Virus record (IMG/VR): IMGVR_UViG_3300013212_000097
Location: 1,888-65,887 of that record
Direction: 5' to 3' (one strand)
Length of the DNA stretch: 64,000 bases
Origin: a virus
Lineage: Duplodnaviria; Caudoviricetes
Part shown: positions 1 through 64,000 of the stretch, in pieces
How the letters are laid out: the number at the start of each line of letters is the position of its first letter
Numbering within the stretch: the stretch's first letter is position 1
Program-made: the position numbers and the translations under genes
The notes under the pieces: generated by a model
Databases searched by the model: none
Seen by the model: the letters and a program-made list of their open reading frames with translations, nothing else
Told to the model about the DNA's origin: nothing

Positions 1-269
1 AACTGGACACGATAATCATCTCCATAAATAAACTTAACACCCAAAGTTACAATACTTTCAATTGTTTCAATAGCTGAATCGCGAATTTCTGTTGCTTTAG
101 AAATCATCATCACTTCAGCTTTTTGGGTATAAGTCTTATCTGTTTTGAGTTTTTCAATTTGAGTATTTAACAAATCTAACCTAGCAACATCATTCTTTTT
201 CTGTTTTTCAAGATATTCTAAATGTCTGTCGATTTTATCGTACTTTTGCTTAAACTCTTTTAGTGTCAT
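1..269 (-). CDS. Coiled-coil protein running off the window edge; probable C-terminal half of split SbcC/Rad50
   Basis: Manual translation MTLKEFKQKYDKIDRHLEYLEKQKK...ETIESIVTLGVKFIYGDDYRVQ; ATG at 269 overlaps the TGA of the upstream ORF; downstream of sbcD. Confidence 0.6.
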   Translation of the reverse strand, partial: MTLKEFKQKYDKIDRHLEYLEKQKKNDVARLDLLNTQIEKLKTDKTYTQKAEVMMISKATEIRDSAIETIESIVTLGVKFIYGDDYRVQ

Positions 270-523
270 TCTGCGTTCTTTATCTCAGTAAGAATTAGTT
301 CGGCTTCGTTTAATTTTTCAACAAGAGTTTGATCAGTAGAGTCGTATAAACTTTGAAGCTTATTTACTCCAATGCCATATTTTGTTTTAACTTCTGTAGA
401 TGTGTTTTTGAAATCAGTAAGAAGAACTTCAAGTTCTTTTTCCTTAATGTCCTTAACAGTTTCAGCTCGTGTGATTTCATCTCGTAAAGCTTTAATACGT
501 TTGGTATAATCTGTGATATCCAT
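266..523 (-). CDS. Small coiled-coil protein in the Mre11/Rad50 operon
   Basis: 85 aa, heptad-like, abuts both neighbours. Confidence 0.7.
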   Translation of the reverse strand: MDITDYTKRIKALRDEITRAETVKDIKEKELEVLLTDFKNTSTEVKTKYGIGVNKLQSLYDSTDQTLVEKLNEAELILTEIKNAE

Positions 524-1510
524 TTATGCCTCTGTCTTTTTAGTATTGTTGCTAAACTTTATCATAGCATTTACAGCAATTTCAATCACTTCTTCTTCAA
601 CATCTCGTGCCTTTGCAAAATCCTTAATTGATTCGATTTTGTCTTCCAATGTTGTGTAAGACCATGTGCCAGATTGAAATGATGCAGTTTGCTTTACAAA
701 ATCCTTAAGCTCTTGCTTTACAGCTTTTTCTTCTTTGATTTCTTCCAGTCTGAAAACTTGTTCTGCTGGTAAGGCTGTTTTTAAAGGAATATATTCAATT
801 TTGTATGTATTTCCGTCTAAATCATATTCCAACATTACAACATAGATGTCTCTTTCCAAATTATCTTTTTTAGCAGATGTTCTTCCTACAGCTCCTGGAT
901 TAATGAATATCTTGCCATCACTTCTTTCCTGAGACATAGGTGTGTGAATATGACCAGCAAATACAACTTGAGTATTTGGATGAAGAGGTAAATCCTTGAA
1001 CATCGTAACTCGATACATATTATTAGGCTTGTCTGATATAGCAGCATGACATGCCCAAATAACAGCAGGTTGTGTAGTCAAGAAACCCTTTTCTAGATTC
1101 TCTTCAATGTCTGGATTGAAATGAGCAAATGCTACGCTAAATTCAGCACAATAGTCCATTTTTTCAATAACATTTGCTTCAATCAAAGATCCCAAATCAG
1201 ATTCCATAAGTGGATATGAACTTTCGATGTCATGGTTACCCACAACTACAAATTTTCTAAATGACCAAGGTTCTCCATTTAGTTGGCTATGTAAATGTTT
1301 GATCAAGGTGTTTCTTGTTTTTGGTCCTGACAATCTGTGATCAAAAATATCGCCTAAATATATAATATAATCAACTTTATTAGCCTCTGCTATCTCTAAG
1401 GTTTCTAGAAATTTATTTGTTGATGTGAGCCAGTATTCATCAATTCTGTTGGCTGGATTTTTGTCTTTGCAATGGTTGTCACCCACTACCAGTGTTTTGA
1501 TTTTTTTCAA
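524..1510 (-). CDS. sbcD: Mre11/SbcD-like metallophosphoesterase nuclease
   Basis: GDNH, GDIFD, GNHD, H, GHIH, NPG motifs. Confidence 0.92.
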   Translation of the reverse strand: MKKIKTLVVGDNHCKDKNPANRIDEYWLTSTNKFLETLEIAEANKVDYIIYLGDIFDHRLSGPKTRNTLIKHLHSQLNGEPWSFRKFVVVGNHDIESSYPLMESDLGSLIEANVIEKMDYCAEFSVAFAHFNPDIEENLEKGFLTTQPAVIWACHAAISDKPNNMYRVTMFKDLPLHPNTQVVFAGHIHTPMSQERSDGKIFINPGAVGRTSAKKDNLERDIYVVMLEYDLDGNTYKIEYIPLKTALPAEQVFRLEEIKEEKAVKQELKDFVKQTASFQSGTWSYTTLEDKIESIKDFAKARDVEEEVIEIAVNAMIKFSNNTKKTEA

Positions 1511-2670
1511 ATTAATTCACCACCAAATTTATTACAAGTCTCACAGACAATCTTTTCATCAATTAAGATAGTTTTGATTCTCTCATATTCTTGCTTGTCA
1601 GCATCAATCTTCTTAATTAATTTTGTAATTTCATTTTTCTTATCGTCAATCAAAGTTTGTTGATCTAAGAAAAAATTAATAAACTTTTTCAATTCACTCA
1701 ATTTATTTTTCAATGATTCGATATCAGAAATTGATTGCACAAAATTTTCATCGCAAATGGCTTTAGCTTTTGAGATTTCAGCTTCAAGGTTTGCTTTGTT
1801 GTTGTTGTATTTATTAACTATTTTTATGTATGAGGAGAGATTTTTAAACTTGTCTTCTAGAGTTTCTAATTCATCCAAATGATTAGACACTGAGTTTACA
1901 ATTTTCTCACATTCGCTTATTGTGTTTGAAATTTCACGGTTGGAATCTTTTAATCTTTTAAGTTTATTTATATAACCGGAAATTTGATTGCAATCTTCCT
2001 CGATTAGAGTACAGCTTTCTAAAAGTTGTTCAAGGCTTGTTTTGTGAAGTAAATCAGTTTCCAAATCAGCATATTTTTCATCAATCTCAACTTTGAGTTG
2101 ATCGTAATCTTTTGATTTTGATTTAAAAGATTTTTCAATAGAATTCACTTCGGAGCCAAGAATCTTTCCCACCTCTTCAAGATCTCCAATATTGAGAAGT
2201 TGAGATAAAGTTTTGGGCATAGATTGCGATGTCTGATCAATCAAAAATAATTTCTTCGATTGTTTAGCATAATACAAGGCTTTGTTTTCTTCATCTTTTG
2301 GCAAGTTAAGAAGAAAAGTATTTACAGCCTCGGGGTATTTTGTGCTAAAGTTTGAATATACAGTGAAGTTTTCATCTTCAGGATGTTTGAATTCAACTTT
2401 ATTAACACTGTCGCCTTTGGAGCGTGATATTACTCTGCCATCTGTAAACTCAACTGTTACTTTGGCAAACTTAGCCTTTGTTAGTTTATTAACATAGGAT
2501 GTGCCTGAAGACATATTGTCAAGAACAAACATCAACGCTCTGACAAAAGCTGTTTTTCCACTGTCCGAAGTGCCAGTGATAATATTCGTACCAGGTTCAA
2601 GAGTAACAAATGTATCTTTGTGATTAGCAAAGTTTTCTATCTTTACGCTTTTTATGTGATTTCCATTCAT
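1507..2670 (-). CDS. sbcC: SbcC/Rad50-like ATPase, N-terminal half ending at a zinc hook
   Basis: IENFANH start, Walker A GTSDSGKT, coiled coil, terminal CETC; no Walker B. Confidence 0.85.
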   Translation of the reverse strand: MNGNHIKSVKIENFANHKDTFVTLEPGTNIITGTSDSGKTAFVRALMFVLDNMSSGTSYVNKLTKAKFAKVTVEFTDGRVISRSKGDSVNKVEFKHPEDENFTVYSNFSTKYPEAVNTFLLNLPKDEENKALYYAKQSKKLFLIDQTSQSMPKTLSQLLNIGDLEEVGKILGSEVNSIEKSFKSKSKDYDQLKVEIDEKYADLETDLLHKTSLEQLLESCTLIEEDCNQISGYINKLKRLKDSNREISNTISECEKIVNSVSNHLDELETLEDKFKNLSSYIKIVNKYNNNKANLEAEISKAKAICDENFVQSISDIESLKNKLSELKKFINFFLDQQTLIDDKKNEITKLIKKIDADKQEYERIKTILIDEKIVCETCNKFGGELI

Positions 2671-3155
2671 TTCATCATGATATTATCCAATAAATCAGGA
2701 AAATGCAATTCTATAAATTCGTCCTTGACTGAAGAAAGCATTTCATTTATTTCGCTGAGTTTTGGAATATAAATTTTATTTATTTGAGCTTCTTGGATAA
2801 TAATTAACCCTCGCATTGAGCAACATTTTGATTGTTTTTGATCAATAAAAATTCTATTACACGATGCGCATGTAAATTTGCATTTTGAATACAAGGGTAT
2901 TACTATTTGTGACTCTGTATTTATATCATAAGATGAAAATGATAAATATGTTGAAGAATGATAATCTTTATTGTAATGGCATGTTTTCTTGATAATCTTA
3001 CCTTCAGTTTCAATTTCAATAATCTTTTTTTGTTTTATTTTATAATTATCACTGAAGGCAAATTTGTTGTCTGAAATTTTATATGGTTCTGCCACTTTTA
3101 CCATAATTTCATTTTTGAATTTGGTGAATCTATATAAATGAGAAGGGGTGTTCAT
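2667..3155 (-). CDS. Hypothetical protein with Cys cluster
   Basis: 162 aa, CASC...CC; ATGA overlap with sbcC. Confidence 0.6.
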   Translation of the reverse strand: MNTPSHLYRFTKFKNEIMVKVAEPYKISDNKFAFSDNYKIKQKKIIEIETEGKIIKKTCHYNKDYHSSTYLSFSSYDINTESQIVIPLYSKCKFTCASCNRIFIDQKQSKCCSMRGLIIIQEAQINKIYIPKLSEINEMLSSVKDEFIELHFPDLLDNIMMK

Positions 3156-3351
3156 AATGAAAATACTTATTGATAAAGATATGTTATTGATGGATTTATA
3201 CGAGTTAAGAAAACATGTTATGGAGGTAGCATTAATTTCCGATGATGCAAAAGAAGCAAAAGATAAGCTTGATAAAGTTGTTCAAATGATACAAACTTAT
3301 CCTGATGCAGAAGTTACTTCATCATTCCCAAAAACGAGGCTAAAAAGATGA
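3148..3351 (+). CDS. Hypothetical protein
   Basis: ORF with ATGA overlap to next gene. Confidence 0.6.
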   Translation: MFIMKILIDKDMLLMDLYELRKHVMEVALISDDAKEAKDKLDKVVQMIQTYPDAEVTSSFPKTRLKR

Positions 3352-3590
3352 CACAAGTTCAATTAGATAAAATAATGAAGTTAGCAGAAAATGGCGAAAT
3401 CTCTATAGCAGAAGTTGGAAAAATTTGCGGGGCTCTTTTAGAATCCAATAGCAGACATTTTAAAGAGATAAAATCTAAAATGAAATCTTTGGAAGAACAA
3501 TTATCCAGTGTAGAAGAAAAGCTGGAAATGATTATTGAAAATCAAAGTCCAGCTTTTGGAATTATTGTTGAGGATGACGAGGAAGACTAA
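3348..3590 (+). CDS. Hypothetical coiled-coil protein with acidic tail
   Basis: 80 aa ORF. Confidence 0.65.
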   Translation: MTQVQLDKIMKLAENGEISIAEVGKICGALLESNSRHFKEIKSKMKSLEEQLSSVEEKLEMIIENQSPAFGIIVEDDEED

Positions 3591-4063
3591 TCTTCCTCGT
3601 TTGCCTTTGTGTCTGCTAAATTTACTTCAATTCTGAATCGTTGATCAGTTTCGTAGCTTGCAAAAATACCAGTGCTTACTTGATAAACTTGGGTGCTACC
3701 AGTGTATGGACATGTGATTGTGTAGTTTCCTTCATCATCAATTGCCATTTCACCAAGTTTGAGCTTATTTCTACTTTTTAGATTTTTGTCAGCATCAGAA
3801 GTAGTGTCGTAATCAATATCAATTACTCCCAATGCTCGCTCACCCTCACTTGTAAGATCATCATCATCAAAATCATCTAATAAATCAATATCATCAATTG
3901 GAACTTCAATTTCAACTAGTTGTCCATCTTTTTCAACTGTTACTGTATGAAATTGAAAATTGTGCAAACTGCCACTAATCTCATTGATTTCACTAAATGC
4001 AGATTCTGTTTGCGCTAATGCAGTGGCAGCATCAGCAATTGTTCCACTTACTTTTCTTTCCAT
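3587..4063 (-). CDS. Acidic hypothetical protein
   Basis: 158 aa, D/E-rich, AAAGGA RBS upstream. Confidence 0.7.
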   Translation of the reverse strand: MERKVSGTIADAATALAQTESAFSEINEISGSLHNFQFHTVTVEKDGQLVEIEVPIDDIDLLDDFDDDDLTSEGERALGVIDIDYDTTSDADKNLKSRNKLKLGEMAIDDEGNYTITCPYTGSTQVYQVSTGIFASYETDQRFRIEVNLADTKANEED

Positions 4064-4076
4064 TGGTTTATCCTTT

Positions 4077-4931
4077 TTACTGAGATAATAAATTTGTTTC
4101 TGAAGTGATCAATGAATGTAAAGAAAATTGCAATTCAATTGGATAGTTTAAGCCACCAATAGGAATAAATTTAAAACTTTCTTTTTTGTCTTTTTCAACA
4201 TACATGACAACTGAATCAAATTTCTTACCAGCAGGCTTCATATCTGTTATGAATATTTTACCTTTGTTTTCAAAAATAATCAAACCTGATCCCCCTCTCG
4301 GAGAAAAAGAAACTTTCAATATACCAGATTTTTTAGGGTTTATAACCACAACAATATCATTTCCATACTGACCCTTAATCGCTAATGGTATTGGATCTCC
4401 AAGACGAAAACTTGCCAGAATATCATAATCTACTTCTTTATTGATTTCAAAATAATATTTATTTTGATAAAAGGGCAAAGAAGACATTGTTTCATTTGAT
4501 GATCCAAATTTGTAAATTATAGAATCATTTTTTTGAAAATCCCCTTCGATGATTCCTGATATTGTTTCTGATGGATTGAGCACACTCAAACAGTTTAAAA
4601 TTGCATCAAGCGGCTTTGCATACATGAAATTTTTAGTTGCTACAGTTCCAGCTTTTTCAGGTGATTGATCTGAGTAAGATCCTTTCTTGAGATTCTTTAC
4701 TGTTTTTAAAGTATTGATAGTAAAACTTTGTTTTTTATCAGTTCCATTTTTGTAATGATAAAAATACCTTACTCTTGTATTTTGTTTATAATGATTCTTG
4801 TAGATAATTCCAGGTTTTTTTATTGTTTCTGGAGTATTCAAATAAACAAAATGAGTTGATGATGCGTGAAATAGATATAAAGCAGTCAAAAGAGCTTTAA
4901 TTGATAAAAGAAATTTAGTAAACAACGCCAT
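4077..4931 (-). CDS. Putative exported hypothetical protein
   Basis: Hydrophobic N-terminus; GGGGGAG RBS. Confidence 0.65.
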   Translation of the reverse strand: MALFTKFLLSIKALLTALYLFHASSTHFVYLNTPETIKKPGIIYKNHYKQNTRVRYFYHYKNGTDKKQSFTINTLKTVKNLKKGSYSDQSPEKAGTVATKNFMYAKPLDAILNCLSVLNPSETISGIIEGDFQKNDSIIYKFGSSNETMSSLPFYQNKYYFEINKEVDYDILASFRLGDPIPLAIKGQYGNDIVVVINPKKSGILKVSFSPRGGSGLIIFENKGKIFITDMKPAGKKFDSVVMYVEKDKKESFKFIPIGGLNYPIELQFSLHSLITSETNLLSQ

Positions 4932-4982
4932 TGTTATCTCCCCCTAAAATAACCTTAACATTAAAATATTATTCGAGTTTGT

Positions 4983-5007
4983 AGGGCTAGAACACTGTAT
5001 TTGAGAA
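4983..5007 (+). promoter_or_regulatory. Putative phage late promoter AGG-N18-AGAA
   Basis: Identical spacing at 4983, 11740, 50770, 52935; GGG variants at 35302 and 36019. Confidence 0.55.
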
Positions 5008-5043
5008 AAAAACAGATAGTGTATATTATTTACAGGGATAAAA

Positions 5044-7644
5044 ATGTTCAATTTCAAAAAATTCGCTAACGATTTAAACTTTGCAGAAAAAGTAGATATC
5101 AAATCTATTCCCGGTACTTTAGAGCAAAAAGTAGAATGGGTTAAAAATTGGTTTTTAAGAAATGGTGTTGAACTTAGTGTTCAAGATGCATATGCAATGC
5201 TTGGACATGTGCCACTTGGACCAGAAGCTCAACATTTAGAGAAATATAGAGCGAATATTAATCAACTTCGTGATTTGGCTGGAGATGCGCTGAAGCAAAT
5301 TGTTTTATCTCAAAGACCTGACCTACAACAAAGAGTTATGAACGGTGATAAAGATGCCAAAAAGGAACTTGATAGATTAATCTATGTCACAGTGTCCAGT
5401 AAACTTGGCTCAATTGTCGAGCACACCATACAACTTGCAAATCAAAAATTTATACCAGAATTGGTCAAACTTCATTCTTCTTCAACAAGAACACTTCAAG
5501 ATGTCGATGAATTGAGAAAATATGATTCTCCAGAAGAAATCGCAACTATACAAAACTTTATCAGTGAAGAGATCATGAGACTGAAAAATGAAACTAACAC
5601 TAAATTCTTAAGGATTTGGGAATATTTCAATAAGTCAAATCCTGATTTAACTCTTGATCATATGTTTTTTATTCTTCAAAATACAACAAATCAAATTCTC
5701 AAGAATGAAGATATTTCATTATCTCCCGAAGACAAAGAAAACATCAAAGCTCAAGTGGTAGATTTATCCAAATCAGTTCAAAATATGAATAACTCAGGAG
5801 CAGTATGGGCAAGAATATTGTCATTGCATCCTGATGCTCCAAATGTTGAAGAATGGAAACAGTTTATTCCAGATGAATTAAAGGCAACTTGGAATATTAT
5901 TGCAGTCTTACAAACATTCCATAGACAACTTGAATACGAAGCTGTGCCTGTTAGAGTTGTTAGCAATGAAACTGGCAAAACAGAATTGCTAGATACAAGT
6001 TATTTATATTTTTATCCTGGACTAAAACCTGATGGTACTAAGTTTGAATCAGATGCAGAAAAGAAGCAATTTGCATTAGATAGGCTTAGGGATTGTGTTG
6101 AAAATGGTTATGAAAATGAAAGAATATTTTCTGCACTAAGTATCACAATCAAAAAAGCTCCTAAAATTGATCAAACTGTTGTAGAAAATGCACCAGAAGA
6201 TGAAGAACCATCCGAAGATTTGGAAATTTCTGAAGATACCAAGTCAGCTGAGCCAAAAGATAAAGATTCATCACTAATCAGATATTACTACAGATTTATT
6301 TGTACTAAATCTACTAATACTGCAAGCTTAATGCAAGCAAATTCACAACTTGGTAGTTTCAGAAATGATTTAAGAGCTGCCGGATTAGGTCATGTGGCTG
6401 ATTTATTATCAAAGGCATATGAAAAACAACCAGATCTTAGATACAGTGATTTGGATCTCATGTTCTTATCAGGAGAAGAAGGGAATATGATTAACGAACT
6501 TAGAGAAAATTATAATCTAGATGCTATTCCTTTCCCTGTAAAGATTCCTTGCCCAGTTGACAATCCTACATCTGTAAGTAGATTTGAAATTGACTTTTTA
6601 TTACCATGCGATATTTTAGTTAGATTTAGAAAAAGATATCAAGAATTTATGGATGAAAATACTGGAGAAAAAACTAAAATTTTTCAAACTTTCCCAGTTG
6701 TTGAATCGCAAGTAATGTTTGTAGGTGAGTATTTTGGATACAGAAGAACCAAACCTTACTTTCCAAAATATACAGGAAGACCATGGGTAAAACCAAATGG
6801 AGATTTACCAGTCTATTCTTACAAAAAATCTGGAAAAACATACGATGTAAGACCTGGTGGATTTTGTAGATATTTGGAGTTTTACAAATTAAAAAGAGAA
6901 TGGAAAGTTTTTACCACTGAAATAATTGCAGACATTATGGGTACAAGGACTTTATCTTTAGATGACAGACATTTAGAGAAACCTACCCTATTAATGAGCG
7001 CATTGGATGAACAAGGTATAGTTTATCAATCTCCAAGATGTACTCCAGAAGTTGGATGTAAAGCTACAAAATTAATTGAAGAAACCCTGGGCAGAACTCC
7101 AGAAGTTGAAAAAATCATTGATGAGAGATATTTGAGAGAAAATTTTGATTCTCCTAAAAATAGATGTTTAAGACTAGTTGATTGTTGTATTGCAAACTTA
7201 AAATTGACAACTGCCTTAGCAAGAACTAGAGATGAGTTTATTCCTGTTGATGATCCAAATAATTTCTTAGGAAAAGGCTTTAACAGGCAAACAATGTATG
7301 ACCATCTTCAAGAAAAAAGACGCATTTTAGAAGAAATTAAAATGTTGGAAAAGATGCACCTTGATGATTTGGAAGATAGCGAAATATTACAAGATTTGCA
7401 ATCAGCTAGAGCTAATTTAAAAGGATTTTATTCTTCTCCTATTTATGATTTCAAAATGAAGTTTGAAGAGATATGTGAAAATCCTAATGGTGAAATATAC
7501 AAGAAATTGCAAAAATTTCAATCATTAAGAAATGAGATAGAATCTGAAACTCAAAAATATACTTTGTATGAATTAAGAGTAAAAATAGCTGAAATTGACA
7601 ACACATTCCTTGCTGAAAGAATAAAAGACGATGAGGTCATATAA
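5044..7644 (+). CDS. Large protein with FNFKKFA N-terminal tag and possible PD-(D/E)xK-like domain
   Basis: 866 aa; SGEE..MINEL, FEIDFLLP, GEYFG pattern. Confidence 0.55.
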   Translation: MFNFKKFANDLNFAEKVDIKSIPGTLEQKVEWVKNWFLRNGVELSVQDAYAMLGHVPLGPEAQHLEKYRANINQLRDLAGDALKQIVLSQRPDLQQRVMNGDKDAKKELDRLIYVTVSSKLGSIVEHTIQLANQKFIPELVKLHSSSTRTLQDVDELRKYDSPEEIATIQNFISEEIMRLKNETNTKFLRIWEYFNKSNPDLTLDHMFFILQNTTNQILKNEDISLSPEDKENIKAQVVDLSKSVQNMNNSGAVWARILSLHPDAPNVEEWKQFIPDELKATWNIIAVLQTFHRQLEYEAVPVRVVSNETGKTELLDTSYLYFYPGLKPDGTKFESDAEKKQFALDRLRDCVENGYENERIFSALSITIKKAPKIDQTVVENAPEDEEPSEDLEISEDTKSAEPKDKDSSLIRYYYRFICTKSTNTASLMQANSQLGSFRNDLRAAGLGHVADLLSKAYEKQPDLRYSDLDLMFLSGEEGNMINELRENYNLDAIPFPVKIPCPVDNPTSVSRFEIDFLLPCDILVRFRKRYQEFMDENTGEKTKIFQTFPVVESQVMFVGEYFGYRRTKPYFPKYTGRPWVKPNGDLPVYSYKKSGKTYDVRPGGFCRYLEFYKLKREWKVFTTEIIADIMGTRTLSLDDRHLEKPTLLMSALDEQGIVYQSPRCTPEVGCKATKLIEETLGRTPEVEKIIDERYLRENFDSPKNRCLRLVDCCIANLKLTTALARTRDEFIPVDDPNNFLGKGFNRQTMYDHLQEKRRILEEIKMLEKMHLDDLEDSEILQDLQSARANLKGFYSSPIYDFKMKFEEICENPNGEIYKKLQKFQSLRNEIESETQKYTLYELRVKIAEIDNTFLAERIKDDEVI

Positions 7645-8636
7645 TGTCTTTATTAACTTCAGATTACATAGCTAGTTGGTTTTTTCTGCAAAAAAAAGAC
7701 TTTAGTGGTTTAGCACAAATATTACAACCTTATTATGTTCTTGAAAGCTTGGATTATAGCAAAAATGTTAGTACAGAAGCAGTTGATTTAATTCAAGGTG
7801 ATGCTGGTGTTCATGTAATCAATACTTCTGGAACAACATTTAAAACAACTATCAGTTCTGAAGCGTTGATTATAAAAGACGTTGATACCACCACTGTTCA
7901 GTACAGAGATATTTTTGATATCTTGCTAGAAGATTATTATGCTCTTCTGAACTATTTTTTTATTCCATCTACAGATTTGAATAATAATGGTGGAAATTCT
8001 AATGATTTATTCAGTGGAAACAAAGTTAGAATAGAAAATCTCTTCAATAATGCAACTATCACTATTGGACAAAAGATTTCATGCAATATTGATTACAATT
8101 GTGTGTATTCTAATAAGTTTAATATTGCATATAATAATTATTCCGAAGGTTTACAGGGAGATTTTGATTTTATTGCTAGAACAGCAAGAAATTATGATTG
8201 TAGATTTTTCATAGACAATACTAATGATTATTATATAAAATCTGGCACTTTGACTATTAGCATGAGCCATAAACAAGTTTATATTGCAAATACTAAAAAT
8301 TCTGTTCCATTTTATTCTCCACAAGGATACAAAGTCACAGGCAGTATTACAGTATTGGTAAAAAACTTTGATTTTGAAAATATACCTACATATGGAAATA
8401 TTTCTTTATTAGTAGGAGATAGATATTTAGAATTAGGTCAAGCTAGTATAAAATCAGAGTACAGCAGAAAACTCAATGCATCTGAAAGTGCATCAACCAT
8501 GACAATTCAATTCACTGGATATGCAAGATTGGGTGCTGGAATCAACAATTCTACATGGCTTACTTATTTCCAAAGCAAATTGGATCAAGAAAAGTTTACC
8601 AAAGTATTGCAAAAAATTAATGGATATCTATCATAA
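7644..8636 (+). CDS. Putative tail tube/baseplate-like protein, paralog 1
   Basis: Beta-rich; shares LL..(D/E)Y...W, GD.G.H, R.A..YD, P.YS..GY...G.IT.L blocks with the next gene. Confidence 0.45.
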   Translation: MSLLTSDYIASWFFLQKKDFSGLAQILQPYYVLESLDYSKNVSTEAVDLIQGDAGVHVINTSGTTFKTTISSEALIIKDVDTTTVQYRDIFDILLEDYYALLNYFFIPSTDLNNNGGNSNDLFSGNKVRIENLFNNATITIGQKISCNIDYNCVYSNKFNIAYNNYSEGLQGDFDFIARTARNYDCRFFIDNTNDYYIKSGTLTISMSHKQVYIANTKNSVPFYSPQGYKVTGSITVLVKNFDFENIPTYGNISLLVGDRYLELGQASIKSEYSRKLNASESASTMTIQFTGYARLGAGINNSTWLTYFQSKLDQEKFTKVLQKINGYLS

Positions 8637-9511
8637 TGCCACTCTTATCTCCTGAATATTTCGGCACATGGTATGTTATTACTTTGGATGGCAAAAGAAG
8701 AATTTTGCAATCTTATAGTGAAACATTAAATCTTGAATCTAGCAATGAAAAATCTGCTCTTGTAGGAGATATTGGAAAGCATATTGCTGACATTGGTCCA
8801 TATCACTATGCATTGACTTTGACCTCACCAATATTAATTTTAGAGCCCTATGGTGTTTTTTACGATGCTTTTGATATTGTCTTAGAAAATCTTGACAAGA
8901 TACAGCAGCCTATTACAGCTTCAAATATTTCAACTTATGAATATGTAATGCAAAGTGCATCAATTAATATTGCAACAGATGGTTCCAATGTATCTACACA
9001 GCTTGAATCATGGCAAGATTTTGCTGATACGAAAGAATATCGTCCAGCAGATGATTTCTTTTACGGTAGATTGGCAAAATTTTATGATATTTATTTTTCA
9101 ATGTTTGGAAATGAATATTTAGTGCAAAGTGCCAATTTAAATGTAAGAGTAAATAATGATAAGCATTTTTACATTGCTGGAACGAATGATTTTCTTGGTA
9201 ATCAAGTTCCCAAGTATTCTATAAATGGGTATTCAATTTCTGGTGATATTACATTATTAATAAAGCCTGATCAATATGAAACTTTGAAACTTTATAATGC
9301 TCAAAGTCCAGGCATATTTAATGCATTAAAAGAATCTGTCAAACTAAAAGTTTTTTACAGACCCACTGGTGTAAACAGAGATAAAACAATTGATTTTGGA
9401 GACTTTGCTTTTATGCCGAGCATTGAGTTATCTATCAGTCCAAATCAAATTATCACTGCCAAGATTAATTTCTACACCTTGTTTAGAAGAACCAGTGTTA
9501 TCAATTACTAG
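8636..9511 (+). CDS. Putative tail tube/baseplate-like protein, paralog 2
   Basis: Paralog of 7644..8636, translationally coupled. Confidence 0.45.
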   Translation: MPLLSPEYFGTWYVITLDGKRRILQSYSETLNLESSNEKSALVGDIGKHIADIGPYHYALTLTSPILILEPYGVFYDAFDIVLENLDKIQQPITASNISTYEYVMQSASINIATDGSNVSTQLESWQDFADTKEYRPADDFFYGRLAKFYDIYFSMFGNEYLVQSANLNVRVNNDKHFYIAGTNDFLGNQVPKYSINGYSISGDITLLIKPDQYETLKLYNAQSPGIFNALKESVKLKVFYRPTGVNRDKTIDFGDFAFMPSIELSISPNQIITAKINFYTLFRRTSVINY

Positions 9512-9526
9512 TTGTATAACCCATAT

Positions 9527-10060
9527 ATGGAAGATATTCACCGTATTGATTTATCTGAACACGAAGATAAACTAAAAGCATTAGAAAATTTACAAGACGG
9601 TGAGTTGATACTCAAGTTTGCAATTCCTGGCAGACCTTCAACCAAAAAAACTTCACAAAGAGTAGTAAGACGAGGTGGTTTTACTAAAATTTTACCTTCT
9701 CTTTTGTATGAAAAATATGAAAAGCATTGTAAAACATTTTGTGAAGATGCATGGAAACATCATAATCTTCCACCTATTGATTGCGGTATCGGAATCAAAA
9801 TCAAAGTTTATTTAGATTCTTGGATTGTTGGTGATGAATGCGGTTATCAACAAGCGCATGGAGACATAATTCAGGCTCATGGAATCATAGAAAACGATAT
9901 GTGGATTCATTGGATTGATAAAAATGAAAACATGATTTTTTATGATAAAGAAAATCCAAGAATTGAAATTGAAATATGTAGACACAGACATGCCAAGGAA
10001 ACTTTTAGGGAAGATCAAAGAATAAAGGAAGCAAAGAAGCTTGCAAAAATAAAGAAATGA
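9527..10060 (+). CDS. RusA-like Holliday junction resolvase
   Basis: IPGRPSTKK N-motif, D.IQ..GIIEND, DKENPRIEIEI; ATG at 9527 preferred over TTG at 9512. Confidence 0.7.
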   Translation: MEDIHRIDLSEHEDKLKALENLQDGELILKFAIPGRPSTKKTSQRVVRRGGFTKILPSLLYEKYEKHCKTFCEDAWKHHNLPPIDCGIGIKIKVYLDSWIVGDECGYQQAHGDIIQAHGIIENDMWIHWIDKNENMIFYDKENPRIEIEICRHRHAKETFREDQRIKEAKKLAKIKK

Positions 10061-10557
10061 AATGGTATGTTTATATTGCTAGAGATGATGAAAATATTGT
10101 CGAAGGCATTTGCAATGATTTGATAGCTGAAGACAATTTGCTAAACTATGAAAATGATTGGGCTACAAATTATAAGATTGTATGGTTTCTAGAAACAAAA
10201 AATAAAATAGATGCACTTTCAAAGCTGAAGTCTATATCTATCCTGTCTCTAGAAGAAAAATTAGATTTAATATCTGAATCTAAGAAAATTATTATCATGT
10301 CTGAAAATCATGACATTGATAAAGAAAAATATCCCTTAGTGGTAAATTTAAAATGTACATTGGAAATTATTAATTTCTTCAATGAACTTCCAGAGCTTTG
10401 GAAACTTAATGATTTATATCTTGAAAATGTAGCCGAATATCTAGCTATAAGAAGAAGTCAAGTCATGAATGTAAAACTTTGGGACATCTCAATTGATTCA
10501 TCCAAATATGTTGGAATTATCACTAGAGAAAAATTTTACCCTATTATTAAATACTAA
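10057..10557 (+). CDS. Degenerate GIY-YIG-like protein
   Basis: WYVYI...GICNDL pattern; catalytic Arg not evident. Confidence 0.4.
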   Translation: MKWYVYIARDDENIVEGICNDLIAEDNLLNYENDWATNYKIVWFLETKNKIDALSKLKSISILSLEEKLDLISESKKIIIMSENHDIDKEKYPLVVNLKCTLEIINFFNELPELWKLNDLYLENVAEYLAIRRSQVMNVKLWDISIDSSKYVGIITREKFYPIIKY

Positions 10558-10577
10558 AAGCGGACCGAAGTCCGCTT
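10558..10577. terminator. Hairpin terminator between convergent genes
   Basis: AAGCGGAC-CGAA-GTCCGCTT. Confidence 0.75.
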
Positions 10578-10601
10578 CTAATATTTTGAGTTTTATGACA
10601 A

Positions 10602-10928
10602 CTAAGCTGGAACAATAAAGTGTGGCTCAGTGTCAGAGATGGAAAATTCACCCTTAACACCAAGAGGCTCAATCAGATCCTTCATTCGCTCTTGAAGTGC
10701 AACAGTGTTCTCATTCAAGGAATCATTGATTAGATTCAAGCGCTCTTGTGCCTGTTGAAGCTGTGCTGCATACTGCTGCGCAACATTGACAAACTCAAGA
10801 ACATCAGCCTTCTGAGCCTTCAACTCAAGAATTGACTGACGCATAGCTACTAGCTCAAGATAATCCTCATGAGAAATTGTTGGGTTGTCTCCACCCTCAA
10901 CCTCTGATACTACGTTCTCTTCACTCAT
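10602..10928 (-). CDS. Coiled-coil hypothetical protein
   Basis: 108 aa, GAGG RBS. Confidence 0.7.
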   Translation of the reverse strand: MSEENVVSEVEGGDNPTISHEDYLELVAMRQSILELKAQKADVLEFVNVAQQYAAQLQQAQERLNLINDSLNENTVALQERMKDLIEPLGVKGEFSISDTEPHFIVPA

Positions 10929-11060
10929 TTTTTGGTTAACCTCTAACGATCATTTGATCTTTTTTATGATACCCACAAAATATCATATTGTCAATTATTG
11001 ACTATGTTGTTCATCCGTGGTATATTTCAAAAGTATTTATACAACAAATAAGGATATCAA

Positions 11061-11747
11061 ATGAAAGAAGTTACAATTGCACCATCTGATTTTGCATTTT
11101 TATATAGCGAATCACCTTGGGCTTTTCATCAGAAATATATCTCAGGTATTAGGAGACCACCACTAATCCTTCCTAAGATTTTTAATGTAATTGATGGTGC
11201 AATTAAAGAATCCTATGCTGATGAAGATTTCTCCAAAATATCTAAAAATCTTCCTCCTGCTACCCTTCGTACATCTTCAAAATGGGTAAAATCTAAACCT
11301 ATTATCAATCCAGATTACGATTTATCTGTTCAAATTATTGGCAAGATCGATGGTTACCTTGAATATTCTGATGGCAATGTATCTATTATTGATTTCAAAA
11401 CAAGTGAGATCAATGAAGAATTTGCACAAAAATATAACTTGCAACTTCATTCATATTGTTATTCTGTGATGAATCCTGATAATAGCAATTGTTTACATCT
11501 TGAAAATGTTACAGATCCAGGTTTGTTGATTTTTGAGCCTAAAAAGTTTATGATTGACCATGACTGTAAAGCTGGGCTTAAGGGCAACTTGAAATGGATG
11601 TCTTTTAAACTTGATATTGATTTTTTCACAAATTTTATCAAGAATGAAGTGATCCCATTATTATCTGGTCCAGAACCTAAACCGCCAGTAGAAGATCCTT
11701 ATTGGAAATATTTACAACAATTTGGATTTGAATACGAACAGGAATAA
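11061..11747 (+). CDS. PD-(D/E)xK (RecB/Cas4-like) nuclease
   Basis: GKIDG...IIDFKTS...QLHSY. Confidence 0.85.
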   Translation: MKEVTIAPSDFAFLYSESPWAFHQKYISGIRRPPLILPKIFNVIDGAIKESYADEDFSKISKNLPPATLRTSSKWVKSKPIINPDYDLSVQIIGKIDGYLEYSDGNVSIIDFKTSEINEEFAQKYNLQLHSYCYSVMNPDNSNCLHLENVTDPGLLIFEPKKFMIDHDCKAGLKGNLKWMSFKLDIDFFTNFIKNEVIPLLSGPEPKPPVEDPYWKYLQQFGFEYEQE

Positions 11748-11785
11748 ACAATCTAGTATAAGAAGAAGACATTGAATATCTCAAA

Positions 11786-12874
11786 ATGGAGTGTAGAATG
11801 TCTTCTTTTTTATTTGATCTGGTTAGCAAAGCAAAACAACTTGATATTGAAGGCAATTATGTCGAAGCTGACAGAGTGTATGAGAATCTTAAGAAAATTG
11901 CTAACACTGAAAACCATTTTGATTCTCGTGTTGTAATTAGTCAATCTAATATTAATCAAATGGAAAGATTTGAATGGTTGACACAGCCTGGTTCTGCTGA
12001 TTATATTGCGGGTACAGAATTGGTTAGTCGAGATAAATCGTTTAATCAAGATCCTACTAATGCAAAACATCAAGCATTAAATTATGTTAATGCTATCGTA
12101 AATTCATTAAGCAGAATTTTGGATATGAATATTGCATATAAATCAAATGGAAAGGATAAAAAACATGGTTTTAATTTGACTCCAGATGTAAAGAAAAAAC
12201 TTGAAGAAGCTCGAAAAGAATATAGAAAATGTAAAGAATTACTTGAAAAAGTACAAATTGGAGCTAATAGAGATAATTTTAATATACCTGATAGATTCGC
12301 TGAAGGTCAAATAAATATCAGTTCTATAGACCAAAATCAACATGTTTCTGCAATCTTTACAGTAGGAACAGCTATAAGAAATTTGCTTAGAGGTTTACTT
12401 GAAGGTGCTGTCCAAGATGCTTTGAAACAACTTACATTTTCAGAAGTAGCACTCAAACAAGCAATAGAGCCAAGTTTGAAATTGCCTCCAGATTATGAAG
12501 CTGCAAAAGAAAATGCTCAAAATGCTTTCGGACATAGTGATGCTGCAGGAAGTGTAAATCCTGCTGGTTATAAAGAGCCTAGTTCATGGAAAGAAAAAAG
12601 AATGCCTGATTCACCACCTGATATTTTTGGTGCAACAGTTGGTGGGAGCAAGGCAGCTATTAATTCAGGTTTTGATAAATTAAATAATACTGATGATTCT
12701 CAATTTTTAAACATTTATCAAGGTGAAATTGAAACGATTGAAAATGCATTTATTGCCAATGAAGGCAAATTGACAGGGCAAGAAAAAGCAAAATATCAAA
12801 GAGAAATGAAGAGTTTGGAAGATAGATATTACACTCTTCTGTACAAAGACAAAGAAAAACCATTCGTAGATTAG
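11786..12874 (+). CDS. Hypothetical protein with N-terminal helical tag
   Basis: LVSKAKQLDIEGNYVEADRVYENLKKIA resembles the KIANELD family; AGG-N18-AGAA at 11740. Confidence 0.65.
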   Translation: MECRMSSFLFDLVSKAKQLDIEGNYVEADRVYENLKKIANTENHFDSRVVISQSNINQMERFEWLTQPGSADYIAGTELVSRDKSFNQDPTNAKHQALNYVNAIVNSLSRILDMNIAYKSNGKDKKHGFNLTPDVKKKLEEARKEYRKCKELLEKVQIGANRDNFNIPDRFAEGQINISSIDQNQHVSAIFTVGTAIRNLLRGLLEGAVQDALKQLTFSEVALKQAIEPSLKLPPDYEAAKENAQNAFGHSDAAGSVNPAGYKEPSSWKEKRMPDSPPDIFGATVGGSKAAINSGFDKLNNTDDSQFLNIYQGEIETIENAFIANEGKLTGQEKAKYQREMKSLEDRYYTLLYKDKEKPFVD

Positions 12875-12933
12875 GAATATATTATGTCTGCTCAAGTTAA
12901 CAAATTACATGACAGATTTCTTAGTGATGATTA

Positions 12934-13509
12934 ATGCTTTTAGATGTAGAAATTAATAAATTATATAATTATGATTTTTATGGATGCAAAGATAAAAAAG
13001 AAAAGCTTCTTAAATCTTTAAAATCCTTAGATCTTGAACTTGAATCTTTTGGTGTTTTCAATTTGATTGACCAAAAGATTTCTTCTTTTAATATTCAAGA
13101 CAATAATATTCAAAATATTAATAAGCTTAATATTGATGATGTTCTTATAGAATCTAATATTTGGTTGCATTCCCAACTTGATTCATTGTTTTATTCTAAA
13201 TATTCCAGACAAAGTAGATATTTATTTAAAGATGGCAGTATAACACCAGAACTTCCAGCACATTATAAATTTGATCAATTAATTGCTGCTAATTTTGGCT
13301 ACAAGAGCGATAATTCTTTATTCGTACCCATTTGGTCTAACACTATAAGAATATCTAAAAATACTGCAGAATTGGTTTATTTTCCATCCCCTGAACAAAC
13401 AAAAACTCTTTTGTCTTTGAATATAAATAATTATATAGTCAAAAATATACATGTTCAGGATATCTTTGATGTATTAGTTGATAAATTGCCAACTTTCCAT
13501 TCATCTTGA
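12934..13509 (+). CDS. Hypothetical protein
   Basis: 191 aa ORF. Confidence 0.6.
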   Translation: MLLDVEINKLYNYDFYGCKDKKEKLLKSLKSLDLELESFGVFNLIDQKISSFNIQDNNIQNINKLNIDDVLIESNIWLHSQLDSLFYSKYSRQSRYLFKDGSITPELPAHYKFDQLIAANFGYKSDNSLFVPIWSNTIRISKNTAELVYFPSPEQTKTLLSLNINNYIVKNIHVQDIFDVLVDKLPTFHSS

Positions 13510-13528
13510 TTGTTTGTATAATGTTTGC

Positions 13529-14314
13529 ATGGATATAAATTTTGGAGATGTTTTTGAACAAGAAAAGAAGTGGAAAAACGCTCAACCTTACCATCATGTC
13601 GTAATAGACAATTTTCTTCCTATAGACATTGCTAACAAAGTCGCTCAGGAATTCCCTGATGTAAATAGTGATTTTTGGTACGAGTATGCAAATCCATTAG
13701 AGATCAAGAAGACATGCTCTGATTGGAATAAGTTTCCGCCATCAATCTATCAAGTATTTACAGCATTGATGAACAGACAAGTGGTTGAAGTTTTGTCTTT
13801 TTTCACTGGAAAAAACTTGATGGCAGATTCTGGTTTGCATGGTGGTGGACTTCATTGCCATAAGGATGGAGGAAAGCTAAATACTCATCTAGATTATTCT
13901 ATTCATCCAAAGATCAACATGCAGCGCAAAGTAAACATCATTGTCTATGTAACTAAAGATTGGGATCCAGCATGGGATGGAGCATTAGGATTGTGGGATA
14001 ACGACAATTCTGATGGTGTTGACAAACCTGGTAATCTTGTTCAGAAAATAGAGTGCAAGTTTAACAGAGCTGTGATCTTTGATACAACAATGCATTCCTG
14101 GCATGGTTTACCAGATCCAGTTCTTTGTCCAGAGGGTAAATCAAGAAATTCTTTAGCAACATATTACTTGTGTGATCCACCACAAGATGTTGACCCAAGA
14201 GGTAAGGCTCTTTATGCTCCTAGTGAGAATCAAAAAGGCGATTCTCATATTGAAGAGTTGATCCGTAAGCGAGCTAATCTACAAACATTCTCAGAGGTTT
14301 ATAAAACAAAATAA
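13529..14314 (+). CDS. 2OG-Fe(II) oxygenase
   Basis: GGGLH, HLD, FNRAVIF, SWHG, R.SLA.YY; TATAAT just upstream of ATG 13529. Confidence 0.9.
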   Translation: MDINFGDVFEQEKKWKNAQPYHHVVIDNFLPIDIANKVAQEFPDVNSDFWYEYANPLEIKKTCSDWNKFPPSIYQVFTALMNRQVVEVLSFFTGKNLMADSGLHGGGLHCHKDGGKLNTHLDYSIHPKINMQRKVNIIVYVTKDWDPAWDGALGLWDNDNSDGVDKPGNLVQKIECKFNRAVIFDTTMHSWHGLPDPVLCPEGKSRNSLATYYLCDPPQDVDPRGKALYAPSENQKGDSHIEELIRKRANLQTFSEVYKTK

Positions 14315-15027
14315 TGGTAACTTTAGATATTATTATGACTGGTTTCACAGGAAGTGATGAAATCAGAGAAATGACAGAAAGATCTATTAGATCTTTGCGT
14401 GAATCTGAAGGTTCAGAAAATTTTAATATTATTTTTCTTGAATCAAATCAAGAATCAACTCATAAGTATGATGTTGATCATCAGATCCACCCAGATTTTT
14501 CATATCATTGTAACAAGTATTACAATATTGGAGTTCAGTATGCAACTTCTGATTTCACAGGTATTGTAAACAATGACACTTATTTTTACAAAAACTGGTG
14601 GACAAAAATGCATGCTGCTATGGAAAAACATTCTTTAGATTCAGCATCTCCAAGAAGTCCAGTCGAGCAATTTGGTCTTATTGCACAATGTGAAATGAAG
14701 CATAGATTTACACCTCCAACTAGAGTAGTTGAGGGTTTTCTTGCTGCGTACACATTCTGCGGTTGGTGTTGGGTAATTAGAAAAGAAGTAAGAGAATGGC
14801 TTTTTCCAGTTGATGAGCAATTTTCATTCTATTACAACGATAATGATGTAGCCATGCATCTTAAGGATCGTGGATGTAAGCATGCATTGGTTGCTGGTTC
14901 ATTAGTGGAACATTATGGTCAAAAATCACACAAGGCATTACATGACCGTGGTGAATATTACAAGCATACTTTTGGGCTAGAAAAGAACTTTGTTGGTAAA
15001 TGGAAACACATATTTGACAAGCTATAA
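14314..15027 (+). CDS. GT-A/GT2-like glycosyltransferase
   Basis: NKYYNIG, NND, DE.F..YYNDND, H..Q.SH. Confidence 0.8.
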   Translation: MVTLDIIMTGFTGSDEIREMTERSIRSLRESEGSENFNIIFLESNQESTHKYDVDHQIHPDFSYHCNKYYNIGVQYATSDFTGIVNNDTYFYKNWWTKMHAAMEKHSLDSASPRSPVEQFGLIAQCEMKHRFTPPTRVVEGFLAAYTFCGWCWVIRKEVREWLFPVDEQFSFYYNDNDVAMHLKDRGCKHALVAGSLVEHYGQKSHKALHDRGEYYKHTFGLEKNFVGKWKHIFDKL

Positions 15028-15053
15028 AAAAACCCCCTTTTCAGGGGGTTTTT
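15028..15053. terminator. Bidirectional intrinsic terminator
   Basis: AAAAACCCCT-loop-AGGGGGTTTTT between convergent genes. Confidence 0.8.
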
Positions 15054-15055
15054 CT

Positions 15056-15961
15056 TTACCAGGTTGGTTTACTCAAATCAGATAAGAAATATTCAGCTAC
15101 ACCCTTTGTAGTATTGTATTTCATAAAGTGAGCTACAATTTCACTCTGGAAATATTCATATTCTCTATCTAAATATTTAGGCTCATTGCGGAAGAAGAAT
15201 TCAATCTTTGTCATTAGAGCCTTAGGTGCTCTTGTCATAACAAATCTTGGGCTATTAGCAACATTTAAGAAAATAGGAACACATCCATTACCAATAATTT
15301 CCCAATGACGAAGACAATCCCAACCTGCCTTTGACATTGTATATGCATACTTGGAAACTTGATAATCTTGGTAATAAGGTCCCTCATCCTTGAAAACATA
15401 TGTCTTCCTATCTCGTGGATCAACATGTGCCATTCTCTTTTCTTTCTTTGTGTCAGTGACAACATTGAAAGTTGGAAAACCAAAACCAATTTGATTTACT
15501 TTGCCAAAGAACTCCTGATATTCGCCATTATTTTCCCAGATACATTCACGCTTAAAATAACGAGCGCCTTCTCTTATCAATGGATGGAATTTAGTGTTGT
15601 CTTCGCCATCTACAAAAACAACTTTTTCCTTATCATAATTCTCTAAAACTGTGTCTAAATAATCCTGACATCGCCATACGCTTCCGTATACAACATAGTC
15701 GAAGTACTTGTTTTTGATTTTCTTTAAGATATCTTCACGATCTGTGTCATCAGGATCTAAAGTTCGAGTTACAGTAAATCCTTTACCATATTGATTTCGA
15801 GCTTCTTGATAAGGAAAATCCTTGTAAATATGGATTCTTGGGTTTACATCAACTACATCTGCGCCAAAAAGTTCTTTCAATCCGATAAACAAACAGTCAT
15901 CCTGGTAATCAACCATGTCAATGGGCTTACCAGCTTTTTTTGATATATACAGAATTTTCAT
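15056..15961 (-). CDS. Putative GT-B glycosyltransferase
   Basis: DGED, YFKRE, GWDCLRHWEI..GCVP. Confidence 0.65.
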   Translation of the reverse strand: MKILYISKKAGKPIDMVDYQDDCLFIGLKELFGADVVDVNPRIHIYKDFPYQEARNQYGKGFTVTRTLDPDDTDREDILKKIKNKYFDYVVYGSVWRCQDYLDTVLENYDKEKVVFVDGEDNTKFHPLIREGARYFKRECIWENNGEYQEFFGKVNQIGFGFPTFNVVTDTKKEKRMAHVDPRDRKTYVFKDEGPYYQDYQVSKYAYTMSKAGWDCLRHWEIIGNGCVPIFLNVANSPRFVMTRAPKALMTKIEFFFRNEPKYLDREYEYFQSEIVAHFMKYNTTKGVAEYFLSDLSKPTW

Positions 15962-16006
15962 AAATTACCTCACATCTATTATACATTTTTTTTGTACAAT
16001 TAGAGT

Positions 16007-16696
16007 ATGAAAAATGTCGATTTAGATGTTGTTATCACCACAAATTCAAAAAATAGTGACCTTTGGACCATGACTCACAATGCTATAAAGTCTTTGAGAA
16101 ATTGCATTGGTGGAGAAAATTTTAATATAATAGTTGTTGAAACAAACACAAATGCTGAAGAATTTCCAGAATCTGACATTACAATTAAACCAAATGAACC
16201 ATTTCAAATTAATAAATTTTACAATTTGGGTGCTGATCATTGTCAAGGTGATTATTTGCTAGTGACAAATAATGATGTTTTGTATGATGAGAATTGGTGG
16301 GTTCAAATGAAAAAATCATTTATTGACAATAATCTTGATACCGCATGTCCGCAAGTTACAAATGAACAACCAGACATTTACAATAAATGGTTTAAACAAA
16401 AAAATACATTTAAAAATCTCGAAGGATATGAATGGTTCTTTGGACAGGCATGGCTAATTACCAAAGATGTCAAAGATTGGTTATTTCCGTTAGATGAAAA
16501 TATTCATTTTTATTTTAATGATGATGATATGGTAATGAGACTTAAAGAAAAAAATTGCAAACATCACCTTGTTTACAAGTCAAAAATGCAACATTTCCAA
16601 GCTAAGTCACACCACATTCTTAAAGAAGAAGGAAGATACCAACAAGTTACCTGGGGAACAAAACAATATTTTGATTCAAAGTGGAACAAGTCCTAA
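16007..16696 (+). CDS. GT2-like glycosyltransferase, paralog of 14314..15027
   Basis: NKFYNLG, NNDV, WLFPLDE, FNDDD. Confidence 0.8.
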   Translation: MKNVDLDVVITTNSKNSDLWTMTHNAIKSLRNCIGGENFNIIVVETNTNAEEFPESDITIKPNEPFQINKFYNLGADHCQGDYLLVTNNDVLYDENWWVQMKKSFIDNNLDTACPQVTNEQPDIYNKWFKQKNTFKNLEGYEWFFGQAWLITKDVKDWLFPLDENIHFYFNDDDMVMRLKEKNCKHHLVYKSKMQHFQAKSHHILKEEGRYQQVTWGTKQYFDSKWNKS

Positions 16697-17259
16697 TAAT
16701 CTAAAATTGAATAACAAATATCAACTTCATAGTCTTGGCAATGATCCACAAGTTTGTCCAATACATGAAGTTGATTGAGTACATTTTTGTTCACAAAGTT
16801 TATATCATCTGCAAAAGTCAACTTTTCTTTTGCACTATTTATTTTGTTTCTCAATGATGCTGGAAAAATGACACCTTCTTTTTTAAGATCTAAAATAAAA
16901 AGTATTGGATGAATAAAATCTTCGCAAACTTCTACTTTCAAATCAGAACTATTAATGTCACATGAAAATAATTGAAATTCATACGTTGTATAGTCCAAAT
17001 CAAAAATAACATAACCTTTGCAATGGTCATGGTCAAAGTTCTTTTCAAATTTAAAGCCATTTTCTTCAAGTAATCTTTCCCATTCTTTTATTGTTCTTCG
17101 ATTATTTACTTCAATATTATCTGACAATAAAATACTAGAAATAGAATTGAATTTTGCTGGTTTTATTAATTGTGCTTTCCATAATATTGTTCCAGAAGAA
17201 ATATTGGAAGACTTAAGATCCAATATTGCTGGCTTAAATAATAAATATTTGTAGTTCAT
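16693..17259 (-). CDS. Hypothetical protein
   Basis: 188 aa ORF. Confidence 0.6.
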   Translation of the reverse strand: MNYKYLLFKPAILDLKSSNISSGTILWKAQLIKPAKFNSISSILLSDNIEVNNRRTIKEWERLLEENGFKFEKNFDHDHCKGYVIFDLDYTTYEFQLFSCDINSSDLKVEVCEDFIHPILFILDLKKEGVIFPASLRNKINSAKEKLTFADDINFVNKNVLNQLHVLDKLVDHCQDYEVDICYSILDY

Positions 17260-17280
17260 TTATTTTATTATAAAAGAGTA

Positions 17281-17739
17281 TTAATCTATTTTGTAAGTTT
17301 CATCAAACTCTTGTCTTGCAATTCTATATACTTCAGCAAAATTGGGACATGGGGATACAATCATATCTCCAGTTTTCAAGACCATATTTCTGCCCCAGGA
17401 GGCTACAAATTCCATATCACTACCTTGATATACAGTTGCCTTTACTTTGCCCTTAGGTTTCAAAATATGTCCGTTTTCAGTTTGATATAAAAAATCATAT
17501 CTTTGAATACACATTTCTTCTGTTACAATATATTCTTCTTGAGATTGTGTATTGAGATTTTTAAGCACAAAATCACCTTCTTTGGCATAGTTTGTTGTTT
17601 CTAAACCATCTGAGGTCCAAGTTTCTATAAACTCACCAGATGTGGCTTTTCTAGCATAAACTAAAGATGTCTTAGAATATATCTTCCCTTGTGATTCAAT
17701 ACAGGGAAAGAACATTTCATAGGCTTCTTTTTGGTTCAT
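17281..17739 (-). CDS. PGDYG-like protein with internal duplication
   Basis: Two repeats of K...V.A...GD.(V/I)...E.Y.(V/I).......Y. Confidence 0.6.
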   Translation of the reverse strand: MNQKEAYEMFFPCIESQGKIYSKTSLVYARKATSGEFIETWTSDGLETTNYAKEGDFVLKNLNTQSQEEYIVTEEMCIQRYDFLYQTENGHILKPKGKVKATVYQGSDMEFVASWGRNMVLKTGDMIVSPCPNFAEVYRIARQEFDETYKID

Positions 17740-17787
17740 ACAGTATATATTCTAATAAGAAGATTCTATTTCTTATGAGGTTACATT

Positions 17788-18150
17788 GTGAATTCTAAAT
17801 TATTATTAAAAATAATCAAAACAGCAAATGCATTAGACATTTTCGAAGAGTATCATGCAGCCAATTGTTTAACAAAAATAGCTACTAAAATTACTCAAAT
17901 GGACTTCGATACTGAAAACTCATTTACAGAATGTGATAGCTTGATGTACGATCCATTAATGATGAGATACAAAATGATGTTGGAAGAAGATTCAACTAAT
18001 ATTGATCAAGAAATAGAACAAAAATTAATTGAAAAATTGAACAAATGTTTATTTGGAACAAGATTAGATGGCAATGGAGAATATGTTCTCAAAGATTTGC
18101 TCAATGATAAATATGGCACAAAATATTCAATGATTTTAGAAAATCTATAA
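17788..18150 (+). CDS. Hypothetical protein with N-terminal helical tag
   Basis: KIIKTANALDIFEEYHAANCLTKIA. Confidence 0.65.
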   Translation: MNSKLLLKIIKTANALDIFEEYHAANCLTKIATKITQMDFDTENSFTECDSLMYDPLMMRYKMMLEEDSTNIDQEIEQKLIEKLNKCLFGTRLDGNGEYVLKDLLNDKYGTKYSMILENL

Positions 18151-18186
18151 CAATAAAAACCCTCGCATTGCGGGGGTTTTTATTGT
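18151..18186. terminator. Intrinsic terminator
   Basis: CAATAAAAACCCTCGC-loop-GCGGGGGTTTTTATTG. Confidence 0.8.
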
Positions 18187-18379
18187 TTTAAACAGAATAT
18201 TTCAATTAGGGGAAATTAATGAAAAGTAAAATTTCTGCATTGGATATTATTATTTGTTTAGTGGTTTTAGTAACGATGGTTTTGATATTTGTACCTTTTT
18301 ATTTATATTCAAGAACAATGAATCATAAACCAAATTATGATTTGAAGAATTTGAAACTTTATAAATAAAAAGACCCTGA

Positions 18380-18952
18380 TTACTCAGGGTCTTTTGTGAA
18401 ATCAAATTTTTGTTGACCAGTATTTATGTCATCTAAAGACTTAGTGCTATCAAATCCGTAAAGAAAAATATTTCTCAGTGAATTTAATTCTTTTTTTGAC
18501 AAATCAAGCTTTAAAAATTTGACCAAAGTATCAAATCGTTCTTCAAGTTCATCAGGAGTAGATATAGCGTTATGAAGAGCAAACATACCACTATCCATAC
18601 CTAAAGAATATGCTTCAGGACCAAAGCCAAATTTATCGTAAAGTAAGCCTCTATATGAGCTGTTATATTTAAAATAGTTTTCAAATATAGTGTTTGTGAT
18701 ATGAAAGAATAACAATAATTTATTGTCTATTTCTAAGGAATCAAAATACTCTTTAGCCTTTTGCTTATATTGTTCCAAAGCTTCTTCTTCAATTTCCAAA
18801 AATTCTTTATATTCATCTGAATTTAAATAATCACTGAACGACTTATATGTTTTGCCATTCTTTTCAACTGGATTAGGATTCTTCACCATTGGATTACCTG
18901 TGCTTTCACGAATAGAATCTTCTTTACGTTGTTTGACTTCTTCCCATGTCAT
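18380..18952 (-). CDS. Hypothetical phage protein
   Basis: 190 aa; SYRGLLYD.FGFGPEAY..GM block. Confidence 0.7.
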   Translation of the reverse strand: MTWEEVKQRKEDSIRESTGNPMVKNPNPVEKNGKTYKSFSDYLNSDEYKEFLEIEEEALEQYKQKAKEYFDSLEIDNKLLLFFHITNTIFENYFKYNSSYRGLLYDKFGFGPEAYSLGMDSGMFALHNAISTPDELEERFDTLVKFLKLDLSKKELNSLRNIFLYGFDSTKSLDDINTGQQKFDFTKDPE

Positions 18953-18956
18953 AGAA

Positions 18957-19574
18957 TTACACTTTTGCCACTAATGATTCAATGTTATTCAAATCTGTAT
19001 ATGGAATATCCCAATTCCAAAATTCCATTCCAGGTCTTCTTGCTTTCTTGAAATAGGACTCGTTTATTAATGATTTTTCAAAAAACCCCATTACAGCAAT
19101 TTTAGCAAATTTATTTTCTCTATCATCATTGAGAACATATGCTGCAATATAAATATCATTTCTAAGCTCAAGGCGATTTGTTGGATTTGCCCCTTTTGTT
19201 GCTTTAATTAAAAGTGCTCCATGATCTGTAATGGCAGTTTTTACATCTGTTGGGAAGCCATTTATGATAAAATCTGTTGCATCTCCACCTACTTTATATG
19301 TAATATTTACAGAAAGATCTAGTATTTTAGCCACAGCCATCTCTCCAAGAAGTCCACTTCTTTCTGCAAGATAAGGATCCTTTTCATTATTGACCATACC
19401 TCTACCCCAAGGTCCTTGTCTATTGTTTGCCCACATTAGTTTGGCAAAATCTTCACATTCTTTGTATTCAGTGGGATTAATATCAACTACAGCTGCTTGA
19501 ACATTTGTTTTCAAACGTTTGCATTCAATTGATTCAAATCTTAGGTTACACACTTCGGGTTTATAAAGGTTCAT
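18957..19574 (-). CDS. Restriction-endonuclease-like PD-(D/E)xK protein
   Basis: G.LGEMAV, GGDATDF, DVKT; TATAAT just upstream of ATG 19574. Confidence 0.6.
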   Translation of the reverse strand: MNLYKPEVCNLRFESIECKRLKTNVQAAVVDINPTEYKECEDFAKLMWANNRQGPWGRGMVNNEKDPYLAERSGLLGEMAVAKILDLSVNITYKVGGDATDFIINGFPTDVKTAITDHGALLIKATKGANPTNRLELRNDIYIAAYVLNDDRENKFAKIAVMGFFEKSLINESYFKKARRPGMEFWNWDIPYTDLNNIESLVAKV

Positions 19575-19581
19575 GATTATA

Positions 19582-19812
19582 TTATACCAACGAAGTAAGT
19601 ATATCGGCAATATGAACACATTCAGCTTCTTCTTTTCGCAAGGCTATAGCTGAATTTCGACAGTTTATAACCATCATCCCTGTGATATTTTTACTGGTGA
19701 TTTTAATCATACATCCAGGGTTAAATCCCAACTCAGCTAACCTGTTCCTATATTGCCCTGAGATATTAATAATCTCATACTCAATACCAGGGATTCCATC
19801 AGAAAGTATCAT
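19582..19812 (-). CDS. feoA: FeoA-domain protein
   Basis: RLAELGFNPG...IALRKEEA. Confidence 0.85.
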   Translation of the reverse strand: MILSDGIPGIEYEIINISGQYRNRLAELGFNPGCMIKITSKNITGMMVINCRNSAIALRKEEAECVHIADILTSLV

Positions 19813-19813
19813 A

Positions 19814-20263
19814 TTACCACCAAAGTCCAAACCATAAACTAGTTAAATATTCGAGACCTTTTTTAGCATTTATCAATCTTTCTTTTTCAAGTTCTAAAGA
19901 TGAGACATCATTGTCATTTAAATAATACTCTTCAAATGATTTGATAATAAAGTTTAGTTTTTCGTTGAAAGATTCTTCAGTTTCTCCAGAAGGAACTCCA
20001 TTGTTTACCTGAATGAATCTTTTCAATCTAGGAAGTAAAAATAAAGCTATTGTTTTATCAAGATGACATGTTTCTGTATCATCGAAGCCTTGCTCATCTC
20101 TTTGTTTTTTGTAATGCTCTAGCTTTTTGGGATCATCCTTGTAACATTCTTCAGCAAGGCTAAAACAAACATTTTTATTTGCTTCTGTATTTGTAGATAA
20201 TTGCAAGCAATCTTTTGATTTCTTCTGGGTCGATTTTGATTTGTTTTGGCTCATCTTTATCAC
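19814..20263 (-). CDS. Hypothetical phage protein
   Basis: GFDDTET..LD.TIA.F.LPRLK block. Confidence 0.7.
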   Translation of the reverse strand: MIKMSQNKSKSTQKKSKDCLQLSTNTEANKNVCFSLAEECYKDDPKKLEHYKKQRDEQGFDDTETCHLDKTIALFLLPRLKRFIQVNNGVPSGETEESFNEKLNFIIKSFEEYYLNDNDVSSLELEKERLINAKKGLEYLTSLWFGLWW

Positions 20264-20451
20264 TCATTCTCTATCTTTTCAGCTTTTTTGCAATATGCCA
20301 TACCGTTTCTCAATGCCCATACAGCAAATGCTCCAAGTAAAAAATCTCCAGGTAAAGTGTTGTAAGTACGCCATGTGTGTAAGGTTATTAAGACACAAAT
20401 AGTGTTCCAAACAAAACCAGCAGCTTTATTATTGTCAATTTTGTTTTCCAT
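20260..20451 (-). CDS. Small membrane protein
   Basis: Two hydrophobic segments. Confidence 0.6.
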   Translation of the reverse strand: MENKIDNNKAAGFVWNTICVLITLHTWRTYNTLPGDFLLGAFAVWALRNGMAYCKKAEKIENE

Positions 20452-20494
20452 AGTTGTTATTGTATCACAAAAAAAGGGGCTTTGCAGCCCCTTT

Positions 20495-21625
20495 TTAAAA
20501 TGTGAGAATCTTTATTGACTCATTGATTTCTAAAACTTGTTTTCTAATCTCTTCATCAAAAAAACTATTCTTCAAAATCAATACTGGATTATCATAATTT
20601 TTCAATATACTTGGTGATTTTATTTGAAGATTGGTTCCATACAATCTTTTTTCTTGTTTATTAGGGTCATTGTCTAATAAATATTTAATTTTATTTTGAT
20701 CTAACCCCAATGAAATTAAAAATTGTGATGTCACATGACCACCAAACATAAAAACACCATCGTAATCAGACGAATTATTAAAATCATCAATAAATGATTT
20801 TATGTCTTTGAAATAATCAAGATATAAATTTTTATATTCTAAATATTTAGAAGAATCATATGCAGTATGTTTTGGATCAGTTTTTTCAACACAGTAAAAG
20901 ACATTGTATCCGTCTGCATAATAAGTTTTTTCAACTATTTTAAATCCATGTGATTCAAATAATTTCGATAAAAAATATTCGTCAATATGAAATGTATGCT
21001 CAAAATGCAATGAGTTAGTAATTCTTTTATTGAGAAATAATTCAAAATTTGGCAATGAAAAAATCATATAGCCATTTTCATTCAATCTACTGTGGCAATT
21101 TTTCAAGAATGAATTGACATCTATAACATGTTCAATCAAATGCGAATGAACTACTAAATCATATTTTGTTTCATCTAAATATTGGTCATCAAAAAATGAA
21201 TTAATAATCTTGACATTATCGTTTACATGTTTAGCATGTGGATCAATAATTGTCCATTCTATTTCATTGTTTTTAGACAAGCAGTTATTGGCTAAAATTC
21301 CACTGTAACCACCAATTTCAAGAACTTTCTTTTTATCAAATTTTAGTAAAAAATCAGCCAATGCTTCATGATGTTTTTTCCAAATTTGACCAATTGTTCC
21401 AGGATTATGGCTTTTTAAATAAACAATGCTCAAATCAATCAATGGATTAATTTGAACCATCCCTGTTGATTTACTAATTTGGAAATTTAAATCAATAAAA
21501 ATGTCGTCTTCTTGTGAATTTTCAGATGCACCCATAAAAACAGGAAAGTTCTTTATAGAATATAAAAGTTCTAAATCTTGTGCTCCTGAGATAACATCAT
21601 TGTTTCTTGCGTATGTTATATTCAT
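20495..21625 (-). CDS. Class I SAM methyltransferase, NDP-sugar C-methyltransferase-like
   Basis: VLEIGGYSG, HLIEHV, FEH, LDND..KQ...LYGT. Confidence 0.8.
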   Translation of the reverse strand: MNITYARNNDVISGAQDLELLYSIKNFPVFMGASENSQEDDIFIDLNFQISKSTGMVQINPLIDLSIVYLKSHNPGTIGQIWKKHHEALADFLLKFDKKKVLEIGGYSGILANNCLSKNNEIEWTIIDPHAKHVNDNVKIINSFFDDQYLDETKYDLVVHSHLIEHVIDVNSFLKNCHSRLNENGYMIFSLPNFELFLNKRITNSLHFEHTFHIDEYFLSKLFESHGFKIVEKTYYADGYNVFYCVEKTDPKHTAYDSSKYLEYKNLYLDYFKDIKSFIDDFNNSSDYDGVFMFGGHVTSQFLISLGLDQNKIKYLLDNDPNKQEKRLYGTNLQIKSPSILKNYDNPVLILKNSFFDEEIRKQVLEINESIKILTF

Positions 21626-21628
21626 ATT

Positions 21629-21865
21629 TTAATTACTTATAAAGTAAGGGCATTTTTGGTATCCAGCCCCATCTCGAACCCATCCATTACCCATACAAGA
21701 TTCTTTGCCTTTGCCTTTGCATTCACAAAAACCGATTGGCTTACCATGACGAATAATTATATTTTCAATCTTTGATTGTTCCTCAGGAGTAAGATTTAAG
21801 AATTCAGCCACTGAACCCACTTGAAATCCTGCAGATTCTAATTTATTTTTCTTATCTTCAATCAT
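21629..21865 (-). CDS. Antitoxin-like N-terminal peptide fused to a Cys-rich tail
   Basis: KLESAGFQVGSVAEFLNL followed by CECKG...C.G.G...CP. Confidence 0.55.
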   Translation of the reverse strand: MIEDKKNKLESAGFQVGSVAEFLNLTPEEQSKIENIIIRHGKPIGFCECKGKGKESCMGNGWVRDGAGYQKCPYFISN

Positions 21866-22070
21866 CAGAGTTTACTTTTTGAGCTTTAATAGTCACACGA
21901 TAAGCCACTTTTTCTTCTTCAAAACAATATCTTAATGAATCCAGAAATTCTTTTCTATCATTGTAATAAAGTTTCTAAAGCATTTTTACCATTTCTTTTT
22001 CTGATACTTCTGAATCTTCATCAGCAGTAATATCAATATCAAAAGACAAGTTTAATCTATATTTAGCCAT
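21858..22070 (-). pseudogene. 70-codon ORF interrupted by in-frame TAG at 21975-21977
   Basis: MAKYRLNLSFDIDI...MVKML*KLYYNDRKEF...NSDD*; end overlaps next start. Confidence 0.65.
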
Positions 22071-22084
22071 TTCTGTCCCTAAAA

Positions 22085-22125
22085 TACGTGCGGTTACGTG
22101 CGATTTGCGAGCGATTACGTGCGGT
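22085..22125. repeat. Four ~10-bp tandem repeats
   Basis: TACGTGCGGT, TACGTGCGAT, TGCGAGCGAT, TACGTGCGGT. Confidence 0.8.
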
Positions 22126-22352
22126 TATTCTACTATTTCTCAGTCATCATCTTTCATTATATCATGGAAGATTTCTTGAAATTTATATTGTGCTTCTTGT
22201 GGGCAATCAACATTTCTGAAATAGTACCAGCATAGAGCAGGAGAATATTGTACCCAAAAACCGTTAGATTCAATATACGCACCTGGATCCCATTTAGACA
22301 TACGGATCCTTTTGCCAGATTTAAGTAGAGATAAAGCTTCGATTCCAGTCAT
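22125..22352 (-). CDS. DUF2829/Tad2-like protein with TGA at the conserved terminal Trp
   Basis: EALSLLKSGKRIRMSKW...DDD*EIVE*. Confidence 0.6.
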
Positions 22353-22567
22353 TCCACTACCTCCCAGAAGTCAGACATCAAATCTTTAGGAGTAAGATCT
22401 AGAGATGAGCGATATTGCGTTCTACATACTTCTCCATCTAAGACTTCGTAGAAATCAAAAGTGTTATCTTCCTTGTCGTAGATTAGATAGGCAGTTTTGC
22501 TTTCCCAATTGGTTTTACGCACACGCTTGCCAGCCATTAATGAATCAACTACTTCAGAAAATTTCAT
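22349..22567 (-). CDS. DUF2829/Tad2-like protein
   Basis: MKFSEV...L.AGKRVRKTNW...DLMSDFWEVVE. Confidence 0.7.
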   Translation of the reverse strand: MKFSEVVDSLMAGKRVRKTNWESKTAYLIYDKEDNTFDFYEVLDGEVCRTQYRSSLDLTPKDLMSDFWEVVE

Positions 22568-22582
22568 TCCAGCATCTCCAAA

Positions 22583-22852
22583 TCATTCTTCTTCTACCTT
22601 TTTGTTAGCGTCAACAATATGGTCTGGATCCCAAATATCAATATCCCAATCATTAGCAATTATATCATGGGGGTATAAATCAAGACCTACAGATGCCAAT
22701 TCATATCTTTTTTCAATGTCATCTGGATAATTTACAAACACAAAACAATTGTCATTTTTGTCATAAAAGATATAGTTGTTATTTTCCCAACCAGTTCTTG
22801 AGATTGGTTTACCTTCCATCAAAGCATCAATTACTTCAGTAAATTTCATCAA
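22583..22852 (-). CDS. DUF2829/Tad2-like protein
   Basis: MKFTEVIDALMEGKPISRTGW...DIIANDWDI. Confidence 0.7.
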   Translation of the reverse strand: MMKFTEVIDALMEGKPISRTGWENNNYIFYDKNDNCFVFVNYPDDIEKRYELASVGLDLYPHDIIANDWDIDIWDPDHIVDANKKVEEE

Positions 22853-23074
22853 CTATCTCCCAACTATCTCCCAATCATCTTCTAAAAAATCACCATTATC
22901 AAGACAGTCAAAAAAACTTATATATTCATCAAACTCAGGGTCATCAGGTACAGACTCTGGAATAGTTTTGTTAAAAATAGAAAAATAAGCTTTACATTTA
23001 ACATCTGGGTCCCATGATTCACGTCTCATTGTAAAGCCTTCTTCTAATTTGCTCAATGCTTCTTTGCCTGTCAT
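22853..23074 (-). CDS. DUF2829/Tad2-like protein
   Basis: EALSKLEEGFTMRRESW...DFLEDDWEIV. Confidence 0.65.
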   Translation of the reverse strand: MTGKEALSKLEEGFTMRRESWDPDVKCKAYFSIFNKTIPESVPDDPEFDEYISFFDCLDNGDFLEDDWEIVGR

Positions 23075-23082
23075 TTTTTATT

Positions 23083-23295
23083 TTAAGCTTTTGGCTCAAA
23101 ACTATAAGAAGCATTAGGGTCGAGAATTAATACATCTGCTTTGACCCAAATGTTCTCAGTCACATTTTCATCGCAGAAACAAGACTCAAAATTTTCATCC
23201 AAGATTCTCCATTTTGAAAAGCCTTTTTCATGCTTTTGAATAATGATAAAACCCATTTTCAACTTATATAAAATATCAAAAGAAATATTAAACAT
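23083..23295 (-). CDS. Small hypothetical protein, paralog of 23349..23567
   Basis: Shared G(F/Y)..I...WR...W...LIL..A.Y.F pattern. Confidence 0.55.
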   Translation of the reverse strand: MFNISFDILYKLKMGFIIIQKHEKGFSKWRILDENFESCFCDENVTENIWVKADVLILDPNASYSFEPKA

Positions 23296-23348
23296 TTATT
23301 CCACTATCTCCCATTCATCTTTAAAGATATTAAGTAAAACTCTTATAA

Positions 23349-23567
23349 TCACACTGATTCTTCAAGTTTCTTAAACGTATACTCTGCTTCCATTGGTAAA
23401 ATAAGATATTTAATTGTCATCCAACCAGTGGTGCCTGTTTTATGTTTACATCTGTTTTGCAAATGCCCATCTTTAACTCGCCACACTGTTAACAAATCTT
23501 TTTCTTTAACAATTAAAAAATATCCATCATTAAATTTTTCAATCACATCTGATGGAATAGGTAACAC
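23349..23567 (-). CDS. Small hypothetical protein
   Basis: See paralog 23083..23295. Confidence 0.55.
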   Translation of the reverse strand: MLPIPSDVIEKFNDGYFLIVKEKDLLTVWRVKDGHLQNRCKHKTGTTGWMTIKYLILPMEAEYTFKKLEESV

Positions 23568-23836
23568 TAATCTACCTCGAAGCTTTTTCTAAAAGTTTCT
23601 CTTACATTTTTATCCCAAAGTAATTCAGATGCAAAGCCAATAGTGCCAGAGTCAAAATGAACCCACACTGTTTTGCTATCATCAGACATACTTACTTCAA
23701 TAATATCATCTTTGTCGTATTGAAATTCTTCGCAGAAAATATGGGAAATTTGATGAAGATATTTTCTGAATCTGACAAAACTATAGATACGACCTCTTAC
23801 ATATTCTTCGCCGTAAATTTTTGGATCAGTGTTCAT
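23567..23836 (-). CDS. Hypothetical protein
   Basis: 89 aa, coupled to neighbours. Confidence 0.6.
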   Translation of the reverse strand: MNTDPKIYGEEYVRGRIYSFVRFRKYLHQISHIFCEEFQYDKDDIIEVSMSDDSKTVWVHFDSGTIGFASELLWDKNVRETFRKSFEVD

Positions 23837-24689
23837 TTCTGTCTTTCAAAATCTGCTCTTGCTGATTGTTGACTTCAGCTACGACATCTACAACTTCCCA
23901 ATCATCAGCAATTAAATCTAAATAAATAATCTTGCCATATCTAGCATATTTACCAACACCCCAATCAGCATGCCAACTTTTACGTCTGATTGTTTTACCA
24001 GCATAAAGATCGTCCAATACATCTTTGAAAGTTTTATTAGGAACAATAACCCAATCCTCAGCAAAAAGATCTACGGTTGTTATTGTAGATTCAGCATGGT
24101 CGTATTTTTTTGGAAATAAAGTAAGGCTTGGACTGCCTTCTCTTGAAACCATTTTGCCAGATTCAATCATCTTTATAGCCCAGTTCATATCTCTTTTAAG
24201 CTCGATGTTATTCTCTTTAGCAAAATCATCAAAATTGCTTCCTATATGCTTGTTTTCAATTGCATAAGGTAAATAATCTTCACCTGGGTCTAAGGAATAA
24301 GGAAATTTAGTCTTTACCAATTCACCAGCCTTCCAAGTTTTATTATGATATTGTCTGTAGGTGATGGCATCTATTTCTTTTCCCCATTCTTGAGTTTCAA
24401 AATAGTAAATATAAGTTTTCTTATCTACATAAGCGAAACTGTATTTACGCCAGTGTGTCCCATTAGAACGTGGATCTTCTTCTACCATGCTGTCATTATA
24501 GATATAACAGCCATGTATGAACATCATATCTAAAGCAGCCTGAAAATTATATTCAGCATTTTCAATATTAAAATCATAAAACATGCTTACACACTTAACA
24601 TTCATACCTTTGCCTGTGCGCTTCTCAAACTCACGTATTTTATTGTGATAATAATCTTTTTGACTTTTAGGCGATTTGTCCACGAGCAT
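23826..24689 (-). CDS. Multidomain protein with two C-terminal Tad2-like repeats
   Basis: WAIKMIESGKMVSR...DLFAEDWVI and DVLDDLYAGKTIRRKSW...DLIADDWEVV. Confidence 0.65.
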   Translation of the reverse strand: MLVDKSPKSQKDYYHNKIREFEKRTGKGMNVKCVSMFYDFNIENAEYNFQAALDMMFIHGCYIYNDSMVEEDPRSNGTHWRKYSFAYVDKKTYIYYFETQEWGKEIDAITYRQYHNKTWKAGELVKTKFPYSLDPGEDYLPYAIENKHIGSNFDDFAKENNIELKRDMNWAIKMIESGKMVSREGSPSLTLFPKKYDHAESTITTVDLFAEDWVIVPNKTFKDVLDDLYAGKTIRRKSWHADWGVGKYARYGKIIYLDLIADDWEVVDVVAEVNNQQEQILKDRNEH

Positions 24690-24912
24690 CCTCCAATGCA
24701 GAAATTAATTTATCAAGTTCTTCTTTATCTAAAACAACTAAATCTGAGTAAGCGAATCCATTAAGAAGAATTTTCAATCTTTTCTTCCAATGCAACTTAC
24801 CATCATTAAAACCATAATTCCAAAGTGAAATGTCTACAGTTTTTGATTCTATGTCTGGGCGTACATGCAAAGAATGGCATAAACAGTCGCAGTTGATTAT
24901 AGTTGATTCCAT
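24667..24912 (-). CDS. Hypothetical protein
   Basis: CDCLCH motif; -10-like box just upstream of ATG. Confidence 0.6.
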   Translation of the reverse strand: MESTIINCDCLCHSLHVRPDIESKTVDISLWNYGFNDGKLHWKKRLKILLNGFAYSDLVVLDKEELDKLISALEDARGQIA

Positions 24913-24988
24913 TTTAATATCATACCATAAAAAAATGAACTTGTAAGTATTTCTTACAAGTTCATTAGAATAAAGAAAGAACTATTAT

Positions 24989-27667
24989 CTAAAACAATTT
25001 TACATTAGGGAAGCTTGTCAATACTTCAAATCCCATATTGTCCCAATGACGTTCATCAGCAAAAGGTCTGAAGTTAATCCAATATGAGTTATCTGGTTGC
25101 CAAGTTCTTTGTTCACCAATTTCATTCCATGTGTGATAGATTAAGTGAGTGTAGTTGACATTAATTTCATCAAACGGAAAGTCAACAGGTAATGGAGAAT
25201 CAGCAACTAAATATCCATCTTCTGTTACTACAACTCTGTTCTTCGAAACATATAAATCAAACTTCACTCTTCTGTCTAATCCTTGCCATGTTCTATTCAA
25301 AGGAAAATCTCTTCTGTCAACACTTGGTCTAAAGAAAATTTCACCTTCATATTTACCAGAAACAGCATTCATAGTAGATCTGTATATGATTGCTCCTGAA
25401 CGGTTAGTGGAATAAGTATCCATCAATTTATTTAACGATGCTTTTGATGTTTCTTTAATCCACCAGTTATTAGGATTAAAATCAATGTCATCAATCATCT
25501 TGAATGTTTGAGGAGTCCATTCATATTCAGCCGCACCACCAAATTCAGCAAATCTAATCCAGCCATGTTTAGGAGAATAGTTTGATTCTAAATTAAAAGA
25601 TGGAAATTTATTACCATCAAAAAACTTAGATGATAGCTTGGCATTAACATCATTTCCATTTTGAACAACAGAATTAGTAACAAATGTACCAACCTTATAT
25701 TCAGTGAGATTGTTGATATTTCTAAAAGGAGCTGGGTAAGAATAAATACTACCTCTATCAGCAAACTTTACTGGTACTGAATAAGATTTTCTTGAACCAT
25801 CAGGATTGTAGCCAGTGTCAACATTAATAGTATGAACACCAGCATTTATAGCCCATCTGAATAATTTTCCAGATTTAGTATTCATATCAATTTTGTCTGC
25901 TGCTTTACCAGAATAAACTGTTTCTCCGGCTGGCAATAATAAAACATCACACCATCTTCTTCCAGAGAAGTGTGGGTCAACTTCAAATGTAACGTGTAAT
26001 ACCTTATCTCCAGCAATATTTGCAGATTTCTTTGGAGACATCAGCATGACACCATTACTTAAGTGTGCCCAACCAGGAACAGGTAAAGAAGCACCATCAT
26101 AAATAGTGTCCATAAAGTGAGAACCCATCAAGAACACAGTAGAATGGTTTGTGTCTAAATCATCTAAAAAGAAATTCCATTTATCATTTTCAAACCATTT
26201 CAAAAATAAATCACTTCTGTCCCACCATTGAGAACCTGGACCACCTATTCTGTTTGTTACAATTTCAGGCTTTTGTGGTAATTGAACTATAGGCTGAAAA
26301 TCTCTAAAGTTATCAAAGAAAACTTGTTCTCCAGTTAGTTTTCTTTCAACAGTGATAACTTTGTATGGATTTGATCTTGCTACTACATTAGGTACATTAG
26401 ATGGATCACCATGACCATTAACTGCAGCGTGGATTTCACCATTAGGACCATTTGCGCCAGGACCTATCACTCCATCTATTTTTTGATAAGGACCAAATTT
26501 GTCAAGAGCTTCTACAATAAGATTGTAAGATTGATTTGAAATAAGACCATTCATTTCAATCATGTTAAATCCAGAAGAATATTTGACAGAATTTGGTTTA
26601 CCTTCTACGTAAACTCTATAATCGATAGCACCTGGAACATAATCAAATTTCACTACAACACTATCGTCATTAGGTTCGTAACTAGTAATATTGATAGGAG
26701 TTGATGATAAAACTTTAGGACCAAAAGCAGTGGTAATTTCAACAACTGGACCTAATGTTTCTTGAACTTTAAATTGATCCATGTTAACTGAACCAATTTG
26801 ATATTTGTAAGTTTTACCAGAAACGACATTTGTATCAATGTAATATTGAGACCATAGTCCTGAGCAAACTTTTACTCCATCTCTATAAACATTATAAGCA
26901 CTTGGAGCATCTTGACCCCAAACTTGTTGATCTTGCCATTTAATAAAGTTTCTAGGTCTACCGCTATTCCATTCAGGATTTACAGCATATTTTCCAGGAG
27001 TGGATGGAGGATTTGTTCTCCAGCCAAAGTTGTAATTTGGTGCCCAACTTCCTCTTGCCATACCTAAATTAGATGGTAAAGATTCTAAGCCATATTTATC
27101 AACAGCACTAACTGTATATGTCCATTGATCTTGGAAAATCAATTTATTTACAGTAAAAGAATTAGTATTTGATGTGCCAATCTTATAATCATATCTATAA
27201 ATATTATATGACACTGCATCTGGGCTTGGTTCCCATTGTAAAACATCAAAAGGTCCGCCATCCCAAAACCCAAATGTTCTTAAGTTAGTAGGAGCTTCTG
27301 GATTTTTAGTGGCAAACTTGGGAATTGTAACCTTAACGGGCAGAGATAATTGCAAGTTGCCACTAGGTACTAAACCGCCTACTTGATAAATGTAAGACTT
27401 GTTATTCAATACTGCACGATCAATGTGAATATTTTCATTATTGGTGAGTAAAGTAAGTTGTTTTCCATCTCGGACAATGCGATATCGAGTGCATTTAGGA
27501 ATTAAATTCCACTTCATTACAACGTGAAATTTTGAGTTATTTCCTGTACAAAAACATTGTTCGACATTAGCAGTGAAATTTTTCACTTGCGGTGGCTTTT
27601 GTGCTAAACACAAATTTGCCACAAAAAAGAACAAGATAAATAAAACAATAGCTTTCTTCATTTCCAC
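24989..27667 (-). CDS. Secreted protein with fibronectin type III-like repeats
   Basis: Signal peptide MKKAIVLFILFFFVANLCLA; repeated W...Y.(I/V).RD...Y.Y.V patterns; GGAGG RBS. Confidence 0.75.
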   Translation of the reverse strand: MEMKKAIVLFILFFFVANLCLAQKPPQVKNFTANVEQCFCTGNNSKFHVVMKWNLIPKCTRYRIVRDGKQLTLLTNNENIHIDRAVLNNKSYIYQVGGLVPSGNLQLSLPVKVTIPKFATKNPEAPTNLRTFGFWDGGPFDVLQWEPSPDAVSYNIYRYDYKIGTSNTNSFTVNKLIFQDQWTYTVSAVDKYGLESLPSNLGMARGSWAPNYNFGWRTNPPSTPGKYAVNPEWNSGRPRNFIKWQDQQVWGQDAPSAYNVYRDGVKVCSGLWSQYYIDTNVVSGKTYKYQIGSVNMDQFKVQETLGPVVEITTAFGPKVLSSTPINITSYEPNDDSVVVKFDYVPGAIDYRVYVEGKPNSVKYSSGFNMIEMNGLISNQSYNLIVEALDKFGPYQKIDGVIGPGANGPNGEIHAAVNGHGDPSNVPNVVARSNPYKVITVERKLTGEQVFFDNFRDFQPIVQLPQKPEIVTNRIGGPGSQWWDRSDLFLKWFENDKWNFFLDDLDTNHSTVFLMGSHFMDTIYDGASLPVPGWAHLSNGVMLMSPKKSANIAGDKVLHVTFEVDPHFSGRRWCDVLLLPAGETVYSGKAADKIDMNTKSGKLFRWAINAGVHTINVDTGYNPDGSRKSYSVPVKFADRGSIYSYPAPFRNINNLTEYKVGTFVTNSVVQNGNDVNAKLSSKFFDGNKFPSFNLESNYSPKHGWIRFAEFGGAAEYEWTPQTFKMIDDIDFNPNNWWIKETSKASLNKLMDTYSTNRSGAIIYRSTMNAVSGKYEGEIFFRPSVDRRDFPLNRTWQGLDRRVKFDLYVSKNRVVVTEDGYLVADSPLPVDFPFDEINVNYTHLIYHTWNEIGEQRTWQPDNSYWINFRPFADERHWDNMGFEVLTSFPNVKLF

Positions 27668-27732
27668 ACCTCCCCAGGTTATTTTTTTTGAATGTGAGCT
27701 ATTGTTTTATTCTTGATTTAATGGGTTCCTAC

Positions 27733-27963
27733 TTAAAGATGAGATTCAAAGTCATCATCAATAACATCCCAAGCGTATCCCGAGTTATCTAAAATATGAA
27801 GATTATTCTTAATATATTCATTAAAGTCAGGGTAATATAAATTTTCTAAAGAATCATAAATACTATTCTCTTTTAAGTAAATATAATAATCTTTTGTCCA
27901 TGATTTCATCTGGATTTTATAGCCAGCTTTTAAAAATACTAATATTCTTGAAAATAAAAACAT
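27733..27963 (-). CDS. Divergent DUF2829/Tad2-like protein
   Basis: FSRIL..LKAGYKIQMKSW...WDVID. Confidence 0.5.
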   Translation of the reverse strand: MFLFSRILVFLKAGYKIQMKSWTKDYYIYLKENSIYDSLENLYYPDFNEYIKNNLHILDNSGYAWDVIDDDFESHL

Positions 27964-28012
27964 TTTATTTTATTTTTCCCAATACAAATACACACATTGT
28001 ATACCTCGATAA

Positions 28013-28273
28013 TTAATATGATAAATGAGCGGTAGCAATTCCATTTGGAATTTTAGAAACAGAACCTACCCATTCTGTTCCTTCAAATGATAATGGAAAA
28101 TAAACTCTATTTTTTGTCCACACTGTAAATGGAGCTCCTTCGATAACATTAGAATCATTATCAAAATAATAATCTAACCATTTACCATCAGATGGAGCCA
28201 TCATAACAATATTTTTCCATGAGTCATTTTGAATTTGAAATTCTTCTTCTAATAATTTTCTCCAAGTAGTCAT
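28013..28273 (-). CDS. Hypothetical phage protein
   Basis: EG.PFTVWT..RVYFP...EG..WVGSV. Confidence 0.7.
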   Translation of the reverse strand: MTTWRKLLEEEFQIQNDSWKNIVMMAPSDGKWLDYYFDNDSNVIEGAPFTVWTKNRVYFPLSFEGTEWVGSVSKIPNGIATAHLSY

Positions 28274-28302
28274 AATATCTCCATATATATTTTACCGAAT
28301 GT

Positions 28303-29475
28303 ATGTATAAAAATTCTATGATCCTTTTTGTCAATGTAAAAATCACTAACATCAGAATACACAAATTAATGGGTTGGAATTTAAGAAAATGTGATTGGAT
28401 GCCAGAAGATGATCGGTTAGACACATTTAAATATGCATTGGCAAGTCTGAATGAATTAAGTAGTTTGTTTAGTAAAATTTATATTTTTGCATCTTTAGAA
28501 GATGATTTCAAAGATAGAAAAGATGAATTTAAATCTTTTTGCAAAAAAACTTTTGCAGAAAATATGGACAAAGTCTTCATAGGAGATAGAAGAATTAATT
28601 CTATATCAGACTGGAGAGAAATTTATCCTCAAATATTTCATGATGAAAAAGAAGTGATTCTTTTTGTAGGAAATGATGATCATATTTTTTTAGATAGTAA
28701 TCTGGAAACAATGAAGGGTCTTGAAAGACAATTGAAAAATGATCCAGACCCGATGGCGTTTTCTATCTATGCACATTACCCTGAGTGTAGCAGATTTATG
28801 ATGCTAAATAATGCAGTATCCACTGATGATCCAAACATCATGAAAGCTAAACTTTCAAGTAATGATTTTTCATTTCAAATGTTTAAAGCTGCAAGACTTA
28901 AAACCACAATATTTGAAATTGATTTTCCAATAAATGCAAGAGCACACAGATTTGATGAAGTAAGCTCTGAAATTACAAACAGTCCAATAGGTCATAAATA
29001 CAAATCAACTTGTTATTATCCTCTCAAGGAACAATTTAGACATTATGATGGATATGGTCATGTTGGTTATTTCAATAACAATTTTCCAGCGTTAAATATC
29101 CCTATTGGATTTTTTGAAAATAACATAAAAATTAAATATGGATATAGACAAAGAGTGCAAAACTACACAAATATAAATCCTAAAGCACCATTTTTATATG
29201 CTCATGATAAAAAAGGAACAGATTACAGATTTTATATTGGACCAAACAATGATTTGTCAGATATTCCAATGGTTTTCAAATCAAGAATCAGTGAAATAGA
29301 TTATAATCCAGAGTTAAACTTTGATGAATTGAAAAAATACAGGAATAAAAATTTCATAAAATTAACAAGATGTAAAATATTTTGTAAAATTCTTGGAAAA
29401 TTTATTCCTGGTGTTTATGAAAATGATTATGAAAATGTCATTCCTTTAGAGAATCTGCAGCATTTACTTCTATAG
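28303..29475 (+). CDS. Hypothetical protein, possibly glycosyltransferase-like
   Basis: 390 aa; GNDDHIF, RHYDGYGH. Confidence 0.45.
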   Translation: MYKNSMILFVNVKITNIRIHKLMGWNLRKCDWMPEDDRLDTFKYALASLNELSSLFSKIYIFASLEDDFKDRKDEFKSFCKKTFAENMDKVFIGDRRINSISDWREIYPQIFHDEKEVILFVGNDDHIFLDSNLETMKGLERQLKNDPDPMAFSIYAHYPECSRFMMLNNAVSTDDPNIMKAKLSSNDFSFQMFKAARLKTTIFEIDFPINARAHRFDEVSSEITNSPIGHKYKSTCYYPLKEQFRHYDGYGHVGYFNNNFPALNIPIGFFENNIKIKYGYRQRVQNYTNINPKAPFLYAHDKKGTDYRFYIGPNNDLSDIPMVFKSRISEIDYNPELNFDELKKYRNKNFIKLTRCKIFCKILGKFIPGVYENDYENVIPLENLQHLLL

Positions 29476-30066
29476 TTTCAAAGAAGTGAAATCAAATGAC
29501 ATGCCATTCCAATATGAATTTCTAAATTCTTGTATGGAATCATAATATTCAAATCTATCATCAAATTGAAAAATCACTGGATCGTAGCCAAGTTCAACCA
29601 ATACTTTATTAAAAAGTAATCTGCCAGTTCGACCATTGCCATCTATAAAAGGATGCACCACTTCAAACATATGATGCGATGCCCATGCAATATTATAGGC
29701 AGATTTCTTGTCCTGACATGAATCCATCCATTTTCTAGTACATTCATACCATTGCATCATTAAAGAAGGCAATAATACAAATTTAGGACACATATCTATG
29801 CCTATCCAAACAGATGTTGTTCTGTATTGCCCACTCATATTACAATCTTCAAAAAATGGAATACCTTTTGTCAAAAGTCTATGAACATCTAAAGGGGTGG
29901 ATTCTTTCAATTCAAAATCACTAGACAATGCAAAATTCAATGCACTCATATGATTTTCAAACATGGGGCAGCCACTAGAATTTCCTAGATACCCAGGTTG
30001 AGGATCTATACGGTTGCTCTCACTTACAAAAAGCTCTTTCCAATTTAAAAACTCAGGATTATTCAT
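29470..30066 (-). CDS. Fic-domain protein
   Basis: Canonical HPFIDGNGRTGR. Confidence 0.93.
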   Translation of the reverse strand: MNNPEFLNWKELFVSESNRIDPQPGYLGNSSGCPMFENHMSALNFALSSDFELKESTPLDVHRLLTKGIPFFEDCNMSGQYRTTSVWIGIDMCPKFVLLPSLMMQWYECTRKWMDSCQDKKSAYNIAWASHHMFEVVHPFIDGNGRTGRLLFNKVLVELGYDPVIFQFDDRFEYYDSIQEFRNSYWNGMSFDFTSLKL

Positions 30067-30216
30067 AATTTAATTATACCATGATAAAGCATAAAAGAAT
30101 TATTATGTTATGTTTAGAATATTATCATGGTTTCATGAAGGGTATTGATTCAATCTAAAAACAAAGGTGTCTTTTTGATGCCTTTATTTTTTTAAATCTG
30201 TAAGGTATAATCTCTC

Positions 30217-30981
30217 ATGCACGAATACAAAAATCTAGATTGCCTTGAATATCTAAAGACATTACCGGACAATTCTGTAGATCTAATTCTCACTGATCCG
30301 CCTTATTTCATTGGCTATGATGGTGGAAGAGGATGGGACAAACAATGGACTTCAGATGAAACCTATTTGATTTGGTGTCAATCATGGTCAAATGAATGTT
30401 CTAGGGTGCTTAAATCAAATAGAATGATGTGTGTGTTTGGTACTTTGAAATATAATACTTTCCTAAGATATAAACTAGAAATTCTTGACAAACTTCCTAA
30501 TTTTCATGCTCAAAATGAAATTATTTGGTCTTATAATTGGGGTGGAAGAAATAAAACTAATTTTTCTAGAAAGCATGAATATATTTGGTGCTACTCAAAA
30601 GAAAAAACTTTCTTATTCAATGATGATGCTGTGAGAAAAGAAAGAAAGCAAAAGATTAATATTCGTACAGGAGAAGAATATGATAAAGGCACTATTCCAA
30701 CTTGTGTTTGGGAAAAAAATAATCACACCACTTCAAAAGAATATTGTAACTGGCACCCAACACAAAAACCATTAGAGATTTTAGAAAGATTAATTAAAGC
30801 ATATACAAAAACTGGAGATGTTGTTTTAGATCTTTTTGCTGGTTCTGCATCTGTGATGATTGCATGTGAAAACAATGAAAGACTTTTTAAGGGATGTGAA
30901 ATGGACAATGAATATTATGAAAAATCCATTGCCAGATATACAACTCTTACTGGAAAAGGATTCAATATTAAAGAATCTTAA
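30217..30981 (+). CDS. DNA amino-methyltransferase (N6A/N4C, beta-class motif order)
   Basis: DPPY, HPTQKP, VLDLFAGS. Confidence 0.92.
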   Translation: MHEYKNLDCLEYLKTLPDNSVDLILTDPPYFIGYDGGRGWDKQWTSDETYLIWCQSWSNECSRVLKSNRMMCVFGTLKYNTFLRYKLEILDKLPNFHAQNEIIWSYNWGGRNKTNFSRKHEYIWCYSKEKTFLFNDDAVRKERKQKINIRTGEEYDKGTIPTCVWEKNNHTTSKEYCNWHPTQKPLEILERLIKAYTKTGDVVLDLFAGSASVMIACENNERLFKGCEMDNEYYEKSIARYTTLTGKGFNIKES

Positions 30982-31075
30982 TAGGAAATTATTAAGATAT
31001 ATTGTATTATATAATTAGAGCATTGAAGCCCTATTCTTTTTTGAATAGGGTTTTTTTATTTGGGGAGGTGTACTT

Positions 31076-31315
31076 ATGAAACTAAACTTTGAAAAAATTG
31101 GGTTTTATTTATTGTTGGTGTTAATCAGTGGTAGTATTGGATATGCTTTGAAACCCGCAGAGCAAGTTGATCAAAAAGAACTTGAAAGAAAATATCAAAA
31201 TCAACAACAAGTATGCACTGCTGCCATACACATGATGCAAGATTTTTCTAAAAAGAACTATTATCAGTCTAAGACTAAAAAAGAGTGGGCAATTGAAAGA
31301 ATGATGAGTAGATAA
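31076..31315 (+). CDS. Membrane-anchored hypothetical protein
   Basis: N-terminal hydrophobic segment; GGAGG RBS. Confidence 0.65.
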   Translation: MKLNFEKIGFYLLLVLISGSIGYALKPAEQVDQKELERKYQNQQQVCTAAIHMMQDFSKKNYYQSKTKKEWAIERMMSR

Positions 31316-31357
31316 AATAAAATTGACATGCAAGTGTAAGAGCGGTAATATTATTTC

Positions 31358-31585
31358 ATGAAAGAAAATCAATTAAAATTCTTGAGCTTTTTATGTTTAA
31401 TGTTAGGCTTCACTTCTATCATTGCTTCTATTGCAATTTGGTATCTCACTGGTGGCAAAACCCCTGAACTTCAAGCCCACGCAGAAAGATTTGGTATCTT
31501 TGTAGGTCTATGGGCACCTACTTTCATGATCTTATCTAATAGATTTGATCGATATGCAGAAAGTATAAATGAAAAATCAAGCTAA
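31358..31585 (+). CDS. Small two-helix membrane protein
   Basis: HAERFGIFVGLWAPTF. Confidence 0.7.
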   Translation: MKENQLKFLSFLCLMLGFTSIIASIAIWYLTGGKTPELQAHAERFGIFVGLWAPTFMILSNRFDRYAESINEKSS

Positions 31586-31682
31586 ATTAGTAAATTTCAT
31601 ATTTAGTTTTGTAGTTGCATTTGCGATTATCACAATTCTAAAAGTTGCATGTGATTAGAATTATGGTATAATAATTTTGTAG

Positions 31683-31756
31683 CGCGGGATGGAGCAGTTT
31701 GGTAGCTCGGTAGTCTCATAAATTACAGGTCGAGGGTTCGAATCCCTCTCCCGCAC
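31683..31756 (+). tRNA. tRNA-Met(CAT) with initiator-like acceptor stem
   Basis: CGCGGGA/TCCCGCA with C1:A72 mismatch; GTAGT-ctCATaa-ATTAC; GGTTCGAATCC; no encoded CCA. Confidence 0.88.
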
Positions 31757-31761
31757 GATGG

Positions 31762-32042
31762 TCCAACTTAGCTCAGCGGTAGAGCAATCGGCTGTAAACA
31801 GATAGCAGCTTATTAGAGTAATTTAATATAGAAAATTGTCGAAATTCAGTGAAAACTAAGTCGAAAGATATGTCAACACTGAGCCAAGCCTGTAAGGGAA
31901 GGTGCAGAGACTATAATGACGACATCCTACTAGGTAATGCTAAGGATGATGGTATAGTCCAGACTACAAACAGATTATCTGGTAGTGAAAACTATAGTAG
32001 TAAGTAACCGATCGGTCGCTGGTTCGATCCCAGCAGTTGGAG
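31762..32042 (+). tRNA. tRNA-Asn(GTT), intron-containing (exons 31762-31795 and 32005-32042)
   Basis: TCCAACT/AGTTGGA acceptor; spliced arm ATCGG-ctGT|Taa-CCGAT; GGTTCGATCCC. Confidence 0.9.
31796..32004 (+). ncRNA. Group I self-splicing intron, IC3-like, 209 nt, no ORF
   Basis: P1 GGCTGT/GCAGCT with U.G at the splice site; P4 TCAGTG/CACTGA; R GAAGGTGCAGAGACTA; P8 CATCCT/AGGATG; S GGTATAGTCC; terminal G. Confidence 0.92.
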
Positions 32043-32046
32043 TTTT

Positions 32047-32119
32047 GGTCTGTTAGTCGAGTGGTTAAGATGTCTCCCTTTCACGGAGAAGACCAGGGGT
32101 TCGATCCCCCTACAGACTA
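32047..32119 (+). tRNA. tRNA-Glu(TTC)
   Basis: TCTCC-ctTTCac-GGAGA; GGTTCGATCCC; GGTCTGT/ACAGACT. Confidence 0.92.
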
Positions 32120-32197
32120 TAATGACTCTTTTGCTTAATTGCAAAGGAGTTTTTTTATTTAAGTACGTATAATAATAATGGTGTTCAGTTCGAATGA

Positions 32198-32971
32198 ATG
32201 TCATTAGGAGAATTTATGAGAAATTGTTTAAAATGCAACAATAAAATTCCATTTAGTATGGTTATAGATGGAAAAGTAAGAAAATTTGATAAAAGAAAAT
32301 ATTGTTTGGATTGTTCACCTTTCGGATTACATAACACAAGAAGTTTGCAAAATGATGACACAAGAGTTGTTATGAAGATTTGTGAAATTTGTGAAAGAGA
32401 ATATCAAGGTGGACATAGAAAACATAAAGATAAATGTGGTAGATGCTATAGTTTAGCCTATAGGACTAAAACAAAAGAAAGAGCTATTGAATATAAAGGT
32501 GGAGCTTGTTCAGTTTGTGGTTATAAAAAATATATTGGCTCTTTGCATTTTCATCACGTATATCCAGAAACTAAATCATTTAATATCGGTGAAATTAATT
32601 TTAGAAAATTTGACCTTATTGTTGATGAATTAGATAAGTGCATTTTAGTGTGCTCTAACTGCCACGGAGAAATACACGCTGGGCTTGTTGATGCTAAAGA
32701 AATTTTTAATTTTCAACAAGCAACATTTCCAAAATATATTAAAGAAATAAAACCAGAAAAATTCTATCAACCCGTCATAAAAATCTCAAGAAGACCAGAT
32801 AAAGAAATTTTGCAAAAATTAGTCTGGGAAATGTCTTGTGTAAAGATTGGAGAAATGTATGGAGTAAGTGATAATGCTGTCAATAAATGGTGCAAAATCT
32901 ATGGTATTTCTAAACCTGGCAGAGGAGATTGGGAAAAACTTAAGGCTGGAAAAATTGACAAACCTGAATAA
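32198..32971 (+). CDS. Free-standing HNH homing-endonuclease-like protein with Zn ribbons and C-terminal HTH
   Basis: GGACSVCGY...LHFHH...CILVCSNCHGEIH; IGEMYGVSDNAVNKW. Confidence 0.85.
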   Translation: MSLGEFMRNCLKCNNKIPFSMVIDGKVRKFDKRKYCLDCSPFGLHNTRSLQNDDTRVVMKICEICEREYQGGHRKHKDKCGRCYSLAYRTKTKERAIEYKGGACSVCGYKKYIGSLHFHHVYPETKSFNIGEINFRKFDLIVDELDKCILVCSNCHGEIHAGLVDAKEIFNFQQATFPKYIKEIKPEKFYQPVIKISRRPDKEILQKLVWEMSCVKIGEMYGVSDNAVNKWCKIYGISKPGRGDWEKLKAGKIDKPE

Positions 32972-32982
32972 ATGGGTACAAT
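32955..32982 (+). promoter_or_regulatory. Sigma70-like promoter for tRNA-Gln/Thr
   Basis: TTGACA-16-TACAAT. Confidence 0.65.
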
Positions 32983-32998
32983 CTAAATGTAAGAATAT

Positions 32999-33070
32999 TC
33001 CCCTGTAGTGAAACTGGCATCACATCAGTTTTTGGAGCTGAAATTCCTTGATCGTACTGAGGCGGGGGAA
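32999..33070 (+). tRNA. tRNA-Gln(TTG) with atypical T-loop
   Basis: TCCCCTG/CGGGGGA; TCAGT-ttTTGga-GCTGA; T-loop ATCGTAC. Confidence 0.7.
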
Positions 33071-33082
33071 TCTTACTAATTT

Positions 33083-33156
33083 GCCTCTGTAGCTCAAAGG
33101 TATAGCAATGGTTTTGTAAACCATTTTAATTGCAAGTTTGATTCTTGTCGGAGACT
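33083..33156 (+). tRNA. tRNA-Thr(TGT), degenerate or pseudo
   Basis: ATGGT-ttTGTaa-ACCAT; acceptor mismatch; T-loop TTTGATT. Confidence 0.55.
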
Positions 33157-33179
33157 TCCTCTATTTATGGAAAAATACA

Positions 33180-33401
33180 ATGTCACTTAGCGAAGCTTTA
33201 ATTGATTTAAAACAAAATAAGATTATAAGAAGAATTCATTCAAACACTTCTTATAGCTTTGATGTTAATACCAAAAAGTTTGGTATGATGATAAAATACA
33301 ATGTTCACGAAGGTGTGAAGTATGATATCAAATATGCAGAACGAGATACTATTAGTTTTTATGCTGATGATCTTTTGGCTGACGATTGTATAGTAGAATA
33401 A
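33180..33401 (+). CDS. Divergent DUF2829/Tad2-like protein
   Basis: MSLSEALIDLKQNKIIRR...DDLLADDCIVE. Confidence 0.5.
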   Translation: MSLSEALIDLKQNKIIRRIHSNTSYSFDVNTKKFGMMIKYNVHEGVKYDIKYAERDTISFYADDLLADDCIVE

Positions 33402-33755
33402 ATGACAAAAGTACAAGCCGACGAAATTAAAAATAGAATAGAAGATATAAACAAAAGATATGCTCCTATTAAATTAAGATTTGGTATGTATCCAAGTCTT
33501 CATCCTTATGATGATGACAATTGGTTTGTAACTATAGTTTACAATTACACTGAAAATGAATGGATGACATTTTTTGGTATGATTCATAGTTACGCTCAAG
33601 TGATGGATCAACTTTCAGGATATGGGTTTGCAATGGAAGCAGTGCAAGCTTACAATGAAGAATATGGTTCATTAAATCTAGACAAAACTCCACCAAAAGA
33701 AAATGTTCAATCTGAAAGAGTTCCTGAGTCTGATGAATGGTGGCATCAGTCATAA
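33402..33755 (+). CDS. Hypothetical protein
   Basis: 117 aa ORF. Confidence 0.65.
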   Translation: MTKVQADEIKNRIEDINKRYAPIKLRFGMYPSLHPYDDDNWFVTIVYNYTENEWMTFFGMIHSYAQVMDQLSGYGFAMEAVQAYNEEYGSLNLDKTPPKENVQSERVPESDEWWHQS

Positions 33756-34071
33756 TGTGATATAATAAACATATGAACGAAACTATTTTATTATCAATTT
33801 TATTTGCTTTAGTAGCAATTTTATTCGTCATGTTATTTGTCATAATTTTTCAGATTAAAAAAATCTTGAAATCTTACGATAATAATTTTGAAACATTGAA
33901 TAAAAAGACAGCGAAAATTGTGGAGTAGATATGAATATTATTACTGCAACTTGGATTAACTGTTCTATTATTTTTGTATCTGTTATGGCATTTTCTCTCT
34001 ATATGAATTATCGTTTAAATAGATTGATTAAGATGTTGGACGGTTTGATTACAGATAGACCCGAATAAACT

Positions 34072-34389
34072 ATGAATGAACGCGAGTGGGTTGAAAAAAT
34101 TAAAAAAGAATGTGTATTGAATATTGGTAATTTTGACACTAAATATGCTATTCAATTAATTGGTAGATCTGGAAGTAAAATTGGAATTGTTTCTTTAAAT
34201 AAAAAATTCACAAGTGTGGATATTATTGACAAAGAAAAATATGAAAAGTTTTATGACAATTTCTATTCAAGAAATAATAAAGAAGCTCGTGTCCCATTAG
34301 TTATCGATTATCATTTACAACATACGATTGGTAAAAATGGTTTTAATGAACTTTGGAATTTTTACTACAAAAAAATAAAGCCAAAGTGA
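34072..34389 (+). CDS. Hypothetical protein
   Basis: 105 aa ORF. Confidence 0.6.
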   Translation: MNEREWVEKIKKECVLNIGNFDTKYAIQLIGRSGSKIGIVSLNKKFTSVDIIDKEKYEKFYDNFYSRNNKEARVPLVIDYHLQHTIGKNGFNELWNFYYKKIKPK

Positions 34390-34402
34390 AAAGGAAAATA
34401 TT

Positions 34403-34675
34403 ATGGATGTAACTACACAAATATTGACATGGATTCTTGTCCTGCTTATTGCATATGGTTGTGCAGTTTGGGCAAATAGAAAAGGTTATAGTTTTTGGAT
34501 TTGGTTGTTTGGTGGAAGTTTACTGGGAGCTGTAACTCTTTTATTCATGCCTAATGTAAATGATTTAGAAGAAGATAAACGAGCCAAGCAAATTAACACT
34601 GGAAATACTGCTGGAATTATATTAGCAGTTGCATCATTTGTTTGGGGATTCGCTCAAGGGGTTTACAAGCCTTAA
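34403..34675 (+). CDS. Small membrane protein
   Basis: Hydrophobic helices, A..KGYSF..W; AAGGA RBS. Confidence 0.7.
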   Translation: MDVTTQILTWILVLLIAYGCAVWANRKGYSFWIWLFGGSLLGAVTLLFMPNVNDLEEDKRAKQINTGNTAGIILAVASFVWGFAQGVYKP

Positions 34676-34676
34676 C

Positions 34677-34706
34677 AAAAAAGGGGAGATTTTCTCCCCT
34701 TTTTTT
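34677..34706. terminator. Bidirectional terminator
   Basis: AAAAAAGGGGAG-loop-CTCCCCTTTTTT. Confidence 0.85.
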
Positions 34707-35112
34707 AATCATCACATTCTATATAATATCCATCATCATCTGGAAGAGTTACATTATCTTCTATTTTTGCACTAAAAAAACAATATGACAAGCTTGAGTG
34801 AGCAATCAATAGTTTCATAAATGTTTCATATAAAGAAGAATCTGTGCAATAAGGTGTGTGAAATTGAAGTACTTTGTCATAATTTAAAAGAATAAATTGT
34901 TGATTATTAATACTCACAATATAAAATTTATTTAGACTTGTATCAACGGAAAATGCTTGAAGTCCTGGAACATTTTTCTTAAGCATTTCCCAATCTACTC
35001 CTAGATTGTTTTGAGCTGGAAAAATACTTCTTCCCCATTCTTTCAATGTGAAGATTTTTTCAATATCATATGAAGATTGTCTTGGTAAATTGTAAATATC
35101 TTTTATTTTCAT
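34705..35112 (-). CDS. Hypothetical protein
   Basis: Probable start MKIKDIY; the longer track ORF overlaps the tRNA-Arg promoter. Confidence 0.55.
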   Translation of the reverse strand: MKIKDIYNLPRQSSYDIEKIFTLKEWGRSIFPAQNNLGVDWEMLKKNVPGLQAFSVDTSLNKFYIVSINNQQFILLNYDKVLQFHTPYCTDSSLYETFMKLLIAHSSLSYCFFSAKIEDNVTLPDDDGYYIECDD

Positions 35113-35139
35113 TTCACTAATATTATACCTAAGAAGTGT

Positions 35140-35167
35140 TTGACATTGATGAAAAAGTTGGTATAAT
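35140..35167 (+). promoter_or_regulatory. Sigma70-like promoter for tRNA-Arg
   Basis: TTGACA-16-TATAAT with extended TG. Confidence 0.75.
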
Positions 35168-35201
35168 AGTTTTGTAAGTTGAAATGATGGCATTTGAATA
35201 T

Positions 35202-35275
35202 GCACCAGTAGCTCAGTTGGATAGAGTAGCAGGTTTCTACCCTGTTTGTCGGGGGTTCGAATCCCTCCTGGTGTA
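35202..35275 (+). tRNA. tRNA-Arg(TCT)
   Basis: GCACCAG/CTGGTGT; GCAGG-ttTCTac-CCTGT; GGTTCGAATCC. Confidence 0.93.
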
Positions 35276-35336
35276 TTATAATATCCCCTAATGAAAATTA
35301 GGGGATATTTTGTTTATGTTCTAGAATATATTCTTT

Positions 35337-35999
35337 ATGTGGTACAAAAAAGCTAAATTTGATTCTGAAATTGATAATATAAATAAAACAAATGATCCTG
35401 ATAGTCTCTATGGAGCAATGACAGGATATATTTTTTCAATCAAGCAAAAAACCTCTGATTTGCAAAAAATATCAGATGCACTTAGAAGTTATAAAAATAA
35501 GTTAGTTGTTGAAGGTAAATTCCCTACACAGGAAATTGAAGATGCCTATGATTCAATTGTTTATAGTGAAAATTTACCCTCAAATGATGAAAAGTCTGAG
35601 ACTATAAATGACACAGGTGATTTAAATTTTAAAAAACCACTTGAAGGTGAAATCACTTCAAATTTTGGACCTAGAGATGCTCCTATGGAAGGTGCATCTA
35701 AAAACCATCAAGGTCTTGATATTGATGGAGAAGAAGGCGATTATGTTGTAGCTTCTGAAAGTGGCACAGTTACGCATGCTGGTCCTAAAGGTAGCTATGG
35801 CAATTTGGTGATTATTGATCATGGTGGCGGTTATGAAACTTATTATGCACACTTGAGTAATGTTGATGTTCGTGTTGATGAAGAAGTGATGCAAGATAGA
35901 GTAATTGGAAAAGTAGGGAAAACAGGACGTGCTACAGGTTCACATCTACATTTTGAACTGCGAAAAAATGGAACACCCATTTCTCCACCTTTCAGCTAA
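35337..35999 (+). CDS. MWY-tagged M23 peptidase
   Basis: HQGLD, YGNLVIIDH, YAHL, ATGSHLHFE. Confidence 0.92.
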   Translation: MWYKKAKFDSEIDNINKTNDPDSLYGAMTGYIFSIKQKTSDLQKISDALRSYKNKLVVEGKFPTQEIEDAYDSIVYSENLPSNDEKSETINDTGDLNFKKPLEGEITSNFGPRDAPMEGASKNHQGLDIDGEEGDYVVASESGTVTHAGPKGSYGNLVIIDHGGGYETYYAHLSNVDVRVDEEVMQDRVIGKVGKTGRATGSHLHFELRKNGTPISPPFS

Positions 36000-36053
36000 T
36001 ACAATACCCCCTCTTGCAGGGGGTTTTTTCTTTTAAAATAGAATAATTGACTT

Positions 36054-36554
36054 ATGTGGTATAAATTTGCATCTCAGAGCTTAAATTTTGATAACGATCC
36101 AATAATTACAAGAATTGAGAAAATTAGTAATGAGATTGCTAGTGCTGCTCAATCAGTGTATGACAGCTGGGATCCAAATAATTACAATTCTGAAGAAGAA
36201 TATAGACATGCCTGGGGTGTTGGTGGAATTTGTAACGATATAGCTCAGAAAATAGCTGAGGTTGTTAATAAAGAATTTCCAGAATTTACAGTTCTCACTC
36301 AAAATTCAGAAGGCGAACATTGTAATCATGAATTTGTTCAACTTGTTATAACTTCCAATGAAGCGTTTGATTTTCCAGTTGATAGCGATGAAGAAGAGAT
36401 TGTTGATGTGTATGACATTGATATACCTTATTCATGTTATGAAATATGTAATAGTTATTATGAATTTACACGAATCAAAGATGTCAAACTTTCAGGTGAT
36501 AGTGTCAGTATTCATAAACATAGACAATATTTAGCAGATATAAGAGAGTATTAA
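36054..36554 (+). CDS. MWY-tagged protein, possible papain/transglutaminase-like fold
   Basis: GGICNDIA...H...DID gives Cys-His-Asp order. Confidence 0.45.
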   Translation: MWYKFASQSLNFDNDPIITRIEKISNEIASAAQSVYDSWDPNNYNSEEEYRHAWGVGGICNDIAQKIAEVVNKEFPEFTVLTQNSEGEHCNHEFVQLVITSNEAFDFPVDSDEEEIVDVYDIDIPYSCYEICNSYYEFTRIKDVKLSGDSVSIHKHRQYLADIREY

Positions 36555-36555
36555 G

Positions 36556-37065
36556 ATGTGGTATAGAATTGTTTTAGCAACATTTGGAATTCACCCTAAA
36601 GAAAAAGAAGCTGTTGAATTTTATGGAGTCACTGACAATCCACAACTTGCTGGTTATATCTTGAGTGATGGAAGATTTCTTGATTATTCTGAGGGAGGAT
36701 ATGAAAGATCTTTAGACCACAGAAATATTGAAAATATAATGGACGACCCCGAAGAATCCAAGGGCAGTAGATACAGTGATTACGTAGAACCATTCATGAA
36801 AATGACAGGAGCTATAAGAGCGTCAAATTATGGCTGTTGGGATTTAGATATTTTCACCCCACCAACAGCTGAACAAATGAGAACTATAGTAAGCCATCAT
36901 AATAAGGTATTTGACCGTCGTAATATGGATGGCGATGGCTATTTCCCAGATTTTCATATAAAGGTTGACCCATTAGGGATTAAAGAAACAATACCTAATG
37001 CAACAAAAGAAGCTGTAAGCAATAAGTTATTATCTATAAGGAACCAATTGCTAAATGTGGTATAG
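36556..37065 (+). CDS. MWY-tagged hypothetical protein
   Basis: AGYILSDG.FLDYS...DHRNI...GAIR...PT.EQ. Confidence 0.65.
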   Translation: MWYRIVLATFGIHPKEKEAVEFYGVTDNPQLAGYILSDGRFLDYSEGGYERSLDHRNIENIMDDPEESKGSRYSDYVEPFMKMTGAIRASNYGCWDLDIFTPPTAEQMRTIVSHHNKVFDRRNMDGDGYFPDFHIKVDPLGIKETIPNATKEAVSNKLLSIRNQLLNVV

Positions 37066-37382
37066 AATTTCTCAATCTTTGTTTAATCAAACTTCTGAAA
37101 TTAATGAAGAATGGTTGCAAAGACATCAAGTTCAAAAAGAGGGTGATAAATATGTTTTTTATCATGGCTCTAGAATTGATTTTAATGTATTCATTATTAG
37201 CCACCACACCTGAAGAAGCAACAGACTTTGGCGACACTAATTTTTTCAATGATAGAAGAAAATCTCTTATAATTTACAAAGTATTAGTTTCTCCTGAAGA
37301 AATAGTTCCTGGATATTGGGCATCATTAATTAACAATCATCCTGTAAGTGTTTTATATAAAATTAAAAAGAAAGTAAAATAA
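37055..37382 (+). pseudogene. Frameshifted MWY-tagged ADP-ribosyltransferase-like gene
   Basis: MWYRISQ...YVFYHGSRIDFN (stop at 37211) continues in another frame as YSLLATTPEEATDFG. Confidence 0.55.
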
Positions 37383-37383
37383 A

Positions 37384-39204
37384 ATGTGGTACAAACTTGC
37401 GCAAAATGTAGAGAGAGCTTACGAAACACTTAAAACTAAAGGTGTAAGCGAAGACACAATTAACAAACTTCAACAATTAACTGATATTCCCCTCAGAGGT
37501 AAATATATTGGCGCATTGATGCAAAACCCATCTATGCCTTGGAATGAGTTAGAAGAAAAATTTAGTCCTAAACAAGAAATGAAAGTGTCAATCCAAGAAA
37601 TCAGATACTTGTTTGATTTGAAAAGAATGCTCTCAGGTTCTTATTTGCCCGAAGAACCAAAAGCTAATTTTTATAGGTGGGTAGACAGAGTAGCTTTGCC
37701 TTCATATAGACCCAATCAGCATAATCCAGAAAATTACACTTATCCAAAATTTTCACAAATGCCAAATCCTATATATAGTATTCAAAGAGAATTAGATCAT
37801 GTATATGATTGGTATTGTGAATATATGGATGAAAATCCAAGATTCAACATTTTTTCTATGTCTCTTGATAATGCATTACAAGCAAGCGATGAATGGCATG
37901 AAGAACTTGCTAATCAAACAACTGGAAGTAAATTTACAAAAATTAAGAAACAAAATGGGAAGATTGTTGACCCCAATGTTGTAATGGTGTTTGATGAAGA
38001 CACAATCAACTCACTTGGATTATCAAAAGAATATGTTGATTGGATGATTGTAAAACTTACAGTTGAAACTGATTTCCGGTTAGAAGCTGGCATTATGGGT
38101 CACTGTTTAGGAACAAATAGATACTTTGATAAGTATGAAAAGGGTGGTTGTGAGATCTACTCATTAAGAGATGAATCAAATCAACCTCACACAACTATTG
38201 AAATTATACCACCTGACACTGTTGAACAAATACAGGGAAAAGGCGATAGAACACCAAAGTCTGATTATTTAAAATTAGTCCAACATTGGGTAATTGCAAA
38301 CAACTTCTATTCATCAAGCAAAGAACATGATCCTTATTTAGATTTTAGAACAGGTATGGGCGAAGAAAGAGCACTTGAAGCTATTTTTGAATATAGGAAT
38401 CCATATCATGATGAAGATGCAGTAGATCTTTTAGGCGTTCCAATCAGACCACCATCAATAAATGACGAAGATTTCTTAAGTGAATTCAACTTGGATCATT
38501 TTATTGATCAAGTTGGAGTTAATAATAATGGTCACTACAAAACTTATCAAGAAATTCCTGATGATGATAAATTTGATGAGTTGGTAAATTTTTTAGGCAA
38601 TTTATATATTGAACACGACATCAAGTTATTAAGAGAATATGCAAGTCAAACACGTCCTTTAGGAACTGAAAGAAAGGCAGTCGTAGATAAACTTAAAACT
38701 ATATATGTTAGAGATAATTTCGAATATGCATTGTCAAAAGAATTGGATTTTGTTAAAGATTATAGAGATGTTAAAGTTGATGATGAATTTGGTGCTGCAA
38801 AAGAAACGAATTTTACTAACAAAAGCCCTGATGAAATTAACCAGATAGCTCAACAACCTTTTATGAGAAAAGATGCAAGGGGTTATGGTGAATTACGTGA
38901 ATATGACGGAGTTTACGATGTATATCCAGTTCATTTCTATAATGCTTTGTATGATTATATCCGAAAAAATTTACCAAGAGAATTTTTTGATTTAGCTAAT
39001 AAACTTTCTTTGGGATTAGATTTGCCGAATATCACTTCAGATTATATAATTGAAAGAGAAAAACAATATATGGGTTCTTTGGGTAGAGGAGGCAGAAGAG
39101 GCAGACAATTAGCTTTATTTGACACTGAACTTAACATTCCAGATGAAGAAAAAGAATGGATTTATGCTTTCAATAATAAAAGACACAGATTGGCGAGAAA
39201 GTAA
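37384..39204 (+). CDS. MWY-tagged PcfJ-like domain protein
   Basis: E..IMGHCL...IYSLRD..NQPH.TIE...QIQGK. Confidence 0.7.
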   Translation: MWYKLAQNVERAYETLKTKGVSEDTINKLQQLTDIPLRGKYIGALMQNPSMPWNELEEKFSPKQEMKVSIQEIRYLFDLKRMLSGSYLPEEPKANFYRWVDRVALPSYRPNQHNPENYTYPKFSQMPNPIYSIQRELDHVYDWYCEYMDENPRFNIFSMSLDNALQASDEWHEELANQTTGSKFTKIKKQNGKIVDPNVVMVFDEDTINSLGLSKEYVDWMIVKLTVETDFRLEAGIMGHCLGTNRYFDKYEKGGCEIYSLRDESNQPHTTIEIIPPDTVEQIQGKGDRTPKSDYLKLVQHWVIANNFYSSSKEHDPYLDFRTGMGEERALEAIFEYRNPYHDEDAVDLLGVPIRPPSINDEDFLSEFNLDHFIDQVGVNNNGHYKTYQEIPDDDKFDELVNFLGNLYIEHDIKLLREYASQTRPLGTERKAVVDKLKTIYVRDNFEYALSKELDFVKDYRDVKVDDEFGAAKETNFTNKSPDEINQIAQQPFMRKDARGYGELREYDGVYDVYPVHFYNALYDYIRKNLPREFFDLANKLSLGLDLPNITSDYIIEREKQYMGSLGRGGRRGRQLALFDTELNIPDEEKEWIYAFNNKRHRLARK

Positions 39205-39210
39205 AATAAA

Positions 39211-41424
39211 ATGTGGTACAAACTTGCGCAAAATGCAGAAAAAGCTTTTGAAACACTTAAAACAAAAGGTGTGAGCCAAGAAAATATTTCCAAGCTTGAA
39301 GAGATGACAGATCTTGCTTTGAGAGGAAAATATATTGGAGCATTAATGCAAAACCCATTAATGCCTTGGAATCAATTGGAAGAAAAATTCACTACTAAAA
39401 AAACCAATAATCTTTCAGTTCAAGAAATGAGATTACTTGGTGAAATAGATACTTTAGTTACAAATTCTAATCTTCCAGAAGATCAACAAGCTAATTTTTA
39501 TAAATGGGTAGATAGAGTAGCAATTCCTTCCTATAGACCAAATCAATTTGATCCAGAAAAGTATATTTATCCTAAGTTTTCTGGTGCATACAATCCAGTG
39601 TTTGAAATAGAAAGAGAAATTAATCATATTTTTGACTGGTATGTTAATCATATTGATCAAAACCCCAGATTTAATATTTTCTCAATGTCTCTTGATAATG
39701 CATTGCAAGCAAGCGACAGATGGCACGAAGAACTTGCAAATCAAACATCTACAAGAACTTTCTCTAAGATAAAGAAAGAAAATGGACAGATTGTAGATCC
39801 TAATGTAGTAAAAGTTTTTGATAGAGATACTCTTGAAAAAATTGGATTACCTGAAAAATATCAAGGCTGGATGATTGTAAAACTTACTGAAGAAAATGAT
39901 TTTGAGATAGAGGCAGATATTATGGGTCACTGCCTAGCAACAAATAATTACTTTTATCAATATGAAAAAGGCTATATTGAAATCTACTCTTTGCGTGATG
40001 AATCTAATCAACCACATGTAACAATTGAAATTGTTTTGCCAGACAAAGTTAAGCAAATACAAGGCAAAGGTGAAAAAAGACCAAAAGATGATTACTTGAA
40101 ATTAGTTCAACAATGGATATATCAAGGAAATTATTATTCAAATGATAGTAGTCATGATCATGAATTGCATTTTAGAACAGGTTTTGATGAAAACAGTGCA
40201 TTAGAATCTATACAAGAATATTTAAATCCATATTTTGATGAAGAATCAACTGACGATTTAGGTGTCCCTTTAAGACCGATTACTGTAGATGAAGATGAAT
40301 TTGTTGAAGAATTTGATATTGACTATTTGATAGATAAAATAGGACAAAAAAGTGGTGGATATTATAATGATCCAGAATTTTACAAATCATCTGAAGAAAT
40401 TAATTATGATGCATTTGAAGAATTAATTTCTTTTATTGGAGAAATGTTCATTCACCACGATATTAATTACTTAAAAGAATATGCAAAAGAAACTCGTCCA
40501 TTAGGTATTAATCAAAAAGAAATCAAAGCTAAGCTTAAAATCGAAGTTGTTAAGGATCACTTAATGACTTATATTAATGAAGAATTAGAGCAGATTACTT
40601 ACCCACAAAGTAGAAAATTCAGAGAAGAAGATTTAGGTCCTGCAAGATCTTTTAACTTTAAAGATAAAAATCCAGGAGAAATAGACGAAATAGCAATGTC
40701 GTCATATCGTAGAGAACCTAAACGTGGTAGAGCTAAATTTGATGAAGATGGTGAAAGAATACTTAAACAATATAATGGAATCTACGATGTATATTCAGTT
40801 TACTTTGCAGATGAGTTGTATGAGTATATGTTAAAAAATCTTCCATCTGAGTTTTATGGATTAGCTAATAAAATCGGATTGAATTTAGATTTATCACCTG
40901 TTACCCCAAGTTCTGTTGTGGAATTTAACAATGAATACAGAGACTTCTACCAAGGAAGAAATAGACAGTTAGAATTATTTGATTCTAACTCTAATGTATC
41001 TCCCGAAAAATGGATTTATGCCTTTAATCATAAAAAGTTTAGATTAGCAACATTACAAGACGAGGGACTGTCTGATTTTGGCTACAATGATTTATTCAAA
41101 CCTTCTAAAGATATATCTAACAAACAAATATTAGAAAATATCAAAGATTTTTATATTAGCAAGTGCTTGCAAACAATTAAATCTGAAGGACCTGATCCTG
41201 ATTATGTTGGCAATTATTTTGCAGACATAACTGAAGAACTGCATTTAATGTGGGAAGAATATATAGACGACATAAAAAAAGGCGATATTACTTCTTTGAA
41301 GAATGTTATTGAAATTGCTTTAAGCTACGAATCAACACTTTCCAAAGACTCAAATGAATATGAAAAATTGTCTGAAATGATTTCATCAGGCAACATAGCA
41401 GTAGTGATAAAGAGAGATTTATAA
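39211..41424 (+). CDS. MWY-tagged PcfJ-like protein, tandem paralog with C-terminal extension
   Basis: Colinear with 37384..39204; same motifs. Confidence 0.7.
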   Translation: MWYKLAQNAEKAFETLKTKGVSQENISKLEEMTDLALRGKYIGALMQNPLMPWNQLEEKFTTKKTNNLSVQEMRLLGEIDTLVTNSNLPEDQQANFYKWVDRVAIPSYRPNQFDPEKYIYPKFSGAYNPVFEIEREINHIFDWYVNHIDQNPRFNIFSMSLDNALQASDRWHEELANQTSTRTFSKIKKENGQIVDPNVVKVFDRDTLEKIGLPEKYQGWMIVKLTEENDFEIEADIMGHCLATNNYFYQYEKGYIEIYSLRDESNQPHVTIEIVLPDKVKQIQGKGEKRPKDDYLKLVQQWIYQGNYYSNDSSHDHELHFRTGFDENSALESIQEYLNPYFDEESTDDLGVPLRPITVDEDEFVEEFDIDYLIDKIGQKSGGYYNDPEFYKSSEEINYDAFEELISFIGEMFIHHDINYLKEYAKETRPLGINQKEIKAKLKIEVVKDHLMTYINEELEQITYPQSRKFREEDLGPARSFNFKDKNPGEIDEIAMSSYRREPKRGRAKFDEDGERILKQYNGIYDVYSVYFADELYEYMLKNLPSEFYGLANKIGLNLDLSPVTPSSVVEFNNEYRDFYQGRNRQLELFDSNSNVSPEKWIYAFNHKKFRLATLQDEGLSDFGYNDLFKPSKDISNKQILENIKDFYISKCLQTIKSEGPDPDYVGNYFADITEELHLMWEEYIDDIKKGDITSLKNVIEIALSYESTLSKDSNEYEKLSEMISSGNIAVVIKRDL

Positions 41425-42224
41425 TGTGGTACAAATTAGCTATCACTAAAGTTGATCCTTCTGGTCAAATCAACATGGATTTCTCTGGTAAAAACAACTA
41501 CCCAGTAAACCCTGGAGAAAAACCAAAGCCTTTTGATTTGAATAATCTTAAGTTTGAGGTTGTTCAGGAAGATCCAATTGAATATCCAGAAGAATATACT
41601 TTGTATGCCTTGTTAAATGATGGAAGAAAATTAGGTTACATTTATTTTGAAGCTCCTGATAATTCTGATACAGCTGACATAAAATACACATCAATTTACG
41701 AATATCCTACATCTTTAGGCAAAGAAAAATGGGAAAAGCCTGTAAATCCAGAAGATAAAACTAAATCTCAATTTGTTGAAGAATTAAAAAATGCTGGTTA
41801 CTTAGTTGATGATTCTTCAGTTACTAGAACTGATTGGGGTATTGGGAAAACATTGTATCAAGAATTGAAAAAATTTCTTCAGGAAAACAAACCAAACATA
41901 AAATTTGTCACTGGAAAAGTTCATTCCAAAGAAGCATTTTGGGCAAGATATAAAGGACTTGGTTTTCCAGTAGAAGCTTTAGATCCCTATCAATCTTATA
42001 ATAAAGAAATTAATGAAAAACATTCTTATTTGTCTGAAGAAGAAAAACTTAAGATGATCAGAAATATGGCTAATGAATTAGGAAGTTCTTCATTTGATTC
42101 AAGTGGACGTTCAGATGCGCCAAAATGGGAATTTAATGTTAAGAATAAGATTGAAAATTTACCATCTGAAAAAGAAATAAATATTGATTCCGAAAATCTT
42201 TCTTTATTCGACGAGGCAAAGTAA
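41424..42224 (+). CDS. MWY-tagged protein, possible GNAT-like fold
   Basis: LGYIYF...ADIKY...RTDWGIGKTLYQEL resembles acetyl-CoA motif A. Confidence 0.45.
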   Translation: MWYKLAITKVDPSGQINMDFSGKNNYPVNPGEKPKPFDLNNLKFEVVQEDPIEYPEEYTLYALLNDGRKLGYIYFEAPDNSDTADIKYTSIYEYPTSLGKEKWEKPVNPEDKTKSQFVEELKNAGYLVDDSSVTRTDWGIGKTLYQELKKFLQENKPNIKFVTGKVHSKEAFWARYKGLGFPVEALDPYQSYNKEINEKHSYLSEEEKLKMIRNMANELGSSSFDSSGRSDAPKWEFNVKNKIENLPSEKEINIDSENLSLFDEAK

Positions 42225-43855
42225 TGTGGTACAGATTTGCAGGTTTACAAGACGAAGTAGAAAAGTTACGCATTCAAGGCATAAATGAACTTATTTTAGC
42301 CTTATTTTCGGATCCAAAATATGATAATGCGTCTAAAGGTAAAATGCTAGGTGCTATCAAGCAAAATCCAAATATTTCAATAGAAGAATTAAGAAATCTT
42401 TCTATGCAAAACAAACCAACAAAAGGAGAGCAATTTATTTTAGCTCGTTTTGAAAATGAAAGATTCAAAAACTGGTTTTTTCATAAATTGAAAAGTTGGA
42501 GAATTCAACCTGCAAAACCTGATGGAGAATATGATCACAACACTCCAAAAGAAAACCTTGGAGAACATGCAAATTTTACAGAACTAGCTATCCACATGCA
42601 AGATTTTGTAAATAATATTGAAATTAATGATCCCGATTATAATTTAGGTTTAAGATCTTGGGAGGAAGTAGTTCAAGATACAGATCAATGGGAATCAATG
42701 TTGCAAGGTAGAGGCTCAAGTAAATTTTATAATCCAGCTGACAGAAATGAAATAATGAAATACCCAGATGGCTGGAGTATGGTAGAAGTGATTTCTGAAA
42801 ATGATTTAGACGTAGAAGGCGCAAAAATGCACCACTGTGTTGCTGGGTATTGGGAACAAGTAAGAAAAGGCAACACTAATATTTATTCCTTGAGAGACCC
42901 TGGAAATCAACCACATGTAACAATAGAAGTGGTTGGTGATAAAGTAAAACAAGTCAAAGGGCATAATAATAAAAAAATTACAGAAGATGATTTAGTAGAA
43001 AAAATTAAAGAGTTCTTTGAAAGCCAGGATGATATTGAAAAAGATATCAGACATAATCCAATAGAGGGTCATTTTGAAAATTGGGAAGATGGAATATATT
43101 GGACTTATGACCCAACTGAAATAGATTACAATATTCACAGATCTACATATGGTCCAGAAGAATATGAATTTGATGATCTCGATGATGATGGTCCTGAAGA
43201 TTTTAACATATTTGGTATCAATTCACCAGTATTTTCATATAAAAAATTCAGTGAAGGAAATTTATATCAGGCTAGTATGACAGATATTACAACTAATGTT
43301 GTAGATTCGATTAACAATGGTTTAAGTAAAAACAGAAGCGCATATAATTATGGGGATAGAAAAGAATATACTATCGAAGATTATGATTTAGACGATTACT
43401 CTGATAAAATATACGAAGGATTAGTGGCTAAAGCTAATTTAGCCTTAACACAACGTCCAATGGCTCATGATTTTGGAAAATATTTGGATGCTAGACATTT
43501 TCTTGAAGTGTCTACAAAAGAATATGAAAGCATGAAAGAAAAATATCAAGAAGATTCACCTGCTGAAGATTTTGCAACATGGTATCAAAATCAACCTGAA
43601 TTTTTGTGGTTCATTATTGCAGAAAAAATTCAAGAATGGTTTGAAAAGAGTGATTTTGCATTTAAATTCAAAGACATAAGAGGCGAAGAGTTTAAATTGC
43701 CTTCTGGATATAAAAAATGGTGGTATGGCGGAGAAGAATCGGAAAATATCACTCCTTTCATCAATACTAAGGAAATTAGAGAAACAGTGTTAAAAGATGA
43801 TGAAAAATTTGCATCATACAATAATAATAATTACAGAAAAAATTGGGTAAAGTGA
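42224..43855 (+). CDS. MWY-tagged PcfJ-like domain protein
   Basis: EGAKMHHCV...IYSLRD..NQPHVTIEV...QVKG..N. Confidence 0.7.
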   Translation: MWYRFAGLQDEVEKLRIQGINELILALFSDPKYDNASKGKMLGAIKQNPNISIEELRNLSMQNKPTKGEQFILARFENERFKNWFFHKLKSWRIQPAKPDGEYDHNTPKENLGEHANFTELAIHMQDFVNNIEINDPDYNLGLRSWEEVVQDTDQWESMLQGRGSSKFYNPADRNEIMKYPDGWSMVEVISENDLDVEGAKMHHCVAGYWEQVRKGNTNIYSLRDPGNQPHVTIEVVGDKVKQVKGHNNKKITEDDLVEKIKEFFESQDDIEKDIRHNPIEGHFENWEDGIYWTYDPTEIDYNIHRSTYGPEEYEFDDLDDDGPEDFNIFGINSPVFSYKKFSEGNLYQASMTDITTNVVDSINNGLSKNRSAYNYGDRKEYTIEDYDLDDYSDKIYEGLVAKANLALTQRPMAHDFGKYLDARHFLEVSTKEYESMKEKYQEDSPAEDFATWYQNQPEFLWFIIAEKIQEWFEKSDFAFKFKDIRGEEFKLPSGYKKWWYGGEESENITPFINTKEIRETVLKDDEKFASYNNNNYRKNWVK

Positions 43856-43859
43856 TAAA

Positions 43860-46202
43860 TTAATATTCGTTATCATCAAAATCCATAAACATCATGTATT
43901 TTTCTTCAATATAATCTTGTACTGGTTCGCCTAATAATCTTCTGCTAAATTCTTCTTTAATGTCTCTAAATTGCGCCATAGTAACTGTTGAATTAATTCC
44001 AAGATCATCAGCTTCCATATTGTGAAATTTATCAGCAGGTCTCATACTTAAGAGTTGCATTGCTTTTTGTCTTGTTATTGTGGCATTAGGATCAACTGGC
44101 AATGCTGGCGCTGGCTGAATCTTTCTTTGAACAGGATAAAGTCCAGGGAATCTCTTTTTCAAAACTGCCTGTAAGTTTTCGTTAGCAATTGCTTTTAGAA
44201 CTTGTGTCTTGTTATCTCTGGCATAAGCATATGCATCAGGATTGCTAGCTATAGCATTTTTTTGATCTTCAGATGCATCTTGAGCAAATTCAATTGTGAA
44301 TTTGTCAGATTTGATAAGCATATGAACGAATGTTTCTTCATTCATCAAACTAGCAGGTATTTCCAGTATTGAGTTTACATTCTCAATAATAATCTCAAAT
44401 ACTCCTTCAAGACCTAATTCTCCAGAAGCATCTATAACTTCTCTAGGTAAATCATTAATGACATATGATTCTGATAAAAGACCTTGAGCATACAATTGAA
44501 AAGCTATGTTGAAATCATAACTATCATAAGGATCATCTGACATTGCAGCAACAACTGTACCAAACTGATTGATTCTTTCATTTTCTTCTATGTCAGATCC
44601 ATAGTTATAAACATTGAATTCATCATCAGTATTGTATTTACCACCTAATACTTTTACTGATATAAGATTGTTCTTGATACATTCAAAAACAAAATCAGGT
44701 GTCAACACTTCTTTCGTGAGATATAAAGGCTTTTCTATTTTGTATTCATTTGACAATATAGATTCTTGCACTTTTTGTATTGCTTCCTGAATATCAATTT
44801 TGCCTATGATAGCCTTTTCAAAGAAATCTAAATCCATTTCTTGTTTTGCAAAAGCATCAATAATACTATCAGTGTCAAATAAAGATTGGAATTTTTCTCT
44901 TGCAATTTCACTGAAAGATGGCATAAGATTTTGAAGTTCATCTATACTAAATAATTCAAAAAATCTATAATCAAAAGTAAAGTCTGAAGTGAATATTTTC
45001 TCTGAAATAAACTTTTTGGCATATTCTTTCATCTCTGGATTAATATCAAAATTAGAAATGCCAAGTCTTGGAAAATTGCCAACAAAACTTTGAATATATC
45101 TTCCCAGCACTGTGTAAACTTTGTATTTTACAATCTCATCAAAATCTTCTTGGTTAAAACCTGAACTTACAGAGCCTAATAGTTTATTTCTAATTCTATT
45201 TTTATTTAATGCAGGGTCTTTTTTAATAACTGCTACTATTTCAGCTGGTAAATATGTATTTGATGAAATAAGATTTAATAAATCACCAAATACATTTTTT
45301 CTTTCGTACATGAACATAAATTGTGCAAATGTAAGATCATGCATTCTAAGAACGTATGCTTCTTTGTCACTGTACGAGAGATCCATAAACCAAGATAAAC
45401 TTTTGTTTTGCTTTGAAAATCTTCTTTTGTTATCATCTTCTTCTGGTGACAATGGTCTAGGAGCAAAATCTTCTTTTTTAATTTCGCCACCAGAAACATC
45501 ACTCAAATATTGGAAATAACCATCAATACTTTTTCCATAATTTTTACCATTGACAACTAAATTAGCCATCAATTTATCACCAGTCTCATTTATTTCATCA
45601 GTGATTTGAATGCCTGCTGGTCTTACGTCAATTGCAACTTTTCTAAATGGATAACTTCTATTAGGATCTTCAACTATGTAAAAATTACTAGATTCATCGT
45701 ATCTGTATTTTAAGAACATTCCAGTGGAACGATCACCAATACACCATGATGTGCCTACACAAGTTTTTTCAGATTCATCATAAGTTTTTGGATTGAATAT
45801 TTTGATTTTTTCATTAGTTATGACAGGCTCCAAATCTTGAGTGGCTGCCATATCTTTTTTAGGTTTTAATTGAGAATCTAAATAATCTACATGTTCAACA
45901 ATAGCCTCAAAATCATCAAAATCAACTTCATCAAAAGCAGATTTTATTTCAAGAGAATTTTTTGAAACTTTTGTGGTAATAACATTTTTTTGTTTTAAAT
46001 TAAATAATTTTTCAGATAAATGTGAAAGAGCTAAAGTTGTTTCAATAGAATCTCTGTTATCTGCAACAATATAACAATATGCAAGTTCTAATTGAATGTT
46101 GGTTGGCGCATTTTCAATTACTTCTGGAACAGGCAAAGGAGAAAGAAATTTTTGAATTTGAGCAGAGGCAGATACGATTATTTTTGAAAACTTATACCAC
46201 AT
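43860..46202 (-). CDS. MWY-tagged large hypothetical protein
   Basis: MWYKFS start; GTSWCIG block. Confidence 0.7.
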   Translation of the reverse strand: MWYKFSKIIVSASAQIQKFLSPLPVPEVIENAPTNIQLELAYCYIVADNRDSIETTLALSHLSEKLFNLKQKNVITTKVSKNSLEIKSAFDEVDFDDFEAIVEHVDYLDSQLKPKKDMAATQDLEPVITNEKIKIFNPKTYDESEKTCVGTSWCIGDRSTGMFLKYRYDESSNFYIVEDPNRSYPFRKVAIDVRPAGIQITDEINETGDKLMANLVVNGKNYGKSIDGYFQYLSDVSGGEIKKEDFAPRPLSPEEDDNKRRFSKQNKSLSWFMDLSYSDKEAYVLRMHDLTFAQFMFMYERKNVFGDLLNLISSNTYLPAEIVAVIKKDPALNKNRIRNKLLGSVSSGFNQEDFDEIVKYKVYTVLGRYIQSFVGNFPRLGISNFDINPEMKEYAKKFISEKIFTSDFTFDYRFFELFSIDELQNLMPSFSEIAREKFQSLFDTDSIIDAFAKQEMDLDFFEKAIIGKIDIQEAIQKVQESILSNEYKIEKPLYLTKEVLTPDFVFECIKNNLISVKVLGGKYNTDDEFNVYNYGSDIEENERINQFGTVVAAMSDDPYDSYDFNIAFQLYAQGLLSESYVINDLPREVIDASGELGLEGVFEIIIENVNSILEIPASLMNEETFVHMLIKSDKFTIEFAQDASEDQKNAIASNPDAYAYARDNKTQVLKAIANENLQAVLKKRFPGLYPVQRKIQPAPALPVDPNATITRQKAMQLLSMRPADKFHNMEADDLGINSTVTMAQFRDIKEEFSRRLLGEPVQDYIEEKYMMFMDFDDNEY

Positions 46203-46210
46203 GATATGTT

Positions 46211-46594
46211 TTATTCTACAGGTTCATAGGAAATTCTTACCAAAGGATCTCCTGATATATACAAATATCTTACATGAACATTTTCAATATATCTTGATGT
46301 ATCATCTGGAAATATTTCAGCTCTCACTAAAAGATCAATTAATGGCTTGGCTAAATTATCAATATCATTTTTTTGTCTCCATAAATGATTAGCCATCACA
46401 AGCAATTCAACATTTACTGGAAACTGTTTAGCAGGCAACATATCCTGGATTACAACTGGGAGATTTTTGTCAATCCATGCATTATATTTTCTAGATTTCA
46501 CCATTTTTCCACGAGCAATTGGAACATACATTTGATTTGCAGAAAAAGGTTTATTTACAATGCACGATGTCTTTTGCATCATGAATTTATACAA
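46211..46594 (-). CDS. rusA: RusA family resolvase
   Basis: PFSANQMY, DIDNLAK..IDLL, PDD. Confidence 0.88.
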   Translation of the reverse strand: MYKFMMQKTSCIVNKPFSANQMYVPIARGKMVKSRKYNAWIDKNLPVVIQDMLPAKQFPVNVELLVMANHLWRQKNDIDNLAKPLIDLLVRAEIFPDDTSRYIENVHVRYLYISGDPLVRISYEPVE

Positions 46595-46641
46595 GTCAAA
46601 TGCAGAATTTATTTTTCTTGAAAAAAAAGATATAATAGATT

Positions 46642-47010
46642 ATGCAAGACAAAAGTTATTGGTTATTTTATGTTTTTGTAGAATGTATGATTTACAACAA
46701 TAGATCATTTTGCGAAGATGATTTCAAAGCATTATTAGATTCTCAAAGATTAAGTCAAATAAAAATGAACTTCAATGATGAAGTTAAAGACTTTGTAGAT
46801 GAATGTAAAATATTAGATGATATAGATTATGAACTTAACAAAAACAATTACTGGATGCCAAAAAATAACATTATAAATCACGACTATAATTTGAAAACTA
46901 TTATTCAAGATTTGCGACTGGATTTAGAGTTAGAACATGCAAATAATGATTTTTATGATTCTTCTTGCGATATAGTGCAAAAAATAAACAACTATTTACA
47001 TTTTCTATAA
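46642..47010 (+). CDS. Hypothetical protein
   Basis: TATAAT just upstream of ATG. Confidence 0.6.
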   Translation: MQDKSYWLFYVFVECMIYNNRSFCEDDFKALLDSQRLSQIKMNFNDEVKDFVDECKILDDIDYELNKNNYWMPKNNIINHDYNLKTIIQDLRLDLELEHANNDFYDSSCDIVQKINNYLHFL

Positions 47011-47057
47011 ACCCTTGAATAAAGGGTTTTTCTTTTTAACATGCAAAAAATATATGT

Positions 47058-47804
47058 ATGTGGTACAGAACAGTTATAGCTCAAATATCTGATGTTGATC
47101 AATTTAATTTAGATGCTGAGAAATATAATAAAATGCTTGAGGAAAAAGCAAAAAAAACTCAACCTAAAAAAACAACAAAACCTGTAATAAAACCTGTCAC
47201 TAAACCAGAATTAACAACTGAACCTATAAGCCCAAAACCCAAACCTGTAGCGCCAAAACCAATTGCGCCAACCTCTAATCCTTCAAAACCAAACAACTTC
47301 AAAAATATAATAAATAACTTAGTAGAACTTGAAGGCGGAAAATCCAATTTATCTTATGATAAAGGCGGTAAAACAAATTTAGGTATCACACAATATACCT
47401 ATAACAATTGGAATAAAAAACACAATAAACCACTTAAAGATGTTTATAAGATAACAAGACAAGAAGCAGATCAAATTTACAAAGAAGAATATTGGAACAT
47501 TATAAAAGGTGACCAACTACCACCAAATGTTGCGCACATTATGCTTTCACAAGCTCTTCTTGATGGTCCACAAGATTCAATAAGACTTGTACAAAAATTA
47601 TTAGGTTTAAAAGTGGATGGAATTATGGGTTCTGACACTTTAAACAAAATAAAAAGACTCACTGTCAACGGAGACATAAAACTAGCCAAAGCAATAGCAA
47701 ATAAACAAATTTATAGACTAAAAACTGATGAAGATGCTGATAAATTTGGTAAAGGCTGGAATAATAGAGTTCAAAAAGTAATGAAAAAATTTAAAGGAAA
47801 ATAA
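47058..47804 (+). CDS. MWY-tagged GH108 lysozyme
   Basis: EGG.SN...DKGG.TN.GIT, IYK..YW, VDGIMG..T, F..GW.NRV; Pro/Lys linker. Confidence 0.88.
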   Translation: MWYRTVIAQISDVDQFNLDAEKYNKMLEEKAKKTQPKKTTKPVIKPVTKPELTTEPISPKPKPVAPKPIAPTSNPSKPNNFKNIINNLVELEGGKSNLSYDKGGKTNLGITQYTYNNWNKKHNKPLKDVYKITRQEADQIYKEEYWNIIKGDQLPPNVAHIMLSQALLDGPQDSIRLVQKLLGLKVDGIMGSDTLNKIKRLTVNGDIKLAKAIANKQIYRLKTDEDADKFGKGWNNRVQKVMKKFKGK

Positions 47805-47978
47805 ATGGATAAAAGAAAATCTTTATTATCGCCTGAGCAAGAAAAACTCTTGTCTAAATTTCAAAATAATCTTGGTGATAAATCTGCATCGCTAGAAAAT
47901 AATCAGAATACAAATAAAAAAGCAAATTCTAATGGAATGAAACCTAACATTAGAAGAAGCGGCAGTAGAGGGAAATAA
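47805..47978 (+). CDS. Small basic protein (57 aa, not in the ORF track)
   Basis: MDKRKSLLSPEQEKLL...IRRSGSRGK. Confidence 0.55.
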   Translation: MDKRKSLLSPEQEKLLSKFQNNLGDKSASLENNQNTNKKANSNGMKPNIRRSGSRGK

Positions 47979-47986
47979 TTTTTAAA

Positions 47987-48958
47987 ATGCAAATCTATGG
48001 AAAATTTTCACAACTAATTATAGAAGCATATAGAAATCCAAATTTTAGATTTGCTGAAGAACCTTCGCCTGAACCAGAGCCAGAAATAGTAGCACCTACA
48101 GCGTTAAATTATCCTGGTTTGTTTGCAAGAATGCAAAGTTTAGAAGATGATAAAAAACTTAGCATCTATATGAATTTAAAAAGAGCACAGACAAAATTAA
48201 AACTAAAATATAATATTGATTCACTATTACCAATAAAATTAGATTCAACTAAATCTCCAGCTGAATATAGTGACAATTCAAATTCCAACACTGATGAAAA
48301 AATACAAACATATTTTTATAGAGTGTTTGCATATTTAGTTGATTATTTTGAAAATGAAGCTTCATCTGCTCCTACAAGTGAATCTACATCGTCATCAGAA
48401 TCAGAAGAGTCAAATCCATTTGCAGTGACTGATCCATCAACTGATTCAAGTTCTAGTGAAACATCAGCTACAACCGAAACTACATCAAGTGGCGAAACAA
48501 CATCTACAACTAGTTCAGATACATCGGAAGAACTTGCTGAGAATATCCCACCAATTACAATTAAAGTAAGTGGTAAAGAATATTCGCCAGCCAAATCTAT
48601 CACACTTGTTAAAAGAGTAAATTTAATTGGCAGTAATCGAAATAGTGCTATAGTCTTAGATGATGATTCCGTCACTGATTATAATTGCTTCATCCAATTT
48701 GAAAATGAAAAATGGAAATTATCGAAATTTAATGATTCATATTTAACTATAAACGGAAATATTGTTGATGAATTCTTTGAGTTGAACGTTGGCGATTATT
48801 TTGTTCCAGGCACTAAGGAGACATATATATTATCGGTGGAGAGGATAGGAACTGATAGTGGTGGATTCTCTGGTGAAAGTGCACCAAGTAGTGGTGGATT
48901 CTTTGGTGATGGTGGTGGAAGCGGTGGTGGCTTTGGTGGTAGAAGAAGATCATTATAA
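47987..48958 (+). CDS. FHA-like domain protein with Ser/Thr linker and Gly tail
   Basis: LIGS...IVLDD.SV...C.I...W...INGN; phosphothreonine-binding residues degenerate. Confidence 0.55.
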   Translation: MQIYGKFSQLIIEAYRNPNFRFAEEPSPEPEPEIVAPTALNYPGLFARMQSLEDDKKLSIYMNLKRAQTKLKLKYNIDSLLPIKLDSTKSPAEYSDNSNSNTDEKIQTYFYRVFAYLVDYFENEASSAPTSESTSSSESEESNPFAVTDPSTDSSSSETSATTETTSSGETTSTTSSDTSEELAENIPPITIKVSGKEYSPAKSITLVKRVNLIGSNRNSAIVLDDDSVTDYNCFIQFENEKWKLSKFNDSYLTINGNIVDEFFELNVGDYFVPGTKETYILSVERIGTDSGGFSGESAPSSGGFFGDGGGSGGGFGGRRRSL

Positions 48959-48985
48959 AGGTATAATAATATTGAGGTAAAAAAA

Positions 48986-49333
48986 ATGAAAATCTTAATC
49001 CCTTTTGTCGTATTACTTAACGCAACAACAGTTCATTCAGTAATTAAGTTTGAACAATTCAAATTTTCTGGAGCTAAATATTTTACACTTACTGGCACAA
49101 ACAGAGTGGATCATGTTTACGACAGATTAAGAGATGTTCTTTCATCCGATGCTAAATCTGATCATGTCTCAACTAAGAAAGTCAATGGAGCCTGGTGCGT
49201 GACAGTGAAAGATAATGTATTTGTAACTGTTACTTCTACAGACTCAATGTTCCATAAAACAGCACCAAAGAAACTTGCTGAAACTTGGGCTTTCAATCTT
49301 AAGTCTAATCTTGATTCTGTAAAACCAAGATAA
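48986..49333 (+). CDS. Putative exported small protein
   Basis: Signal-like N-terminus; GAGG RBS. Confidence 0.6.
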   Translation: MKILIPFVVLLNATTVHSVIKFEQFKFSGAKYFTLTGTNRVDHVYDRLRDVLSSDAKSDHVSTKKVNGAWCVTVKDNVFVTVTSTDSMFHKTAPKKLAETWAFNLKSNLDSVKPR

Positions 49334-49400
49334 TCTCGGACTGGTTAACAAAAAAAAGATGCGCTGTTTTGGCGCATCTTTTTTTATGTCTAACCATTCC

Positions 49401-50369
49401 TTATCTTACAGGATTGCCAAACTGATCAAGAATACTTTGCCCAGTTGGGTAATAGCTTTTACCCCATAAGAAATTGTTTGGATTGATTGTTGTATCAAAC
49501 TTGAAGAACTTTGCATGACCATCTGCAAATACATAATTAGAACCACCAGTGTGTCTGCCTGGTTCCATAAAACGAGTGTGATATCCAGTATCCGCTGATA
49601 CAGATCTGCAACCACCTGTGCCGTTTGAACTTGTTGAATCTGATCCACCACCCCAACCAAGAGCGCCTTCAGCTTCAAACTTTGTGATTGCAAAGATTGG
49701 ACCTGTTGCATCTGCAAAGTTCTGTCCAGCCCACTGACCGCCACTTGCTGTACGCATCATGGCGTTAACTGGTCTGTGACTCTTATTGCGCTTTTCAGTA
49801 TTAAGTTGACCAGTTGAACCAAGAAGGATGCAGTTGAGGTTACTGGTCATTTCTGCAATAGCAATAACATCTGCAGGAGCATCAACAGAAGCGATTGCAA
49901 CAATGTTTGGTGCATCTTGTGGACCACGCTTACGCGGAAGAACTGCAGAGTTTGGAATGTAAGAAAGACGAGGAACTTGTGCTTCACAACCAAGTGTCAC
50001 AACATCTAACCAGTTTGCACATGGTGGGTTGTCAGGACGAACACCCTTGTTAGGATCTGATGGACAAACCCAAACTTGCTCATTCTTGATATAAGGATGA
50101 ATCATAGCTGTGAAGTGGACATAACCACCAGAAGAACCACCATTAGTAGTAGCAGTATTGTTCTTATAGAAATAAGCAGTTGGATAAGTCTCATCATAAT
50201 CTTGGGTATACATCATGAGACCTAAACCAATTTGCTTTTCATTTGACAAACAACTAGCAGAACGAGCCTTGTCACGAGCCTGTGCAAAAACAGGGAAGAG
50301 GATAGCTGCCAAAATCGCAATGATAGCGATGACAACAAGTAATTCAATTAAAGTAAAAGCTTTTTTCAT
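49401..50369 (-). CDS. Prepilin-type N-methylation / DUF1559 / H-X9-DG protein
   Basis: [29 protein letters not shown]...CLSN.KQ; [14 protein letters not shown]. Confidence 0.93.
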
Positions 50370-50460
50370 TTTTTTATTTCCTTTTATTTAGGACCAAAAT
50401 ATTATTCCCAATTTAAAAGAGAGAAATATTAAGAACTATTTAATATAAGGATTTAAAAAA

Positions 50461-50706
50461 CTAAGGCATTTGATTGCTAGTCCAATCAGGACCAGAAAGA
50501 ATAGCTAAAATCTCTTCGTAAGTGTACAAATCAGTTTTTGTTGTAAGAGCATCAACACAAGGTGGAACAGTGGGACCATCCCATTTGACAAATGTTTTTA
50601 AACCATCAACTGATTTTCTAACAGTGTCAACACTAGTCTCCAAAACTTGAGTAAAATCAATCAAGTTTAATTCACTAACATCAAAAATAACAAAAGTTCT
50701 ATCCAT
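50461..50706 (-). CDS. Hypothetical phage protein
   Basis: VLETS..TVRKSVDG.KTFVKW. Confidence 0.7.
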   Translation of the reverse strand: MDRTFVIFDVSELNLIDFTQVLETSVDTVRKSVDGLKTFVKWDGPTVPPCVDALTTKTDLYTYEEILAILSGPDWTSNQMP

Positions 50707-50833
50707 AAAAACCTTACCTCATATGTAGAATAATATAGATTATATACAGCATACTTAAAAACAAATAAAAGGTAATAATCCTAATACAAAAGAAATTCTA
50801 TATATTATAAGTGGAATTCGATAAAAAATAAAT

Positions 50834-51403
50834 ATGAATATAAACATTTTAGTGAAAATAGCGCAAACCTTAGATCAACAAAAAAAATATAAATTAGTTG
50901 ACAAAATTACTACAGCCATGATGCAAAAAGAAAGTATGATTTTCTTACTCAAAGTAATAGAAGATGCCTTTAACTTTAATGCATTAGTAAAAGCACTAAA
51001 TAATTTTTATGATCAAAGAGATTTAAATTACCTTATAAGTGAAAATGGATTAAGAACATATAAAAAATTGCCCACTGATTATCAAACATCTGAAGTATTG
51101 TGGAATCACACCCTTGAAGATTTAGAAAATTTATACAAACCAATAAAATCTCTAAATGAAAAAGTGACAATATCTGGCACTTATCTTAACAATGCACCAA
51201 TAAAAATGGATGGCGAATCTCTCAACTACTATGAAATAAAAGAAAAACTTTTAGCCCTATGCACCGAAATTGAAAATTTCCACTCATCGTTATTCGAAGC
51301 ACATCAGAAAATGAAAAAACCACTAAGCGATTTAGAAGAACAATTGACCCGAAATACAATCGAAGAGATGGAAAATTCTAACGATCCAATACCAGAGGAA
51401 TAA
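50834..51403 (+). CDS. Helical-tag hypothetical protein
   Basis: LVKIAQTLDQQKKYKLVDKIT; AGG-N18-AGAA at 50770. Confidence 0.65.
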   Translation: MNINILVKIAQTLDQQKKYKLVDKITTAMMQKESMIFLLKVIEDAFNFNALVKALNNFYDQRDLNYLISENGLRTYKKLPTDYQTSEVLWNHTLEDLENLYKPIKSLNEKVTISGTYLNNAPIKMDGESLNYYEIKEKLLALCTEIENFHSSLFEAHQKMKKPLSDLEEQLTRNTIEEMENSNDPIPEE

Positions 51404-51404
51404 T

Positions 51405-51749
51405 ATGAATAAATTTATCAAAGTAGCATTACTAGAAAATAAAGAACGTCTCGACGCTCAAGAAACACAATTAGAAGAAGTGAGAACAAACAAAACATAC
51501 ACTTCAATTAATGATGCACTTGAACAACAACACAAAAATATCAATAAGTCAATAACAGAATCACTAAACAAAAAATTCAATGATCCTGATAATGAATTCT
51601 TTGAGAACTTGTTAGATCAAGCTGGTTTATATTCAAGACAATATAACAAAAACAATAAAACCTTGGGATTTATGGTGGATTCAACCAACAAAGGTGTGGA
51701 CGAAAGACATATCCAAGAAAAACTCAAGGAAAGACACACAAATAAGTAA
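51405..51749 (+). CDS. Hypothetical protein
   Basis: MNKFIKVA start, 114 aa. Confidence 0.6.
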   Translation: MNKFIKVALLENKERLDAQETQLEEVRTNKTYTSINDALEQQHKNINKSITESLNKKFNDPDNEFFENLLDQAGLYSRQYNKNNKTLGFMVDSTNKGVDERHIQEKLKERHTNK

Positions 51750-51986
51750 TTATAAATTAGAATACCACATATCTAATATCTTACAAATCAAAATAAAAGA
51801 CAATAAAATATTCGATAAAAAAACATAAGCTAATTTGTAAGACTTTGTCTTTTCATTAATATACTTCCAACAATAATAACCACTTACCCACAAACAAAAG
51901 TTATATAAAAACCAAGATTCAAAATTGTTCGCTGTATATGCAAAATAGGCATAAATAATAAACTCTATACCGAAAATAGTAAACAT
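51750..51986 (-). CDS. Small membrane protein
   Basis: Hydrophobic 78 aa. Confidence 0.5.
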   Translation of the reverse strand: MFTIFGIEFIIYAYFAYTANNFESWFLYNFCLWVSGYYCWKYINEKTKSYKLAYVFLSNILLSFILICKILDMWYSNL

Positions 51987-52015
51987 AATATTTTTATAAA
52001 AGATGCAGGCTTTTT

Positions 52016-52933
52016 ATGGATAACAGACAAATAATATCATCTCTCAATGAACTCGCTAATGAACTTGATCAATGCGGTCAATACAAATTTAGTGAAGAGA
52101 TTGACAATTTAATAAGAATAGCTATATTACATGGTCATGGACCTAAATTAAGATATAACCATCCAGCGGTAGGTGACCTCAAAAGAAAAGAGCTAGAACC
52201 ACTACCGCCACAAAATTTAATAGAAAAAGTATTTCAAGAATTCGCTGGATATGGAAAACCATTACCAAAATCATTTTATGATTTTTTAAATCCATTAGAA
52301 TGGAATATTGATGATTTTCTTGATGATGTCCTACAATATTATAAAGAAGATAATACTATAAGTATGGATTTTATTAAACTTATTACATCTTCTTCCGAAT
52401 TTGTAAAAAAATTAGACTTAAATCTGAAAAATAGAAACAAAATACCTGTGTTTGAGCCTGTTTATACTTTTCAGGAAAAACCAGAAGTTTTCAAAAAAAT
52501 TCTACAAGAGGGTGAAAACGAACTTATAAAATCATTGGAAAAAGAATTCAAAAAATTAAAAGAATTAATTGTTTATAATCCAAACACTAGAATAAATAAA
52601 GTGGTACCTGCTCTGCTAGAAATTAGAGAATTATTACCACCTAAATTCTTAGCATATGTAGAAGCTGTAAATGAATGGTTAGATTATCAAAATAATGCTG
52701 AAAATGAAATGTTTGAAAAACAAGACATGCTTCATGATAACTTTAGATCAGAAGCCCGCGCTAGAGAAGAATTAGAGAATCGTCTAAATCCAAAAGAAGA
52801 AGAAGAAAAATGGTCAGTGCTTTCAAAATACACAATCAATAAACTTTACAAAATAGCCAACTCATTAGATGAAGCTAATCTTTATAAACAAGCTAGCTCA
52901 GTTACTAATCTTATGAAAAGAATAGCAAAATAA
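52016..52933 (+). CDS. Protein with the helical tag at both termini
   Basis: RQIISSLNELANELD...RIA and KLYKIANSLDEANLYKQASSVTNLMKRIAK. Confidence 0.7.
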   Translation: MDNRQIISSLNELANELDQCGQYKFSEEIDNLIRIAILHGHGPKLRYNHPAVGDLKRKELEPLPPQNLIEKVFQEFAGYGKPLPKSFYDFLNPLEWNIDDFLDDVLQYYKEDNTISMDFIKLITSSSEFVKKLDLNLKNRNKIPVFEPVYTFQEKPEVFKKILQEGENELIKSLEKEFKKLKELIVYNPNTRINKVVPALLEIRELLPPKFLAYVEAVNEWLDYQNNAENEMFEKQDMLHDNFRSEARAREELENRLNPKEEEEKWSVLSKYTINKLYKIANSLDEANLYKQASSVTNLMKRIAK

Positions 52934-52990
52934 AAGGAAATGATAATTCCTAAACAGAATTAATCAATCAAACCCTATATAGGAAACATT

Positions 52991-53437
52991 ATGAATAAAA
53001 GACAAATTATATCTTCTTTGAACAAGATAGCAAATGAACTCGACTCAGCATCATTGTTCGTAGAAGCAAACACTGTTACCAAAGTGATGACAAAAATTGC
53101 TCAAGCACCAAGCGATTTTACAGGCGATTTTACCTCCAAATATGATTCTAAAGAAATAGGAAGAAATATTGTCAAAAGCTTATCAGAATTAATTATCAAA
53201 AAGCTACAAGGTAAAGAAGAAGCAAGACAATATTTTAGTGGTGGTAATTTACAATCATTTGTATTAGATATTTTAGATAAATCTATTGAAGATTATAAAG
53301 AAGCTATGCAACAAATGGAATTAATGCTTGAGAAATATCAAACAGGTTTTAATGAACCTGATTATAAAATACTCAATGGTCTAATAAATAATTGGAAAAG
53401 TTATAAAAATGCACAAAGTAGGGAGATGGGATTATGA
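52991..53437 (+). CDS. Helical-tag hypothetical protein
   Basis: MNKRQIISSLNKIANELDSASLFVEANTVTKVMTKIAQ. Confidence 0.7.
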   Translation: MNKRQIISSLNKIANELDSASLFVEANTVTKVMTKIAQAPSDFTGDFTSKYDSKEIGRNIVKSLSELIIKKLQGKEEARQYFSGGNLQSFVLDILDKSIEDYKEAMQQMELMLEKYQTGFNEPDYKILNGLINNWKSYKNAQSREMGL

Positions 53438-53930
53438 ATAAAAAGCAAATTATAGCATCTTTAAACAAGATAGCTAACGAATTAGACTCAGCTTTATTGT
53501 TTGTGGAAGCTAATACAATCACAAAAGTGATGGTAAAAGTGGCTGATGATATGGATATGGATTCTGATGTGGATCCGAGAGATAGTTTACTTACCCCACA
53601 ACAAAAAGCAGATGTATCAAGAGGAAACATTTAGAGGGAATATTCAAAATACTTAAACAATATTTTAATAAAAAATTTGGTCATCTTTCTGGCGTGAATA
53701 GATCATTTGTAATTTTAATGGGAAAAACTTATTATATGAATAATGCATCTGATCAAAGACAAATTAAAGAATTTTATGAATGGAAAACCCGAAATCACGA
53801 ACCAGGTCTTGACATGGAAAGTGACATAAATGTTGAAGTGCTAAAAATGATTAATTTTTTAGATGGTTTTCAACAAGAACATGGCACTCCAGATGAAATC
53901 ATGAAAGATTATGTTAACGCTCTAAGATAA
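53434..53930 (+). pseudogene. Helical-tag gene apparently split by a frameshift near 53625
   Basis: First ORF stops at 53634; the -1 frame is open from 53631 (LEGIFKILKQYF...) into ORF 53694..53930. Confidence 0.55.
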
Positions 53931-53933
53931 AAA

Positions 53934-54422
53934 ATGAATAAAAGACAAATTATAGCATCACTTGCAAATGTAGCTGAAAGCTTTGAAAACAGCCATGAAA
54001 TTCTTTTAGCTAATGAAATTAATCTCTTAATGACTAAGTTAGCAGAAAAAGAAGAAGACTGCCCAGAAGCAACACAAAACGTCAAACTAAACCTTAAAAA
54101 TAGACAAAAAGGTATTGATGAACAAGGTTATGGACCAGCAGACCCTTCACAACCTAATGACAAATTCTGGAAAAAGAAAATGGAAATGTGGAAAGTAGAT
54201 GAGCTGTCAGAAGTGAAGAACATGCTTTGTGGAAACTGTGCTGCATTTGATATCACTTCAAAAACATTGGACTGTATAGAAAAAGGCATAGGAGAAGAAG
54301 CCACAGAAACCATAAACGCTGGAAAACTTGGCTACTGTAAATTTCTCAAATTCAAATGCGCATCCAAAAGAACTTGCGATGCTTGGGTGACAGGCGGACC
54401 AATCACTGACAAAAAGAAATAA
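53934..54422 (+). CDS. Helical-tag protein with Cys-rich domain
   Basis: CPEAT...YGP...CGNCAAF...LGYC...FKCA..RTC.AW..GGP. Confidence 0.7.
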   Translation: MNKRQIIASLANVAESFENSHEILLANEINLLMTKLAEKEEDCPEATQNVKLNLKNRQKGIDEQGYGPADPSQPNDKFWKKKMEMWKVDELSEVKNMLCGNCAAFDITSKTLDCIEKGIGEEATETINAGKLGYCKFLKFKCASKRTCDAWVTGGPITDKKK

Positions 54423-54453
54423 CAAAAAAAGGGAGAATAAAATCTCCCTTTTT

Positions 54454-54615
54454 TTATATCTTGTCAATCTTCTTTAATTCATATAATAAATTCCCAATCA
54501 CATAATTAGGTATGTTTATCATATCTGCAACCAATGCTCTCAACGCATCATTCTTCAAAACAACCAACGCAATCTTTAAAATAATATTCTGATAATCTTT
54601 AGATAAGTTTTCCAT
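54454..54615 (-). CDS. Small hypothetical protein (53 aa, not in the ORF track)
   Basis: MENLSKDYQNIILK...; AGGGG RBS; terminator at 54424-54455. Confidence 0.5.
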   Translation of the reverse strand: MENLSKDYQNIILKIALVVLKNDALRALVADMINIPNYVIGNLLYELKKIDKI

Positions 54616-54697
54616 TCTATAATCCCCTAATGCAAAATTTATCTTTTATTTTTTATTGACTATAGTTTCTTTCAATAATTTAGATTTTTATCCTATT

Positions 54698-55395
54698 AAA
54701 ATTACTTAACAATAACCAGCCAAAAAGGATGGTTATAAATTCCCAATTTCGAAAAATCTAAGCCACCCCCCCTATACTCCAAAATTACTTAACATAAACC
54801 AGACAAAAGGGATGGTTGTTTTTTTTTTTTTTTTTTTAAATTTAACCACCCCCCCCTCAATCACAAAAATTTATAATTTTAAACTTGACAAAAGGGATGG
54901 TTAGTTTTTCTGGAAAATGAAAAAATCTAAGCCACCCCCCCTATACTCCAAATAAATTTGTTACCACTAATGTCTCATAATGTAATGTGTTTCTATAAGG
55001 CATACCGTAATGATCCAAAGCTACATGATAAATAAATAAAATATAATTACAATCCTTCAATTGTAAATCATAATCATAATCCATGTTACCAAATGATACA
55101 GTTTTATTTTCTTCTAAATGCATAGATAAAACATAAGACAAAAACTCTTCTTTGAATATTTGTAAACCATCTGTCATATAAATATTTTCCCAAAATTATT
55201 AATATATACCAGGGCAAAAAGGATGGTTATTCCTGGGGGAAATTGAAAAAACTTAACCACCCCCCCCCATACCTAAAAAAATAGCCCTCGATAGATGAAG
55301 GCATGTGCTTTTTAATTGACGGGGGTGCGGATCCAGATGGGACCCAAAATGTTTTACCACCCCCCCTACCTGGAGAATTACCACCCCCCTATACA
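54698..55395. repeat. Noncoding repeat cluster GGATGGTT-N~25-(A/G)CCACCCCCC
   Basis: Four full units (about 54726, 54808, 54894, 55221) plus two lone TTACCACCCCCC half-sites (about 55354, 55378). Confidence 0.85.
54941..55177 (-). CDS. Hypothetical protein embedded in the repeat cluster
   Basis: 78 aa ORF; its stop codon lies in a repeat arm. Confidence 0.45.
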   Translation of the reverse strand: MTDGLQIFKEEFLSYVLSMHLEENKTVSFGNMDYDYDLQLKDCNYILFIYHVALDHYGMPYRNTLHYETLVVTNLFGV

Positions 55396-55755
55396 CTATA
55401 AACAATACTGTACAGGTATATGATTATAACATAACAATGACATAGAAGCTAAAGAATTATATTTATCATCCCTAACCACTGGATTATCTAAACAAAATAT
55501 ATCTTCCCTGTAAATAGTTTTCCAAATATGTTTAGCTACATCTGGCTCCACTATTATTATTGTATCATGTTCTTGGATAGGAAGATACTTAATCTCTTTT
55601 ATATTGTAGGTTTTAATGCTCAAATCTTTATGCAAATCTACAGGCTGCTTGTCAACTACTAATCTTGCTGCAAAGCCTTGTGGGAATATTGTTTGCCATT
55701 GATTGTTTATCCACAATGCAATCACATGGTCTGTCTTATTTAGTATCTTTACCAT
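55396..55755 (-). CDS. NLTPH-family-like protein, possible Crn4-like ring nuclease
   Basis: ILNKTDH.I, P.G..AR, LP.....IIIV, REDI, VVRDD. Confidence 0.45.
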   Translation of the reverse strand: MVKILNKTDHVIALWINNQWQTIFPQGFAARLVVDKQPVDLHKDLSIKTYNIKEIKYLPIQEHDTIIIVEPDVAKHIWKTIYREDIFCLDNPVVRDDKYNSLASMSLLCYNHIPVQYCL

Positions 55756-55814
55756 TCTTCCATGCCATATATAATATCACACAAGTCCACATTGCAACAC
55801 ATAATAATAAAGTA

Positions 55815-56087
55815 TTAACCACAATCCCTAAAATATTCATACTTGCCACCTGTTTCACTGGATGCTATAGCTAACATTTCTTCCCAGGTACAATAATAGC
55901 CTACCATAGTGTTTAACACTTTGGAAACTATTTCCCATTTTCTAGCAGTGTGTTCATCTTTAAATACAGCTAGGGCATCACCATCTTTGAACTTAGCATG
56001 CTTGCCATTTAAAGGATTTACAAATAAGAATACATCTGGGGGTAATGGTAATCTATTTTGTAATTCAATAGGGAGTTCTTTCAACAT
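55815..56087 (-). CDS. Hypothetical protein
   Basis: TATAAT immediately upstream. Confidence 0.6.
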   Translation of the reverse strand: MLKELPIELQNRLPLPPDVFLFVNPLNGKHAKFKDGDALAVFKDEHTARKWEIVSKVLNTMVGYYCTWEEMLAIASSETGGKYEYFRDCG

Positions 56088-56100
56088 TTAATTATACCGT

Positions 56101-56220
56101 AAAATAATTTTTGCCAAACATATATGTCGTGGTAAAAAACAGAATACCACGCGAAATTTTTTTGTCAAATTAAAAAATTAAATAAAAAACCCTTGACTTT
56201 TGTCAAGGGAGATGGTAGTT
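56101..56220 (+). repeat. Composite palindromic element, copy 1
   Basis: CGTGGTA/TACCACG, TTTGTCAAATTAAAAAATTAAATAAAAAA, CCCTTGAC/GTCAAGGG. Confidence 0.85.
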
Positions 56221-56371
56221 AGTCGATTACATCCCAGCCTTCAGGACATGGGCTTTCTTCTTCTTCTTCAATGTCCAAGTCTTCATCCACAAAGTCTTCC
56301 AACAAGTCTAGTGGGTCAATGTCTACGCTAGGGAAGATTCGTGCTTCCATTTCTGCTTCTAAGTAATCCAT
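56219..56371 (-). CDS. Highly acidic 50-aa protein (not in the ORF track)
   Basis: MDYLEAEMEARIFPSVDIDPLDLLEDFVDEDLDIEEEEESPCPEGWDVID; AGGA RBS and promoter upstream. Confidence 0.65.
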   Translation of the reverse strand: MDYLEAEMEARIFPSVDIDPLDLLEDFVDEDLDIEEEEESPCPEGWDVID

Positions 56372-56421
56372 TATCCTATCTCCTTACTAGTAGTATAATC
56401 CAAGCTTCCTATATTGTCAAA

Positions 56422-56727
56422 TTATTTCTTTACTATAATAGGAAAATCTTTGTTACTGCTGAATTCTTCAAAACCTTTGTCGGTAATAATAACTTGGTAC
56501 AAATGGTTTGTATCACCAACAGTGTATTCCAATGTGCTGGAAAGCTTTACAATGTTATCTGTCTTAATAAGTGGTTGCATGGCTTCTACTACAAACATTC
56601 GCAAGTTTTCAATTGTAAGATTGTAGATATAAGATGTTTCAAGGTTAGCATGAAATTCATTGGTCTTTTCAGGTGTTGCCACGCACACTACCATAGACTT
56701 TATAATCGGTTTCAGTTCAAGCTTCAT
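56422..56727 (-). CDS. Hypothetical protein
   Basis: TTGCAT...TATACT upstream. Confidence 0.65.
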   Translation of the reverse strand: MKLELKPIIKSMVVCVATPEKTNEFHANLETSYIYNLTIENLRMFVVEAMQPLIKTDNIVKLSSTLEYTVGDTNHLYQVIITDKGFEEFSSNKDFPIIVKK

Positions 56728-56831
56728 GGATTAAGTATATCCCAAGATACACTATATGCAAGTTAATTAGTGTAATATTTTTTTATAAAATATACCTTGC
56801 TTTTGGGTAAACTAGGCTGTAATATATAGAC

Positions 56832-57032
56832 ATGAACAGTAACACTAAAGTTGAAGTTGAAGAGCCAACCGGTCAGATGCATTTTTTCAAGTTGGGACAA
56901 ATTGGAGTCAATGAATCGATGTCCGAAGCAGATATCATTGCTCGCTTAGGTCGGAGCATCTACACGGATAAGTTCAAGTATACTTATCACCAATCACACA
57001 ACCTGCTACTAGTCAAAACCCTAGCAGGCTAG
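56832..57032 (+). CDS. Hypothetical protein
   Basis: TTGCTT...TAATAT upstream; ends at element hairpin. Confidence 0.65.
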   Translation: MNSNTKVEVEEPTGQMHFFKLGQIGVNESMSEADIIARLGRSIYTDKFKYTYHQSHNLLLVKTLAG

Positions 57033-57160
57033 TTACCACATCCCTTGTCAAAAGTCAAGGGATATTTTTTTATTTTTTTAATTTGACAGTTATAAAAATC
57101 GGCGGTTTTTGCTGCTACCGCCGAAAAATATTTTCAGCAAATTTATTTTTTTCCTTGACA
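57033..57160 (-). repeat. Composite palindromic element, copy 2 (inverted)
   Basis: TCGGCGGT/ACCGCCGA at 57099-57124; CCCTTG/CAAGGG at 57042-57061. Confidence 0.85.
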
Positions 57161-57203
57161 ATATTGTTAAACTATGATAGCTCCCCTTTCGGGGAGCCTT
57201 TTA

Positions 57204-57338
57204 TCAGATTGTTTCCAAGTAATCTTTAGCAGTAGTTTCAGAGTTGAAGTATTTAACAATCTGGTAATTTCCATCTTCCATCACTTGCACAACGTACCAG
57301 AATTTGTCATTACAGTTGAATTGGAAAAGTTTGTACAT
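57204..57338 (-). CDS. Small hypothetical protein (44 aa, not in the ORF track)
   Basis: MYKLFQFNCNDKFWYVV...; coupled to a 30-aa hydrophobic ORF at 57338..57430. Confidence 0.5.
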   Translation of the reverse strand: MYKLFQFNCNDKFWYVVQVMEDGNYQIVKYFNSETTAKDYLETI

Positions 57339-57515
57339 TACTTCTTCTCTTTATTTAAAGTCAGGGTTGACAGCAGACCGAGAAACAAAACAACGATTCC
57401 GAAAATGTTCAAAATGATGATTGGATTCATGTTTATATTATAAGCCAAAGATAAGGGTAATGCAAATTATATTTTAAATTAAAAGTCCCTTGATGTAAAT
57501 CAAGGGATATAGTGT

Positions 57516-57680
57516 TTAGTCTTCTTGGAAGTGCTGAGATTCACAGTAGGAATCCCATCTTTCATATGCAAGTGAAAGAGCATTTTCCATCAGGTCTTCT
57601 TGTGACATCTCAGGGTCTTGCTTTGACAGTTCCTGATAGGCTTGGGTGACGAAGAGTGAAAACATTGGGTGGTCGTTCAT
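57516..57680 (-). CDS. Small acidic protein (54 aa, not in the ORF track)
   Basis: MNDHPMFSLFVTQAYQEL...; TTGCAA...TATACT upstream; CCCTTGA/TCAAGGG hairpin downstream. Confidence 0.6.
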   Translation of the reverse strand: MNDHPMFSLFVTQAYQELSKQDPEMSQEDLMENALSLAYERWDSYCESQHFQED

Positions 57681-57793
57681 GTATTAAGTATATCCTATAT
57701 TCTACTTATTGCAAGTAATTCAGATAATGTAGATCTACAATTATTTTTTCTCCTAAGTGTGGCATTATGGTGTAAATTTGGTATACTGATGTC

Positions 57794-58048
57794 ATGAGCA
57801 AGATATACCGAATGATTTTAGGTCAAGACCCTACCAGCACAAGACCGATTGGGACTGAAAAAACTCTTAAGGAAGCAAAAGAATATATCTTATCTCGTGC
57901 ATACAACAATGATTATTGTGCAATCTATGTAGCAGACAATGAAAACCCTGCTGGCGAATTGGTTGGACGTTGGATTGTAAAGAATAAGAAGCTTACATCG
58001 TTTGAAAAAAAATCAAAACCAATTGATTATAAAAAAGTAATATTTTGA
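57794..58048 (+). CDS. Hypothetical protein
   Basis: TGGTATACT just upstream of ATG. Confidence 0.65.
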   Translation: MSKIYRMILGQDPTSTRPIGTEKTLKEAKEYILSRAYNNDYCAIYVADNENPAGELVGRWIVKNKKLTSFEKKSKPIDYKKVIF

Positions 58049-58070
58049 CAGTTATATATAAGGTGAAACT

Positions 58071-58316
58071 ATGAACAAACACAACGGCTGGTACAACAAG
58101 ATGACTTGGCATATCAATGTTTCCTATATGGGAGCAATGGAAGATATGGTAAAGGCTGGCGGAACAAGTGATATCAAATGGCACATCCAGAATGAATTAA
58201 CAAAAGGCTTGTCCAGAGAACAGCGAGACATAATGTGGTGTTCTTTTGAACTGATTGACTGGGACGTTCTCATTGAAAGAGCCACAGAGAATGTTGAAAA
58301 GGAAAAGGCAGCTTGA
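58071..58316 (+). CDS. Hypothetical protein
   Basis: NGW.N..TW...IDW pattern; terminator near 58365. Confidence 0.65.
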   Translation: MNKHNGWYNKMTWHINVSYMGAMEDMVKAGGTSDIKWHIQNELTKGLSREQRDIMWCSFELIDWDVLIERATENVEKEKAA

Positions 58317-58401
58317 GATATGATGCAAACTGCATAGCACTACCATATGTTTGAATAGTTGTCAAGCTCCCCCGCAAGGGGAGCTATCACACTTTAATGT
58401 G

Positions 58402-58538
58402 TTTGTCAAGAAAAAAAATAAATTTGCTAAAAATATTAGTCGGCGGTACTAGCCGGAAATACCGCCGATTTTTGTTCTTGTCAAATTAAATAATTTAATA
58501 AAAAACCCTTGACTTTAAATCAAGGGCTGTGGTAAAAT
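58402..58538 (+). repeat. Composite palindromic element, copy 3
   Basis: TCGGCGGTA/TACCGCCGA at 58440-58468; CCCTTGA/TCAAGGG. Confidence 0.9.
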
Positions 58539-58545
58539 GTAAGGT

Positions 58546-59022
58546 TTAGGCTAGAGACTCTATATTCTCTACGCTCACCGCTACAAAAAGTGCTTGACCT
58601 TTTTCTTCGGTCTCCTCCTTGGAGGGCTTGGTAGCATATTCTGATGCTAGCAGAGCGTCCTTGACATCATCAAGGTTTACAGGCTCACCGTTGCGATACC
58701 ATTGTGCCTTGGATGGATTTCCAGTCACGCACACTGGCAGGTAGAGGTTGCCATTCTTAACATTACGCCAAAAGCGCATACCTTCAATCTCAATGGATTC
58801 CGCCCAAACTGGCATCATTGGCGTATCACGCTCTCCGGCTACTACAGCATCCTTCACAGGCTTGCGGTTGGAATATTCTGCCAGCATACCTTGGAATACC
58901 GATACTTTGGTGATGTTATCTGCAACGCCCTTGCGAACCTTGCCGGGACGGTTTACCTTCACAGAGTAGAATGAACCGCCTTGCTTTGCGGTCAGGATTC
59001 GTGCGATTTCAGTTACGTTCAT
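58546..59022 (-). CDS. Hypothetical protein, visibly higher GC
   Basis: 158 aa; GAGGGG RBS; TTGACT...TACTAC promoter. Confidence 0.75.
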   Translation of the reverse strand: MNVTEIARILTAKQGGSFYSVKVNRPGKVRKGVADNITKVSVFQGMLAEYSNRKPVKDAVVAGERDTPMMPVWAESIEIEGMRFWRNVKNGNLYLPVCVTGNPSKAQWYRNGEPVNLDDVKDALLASEYATKPSKEETEEKGQALFVAVSVENIESLA

Positions 59023-59103
59023 TGTATTATCCCCTCTAACAATAGTAGTATACGGCAGGTTTTACCCAAAGTCAAATATATTAAGGTAATAAACTAGAGT
59101 TGA

Positions 59104-59439
59104 TTATTTGTTGCAACCTTTCACAAGGGTTTTGAATTCGTAGATGTATGTGGTTTCAATCTCATATGCACCAGACTCCTCAATGGCTTTCTTGAGAGCC
59201 TGTGCCGATACCTCAGTCATCATCTCTTTTTGCACCATGGAATTTACGGCTTTGATTACATGGGTTGCAAGAAACTGAAACCTTATCATTGTGGGGATTG
59301 TCACTTTTGTATGAATGAGATGAGGAACCTTGAAAGGCTCTACAAGGAACTCTTCCAGATTGTCGATATCTGGACAGAACTCCATATCTACCGACTTTGT
59401 CGCATCAAACAAACTAACCGTCTTAAGTGTTTCTACCAT
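59104..59439 (-). CDS. Hypothetical protein
   Basis: 111 aa; GGGAG RBS. Confidence 0.65.
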   Translation of the reverse strand: MVETLKTVSLFDATKSVDMEFCPDIDNLEEFLVEPFKVPHLIHTKVTIPTMIRFQFLATHVIKAVNSMVQKEMMTEVSAQALKKAIEESGAYEIETTYIYEFKTLVKGCNK

Positions 59440-59578
59440 GTCTCTATCTCCCTTACGCTATTATTATATCGTAATTACACTATATAGCAAAAAAAAGTGT
59501 AAAAACATTATAACTATATCTTAAGTATTTAGTATCATGCTTATTTTAGTTTGTCAAGCACTACCACATAAAAAAATA

Positions 59579-59715
59579 TTTGTCAAGAAAAAAAATAAAT
59601 TTGACAGATATATTTATCGGCGGTAAATACGGTTAAAACCGCCGCATTTTATTTTTGTCAAATTAAAAAATTAAATAAAAAAACCCTTGACAGGAGCCAA
59701 GGGATGTGATAGATG
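59579..59715 (+). repeat. Composite palindromic element, copy 4
   Basis: AATTTGACA...CGGCGGT/ACCGCCG...TGTCAAATT; CCCTTG/CAAGGG. Confidence 0.9.
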
Positions 59716-59723
59716 GGAGGTGG

Positions 59724-60092
59724 TTACTCTGCTGGTGGCAGGGTAACTTTGAGAATGGTTTGCAGAGCGTACAGGGTATCTCTGGTAGCACGGATGGTAT
59801 TCTCAGATTGTGACAGTTTAGACTTTGCTATGATAATCTTGGTTTCTGCAACCTGTACAGACTTTACATCTTCCACCAGCAATGTGGCAAGGTGTGCTTT
59901 GCGGGTTGCTTCGTTTGAACCTTGCACAAGACCATCTGCGTAAAGGGTTGCGGTCTTGGATTCAAGCATATTTTCTGCGTCAAGCTTCTCAAGTGTGAGA
60001 GTTGTAACCAAAGCTTGATTCTTGTTTACAACCAAGGTCTGCTTGGCGATGTTGTCGATTGAGGTGGTGAGTTGGTCAATAAGTGTTTGCAT
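59724..60092 (-). CDS. Coiled-coil hypothetical protein
   Basis: G.NE..RKA motif; GGAG RBS. Confidence 0.7.
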   Translation of the reverse strand: MQTLIDQLTTSIDNIAKQTLVVNKNQALVTTLTLEKLDAENMLESKTATLYADGLVQGSNEATRKAHLATLLVEDVKSVQVAETKIIIAKSKLSQSENTIRATRDTLYALQTILKVTLPPAE

Positions 60093-60239
60093 AGTGTCTT
60101 CTCCGTCTGTGATGTCTTATTATAAGCCAAGTTTCTACCATATGCCAATGAATTGGATAAAGATTTAAATAATTGTTTATTACCTTAAATGCTGGCAAGC
60201 TCGTGTAAATTTGATATACTTAAGGCGTAAGGGAGAACG

Positions 60240-60452
60240 GTGATGACAAGAACAAAGATGACGTTTGAAGACAAGACATATGCGCGTGAGATGTTTCTCC
60301 AAGAGTATATGATTCGAACAGAAGTGTATCTGGAATTTGACTTTCACAATGAACAGTCTAGAATCACGCTTATCAAACAAGCACACCAAGAATTGAAAGA
60401 AAAGCTTAAGAAGGTTGATGAAGAGTACAAGGCTATCAACGCAGGTAAGTAA
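60240..60452 (+). CDS. Hypothetical protein
   Basis: GGGAG RBS; TATACT upstream. Confidence 0.6.
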   Translation: MMTRTKMTFEDKTYAREMFLQEYMIRTEVYLEFDFHNEQSRITLIKQAHQELKEKLKKVDEEYKAINAGK

Positions 60453-60509
60453 TCGCTGGCTATGTCCCCTGAAACATGGGGACATTCTTCCAATATAATA
60501 GGTGATATA

Positions 60510-60725
60510 ATGTCAAAGTATACTAAAGTTTTCTTCTCTGTTGCTGTTGTATGTCAAATAATCTTGTTGGCTGTGCTTAATGACTCTAAAGTTACAAATA
60601 ACACTTATAATATTGAATTTTCTACTTTATTTACGATTATAACGTGTTCTGTAGCATCAATGTTGTATATTTTTGTTGGTTTTGCATCTTATAACCAAGA
60701 TAAACAATTTGCTAATATAAAGTAA
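60510..60725 (+). CDS. Small membrane protein
   Basis: Two hydrophobic helices; probable start MSKY. Confidence 0.55.
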   Translation: MSKYTKVFFSVAVVCQIILLAVLNDSKVTNNTYNIEFSTLFTIITCSVASMLYIFVGFASYNQDKQFANIK

Positions 60726-60742
60726 ACAGTTGCCCTATCATG

Positions 60743-60852
60743 AGCCTTGACAAAAGTCAAGGCTTTTTGGCTTTAAAAAATAAATTTGACAAAAATATTT
60801 TTCGGGGGTTTTCTGGCTAGTACCCCCGAGAATTGGTTTTAGCAAAAAAAAG
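60743..60852 (-). repeat. Composite palindromic element, copy 5 (inverted)
   Basis: GCCTTGAC/GTCAAGGC; TCGGGGGT/ACCCCCGA at 60802-60829. Confidence 0.85.
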
Positions 60853-60983
60853 AATCGCCAGAATTTTTATCCTGACGATTTTTGTGTTTTAGTTTGCGAT
60901 TGTATTTTGATTTATCTTTAAAAGTTGTGGGTCTCATCTGGCTGGCTCTCATCATTTCTGTACCAGATGCAATGTTTAAGTCT

Positions 60984-61289
60984 TCAACATACTTTTTGCG
61001 TTTCATTCAGCACCTCTAAGTAATTTCCGTTAGTTGCATGACGATTGAAAATATCAACAAATGTTTTATATTGACATTCTTGTATTGAATATTTCAGATT
61101 AAATATATCATGATATGGTGTATCTATCAGTCTTTTGGCGATATATTTAATTAGTAAATTGTTTGCTGTTTTATCTAAGTGAATTCCTGTTACATCTTCA
61201 ATGAGCATATCAAAAGTATTTATATCAAACTGGTCAACGCCTAAACCGTCATTGCTTACCCAGAAAACCATTACGCAAGACATAATCAT
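60984..61289 (-). CDS. Hypothetical protein
   Basis: 101 aa, overlaps upstream ORF. Confidence 0.55.
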   Translation of the reverse strand: MIMSCVMVFWVSNDGLGVDQFDINTFDMLIEDVTGIHLDKTANNLLIKYIAKRLIDTPYHDIFNLKYSIQECQYKTFVDIFNRHATNGNYLEVLNETQKVC

Positions 61290-61506
61290 TTTCCACCTTG
61301 TTTAATTTTCGATTCTTGTAATATTTAAATCCAACATAATCAAGAAAAATCACTGCTACAATTGCTGATGTGATAAAAGGCATCTCTAAACTGAAATGAA
61401 ATGCTCCGTTGAAATCAAAAGTTGAATTGATATACAGCAAATACAATGCAAATGCACGAGTAAAATAAGATAAGATGTTAATTAGTTTGAGAATTTTTGT
61501 TGTCAT
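61249..61506 (-). CDS. Small membrane protein
   Basis: Two hydrophobic helices. Confidence 0.55.
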   Translation of the reverse strand: MTTKILKLINILSYFTRAFALYLLYINSTFDFNGAFHFSLEMPFITSAIVAVIFLDYVGFKYYKNRKLNKVENDYVLRNGFLGKQ

Positions 61507-61723
61507 TTATATCTACCTGAAATCCATAACACCATTTATTGTTATCTAAACGAAATACTACACGATTTTCTCTTACAGTGTTCAAATCTACTTCATTGAC
61601 ATTATTTCCATATTTTTCTTCTGGAGCATCTGTTATTTCAATTCCTGTAATTTTAGCATCAATTGGTGGAGCAGTTCCCCAAGAGCCACGCCATGTGACG
61701 TTGTCGCCTATTTTTATTTTCAT
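61478..61723 (-). CDS. Small beta-rich hypothetical phage protein
   Basis: IKIGD.V.WRG.WG...KYG...LDN.KW.YG.QV. Confidence 0.65.
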   Translation of the reverse strand: MKIKIGDNVTWRGSWGTAPPIDAKITGIEITDAPEEKYGNNVNEVDLNTVRENRVVFRLDNNKWCYGFQVDINDNKNSQTN

Positions 61724-62060
61724 GACGTATTGTATCGGAATATATCAAAAAAGCAAGTGTAAAACAGATAATGTATAGAGGGATATCAGATAGAAAAAAA
61801 CCTTGACTAAATGTCAAGGTCTTCAAATCAATCAAAAATGTAACCGGAGAGACCAAATCTTTTCACAGATTGTTTCAAACCAGCTATTGTTGTTGTGCTA
61901 GTGTAAAGCACATTGTTCACGTAGAGATTAAACATCCCAAATTCTATCTTGACTATTCCTACCATGACATTATTTTATCATGCTCTAAGTGCTGAATCAA
62001 ACAAACATTTTACTTGCATATGAGGATTTACCTGATATACTATAACCAAGGAGAAAAGTT

Positions 62061-62669
62061 ATGTCTGATAAAATCACTGTTCAGTCTGTGCAGAGCATGG
62101 ACAATCTTTCAAGCGTATTGCAAGATATCTGCAAGGAGTTTCAGGTTCGATTCCCCGGTCTCACCACTGTAGATAAGTTTATGATTGCAAAGAAACGTGG
62201 AGAGTCTCGAAATTCGCATCGCGTTATGAATCTCTCGAAAAGTGGCTCTCTCGCATTTGTTTATAATGAGAAGTTGGTTTTGGTGGTTGACCGACTGTAT
62301 TTGCAACCAACCAAAAAAGATGACCCAAATTCCTCGAAATTGACACCTGGTGATTCTCCAAAAAAGCAAGCTTGGGTGTGGGATGTCTTGCGCTCTTATC
62401 AACAGGATGTTTCAATCCTTTCATTCATGTCTGGTGATATAAATGAATTGGGTGAATTGTTCCAATACAAAGTGTCTGATTTTGATACATTCTATTATCA
62501 AAGCAATTCCATTTATCTTCAAAAGGAATTCAACTATAAGGAAATCACAGACATTGTGCGAACTGTTCTGTTGCGTGTATTGCTGGTGGAAGCATTGCTC
62601 GCGGGAGACACCCAAAAAATCAATGGTAATTTCACCACAGGAGACCTTATTGACTTGTTCAATGAGTAA
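62061..62669 (+). CDS. Hypothetical protein
   Basis: 202 aa; AAGGAG RBS; promoter upstream; terminator near 62688. Confidence 0.75.
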   Translation: MSDKITVQSVQSMDNLSSVLQDICKEFQVRFPGLTTVDKFMIAKKRGESRNSHRVMNLSKSGSLAFVYNEKLVLVVDRLYLQPTKKDDPNSSKLTPGDSPKKQAWVWDVLRSYQQDVSILSFMSGDINELGELFQYKVSDFDTFYYQSNSIYLQKEFNYKEITDIVRTVLLRVLLVEALLAGDTQKINGNFTTGDLIDLFNE

Positions 62670-62737
62670 ACCTGTGATATAATGCGCAGCTCCTGAGGAT
62701 TAGTTTCTTCAGGAGTTTTTTTTGCTTGTTTTATTGG

Positions 62738-62761
62738 TCAGGGGTATATATATACCCCTGA
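62738..62761. repeat. Perfect 24-bp palindrome
   Basis: TCAGGGGTATATATATACCCCTGA. Confidence 0.9.
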
Positions 62762-62838
62762 GTTGCCTATTGAGCAAATAAATTATTCTTGCAATTACAA
62801 GTGATATAGTGTAAGATGTAACTTAGAGGATTGAAATA

Positions 62839-63315
62839 ATGAATCAGAACCCATTTAGGGGACGACCACGCACTTCGGAGATACATGATGGTGTGATGAT
62901 GGTATATAAAAATATTGCAAATGGCAATATAGAGAGTTATTCAGCAATTGTATCATTTATGAAGTTGTCTGACCAGTATGGAAAGATTTCAAACTTATAT
63001 AAGATTAGGAATCAAATCTCTTCGCACTTAAAAGACATTGCAAAAGATGTTTTAAAGTTAGACCATGTTACGATTGAATATATCTTCTCTAAGGAAATGA
63101 ATGGTGAAAGGATTTCTGTCACTTGTGCAAAAATCTGTTTACAAGATGATTACTATAACAAAGTTATTTCGAAAAATGTCACCTACTATGAGTATATCCA
63201 AAAATTAGTATCTCTGAACGAAAAACCCTCGGAAATCGCCAAGCAAATGATTTCACTAGGAATCAAAGATAAAAAATGCACAGAATTGTTTTTGGAATAT
63301 GTGGCACATGATTAG
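62839..63315 (+). CDS. Hypothetical protein with RGRP (AT-hook-like) motif
   Basis: FRGRPR; GAGG RBS. Confidence 0.65.
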   Translation: MNQNPFRGRPRTSEIHDGVMMVYKNIANGNIESYSAIVSFMKLSDQYGKISNLYKIRNQISSHLKDIAKDVLKLDHVTIEYIFSKEMNGERISVTCAKICLQDDYYNKVISKNVTYYEYIQKLVSLNEKPSEIAKQMISLGIKDKKCTELFLEYVAHD

Positions 63316-63335
63316 GGTAATGATATAATAATAAC

Positions 63336-63557
63336 ATGAAACTTGAACAGGTCTTACCAATGCTCCGTGATGGCAAAACTATCACAAGAAGCAAAAAATG
63401 GAATCCTAATTCTACCACTGTTATCTTAGTTAAGATTGAAGAATCAAAACTTAGATTTAAATGTGTTTGGTCTAGTGGTGAAGAAATGAATTTTTGGGCT
63501 TGTTATAAGTTTACAGCAGAAGATATATTGTCAGAAAATTGGGAGATAGCAGGATGA
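63336..63557 (+). CDS. DUF2829/Tad2-like protein
   Basis: LEQVLPMLRDGKTITR..KW...EDILSENWEI. Confidence 0.6.
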   Translation: MKLEQVLPMLRDGKTITRSKKWNPNSTTVILVKIEESKLRFKCVWSSGEEMNFWACYKFTAEDILSENWEIAG

Positions 63558-63967
63558 CAGAAGAGATTATTCAAAGAATGATGCAAAAACAATACGTAAG
63601 TTCTCTTACCGAAAGAAAAAAAAAATTATTAAATTTAATTTCTCTTACCGAAAGAAGAAAAATATTATTAAATTTAATTGAACAAGAGTGCAATGAAGAA
63701 AAAAAGAAAATTTACAATCATATGCTTCTACAAATCCAACTTGATATAAAATGGGAATCTAGAGTGTCCAGTTTCCTTGAAAAAGAATGGAATGAAAATG
63801 GTTCTCTTGCAACAGAATCAATAATTGTAGAATTAGATAATTTAAAAAGATTTGAAAAAGAAGAACGTGATAGCCACTGGATTGAATGTTTATGTTTGCT
63901 ATTTCCGCCATTAATATTTTTTTTTATACCTTATTGGATTTGGCAAGGGTATCAAAAGGAGAGATAA
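63554..63967 (+). CDS. Hypothetical protein with C-terminal membrane segment
   Basis: Start MTEEIIQRMM; the next gene at 63969 begins identically. Confidence 0.6.
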   Translation: MTEEIIQRMMQKQYVSSLTERKKKLLNLISLTERRKILLNLIEQECNEEKKKIYNHMLLQIQLDIKWESRVSSFLEKEWNENGSLATESIIVELDNLKRFEKEERDSHWIECLCLLFPPLIFFFIPYWIWQGYQKER

Positions 63968-64000
63968 GATGACAGAAGAGATTATTCAAAGAATGATGCA

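Follow-up and report, generated by a model that had tools for sequence, protein, structure and literature searches.

A conserved AGG-N18-AGAA motif before virion genes of a huge-phage lineage: a candidate late promoter class and a phage-borne SigH-like sigma factor

RESULTS

Motif sites and their genes in the 64-kb window

The DNA analyzed here, referred to as the window, is a stretch of 64 000 nt within the contig G000, which represents ~18% of the phage genome by the CheckV estimate. Re-scanning it for AGG-N18-AGAA recovered all four exact sites named in a preliminary description of this DNA (4983, 11740, 50770 and 52935) and seven exact matches absent from that description (9310, 14205, 27829, 35711 and 54284 on the forward strand; 55878 and 59189 on the reverse strand), all of which lie entirely within coding sequence. 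The four named sites are on the forward strand. At the first (4983–5007), AGAA ends 36 nt before the ATG of a gene for an 866-aa protein (5044–7644); for this protein a protein atlas search yielded only leads below 0.9. The next gene (7644–8636) has a weak Phage_tube_2 match (E = 0.008, under the cut-off), and a PDB sequence search with the 330-aa protein gave no match. The site is identical in the related sequence G002 and is overlapped by a sigma-A-like pair, TTGAGA-17-TATTAT (5001–5029, a 10-of-12 match). The second site (11740–11764) overlaps the stop codon of gene 11061–11747 and lies 21 nt from the first ATG of gene 11786–12874, or 33 nt from a second ATG that is preceded by GGAG; its copy in G002 is identical as well. 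The third (50770–50794) is located in a divergent intergenic region, 39 nt from the ATG of a 189-aa gene (50834–51403), and in the relative G001 its boxes are unchanged, with two changes in the spacer. The fourth (52935–52959) is found 31 nt from the ATG of a 148-aa gene carrying the KIANELD tag (52991–53437); in G001 the motif is the same and both flanks have changed. The sites at 50770 and 52935 precede possible paralogues and are alike beyond the boxes, so that they may not be independent.

Several variants accompany the exact sites. An AAG variant missing from the preliminary description (27710–27734, reverse strand) lies 42 nt from the GTG of an 892-aa tail-like gene (24989–27667; phrog_7440 ‘major tail protein’, E = 3e-12); compared with G001 its boxes are kept and its spacer is changed at 8 of 18 positions at equal length. 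The GGG and AAG variants that had been described were all found at their positions, with AGAA ending 10, 10, 10 and 11 nt before the ATGs at 35337, 36054, 17739 and 46202, respectively. On the forward strand, the GGG variant at 35302–35326 has a TAGAAT that ends 9 nt before the ATG of an MWY-tagged M23 peptidase gene (35337–35999), and the one at 36019–36043 precedes another MWY gene (36054–36554); their boxes are kept in G001, with spacer changes at 7 of 18 positions and at three positions, respectively. At the latter site, an AGG one base further upstream would give a spacing of 19. On the reverse strand, an AAG variant (46214–46238) within the 3′ end of a RusA-like gene (46211–46594) lies 11 nt from the ATG of an MWY-tagged 780-aa gene (43860–46202), and a second (17750–17774) lies 10 nt from the ATG of an untagged 152-aa gene (17281–17739), where the hexamer TAGAAT occurs three times in the 48-nt intergenic region plus flank. 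AGG-N18-AGTA was likewise found where it had been described, at 17721–17745 on the forward strand before the gene at 17788; with just 6 noncoding bases, this site shows no support for membership in the motif family.

Two intrinsic terminators on the forward strand touch the GGG variants. The one after a tRNA-Arg gene (35280–35309) has as its 3′ arm the GGG that is also the upstream box of site 35302; its stem is retained in G001, with indels in the loop. The other, after the M23 peptidase gene (36006–36024), contains in its 3′ arm the GGG of site 36019. An Rfam search of the window returned four tRNAs and nothing else, and ARAGORN predicted five tRNAs. The DNA at 37384–43855 had no match among phage records, and the M23 peptidase, used as query in a metagenome scan, retrieved two unrelated peptidases besides a single near-identical fragment.

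From their positions, the sites seem to fall into two layouts. In a leadered class, AGAA would lie 31–42 nt before the start codon with a Shine–Dalgarno sequence in the leader, and these sites appear to precede head, tail-like and large structural genes. In a short class, TAGAAT would lie 9–10 nt before the ATG without a Shine–Dalgarno sequence, which would give leaderless or nearly leaderless mRNAs; of the five genes that short-class sites appear to precede, three are heads of the MWY-tagged gene cluster.

Spacing, placement and conservation

The preliminary description took the motif for a promoter element. Window-wide, the exact motif is not enriched over shuffled sequence (11 matches vs 8.94 ± 3.0; 28 of 100 shuffles reach 11). 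Upstream of genes, 112 windows of 80 nt contain 4 matches vs 0.77, a count reached by 8 of 1000 shuffles; as equal or stronger enrichment in the upstream regions of the window is seen for 866 of the 262 144 motifs of this form, the result fails once the choice of motif is allowed for. The ‘ext’ upstream windows gave 3 vs 0.61 in the shuffle test. An EM motif search on the window did not recover AGG-N18-AGAA, and TAGAAT at 9–10 nt did not stand out in a scan of hexamers by distance (count of 4 vs a null maximum averaging 4.4).

For validation, relatives belonging to this phage lineage (G001–G004) supplied a further ~141 kb without overlap, giving four sequence sets with a total of 205 630 nt, in which spacings of k = 8–30 were compared. 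G002 and the left end of G000 share an overlap with 95% identity; G003 and G004 are 100% identical to G002 in their overlaps and contribute extra sequence, with no divergence. AGG-N(k)-AGAA sites that are intergenic and directed toward a gene number 8 at k = 18 (4, 3, 1 and 0 per set), against an average of 0.68 and at most 3 for the other 22 spacings. The three sets new to the motif's first description contribute 4 sites at k = 18, against an average of 0.32 and at most 1 for the other spacings. The total number of matches on both strands at k = 18 is ordinary (30; range across spacings 11–50). Ten of these 30 lie in noncoding DNA, which makes up 4.6% of the sequence, and 8 of these 10 face a start within 110 nt. 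The gap from the end of AGAA to the start, with gene starts taken from our own crude ORF caller, is 31–39 nt at six of the eight exact sites; the remaining two have 21 nt (33 to the second ATG) and 61 nt. For the non-AGG variants the preference is weak (k = 18 gives 5, k = 19 gives 4, the others a mean of 1.14), so that the GGG and AAG forms are weaker than the exact motif. The fixed information amounts to ~12 bits, and among 14 aligned sites no additional column is clearly conserved.

Comparison of eight intergenic window sites with G001 or G002 showed identical boxes at 56 of 56 positions, whereas the spacers were identical at 124 of 144, with the spacing always kept (Fisher's exact test, one-sided P = 0.00094). 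A scan of viral contigs with an extended form of two head-gene sites yielded 79 stretches and gained no diverged instance: two each were found solely in G002, G003 and G004 (one phage), and the others look like single chance matches. The two head sites in G002 have in common an identical 11-nt stretch around AGG and may not be independent. Chance is excluded by the independent sequence from the relatives, the window alone being insufficient for this. What stands of the promoter claim is a spacing-specific, conserved two-box signal before genes.

Genes served by the motif

The preliminary description made its reading depend on the presence of the motif before structural genes. In the relatives the motif indeed heads head-morphogenesis operons. 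Within the added sequence it stands at the head of an operon of 559-aa and 225-aa genes and the major head protein gene (phrog_2522, 1.3e-68), before the gene of a 1394-aa protein with a head-maturation-protease (prohead-protease) domain, before a 305-aa gene in the portal cluster, and before a 1319-aa gene whose match to ‘virion structural protein’ is weak. No such motif was found upstream of the portal-operon head in G002 (17940) and of the MWY gene at 47058. Intergenic, gene-directed copies are also missing from 54–64 kb of the window and from the 16 kb of G001 past the window end, both of which are rich in intergenic DNA. By gene content rather than timing, the motif thus appears to precede virion (late) genes and not early genes.

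The proposed link to sequence tags fared less well. The statement that all but one of the sites precede genes with FNFKK, KIANELD or MWY tags was overstated: the genes at 11786, 17739 and 17788 carry no tag at all and that at 50834 lacks an exact KIANELD. FNFKK begins a single ORF, and KIANELD is present in two (52991 and 53434). With the sites in the relatives preceding untagged structural genes, the association with these tags, or with ‘virion cargo’, is loose.

Relation to sigma-A promoters

The top motif found de novo in the window is a sigma-A-type extended −10 element, located 5–7 nt before ATGs and mostly at small ORFs at 28–34 and 54–64 kb. AGG-N18-AGAA does not correspond to housekeeping sigma-A promoters (TTGACA-17-TATAAT or the extended −10); its boxes differ and it is a separate class. 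Exceptions are the sigma-A-like pair at 4983 and the TAGAAT of the short class, a 5-of-6 match to the −10 hexamer. The view that the motif results from chance together with mixed features, TAGAAT being a −10 box for sigma-A, was dropped for the exact class because the sequence from the relatives validated both the k = 18 spacing and the conservation of the boxes.

More broadly, there might be no single element, but a mixture of terminator stems, sigma-A-type TAGAAT boxes, −35-like TTGAGA, duplicated upstream regions of paralogues and chance in purine-rich intergenic DNA. The lack of window-wide enrichment and the 866 of 262 144 motifs that do equally well in the window agree with this, as do several of the sites themselves: the GGG boxes of two short-class sites are terminator arms, the downstream box reads TAGAAT at four window sites in a genome where sigma-A-like −10 boxes 5–7 nt before the ATG are common, a sigma-A-like pair lies over 4983, and 50770 and 52935 are similar beyond the boxes. 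However, such a mixture does not account for the recurrence of the k = 18 excess in unseen sequence, for conserved boxes beside variable spacers (P = 0.0009), for the tight clustering of start-codon distances or for the position of sites before head genes. We regard it as unlikely for the motif as a whole, and as credible for the short class alone.

A SigH-like sigma factor in the lineage

G002, G003 and G004 each encode a 223-aa protein with a Sigma70_r2 domain (PF04542, 38.5 bits, above the cut-off). By profile searches, the phage sigma gene that had been anticipated is therefore present in the lineage and absent from the window, from G000 and from G001; according to G002 it lies ~24 kb beyond the left end of the G000 contig. 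The best NCBIfam models are those of SigH (1.4e-35, 122.6 bits, residues 10–213), which account for the top five matches, and the next family, sigma70-ECF, reaches 59 bits. The scores are below the SigH equivalog cut-offs of 208–295 (NF006148, 122.6 vs 208; TIGR02859, 122.1 vs 294.8). Judged by these profiles, the phage sigma is SigH-like, not a SigH equivalog. The label ‘non-sigma70’ given to the motif is wrong at the family level, as the protein has sigma-70 regions 2 and 4 (PF04542, 36.7 bits; PF08281 (r4_2), 26.6 bits; both above cut-off) and is SigH-like, and the motif is in the SigH register.

The sigma gene is located between clamp-loader and sliding-clamp genes, within the replication module. 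The operon that contains it is preceded in G002, on the same strand, by two leaderless promoters of sigma-A type. Among 50 697 phage records, the sigma had 11 matches by tblastn, all with ≤34% identity. Profiles of the RNA polymerase families PF00623, PF00562 and PF00940 found no member in G000 and G001, which cover <20% of the estimated genome, and the PF00940 control was without signal.

Comparison with SigH promoters

For Bacillus subtilis, the motif of SigH (sigma-H, Spo0H) has been given as AGGAATT-N14-CGAAT (PMC6849360). Sporomusa SigH promoters are described with a −35 box AGGA, a −10 box GAAT and a spacer of 17–18 nt, and are said to resemble those of B. subtilis and Clostridioides difficile (PMC12456013). 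In both of these published forms GAA follows 22 nt after the A of AGG, exactly as in the phage motif, and k = 18 is the only spacing enriched among k = 8–30. The boxes agree in part. Where the −35 box of SigH promoters reads AGGA(WWT), the base after AGG in the eight exact sites is A in 2, T in 5 and G in 1, and the next bases are A/T-rich like the background. AGAA, the −10 box, is followed by T at 4 of 5 short-class and 3 of 9 leadered sites and does not correspond to the (R/C)GAAT of SigH. Site 52935, with A after AGG and T after AGAA, comes nearest to the published consensus. The a-priori SigH pattern AGG-N19-GAAT is not enriched in the four sets (3 vs 1.65 expected). Unlike SigH of Bacillota, moreover, the phage-borne sigma scores under the equivalog cut-offs and serves virion genes in place of those of the transition state.

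Could the host's own SigH read these sites? Expression of late or virion genes would then be tied to the host's transition state, and the phage sigma would serve other promoters. The register is equal to that of bacterial SigH promoters, site 52935 is near the bacterial consensus, and the pairing of the phage sigma with the sites is a predicted one. Yet a SigH-like sigma carried beside the replication genes has an obvious use for the phage, and most sites depart from the bacterial boxes, with AGG followed by T in place of A and AGAA lacking a following T, departures that fit a diverged specificity. We consider reading by the host SigH quite unlikely. Very unlikely, finally, is an operator for a phage DNA-binding regulator with boxes about two helical turns apart, or an RNA signal in 5′ leaders: a dimeric or tandem binder would suit a pair of short conserved boxes with constant spacing and low information content, but the boxes are unlike each other (no repeat, no palindrome), 8 of 10 intergenic matches are oriented toward a gene, there is room before the start codon for a normal leader with a Shine–Dalgarno sequence, the register is that of a known sigma class, and in the window Rfam found only tRNAs.

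DISCUSSION

We propose that AGG-N18-AGAA is probably the core of a late promoter class of this huge phage that is read by the phage's own SigH-like sigma factor. AGG would form part of the −35 box, and (A)GAA part of the −10 box, in the register of SigH promoters of Bacillota. The host sigma-A holoenzyme would first express the early genes and that of the phage sigma, which would thereafter redirect the host core RNA polymerase to the AGG-N18-AGAA promoters at the virion operons. The preliminary description had proposed a late promoter read by a phage sigma factor; a conserved, gene-facing signal and a sigma factor in the lineage now support it in part, and from these we infer the transcription start at the motif, its lateness, and reading by the phage sigma rather than by the host SigH.

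Cascades of phage sigma factors are a well-known general principle. The cascades of large Bacillus phages (gp28 and gp34 of SPO1) are alike in that a phage factor of the sigma-70 family moves the host RNA polymerase from sigma-A early promoters to phage promoters with different boxes. No SPO1 record, however, is among the 11 tblastn matches to the sigma in 50 697 phage records. T4 late promoters have just one box, of the −10 type, and depend on the sliding clamp; the sigma gene described here likewise adjoins clamp-loader and sliding-clamp genes, whereas its candidate promoters have two boxes with constant spacing and the sigma itself has regions 2 and 4. The phylogeny of Schwartz et al. places gp28 in a group that also holds sigH (10.1101/2021.11.12.468384), and SigH-like phage sigmas might already be listed in its supplementary tables. 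A paper on SPO1 transcription gives no promoter consensus in its available part (PMC13401047). Jumbo phages that lack an RNA polymerase of their own are described as commonly encoding sigma factors that recruit the host enzyme (PMC7824862); in agreement with this, the lineage encodes a sigma, and none of the RNA polymerase families searched was detected in G000 and G001, <20% of the estimated genome.

To our knowledge, the promoters of uncultivated huge phages are almost unknown. The intergenic AGG-N18-AGAA rule would mark virion operons and point to a cognate, phage-borne SigH-like sigma; it would serve as a means of sorting genes of unknown function into the late or structural class, and sigma and promoter form a testable pair for in vitro work. 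The use of a relative of a transition-state sigma by a phage would also bear on the interaction of phages with starving or sporulating Bacillota. A more far-reaching version, which we offer tentatively and hold to be rather doubtful, is that a phage of a Bacillota host captured SigH, that the −10 preference shifted from GAAT to AGAA, and that the factor drives the whole virion regulon, leadered and leaderless. If this were true, the regulon would include a cluster of ten MWY-tagged proteins that has cell-wall hydrolases and is probably delivered along with the virion. The shared register would furthermore make cross-talk possible between the phage and host SigH systems: the phage sigma might activate host genes of stationary phase or of entry into sporulation, and late genes of the phage might be switched on by the host SigH when cells starve.

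Sequence context and related contigs

The window covers bases 1888–65887 of a linear virus record of 65,887 bp (G000), whose completeness of 18% (CheckV) makes it a fragment of a ~350-kb phage. It has a GC content of ~31%, five tRNAs, nuclease, methyltransferase and HNH genes, and many ORFs without a family; capsid, portal, terminase, sigma factor and RNA polymerase genes were not found within it. A 322-aa protein encoded at 49401–50369 (minus strand) has a type IV pilin-like N-terminus (phrog_3433 'pilin', E 3e-7, residues 3–40).

Protein-guided scans of IMG/VR yielded four related contigs. Synteny between G001 (52 kb) and the window spans 26.9–63.6 kb of the latter (67–95% DNA identity), and G001 continues 16 kb past the window end; G002 (87 kb) shares the left 27 kb of G000, with identity dropping from 95% to ~70%, and reaches 57 kb further left; G003 and G004, 100% identical to G002, represent that same phage and add 7.7 kb and 60.4 kb. 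Three sequence sets new to the preliminary description, which we used for validation, were thus available: 'ext' (64,982 nt), 'ext2' (60,430 nt) and the G001 extension (16,218 nt). The head and replication modules lie in 'ext', with genes that include those for a portal, the large terminase, the major head protein and a 1394-aa protein containing a head-maturation-protease domain, and also for a clamp loader, a sliding clamp, RecJ, UvsX, ribonucleotide reductase, DNA polymerase and a DnaB-type helicase. In the 1394-aa protein (G002 7527–11711, minus strand) the protease domain spans residues ~80–245, and the N-terminus, MYRIAK, is like the MWY tag discussed below minus the Trp. The 'ext2' set (G004 ~59,400–119,800) contains only 33 called genes in 60 kb, with just 373 bases left noncoding, and therefore encodes very long proteins (up to at least 1319 aa), which are probably structural.

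AGG-N18-AGAA is gap-specific and conserved upstream of genes

All motif coordinates in the preliminary description, which proposed a late promoter read by a phage sigma factor, are correct. Over the whole window the exact motif AGG-N18-AGAA occurs 11 times, compared with 8.94 ± 3.0 in dinucleotide shuffles (at least 11 in 28 of 100 shuffles); seven matches are wholly coding and had not been listed, and the four listed ones (4983, 11740, 50770 and 52935, plus strand) are upstream and intergenic. Upstream of genes, 112 windows of 80 nt hold four exact motifs compared with 0.77 in shuffles (at least four in 8 of 1000 shuffles). However, among 262,144 motifs of this design (3-mer, gap of 10–25 nt, 4-mer), 866 show an equal or higher upstream enrichment in the window. 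Motif discovery (ZOOPS-type EM, 48 head-of-unit upstream regions) returned a sigma-A-type extended -10 element and not AGG-N18-AGAA. Read from the window alone, the finding appeared to be chance plus mixed features, an interpretation abandoned for the exact motif once the relatives were examined.

In 'ext' the exact motif is present three times in 61 upstream windows compared with 0.61 in shuffles (at least three in 20 of 1000 shuffles), and a fourth exact site lies 61 nt from a start codon. The 'ext2' set, with its few noncoding bases, gave five matches; one fills the 64-nt gap preceding the 1319-aa gene, and another exact match ends 32 nt before a called start. Across all four sets (the window and the three validation sets) 10 of 30 exact matches are noncoding, although noncoding sequence makes up only 4.6% of the total (9,524 of 205,630 nt), and eight of these ten are directed at a start within 110 nt. 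In the cleanest control the boxes were fixed, the gap length k was varied from 8 to 30, and intergenic gene-directed matches of AGG-N(k)-AGAA were counted. With k = 18 we found eight such matches in the four sets (mean of the 22 other gaps 0.68, maximum 3) and four in the three validation sets only (mean 0.32, maximum 1); Poisson arithmetic gives ~6e-7 and ~3e-4, respectively, for these excesses. The total number of matches on both strands is ordinary at k = 18 (30; range across gaps 11–50).

The box positions of the eight intergenic window sites are kept in 56 of 56 cases in the orthologous 25-mers of G001 or G002, whereas 20 of 144 spacer positions differ (Fisher one-sided p = 0.00094); the spacing is constant at all eight. 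Three of these sites are identical throughout and carry no conservation information; the signal comes from 27734, 35302, 36019, 50770 and, with only its flanks differing, 52935. Beyond the seven defining bases, no clearly conserved column was seen among 14 sites.

Two site layouts

In a leadered class AGAA ends 31–42 nt before the start; it comprises 4983, 50770, 52935, 27734 (AAG variant, minus strand), two 'ext' sites and one 'ext2' site. Exceptions are the major-head-protein operon, with 61 nt, and 11740, with 21 nt to the start and 33 nt to a second ATG following GGAG. Most leaders contain a Shine-Dalgarno sequence by eye, weak at best at 50834. The regions upstream of 50834 and 52991 are alike beyond the motif. 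Small genes arrayed in tandem at 50834–54422 form a family whose members begin with similar sequences (two of them with MNKRQII.SLNKIANELD), and G001 has additional copies.

The short class consists of 35302 and 36019 (GGG variants, plus strand), 46238 and 17774 (AAG variants, minus strand) and one 'ext2' site. Here AGAA, within TAGAAT (TAGAAA at one site), ends 9–11 nt before the ATG without a Shine-Dalgarno sequence; at four window sites the TAGAAT hexamer is 9–10 nt before the ATG. A purine-purine-G triplet is found exactly 18 nt upstream in 6 of the 14 genes with AGAA ending 8–11 nt before the start (all sets; other gaps 0–3), four of the six being sites of the preliminary description. Non-AGG variants are weakly gap-specific, with five at k = 18, four at k = 19 and a mean of 1.14 at other gaps. 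That the site list is heterogeneous and partly due to chance is unlikely for the list as a whole. For the short class it is a credible reading, since TAGAAT could act as a sigma-A -10 box and both GGG upstream boxes form the descending arm of an intrinsic terminator. The short divergent intergenic region and flank at 17740–17800 contain three minus-strand copies of TAGAAT and an A/T-rich hairpin; the middle copy is employed in a sigma-A-like pair, TTCACA-18-TAGAAT.

Genes behind the motif

The proposed tie between the motif and genes with N-terminal tags is loose: only 3 of 10 MWY ORFs carry the motif, the validation sites precede untagged proteins, and the MWY gene at 47058 lacks it and has a terminator upstream. 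Rather than a tag, motif-led genes share a function in the virion or late in infection. The MWY(K/R) N-terminus, followed by a hydrophobic residue, occurs in ten ORFs within 35337–47804, starting at 35337, 36054, 36556, 37055, 37384, 39211, 41424, 42224 and 47058 (plus strand) and 46202 (minus strand); a further one in G002 (14145–14546, minus strand) adjoins the portal gene. Cluster members include an M23 peptidase, an endolysin-like protein and two PcfJ-like proteins, and a Shine-Dalgarno core is present in only one of nine MWY ORFs scored. The use of both Tyr codons suggests a constraint at the protein level, and MWY may tag virion-delivered proteins for targeting or processing. The MWY ORF from 37055 is out of frame with a 92-aa ORF (37104–37382), and G001 has one intact 112-aa ORF; the break in G000 looks like a frameshift or sequencing error.

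A SigH-like phage sigma factor

The postulated phage sigma gene is absent from the window and was found in G002, G003 and G004, ~24 kb beyond the left end of G000, where a clamp-loader gene and a sliding-clamp gene flank it. It encodes 223 aa with sigma-70 regions 2 and 4. Its five best NCBIfam models all belong to the SigH (PRK08295/TIGR02859) series, three being named SigH; the SigH model matches over near full length (1.4e-35, 122.6 bits), followed by sigma70-ECF as the next family with 59 bits. As the scores are under the SigH equivalog cut-offs (208–295 bits), the protein is SigH-like, not an orthologue. Among 50,697 phage records 11 matches were obtained, each with at most 34% identity.

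SigH promoters of B. subtilis are given as AGGAATT-N14-CGAAT (PMC6849360, section 3.1), and those of Sporomusa, said to resemble B. subtilis and C. difficile, as -35 AGGA and -10 GAAT with 17–18 nt between (PMC12456013). In both forms as quoted there, and likewise in AGG-N18-AGAA, GAA is located 22 nt after the A of AGG. However, the phage sites mostly have T, not A, after AGG, T follows AGAA in only three of nine leadered sites, and the SigH-like GAAT form of the motif is not enriched in the four sets. Given this register, the sites might be read by the host's own SigH, which we consider quite improbable; least probable of all, and very doubtful, is a role of the motif as an operator with two boxes or as a leader RNA signal. 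Phage sigma cascades have been described before, as have sigma genes of jumbo phages (10.1101/2021.11.12.468384; PMC7824862). The combination of a SigH-like sigma encoded by a phage with a late promoter in the SigH register was not found in the literature searched, although the sigma class itself may already have been listed.

Sigma-A-type promoters and a proposed cascade

In the window the sigma-A-type extended -10 hexamer peaks 5–7 nt before start codons (19 matches versus a background of 0–5 per distance), which suggests widespread leaderless mRNAs. These boxes often directly follow an intrinsic terminator; examples are the starts at 30217, 33773, 46642, 57794 and 63336 (plus strand) and 20451, 24912, 30066, 61723 and 61965 (minus strand). 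At 54422–59703 there is a family of terminator-like hairpins with a common stem core of the type CCCTTGA...TCAAGGG (at least six copies), whose stems contain -35-like TTGAC; short ORFs lie on both strands here, and the GC content is higher (0.375 at 56–60 kb). Two sigma-A-type leaderless promoters, each a terminator plus extended -10, are located upstream of the sigma-containing operon in G002, which fits a cascade. In the cascade we propose, the host sigma-A holoenzyme would read extended -10 promoters, often leaderless, at early genes and at the module that holds the replication and sigma genes. The SigH-like sigma of the phage would then bring core polymerase to the AGG-N18-AGAA promoters of the virion operons, where late transcription would start at the motif sites and, in the short class, at the ATG or within a few bases of it.

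Follow-up and report, generated by a model that had tools for sequence, protein, structure and literature searches.

A tRNA-Asn(GUU) gene in a probable jumbo-phage operon is split within its anticodon by a group I intron

Two tRNA-like halves, 209 nucleotides apart, are located in the tRNA cluster of a viral genome fragment, and the question raised by this locus is whether they form a single tRNA-Asn gene, how the interruption would be removed and whether it is a fixed part of the gene. With introns allowed (option -i), ARAGORN predicts a tRNA-Asn(gtt) at 31762-32042 on the + strand of the 64-kb window (the whole stretch of DNA that was analyzed), in which a 209-nt intron interrupts 72 exon bases and which is reported as 'gctgt-Intron-taacc'. 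All features described below are on this strand. The 5' exon (31762-31795) covers positions 1-35 and ends in GGCTGT, with U35 (U31795) as its final base at position -1 of the intron. The intron (31796-32004) is placed between canonical positions 35 and 36, inside the anticodon, and its final base is the ωG, G32004. The 3' exon (32005-32042), which is delimited by ARAGORN and by alignment to intronless alleles, covers positions 36-73, starts with UAACC and ends with the discriminator G, while the CCA end is not encoded. An earlier note had proposed an intron at 35/36 of a tRNA-Asn(GTT) gene, with a cloverleaf restored by removal of 31796-32004; the gene, isotype and site are the same in the ARAGORN prediction, all coordinates hold, and the joined product is 72 nt long with four arms and the anticodon gtt. 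In E. coli, the identity elements for AsnRS are the anticodon bases G34, U35 and U36 and the discriminator G73. These are matched by the joined anticodon GUU and by G32042, which follows the acceptor stem. The intron contains no credible ORF; the sole frame (31849-32007, 52 aa, GTG start) extends beyond the intron end and has no match in Pfam.

The split gene is the second in a Met-Asn-Glu unit. It is preceded by tRNA-Met(CAT) at 31682-31757 (ARAGORN; 57.3 bits to the Rfam tRNA model) and followed, after 3 nt, by tRNA-Glu(TTC) at 32046-32120 (ARAGORN; 65.5 bits). An extended -10 motif, TGnTATAAT (31664-31672), is located 9 nt upstream of tRNA-Met and has, judged from its letters, the appearance of a promoter. 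It was not flagged in a consensus scan because its -35 hexamer matches at three of six positions only. The relatives contain a GGTATAAT motif at the corresponding place upstream of tRNA-Asn. The unit ends with a hairpin and T-run resembling an intrinsic terminator (32124-32151; one found versus 0.4 expected in shuffled sequences). The promoter-like motif, the three tRNA genes and the terminator probably form a single tRNA operon. A gene for a free-standing HNH endonuclease of 257 aa (32198-32971) is placed between tRNA-Glu and tRNA-Gln; the protein matches phrog_2255 in PHROGs (3e-38) and has no Pfam match at E<0.01.

The interruption belongs to a known ribozyme family. A search of 501 bases with the Infernal group I model, which had been proposed as a check, gave a match to RF00028 (Intron_gpI) at 31786-31981 with a score of 77.9 bits, compared to a gathering score of 50, and an E-value of 3.4e-20, and the same match was recovered in a search of the whole viral record. 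Standard scanners nevertheless overlook the gene, as had been suspected. With default settings, ARAGORN calls Met, Glu, Gln, Thr and Arg in the window and no Asn, and when the entire 64-kb window is searched with cmscan at the gathering threshold, four tRNAs are reported and no intron. The split tRNA-Asn was also missed by default ARAGORN in all ten viral relatives, and even with introns allowed the program named Asn for just 16 of the 67 bacterial copies described below. Since default ARAGORN, filtered Rfam searches and intron-mode ARAGORN all miss split copies, tRNA inventories of phages and MAGs can be wrong, including calls of a "missing tRNA-Asn" in small genomes.

In the predicted fold, P1 (31790-31810) is formed by the exon bases GGCUGU (31790-31795) and the internal guide sequence GCAGCU (31805-31810), which enclose a 9-nt loop and include the wobble pair U31795.G31805. 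P2 (31811-31828) has seven base pairs and a GUAA (GNRA) tetraloop. The P3 strands are located at 31836-31841 and 31917-31922, and P4 (31846-31851/31877-31882) surrounds P5/P5a with its GAAA loop, the whole element covering 31846-31882. It is followed by P6/P6a (31883-31903), the inner pairs of which are weakly supported, with 66.7% of the cells paired. The guanosine-binding site is in P7, a pseudoknot between GACUA (31909-31913) and UAGUC (31955-31959), and P8 (31923-31948) combines CAUCCU/AGGAUG with the inner strands UAG/CUA. The fold is closed by a three-way element (31963-32001) that consists of P9 (31963-31967/31997-32001), P9a (31971-31974/31978-31981) and P9b (31982-31986/31991-31995, with a GAAA loop). 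P1 with its U.G pair and guide, P4, P7, P8 and the terminal G had all been recognized in the earlier note; each has its place in the model, with the guide at identical coordinates and the terminal G at 32004. P10 is weak in the window copy, with two contiguous pairs (U32005-A31804 and A32006-U31803), compared to four in the other viral clade, and bases G30 and G31 are shared between P1 and the anticodon stem. Small introns of class IC3 lack a P5abc extension, have short P2 and P9 elements with GNRA loops and share a class of P7 sequence. The architecture of the window intron is IC3-like in that L2 is GUAA, L5a and L9b are GAAA and long extensions are absent, and it resembles in this respect the small introns of the IC3 type that interrupt tRNA genes in bacteria.

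The pairing is maintained among the viral copies despite sequence divergence. RNAalifold on an alignment of ten viral copies (A1) yields 75 pairs, 24 of which show compensatory changes. With P7 included, the full model comprises 82 pairs, of which 26 have changed on both sides, and its covariation score was reached by none of 500 shuffles. In this model, 95.6% of the cells are paired, versus 28-43% with slid partners, a comparison that is biased in favor of the model, which was built from the window sequence. Compensatory changes between two viral clades maintain P2, P3, P4, P5, P8 and P9: both sides are changed in four of the seven pairs of P2, in two of the six pairs of P4 (100% paired), in four of the nine pairs of P8 and in one pair each of P9 and P9a. 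The register of P3 is set by covariation, from U-A to C-G and from G.U to C-G. The aligned copies were collected with a search pattern in which the exon ends, the terminal G and the AGACTA of P7 were preset; that these columns do not vary is therefore no independent evidence. The U.G pair of P1 is retained in 10/10 copies, with its exon side set by the pattern. P7 is likewise invariant in 10/10 copies, its 5' strand being within the fixed AGACTA, and is therefore uninformative on the pairing either way. The ωG was likewise required by the pattern; in three contigs (L105-L107) that were found via their HNH gene instead, ARAGORN -i predicts an intron of 210 nt at this site.

The fold suggests how the precursor would be processed. 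The exon bases GGCUGU would pair with the guide GCAGCU as P1, in which the 5' splice site is marked by the U35.G wobble. This site would then be attacked by an external guanosine that is bound in P7, after which G32004 would occupy the same pocket and the freed 3'-OH of U35 would attack the 3' splice site. The product would be ...CUGU|UAAC..., joined into a normal anticodon loop, and the released intron could circularize. Self-splicing of this particular precursor and the way in which the intron spreads are inferred. A circular RNA of an intron variant exists in nature. In the riverine metatranscriptome X20, one contig of 239 nt with a depth of 26 maps to 31931-32005, seven other letters and 31805-31960, and a repeat of 30 bases at its two ends implies a circular RNA of about 209 nt from a variant that is 95-99% alike. 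This evidence consists of a single contig of variant sequence, and the circle is either full-length or one to two bases short. Contigs from runs X18 and X15 contain a joint that skips the 209 nt (31795|32005) and were considered as proof of splicing; their acceptor stems differ from that of the phage gene, and the joint therefore derives from the tRNA-Asn of other organisms. Contig-derived depths of the intron and its neighbors are unfit for ranking expression, and gaps in the coverage of the surrounding 2.2-kb stretch by the RNA runs are uninformative.

The intron is not a fixed part of the gene. The split tRNA-Asn was identified in 17 further IMG/VR contigs, and with the window included, at least 18 viral contigs contain it. 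A pattern scan of IMG/VR identified ten contigs, nine of which encode a full tRNA-Asn(gtt) with an intron of 206-211 nt according to ARAGORN -i, while the tenth locus is cut. The 34-nt 5' exon of the window occurs in identical form in four other IMG/VR contigs, all of which have the intron (4/4), and an intronless version of this exon allele was found in none of them. Intronless alleles were found for diverged exons and for the exon type of contig L009 only. This last exon allele is present with the intron in L009 and without it in L093. Intact tRNA-Asn genes are present in 14 syntenic contigs (L088-L098, L110, L113 and L115), and an alignment (A2) to four intronless tRNA-Asn genes from the same Asn-Glu cluster contains a single gap of 209/210 nt at CTGT|TAAC. 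The presence or absence of the intron is thus polymorphic among syntenic relatives, and because relatives without it exist, the intron is best described as an optional, horizontally spreading insertion. We consider it highly probable that a tRNA-Asn(GUU) gene in a jumbo-phage operon is split between U35 and U36 by an ORF-less 209-nt group I intron that is optional and spreading. With one tRNA allele found with and without the intron, syntenic clusters and two HNH paralogs, these phages provide a natural system for the study of intron gain and loss.

The same split tRNA-Asn is also present in 67 species-representative genomes with bacterial or archaeal labels, including 18 Patescibacteria/CPR, 15 Betaproteobacteria/Burkholderiales, 9 Omnitrophota and 4 Limnocylindria, in addition to 3 genomes related to cyanobacteria, 3 Streptomycetaceae, 2 archaea, 6 from other phyla and 7 that are unclassified. 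The earlier note had mentioned such introns in Patescibacteria and cautioned that novelty may be limited, which is borne out by the 18 genomes of this group and by the other IMG/VR contigs. Similar to the phage copies, the bacterial genes have the junction CTGT|...G|TAAYC, with introns of 183-230 nt, and contain the guide GCAG within the first 30 nt in 65/67 cases. An HMM of 11 viral introns matches 65 of the 67 introns from the genome scan at E<1e-3, compared to 0/67 shuffled controls. The phage copies differ from the bacterial ones in that they form a clade of their own (the 11 viral introns are monophyletic with an SH-like support of 0.991), have a lower G+C content (0.33-0.37 in the clade of the window) and are located in phage tRNA clusters. 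The intron probably belongs to a tRNA-Asn-specific lineage that is common to many uncultivated bacteria, with the phage copies as a separate clade within it.

What keeps the intron in these genomes could in part be its neighbors. One possibility, which would supplement the explanation given above, is that the intron owes its persistence mainly to a selfish cassette, the other half of which is a free-standing HNH endonuclease, in a form of collaborative homing. The endonuclease would cut the intronless tRNA-Asn of competitors at a site that is split by the intron, so that carriers are protected and the two parts are copied into the cut genome, and splicing would merely be the cost of harmlessness. 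In agreement with this, tblastn identified HNH homologs near the split tRNA-Asn in seven of the ten viral contigs from the pattern scan (not in L014 and L017; L012 is cut), and HNH homologs adjoin the split gene, at distances of 22-393 nt, in 7 of the 67 bacterial loci, which are up to 8 kb long. A second type of HNH gene, located between tRNA-Asn and tRNA-Glu (the Asn|Glu type), has 13 close relatives (75-100% identity), with the split gene just 5' in 11, an intact gene in one and a cut locus in one. The intron is thus present in 11 of 12 assessable loci; these contigs are close kin, and the counts therefore do not represent independent events. The window itself speaks against the cassette, since it does not contain the Asn|Glu-type HNH, its tRNA-Asn and tRNA-Glu genes being only 3 nt apart. 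Relatives (81-92%) of the Glu|Gln-type HNH that it does contain are found in 13 contigs, in which tRNA-Asn is intact in 11 and split in two; this type is not correlated with the presence of the intron, although it is possibly part of the mobility story. Any cleavage site of the HNH is putative, and tRNA clusters of phages often contain homing endonucleases in any case, SegB of T4 being a reported example (PMC2330249). On balance, we regard the selfish cassette as the less probable account of why the intron is kept. It is equally tentative to suggest that the tRNA-Asn intron and an adjacent HNH gene directed against intact tRNA-Asn make up a two-part mobile element, which may be exchanged by freshwater jumbo phages with one another and by phages with bacteria from several phyla; the window would then represent a state in which the intron is retained, the Asn|Glu HNH is absent and a paralog with an unrelated action is located one gene further on. 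If this two-part element is real, tRNA genes are homing targets in phages in addition to conserved protein genes, and phages ferry tRNA introns across bacterial phyla. A possible cooperation between an intron and an endonuclease is open to study in these tRNA clusters.

Many phages can dispense with their tRNA genes, and the intron could also be a splicing-dead remnant, the split tRNA-Asn being a pseudogene that is tolerated since the host supplies tRNA-Asn. The weak P10 of the window copy, the splicing of which is deduced rather than observed, would be consistent with such decay, as would the related phages that do well with an intronless gene. Yet the core scores 28 bits over the Rfam cut-off, P2, P3, P4, P5, P8 and P9 have undergone compensatory changes between the two viral clades, and the exons retain a perfect cloverleaf. 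Furthermore, a near-identical variant occurs as the circular RNA described above, and such a circle requires an active ribozyme. A dead remnant is for these reasons improbable, and a gene with a splicing-competent intron is the preferred reading.

The source of the sequence is probably a freshwater jumbo phage of roughly 360 kb. The record is classified as a virus in IMG/VR with a CheckV completeness of 18%, and the gene content of the window is phage-like, with an exonuclease, an SbcD-like protein, a methyltransferase and HNH genes. Genes for a capsid or a terminase were not found within the 64-kb window: Pfam searches with ten large ORFs identified no virion or terminase domain, and the virion-type matches to PHROGs were limited to a weak one, to 'major tail protein'. 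A terminase match of 31.7 bits is present on another contig that bears the intron, and a viral contig of 300,536 bp, with a CheckV completeness of 84%, contains the tRNA cluster in synteny as well as an HNH gene with 86% identity. At least part of a 2.2-kb stretch was recovered in 20 runs from nine studies, with half or more of the sampled words in two only; runs with small shares carry no information on habitat. An origin of the split gene as a chimera of the assembly, or as bacterial DNA misclassed as viral, would fit a metagenome fragment that is 18% complete and in which the searches identified neither capsid nor terminase genes. It is scarcely credible given that the gene structure recurs in 17 other IMG/VR contigs, that at least part of the 2.2-kb stretch was recovered in nine studies, that another contig with the intron has a terminase match, that a syntenic cluster is located on the 84%-complete viral contig and that the window contains phage-like genes.

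Group I introns of tRNA genes in bacteria have been described from four classical settings under the label IC3 (Williams 2020 preprint), a number that was raised from 4 to 21 according to the same preprint, in which the new settings are given in a table and figure. The window intron shares with the classical introns a length of about 200 nt, the lack of an ORF, the location in the anticodon loop, the U at position -1 in the U.G pair of P1, the terminal G, exons that are held by the tRNA body and the Rfam family. It differs in its isotype, which is Asn, in its carrier, which is a phage, and in its site: the classical introns are inserted after loop bases 2, 3 or 5 in the numbering of Williams 2020, while the site here is after base 4 (35/36). 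In a search of the literature, covering the searchable text of open papers, we found no paper that names tRNA-Asn as an intron host and none describing a phage tRNA gene with a group I intron.

The phage introns of the T4 td/nrdB type and those of crAss-like phages are also self-splicing and often linked to homing endonucleases, and pieces of the window intron match introns in helicase genes of crAss-like phages and in a capsid gene of a Pelagibacter phage. However, they interrupt protein-coding genes, whereas the window intron interrupts a tRNA gene. Split tRNA genes of the classical isotypes, none of them Asn, were predicted by ARAGORN -i in other phages: a Leu(taa) in LR756501 with an RF00028 match of 56.6 bits, a Leu(taa) in Agrobacterium phage Atu_ph07 with 48.9 bits, and an Arg(cct) in Microcoleus phage My-WqHQDG with 37 bits, which is annotated in GenBank as a tRNA-Arg of 286 nt. 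Besides one tRNA, an Rfam scan of seven phage loci together returned only the intron of the Pelagibacter phage (48.6 bits), while searches of whole records with RF00028 supported the split tRNAs in L002, L004 and L006. The split calls for Lys(ttt) and Arg(tct) in LR756508 were made by ARAGORN alone, and no Rfam support was found for them. A 2014 review states that all phage introns known at the time were in protein-coding genes, a generalization that is corrected by the split tRNA-Asn in at least 18 viral contigs and by the split tRNA-Leu and tRNA-Arg genes in three phage genomes.

The closest parallel to a partnership with a neighboring endonuclease is found in cyanophages, in which the psbA intron and F-CphI reportedly engage in collaborative homing between an ORF-less intron and a free-standing endonuclease. 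The system described here differs from it in that the link consists of adjacency alone and that the HNH type of the window is uncorrelated with the intron. The two are alike in that the gene interrupted by an ORF-less intron has an endonuclease gene next to it, a pairing that recurs in phages and bacteria. The mechanism is ordinary, and the interest lies in the phage tRNA setting and in the possible partnership with neighboring free-standing HNH genes.

With introns allowed, ARAGORN called a tRNA-Asn(gtt) gene of 72 nt at 31762-32042 that is interrupted by an intron of 209 nt (junction "gctgt-Intron-taacc"). The intron accordingly occupies 31796-32004, between the anticodon bases U35 and U36. 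The base at position -1 is U31795, and the final intron base is G32004. Our re-reading of the sequence agrees with the earlier note, which had described a tRNA-Asn gene split in the anticodon by a group I intron. A search limited to 31650-32150 gave an Intron_gpI (RF00028) match at 31786-31981 with 77.9 bits (E 3.4e-20), which was reproduced in a search of the whole IMG/VR record. Since the cut-off for RF00028 is 50 bits, the split gene is a real observation, far beyond chance. Under default settings, ARAGORN reports tRNA-Met (31682-31757), tRNA-Glu (32046-32120), tRNA-Gln, tRNA-Thr and tRNA-Arg in the window and no gene between tRNA-Met and tRNA-Glu, and the Rfam scan of the whole window at the gathering threshold yields four tRNAs but not the intron. 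The suggestion that standard scanners could miss this gene was thereby borne out. The tRNA-Gln(ttg) at 32998-33072, as called by ARAGORN, is absent from the same Rfam list.

P1 pairs GGCUGU (31790-31795) with GCAGCU (31805-31810) across a 9-nt loop and contains the U.G wobble at the splice site. It is followed by P2 (31811-31817 with 31822-31828), which has a GUAA loop, P3 (31836-31841 with 31917-31922) and P4 (31846-31851 with 31877-31882), inside which lies P5/P5a with a GAAA loop. P6/P6a spans 31883-31903, P7 pairs 31909-31913 with 31955-31959, and P8 spans 31923-31948. P9 (31963-32001) is a three-way element with GAAA at the end of one arm; AAG separates it from the 3' splice site. Pairing in P10 is weak, with two contiguous pairs in a manual reading. 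The sole reading frame within the intron starts with GTG, encodes 52 amino acids without a Pfam match and extends beyond the intron end, and the intron is therefore ORF-less.

A pattern that combined the ends of the tRNA-Asn exons with the P7 motif matched 10 other contigs in IMG/VR. In nine of these, ARAGORN -i recovered the complete tRNA-Asn(gtt), interrupted at the identical site by an intron of 206-211 nt, and the tenth locus is cut; default ARAGORN missed the Asn gene in all 10. Another seven viral contigs with the split gene were obtained via a search with a second HNH gene, giving 17 besides the window's record. The 10-row alignment of viral introns splits into two clades, and RNAalifold predicts 75 pairs from it, 24 of which show compensatory changes. 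In a full model that includes the P7 pseudoknot and was drawn from the window sequence itself, 95.6% of the cells in 82 pairs are able to pair, versus 28-43% with slid partners. Changes on both sides occur in 26 of the 82 pairs, and the covariation score was reached by none of 500 shuffles, in aligned copies whose exon ends, AGACTA and terminal G were preset by the search pattern. The register of P3 was set by covariation.

A free-standing HNH endonuclease ORF (32198-32971, +; phrog_2255, 3e-38) is located between tRNA-Glu and tRNA-Gln. The protein has no Pfam match; by eye, it contains CxxC pairs, an HFHH...N...CH..IH motif and a helix-turn-helix-like tail. Besides the window, close relatives of this Glu|Gln type (81-92%) occur in 13 contigs, two of which (L009 and L011) have the split tRNA-Asn, while the other 11 (L088-L098) have an uninterrupted gene and retain the order Asn-Glu-HNH-Gln-Thr. 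Alignment of the split and intact genes reveals a single clean gap of 209/210 nt, exactly between CTGT and TAAC, and the exon allele is identical in L009, which has the intron, and L093, which lacks it. The 34-mer of the window's 5' exon was found in four other contigs, all with the intron. The intron is an optional element.

HNH homologs are situated near the split tRNA-Asn in seven of the 10 contigs from the pattern scan, and at distances of 22-393 nt in seven of 67 bacterial loci. A second paralog, about 52% identical to that of the window, lies between tRNA-Asn and tRNA-Glu in loci L100-L112 (for example L015:2135-2884, -). The split tRNA-Asn is just upstream of this Asn|Glu type in 11 of 13 close relatives, at a distance of about 115-140 nt, while the gene is intact in one and cut in another. 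Both paralogs are present in L009, and the Asn|Glu type is absent from the window. The arrangement suggests that the intron and the Asn|Glu endonuclease may form a two-part mobile cassette, although the contigs counted are close kin.

A TGnTATAAT motif at 31664-31672, read by eye and not flagged by the promoter scan, and a terminator-like hairpin at 32124-32151 appear to frame a Met-Asn-Glu unit. The window represents nearly the whole of a 65,887-bp virus record with a CheckV completeness of 18% and has a G+C content of about 31%. PHROG matches include the HNH endonuclease, a DNA methyltransferase, an exonuclease, an SbcD-like nuclease and a weak tail-protein match; no capsid or terminase genes were found within the window by PHROG searches or by a Pfam search of ten large ORFs. 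Two adjoining large ORFs (39211-41424 and 42224-43855, both +) contain a PcfJ-like domain (PF14284; 29.4 and 47 bits), and most of the remaining large ORFs have no Pfam or PHROG family match. A viral contig of 300,536 bp, rated 84% complete, has a syntenic tRNA cluster and an HNH gene 86% identical to that of the window, and a terminase match was found on another intron-bearing contig. The carrier is presumed to be a jumbo phage from fresh water, about 360 kb in size. Twenty lake, freshwater or estuary metagenome runs from nine studies contain some or all of a 2.2-kb stretch around the split gene, two of these runs at least half of its sampled words, and no close relatives were found among 50,697 deposited phage records.

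Four RNA-labelled sequencing runs were compared with window positions 31000-33200. A riverine metatranscriptome (X20) contains a 239-nt contig with a depth of 26 that covers 31931-32005, then seven other letters, and then 31805-31960, with the same 30 bases repeated at both ends. With a similarity of 95-99% to the window, the contig derives from a variant of its intron. For Logan contigs, we take k to be 31. Such an end repeat is what a 31-mer assembly would produce from a circle of about 209 nt, which may comprise the complete intron or lack one or two of its bases. Group I ribozymes are known to yield circular forms, and a 2026 paper describes these for the Azoarcus pre-tRNA intron. In another run (X18), a 169-nt contig spans 31805-31973, and in a third (X19), a 219-nt contig that crosses both exon-intron borders represents precursor RNA or DNA. 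Contigs with the exon-exon joint 31795|32005 in X18 and X15 were rejected as evidence of splicing, since their acceptor stems differ and point to an origin in other organisms. The ORF-less group I intron in the phage tRNA-Asn gene is genuine and is predicted, almost with certainty, to be active.

One scan with a looser pattern identified 67 loci among 185,579 species genomes, all of which consist of CTGT, a 183-230-nt intron with a final G, and TAAYC. In 65 of them, GCAG lies inside the 30 bases at the 5' end of the intron, and an HMM of 11 viral introns matches 65 at E<1e-3 and none of 67 shuffled copies. By label, the genomes belong to Patescibacteria/CPR (18), Betaproteobacteria/Burkholderiales (15), Omnitrophota (9), Limnocylindria (4), cyanobacteria-related lineages (3), Streptomycetaceae (3), archaea (2), other phyla (6) and unclassified lineages (7). 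ARAGORN -i reported Asn in 16 loci, missed two, and gave other isotypes (Asp, Thr, Tyr, Arg, Ala or "Stop") in 49 because it set the intron at other loop positions; public annotations probably mislabel or omit these genes. In a FastTree phylogeny of 78 introns with an arbitrary root, the 11 viral introns formed one clade (SH-like support 0.991), adjoining a Nealsonbacteria copy (0.599) and a Burkholderiales group. The introns that match the phage copies best by HMM (E ~1e-23) are from split genes in two MAGs labelled archaeon or Woesearchaeota (L049, L076), a result that may reflect mis-binning, contigs of viral origin or genuine archaeal copies.

Pieces of the window intron match deposited phages. 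ARAGORN -i identified split tRNA-Leu(taa) genes in LR756501 (RF00028, 56.6 bits) and Atu_ph07 (48.9 bits), and a split tRNA-Arg(cct) in Microcoleus phage My-WqHQDG (37 bits), annotated as a 286-nt tRNA-Arg; adjacent split calls for Lys(ttt) and Arg(tct) in LR756508 came from ARAGORN only and had no support in the RF00028 search. The 735-kb phage LR756501.1 has a second, stronger RF00028 match at 718159-718390 (-; 96.1 bits). In Pelagibacter phage HTVC120P, the annotation divides the capsid gene into two CDS, and between them lies an RF00028 match (452-634 of locus L005; 48.6 bits, slightly below the cut-off), and two crAss-like phages contain a GIY-YIG endonuclease ORF and a stretch resembling the 3' part of the window intron directly upstream of helicase genes; both cases are likely introns in protein genes. 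The 43 nt at 31843-31885 (P4-P5) are 93% identical to a site annotated as a hypothetical protein in 14 Vibrio phage records, and Intron_gpI is annotated at the matching place in related Vibrio phages.

A preprint (Williams 2020) raised the settings of bacterial tRNA introns from 4 to 21; the new ones are named only in a table and a figure, and its text mentions neither Asn nor phages. According to its authors, tRNAscan-SE 2.0 was not designed for detecting bacterial tRNA group I introns (PMC8450103), and according to a 2014 review the phage introns known by then were all in protein genes (PMC3984707). Full-text literature searches turned up no description of an intron in a phage tRNA. The finding is of moderate significance for three reasons, namely its setting in a phage tRNA, the blind spot in annotation and a possible partnership of intron and endonuclease. 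The mechanism itself is ordinary, and introns of this type are widespread among uncultivated bacteria. In its small size, GNRA loops and lack of extensions, the window intron is similar to the IC3-type introns of bacterial tRNA genes and may belong to this type.

Follow-up and report, generated by a model that had tools for sequence, protein, structure and literature searches.

The N-terminal tag MWY[KR], its spread through a clade of phages, the diversity of its cargo and a tagged gene adjacent to the portal gene are established. The window, i.e., the whole stretch of 64,000 nucleotides analysed here, comprises 18% of the genome of an uncultured lake phage of about 320-360 kb, kin to Bacillus phage G. 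By sequence, the tag clade consists of uncultured freshwater jumbo phages related to phage G. The modular N-terminal label on unrelated cargo, which an earlier note on this DNA had proposed, was borne out and is conserved across the whole clade. With moderate confidence we propose that MWY[KR]-x-[A/V/S] is a prohead- or virion-targeting tag comparable to the capsid targeting sequence (CTS) of phage T4; packaging, injection and a receptor we infer.

All ten MWY[KR] starts listed in the earlier note are present, nine on the plus strand (35337, 36054, 36556, 37055, 37384, 39211, 41424, 42224 and 47058) and one on the minus strand (46202). The string ATGTGGTAYARR occurs 10 times in the window versus 0.05 expected from 100 shuffles, none of which contained 10 copies. 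The nonamer ATGTGGTAY is present 11 times and 10 of these are the tagged starts; the eleventh (51770, minus strand) reads MWYS and runs into a stop after 6 codons. Residue frequencies predict about 0.006 MWY[KR] starts per 100 genes, compared to 10 observed in about 106 window ORFs. The pattern is thus real, and much stronger than the earlier note could show. In two near-complete relatives (G002 and G003) 22 of 22 ATGTGGTAYARR copies start an ORF, and the reversed pattern has 0 matches. Among N-terminal tripeptides MWY ranks first in G000, G002 and G003. Near-complete genomes encode 10-15 tagged proteins each; the genes lie all over the genome, also outside structural modules, which counts against packaging. 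We collected 94 tagged proteins which fall into 39 BLAST families. A literature search for the strings MWYK and MWYR gave no phage paper among the matches listed, and the papers found on jumbo-phage propeptides, prohead protease and ejection proteins do not deal with the motif.

Tagged genes and their cargo

The tagged genes of the window are:

35337..35999, plus strand: MWYKKAK-tagged M23 peptidase, 220 aa (Pfam Peptidase_M23, 2e-33)
36054..36554, plus strand: MWYKFAS-tagged 166-aa protein (BLAST family F03, with 7 other tagged proteins)
36556..37065, plus strand: MWYRIVL-tagged 169-aa protein (all 39 aligned sequences start MWY[KR])
37055..37382, plus strand: MWYRISQ-tagged gene broken by an 11-base deletion (DNA alignment with the relative L001)
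37384..39204, plus strand: MWYKLAQ-tagged PcfJ-like paralogue, 606 aa (BLAST family F02)
39211..41424, plus strand: MWYKLAQ-tagged PcfJ-like protein, 737 aa (Pfam PcfJ, 8.3e-07, 29.4 bits at a cut-off of 25)
41424..42224, plus strand: MWYKLAI-tagged GNAT-fold protein, 266 aa (Foldseek GNAT/GCN5)
42224..43855, plus strand: MWYRFAG-tagged PcfJ-like protein, 543 aa (Pfam PcfJ, 2.9e-12)
43860..46202, minus strand: MWYKFSK-tagged 780-aa protein (ORF and tag)
47058..47804, plus strand: MWYRTVI-tagged GH108 lysozyme with a peptidoglycan-binding domain, 248 aa (Pfam Glyco_hydro_108, 5.7e-21; PG_binding_3, 8e-05)

The suggestion of ten tagged proteins needs one amendment: all ten starts stand, but the ORF at 37055 has only 52 aa and the remainder of the broken gene is the ORF 37104-37382. 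The intact form has 112-113 aa, with intact homologues in L001 and L003, and the 11 bases missing from the window are present in L001 and in contigs of 4/4 lake metagenome runs.

Pfam confirmed both wall hydrolases, M23 and GH108. Over 101 aa the M23 domain shares 41.6% identity with the C-terminal end of a 2899-aa ORF of phage G, its nearest cultured homologue. Because of its size and a match to phrog_6700 this ORF is taken to be a tape-measure/tail-lysin; the phage G tape-measure/tail-lysin was detected in particles (bioRxiv 10.1101/2024.12.16.628780). Three PcfJ-like proteins had been postulated. Two are recognised by Pfam (39211 and 42224), and the third (37384), which has no Pfam match at 0.01, is a BLAST paralogue of both. 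The 42224 protein has tagged homologues in L001, L002 and L003 (85, 61 and 34% identity); in GenBank phages its matches are confined to the PcfJ domain in phages of Bacillus and Enterococcus and cover 14-21% of the query.

The tentative GNAT assignment holds for the 41424 protein, for which the top Foldseek matches were all GNAT/GCN5 (E 2e-4, probability 1.0). It has no match in GenBank phages. In its alignment (the window protein and 37 of 40 database homologues) M1, W2, Y3 and the stretch VDPSGQINMDF are invariant in 38/38 sequences. For the 36054 protein, which Pfam and PHROG searches left without a match, GNAT is weakly indicated by a 276-aa relative (L001:5819-6646; E 0.0017, below the cut-off). 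The ART guess applies to tagged proteins of relatives, in which Pfam detects ART-PolyVal (PF18760; 2e-11 and 4.7e-12; 45.3 and 47.3 bits, cut-off 31.2), and is borne out for no window protein. The ART label for the 112-aa family of the 37055 gene was dropped because BLAST against an ART-PolyVal protein returned E = 2. A Cys-protease did not turn up, and for the 36556 protein no known fold could be recognised (Foldseek E > 0.3; VIA Z at most 3.9; nothing usable in the ESM Atlas). Family searches with the 43860..46202 protein gave no match; its homologues in G002 and G003 (905-1008 aa) start with MFNNRIVVA, MFNYRIVVA or MKKLSYRIVISG, not with the MWY tag.

Across all tagged proteins the cargo includes M23, GH108, PcfJ-like, GNAT-fold, NUDIX-HAD, DnaJ, ART-PolyVal and InPase domains (InPase PF18823: 9.5e-45 and 1.8e-39; 152 and 135 bits), and a weak LPD26 match (0.0018). 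Tagged proteins mostly have 74-400 aa and one recognisable domain each. Two tagged families end in a C-terminal 'VV', which is not a general feature.

Conservation and structure of the tag

The tag is conserved as a peptide. Of 135 distinct tagged starts 82 have TAT and 53 have TAC at codon 3; codon 4 is AGA (57), AAA (47), AAG (11), CGN (8) or AGG (5); and codon 6 specifies Ala in 68 cases (by four codons), Val in 30 and Ser in 16, ten codons altogether being used for A/V/S. In the window itself the codons vary as the earlier note had stated (TAT/TAC; AAA/AAG/AGA). Distant relatives possess a GTG start or an MSWY[KR] variant, in which three different codons specify Ser. The internal copy of a tandem fusion has lost M-W but retains YKIAIT...VDPSGQINMDF. 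MWY itself was kept in all aligned sequences of two cargo families, i.e., 38/38 for the 41424 protein and 39/39 for the 36556 protein, whose alignment joins the window protein to 38 of 39 database homologues and omits P0002 (97% identical). From synonymous codons, the K/R exchange, the MSWY variant and the GTG start we conclude that selection acts on the peptide, not on the DNA, as had been proposed; conservation is not limited to the nucleotide level, synonymous sites varying freely.

The motif is located exactly at the start codon, and Trp and Met have single codons so that part of the conservation is not assignable to the protein or the RNA level. A role in translation, either of the mRNA around the start or of the nascent peptide, with a peptide that has no partner, would fit this position. 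We assign it a minimal probability, because position 4 alternates between K and R via AAA, AAG, AGA, AGG and CGN, position 6 uses ten codons, and the peptide survives MSWY insertions and a GTG start. Further, upstream sequences differ between tagged genes; no base is invariant upstream of the 135 starts. A sigma70-like motif, TGnTAYAMT, precedes 0/35 tagged genes vs 55/827 genes, a weak contrast as about 2.3/35 are expected. A WRGAATAW motif is positioned close upstream of 7/35 tagged genes vs 33/827 overall and could not be linked to known late genes.

The tag probably forms an amphipathic helix, about ten residues long, with a flexible stretch behind it. In the AlphaFold2 (AF2) model of the 36556 protein (pLDDT 85.6) it is a helix of residues 2-10, predicted with lower confidence; in that of the 41424 protein (pLDDT 75) residues 1-33 are disordered. 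No membrane segment, such as a Sec/Tat signal peptide or a SAR anchor would have, was detected at the N-termini of the tagged window proteins by Kyte-Doolittle analysis: within the first 70 residues the maximum (window of 15) is ≤1.14 in the nine intact proteins vs 3.55 in a prepilin-type control. The absence of a signal peptide from the two wall hydrolases, which the earlier note had pointed out, thus extends to the other tagged window proteins.

Could the tag act inside the cell and have nothing to do with the virion, as a sorting or interaction peptide which binds the membrane, a cell pole, a phage-made compartment or a shared hub protein of host or phage? Aromatic-basic starts on short helices resemble interfacial anchors, and a W-Y-K/R start on a predicted short helix is of this type. 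In the G002 homologue of the GH108 lysozyme (48.8% identity) the N-terminus differs and a hydrophobic stretch replaces the tag. DnaJ, NUDIX-HAD and GNAT cargo could act in the cytoplasm and would work equally well if merely made in the cell, which counts against packaging. We rate the chance of an intracellular address as rather small: a Sec or Tat signal would have to be much longer and much less polar than this peptide, the carrier next to the portal gene would be left unexplained, and 4 near-complete genomes gave no match to the tubulin and RNA polymerase beta-like genes of nucleus-forming (phiKZ-like) phages (PF00091 and PF00562, 0/4; controls matched in 13/14 and 14/14, although divergent phage versions could escape).

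The earlier note further suggested that the tag is probably cleaved after Ala/Ser. This is unsupported because no conserved cleavage motif follows the tag; past position 7 no residue is common to the families. The head operon codes for a prohead protease domain, and many cargo enzymes are potentially harmful, e.g., the wall hydrolases and ART. Both facts would suit a control element instead of an address, i.e., an inhibitory pro-peptide, a site of timed proteolysis or of N-terminal modification. Such a role is highly improbable. Seven residues are unlikely to inhibit 39 unrelated folds, and neither of the two AF2 models has the tag packed onto the domain; it is a detached helix in one and disordered in the other. 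A Met-Trp N-terminus is not a substrate for Met removal; thus, no N-degron is exposed.

The portal-adjacent carrier and a possible route into the virion

The carrier which is both oldest and most widespread is a small head-module gene immediately upstream of portal. At 61/66 portal loci this small ORF starts with MWY and at the other 5/66 it has the MSWY or GTG form; consequently, all 66 loci carry a tagged small ORF. In distant genomes the tag is found only on this ORF. The operon also contains portal, a protease-scaffold fusion, an acidic protein and the major capsid protein (MCP). The protease domain matches phrog_18299 (3e-16), and the MCP is of the small HK97-type (phrog_2522), G-like and not phiKZ-like. 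Profiles of the T4-type MCP (PF07068) and protease (PF03420) had 0 matches in G000-G003, the control genomes being equally silent. Sequence comparison of head-module proteins of 533, 546 and 1405 aa with the PDB produced nothing useful. A complex prediction, using alignments, of the MCP, portal residues 1-500 and the portal-adjacent tagged protein scored 0.00, which is no answer either way.

The head is not the only part of a virion to which a tag may lead. Docking onto the tail lumen, baseplate, neck or a common assembly chaperone would also make the cargo virion-borne. Two cargo proteins are wall hydrolases, which are tail-borne in many myoviruses, the M23 domain has its nearest cultured homologue in the putative tape-measure protein of phage G, and tail genes are present in the same window (a weak tail-tube match at 7644-8636). 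We consider a tail or chaperone address unlikely since the conserved, apparently ancestral carrier resides in the head operon at every portal locus, next to portal, protease-scaffold and MCP, and the recognised tail modules yielded no tagged gene.

Targeting to the virion is indirectly supported by the portal-adjacent carrier, by cargo of the kind found in polyvalent proteins and by the tail-lysin homologue of the M23 domain. A prohead address is the reading which we prefer; packaging itself we infer. The tag may have originated on the small head-module protein encoded directly upstream of portal and later have been copied onto other genes. It would dock its carrier onto a component of the assembling prohead, i.e., the scaffold core, the protease-scaffold fusion, the inner surface of the capsid or the portal. 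Docking would enclose varied enzymes in the head, and these would reach the host together with the DNA. Wall hydrolases could then serve entry; ART, InPase, NUDIX, GNAT, DnaJ and PcfJ-like proteins could serve takeover or counter-defence. If so, the proteins injected by giant uncultured phages can be listed from sequence only. The 39 families, most of them without known function, would form a catalogue of candidate entry, takeover and counter-defence factors, and foreign proteins could be loaded into large capsids by means of a compact, seven-residue tag.

Phage G and other targeting systems

The MWY tag is absent from phage G. Phage G has an N-terminal motif of the (M)KRLIKK type of its own, with 13/13 occurrences at frame starts, and the carriers include gp13, directly upstream of the portal gene. 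This parallel is an analogy of pattern. The two carrier sets share no sequence homology, and the profile of the portal-adjacent family does not match phage G ORFs (best E 0.17). The tagged gene products are not named in the main texts on the phage G particle proteome. As phage G is cultured and has a parallel N-terminal motif the idea is directly testable. Tentatively, and at somewhat short of even chances, G-like jumbo and mega phages may use lineage-specific N-terminal 'postcodes' of seven residues (MWY[KR]xA in the lake clade, (M)KRLIKK in phage G), each of which would mark a dozen or more unrelated effectors for prohead loading via one co-evolving receptor. Cargo would be recruited by gaining the postcode, and the whole injected arsenal would be readable from the tag.

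Encapsulin cargo-loading peptides are short terminal peptides which bind the inner face of an HK97-fold shell and load diverse enzymes; most are C-terminal and extended, and the shell belongs to no virus. The short terminal peptide, the diverse enzymes and the HK97 fold are the points of likeness, binding of MWY to the MCP being putative. In phage P1 an N-terminal signal of less than 30 residues suffices for capsid entry of DarB, and the cargo counters host defence (PMC9024508). The P1 signal, which exceeds 9 residues, is described for a single protein; a consensus shared across many proteins is not reported (PMC9024508). The giant phages SPN3US and phiKZ package many proteins with their DNA, as the lake phages putatively do; N-terminal regions of ejection and inner-head proteins are implicated in targeting, and the paralogues gp53 and gp54 have identical N-termini (PMC5694885). 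These propeptides have about 100 or more residues, are cut at A/S/G-x-E and are common to paralogues only (PMC5694885), whereas the MWY tag has 7 residues and is present on unrelated folds.

ART-PolyVal and InPase are Pfam families named for phage 'polyvalent proteins', and with lysozyme and NUDIX they are domain types of these proteins, which are predicted to be packaged and injected (Iyer et al. 2017, PMC5512222). The tagged set shares ART-PolyVal, InPase, lysozyme, the NUDIX/GNAT neighbours and, weakly, LPD26 with them. Polyvalent proteins string two to fifteen domains into one giant polypeptide, often with a processing peptidase (PMC5512222). In the MWY system every domain stands alone, as a small protein that bears a tag of its own; hence these are not polyvalent proteins although the kinds of domains are the same. 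It is an 'unbundled' version. Should the tag serve packaging, effector domains of the polyvalent kind could reach the host on separate proteins, each with its tag.

A close parallel is the T4 CTS, carried by the internal proteins IPI-III, Alt, gp67 and gp68 (PMC3012670, PMC5694885). There, too, a short N-terminal peptide is common to otherwise unrelated proteins, among the carriers are small head-core proteins whose genes adjoin those of portal and protease, and the cargo includes injected enzymes which modify the host or block its defence (PMC3012670, PMC5694885); for the MWY cargo injection is presumed. The sequences appear to differ, the T4 CTS ends in a gp21 site (L/I-x-E) and is removed whereas the MWY tag has no conserved protease site, and the MCP of the lake phages, apparently unlike that of T4, is of the small HK97-type. 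The T4 CTS has a handful of carrier families compared to 39 here. If the MWY tag is indeed a packaging address, the T4 solution of one short peptide for many cargoes arose independently in a very different lineage of very large phages.

The MWY[KR] tag in the window and in its relatives

The window comprises a 65,887-base virus record less 1.9 kb; the record was judged 18% complete. Relatives of a tagged PcfJ-like protein reside on records of 52, 316 and 358 kb. The major capsid protein (MCP) of the 316-kb relative, G002, matches phrog_2522 (5e-67), shows 96-98% identity across most of the clade records listed and shares 46.8% identity with gp27 of the nearest phage in culture, Bacillus phage G. 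These record sizes and the phage G-like MCP indicate that the window belongs to the genome of a jumbo phage from a G-like lineage. Lake, freshwater and estuary metagenomes contain sections of its sequence (20 runs from 10 studies). A possible clue to the host is the phage-encoded protein at 49401-50369 (minus strand), whose N-terminus is hydrophobic and of the prepilin type and which contains a DUF1559/SBP_bac_10 domain (PF07596, 5.9e-11). Proteins of this family are characteristic of Planctomycetota and Verrucomicrobiota.

The earlier note had placed ten ORF starts with MWY[KR] in the window, and every coordinate proved exact. The pattern ATGTGGTAYARR occurs 10 times versus 0.05 expected, and none of 100 dinucleotide-preserving shuffles reached 10. 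The residue frequencies of this phage predict about 0.006 MWY[KR] starts per 100 genes; the window has ten among about 106 ORFs. The ten starts were taken to denote ten tagged proteins. This holds for the starts, yet the ORF at 37055 is broken: an 11-base deletion makes it end after 52 codons. The missing bases are present in the relative L001 and in contigs of 4/4 lake metagenome runs (four studies). The usual form of this gene encodes an intact tagged protein of 112-113 aa.

The excess extends to the relatives. The pattern was found 10 times in G002 (88% complete) and 12 times in G003, a second near-complete relative (89% complete), versus 0 in the reversed control; all 22 copies are starts of ORFs with 74-602 aa. 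MWY is the commonest N-terminal tripeptide among the called ORFs of the window genome (9/106, excluding the broken 37055 gene, which falls under the ORF length limit), of G002 (11/324) and of G003 (15/397). Further records related by their portal carry the pattern in 15 of 16 cases with 1-9 copies each (controls 0-1). A few fetched copies are not ORF starts or differ in residue 4 (MWYL, MWYH, MWYT; one 15-codon frame). Among records with more distant MCP relatives only 4/16 possess the pattern, and by this distribution the tag characterises a single sub-lineage. The 94 tagged proteins, compared without their first ten residues, fall into 39 families (blastp, 1e-3).

The consensus of 66 non-identical N-termini is M-W-Y-[R/K]-x-[A/V/S]-[Q/K/L/I]; position 10 is frequently hydrophobic and is followed by Gly in many. 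At the codon level the picture is one of variability. Of 135 different tagged starts, 82 have TAT and 53 have TAC as codon 3; codon 4 is AGA (57), AAA (47), AAG (11), CGN (8) or AGG (5); codon 6 specifies Ala in 68 starts, using all four codons, Val in 30 and Ser in 16. No invariant base was found in the 20 positions upstream of these 135 starts. Distant relatives begin with M-S-W-Y-[K/R], the extra Ser being TCT, TCA or TCC, and one has a GTG start. In two cargo families M1, W2 and Y3 are kept in 39/39 and 38/38 aligned sequences, i.e., the window protein plus 38 of 39 or 37 of 40 homologues from a 5.8-billion-protein collection, although identity between the proteins has dropped to about 50%. 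In a 521-aa protein of a further record (G013; L207:108-1673), two units of the 41424 family are fused in tandem, and the internal unit retains 'YKIAITQVDPSGQINMDF' with K-H instead of M-W; in this fusion Trp is kept only where it is N-terminal. To judge from these comparisons, selection acts on the tag peptide and not on the DNA. The protein-level selection which the earlier note had read from codon variation is confirmed by codons 3, 4 and 6; a conservation at the nucleotide level only is contradicted by the synonymous codons, the MSWY forms and the GTG start.

A gene for tRNA-Arg(TCT), the reader of AGA, the commonest codon 4 of the tag, is located directly upstream of the first tagged gene (35201-35276, plus strand). 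A further four tRNA genes, for Met, Glu, Gln and Thr, are found at 31682-33156. Metagenome contigs cover the tRNA stretch at very high depth and show tRNA-like loose ends.

The portal-adjacent carrier in the head operon

Head gene order in G002
First: 546-aa protein
Next, ahead of the portal: tagged 171-aa protein
130575-132917 (L021:10575-12917): portal, phrog_16240 (2e-35), contained in alignment A4
133072-137289, directly after the portal gene: P0001, 1405-aa fusion; first 250 residues match head maturation protease (phrog_18299, 3e-16)
After P0001: very acidic 533-aa protein
Between the 533-aa protein and the MCP: 223-aa protein
Last: MCP, phrog_2522

One tagged gene has a nearly constant place. 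Among 66 loci retrieved by way of their portal, 60 have a small tagged ORF that stops just a few bases ahead of the portal gene; in one (L095) it lies about 1.7 kb upstream. The remaining five loci, with portals of 47-58% identity, have the MSWY or GTG-start form in the same place. Proteins of this family begin with the tag, continue through a Gly-rich linker and a variable middle, and close with a conserved C-terminus (...LPSNQTW[Y/V]). Searching 1.84 billion representatives with a profile yielded 42 members: 30 start with MWY, four with near variants (MLWY, MTWY, MWL, MCY), and the rest apparently are truncated or were assigned a wrong start. The most distant genomes carry no tagged gene other than the portal-adjacent one. 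In view of this, the simplest history would be that the N-terminus of a head-assembly protein was copied later onto other genes.

Beyond its protease-like part P0001 is long, acidic, helical and of low complexity, with two zinc-ribbon-like CxxC pairs near the C-terminus. It is a candidate for the scaffold core and for the tag receptor. The G002 portal itself has a conserved C-terminal extension, a Gly/Pro-rich linker followed by an endonuclease-like domain (residues 666-762 match phrog_559 'HNH endonuclease', 1.9e-4).

A protein of 850-866 aa is encoded at window 5044-7644 (plus), G002 75607-78198 (minus) and G003 108725-111271 (plus); no family match was found for it or its homologues. The window gene adjoins a weak tail-tube match at 7644-8636. 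These proteins start with MFNFKKF, MFNYKK or MFNFKN, other large proteins with MFNNRIVVA or MWNYKRS. Such MFN- and MWN-type starts are possibly degenerate forms related to the tag, or else coincidental.

Cargo behind the tag

The M23 peptidase, the GH108 lysozyme and the three PcfJ-like proteins which had been named as tagged cargo of the window are borne out; the lysozyme also bears a peptidoglycan-binding domain. The tentative GNAT fold belongs to the 41424 protein and is upheld by an AF2 model (pLDDT 75) in which all top Foldseek matches are GCN5/GNAT (E 2e-4, probability 1.0). The tagged 169-aa protein at 36556 is well folded in AF2 (pLDDT 85.6) and has no recognisable fold match (Foldseek E > 0.3; best VIA Z 3.9).

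Further tagged genes of the window
166-aa protein, no assigned function
780-aa protein, no assigned function
37055, broken gene of a 112-aa protein

Tagged proteins of relatives add NUDIX with HAD_SAK_2, ART-PolyVal (2e-11 and 4.7e-12), InPase (9.5e-45 and 1.8e-39), DnaJ (8e-11) and, as weak matches, LPD26 and GNAT; 23 of the 30 scanned lack any Pfam match at 0.01. Three of these Pfam families, ART-PolyVal, InPase and LPD26, were named after the 'polyvalent proteins' of phages and conjugative elements. Such cargo types are predicted to be packaged and injected (PMC5512222). The window M23 domain shares 41.6% identity over 101 aa with the C-terminus of an ORF of phage G (2899 aa). From its size and a phrog_6700 profile match, we take this ORF for the tape-measure protein, tail lysin included. 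A preprint reports detection of that protein in phage G particles (bioRxiv 10.1101/2024.12.16.628780).

None of the tagged window proteins has a hydrophobic N-terminus. Thus the two wall hydrolases indeed lack a signal peptide, as claimed previously, and cannot use the Sec route to the wall. The GH108 homologue of G002 (42976-43938, minus strand; 48.8% identity to window 47058-47804) is without tag. Instead, it has a 70-residue N-terminal module with a hydrophobic stretch (ALPLAVGIGTLGNVV), possibly a membrane anchor. Sister genomes thus fit one enzyme with differing N-terminal parts.

Directly after the tagged lysozyme a 323-aa protein is encoded (47987-48958, plus strand) with a Ser/Thr/Glu-rich low-complexity middle, a Gly-rich tail and an FHA/YscD-like domain (4.3e-06, below cut-off). 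Two unrelated tagged families (window 36556-37065 with relatives; G003 226885-227664) frequently end in -[N/D]VV, an ending which is not general among tagged proteins.

Putative targeting function and known systems

In the AF2 model of the 36556 protein the tag is a short helix (residues 2-10) of low confidence, detached from the domain; in that of the 41424 protein it is part of a disordered 33-residue leader. Either is what a docking peptide would be expected to show in such models. We incline, by a small degree, to consider MWY[KR] a putative prohead or virion-targeting tag which would dock its carrier similarly to the T4 capsid targeting sequence (CTS) and the packaging signal of P1 DarB. 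Apart from these precedents, this reading draws on the position of the oldest carrier in the head operon, on cargo types elsewhere predicted to be packaged and injected, on the lack of export signals and, as weak evidence, on the missing sigma70-like motif upstream of tagged genes (0/35 versus 55/827 overall, a weak contrast with about 2.3 expected). Cleavage after Ala/Ser, as proposed in the earlier note, is unsupported since the families share no motif downstream of the tag.

Ahead of other genes the sigma70-like TGnTATAAT shows strong enrichment, with a cluster of copies at 1-27 kb of G002. Another word, T/A-R-GAATA-A/T, precedes the start codon by about 8-12 bases in 33 of 827 genes, 7 of these tagged, and is present in upstream regions of G002 and G003 as well. 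In the window (35310-35336, 36030-36053 and, minus strand, 46203-46225) it is often preceded by a GC-rich hairpin.

Phage G has no MWY[KR] start. Its open frames of at least 90 aa (160,364 residues; NC_023719.1, loci L227-L252) contain [KR]RL[ILK][KRS][KRT] 13 times, 13/13 within the first 30 residues and directly after Met or a TTG-type start. With a leading Met, 8/8 six-frame matches start ORFs of 88-215 aa. (M)KRLIKK-like starts are located, e.g., at 11937, 16055, 28218, 73330, 179204 (minus), 245994 and 446709. Carriers include gp13, directly upstream of the portal gene gp14, gp17 and gp38; three carriers continue with [F/Y]HGT[S/D], an ART-like motif. Gp10 starts with MKKSRLKKVSFDGGGG, a layout as in the MWY...FGGG start of the portal-adjacent family. 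No sequence homology was found between the phage G and the MWY carriers, therefore the parallel is one of pattern only. By analogy, N-terminal tags specific to each lineage may be in use among G-like phages, and phage G is a cultured system in which the tag idea is testable.

A literature search found no published description of the MWY[KR] motif. In its most likely role the tag would be closest to the T4 CTS. By sequence and by shared protease site it appears to stand outside the T4 family, and the head proteins of the MWY clade seem to be of a different type. Polyvalent proteins have domains which match the MWY cargo, yet they are one giant polypeptide whereas the MWY system consists of many small tagged proteins, the opposite architecture. 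As far as sequences can tell, the unusual strengths of the MWY tag are its strict conservation, its many cargo families and an identifiable ancestral carrier.
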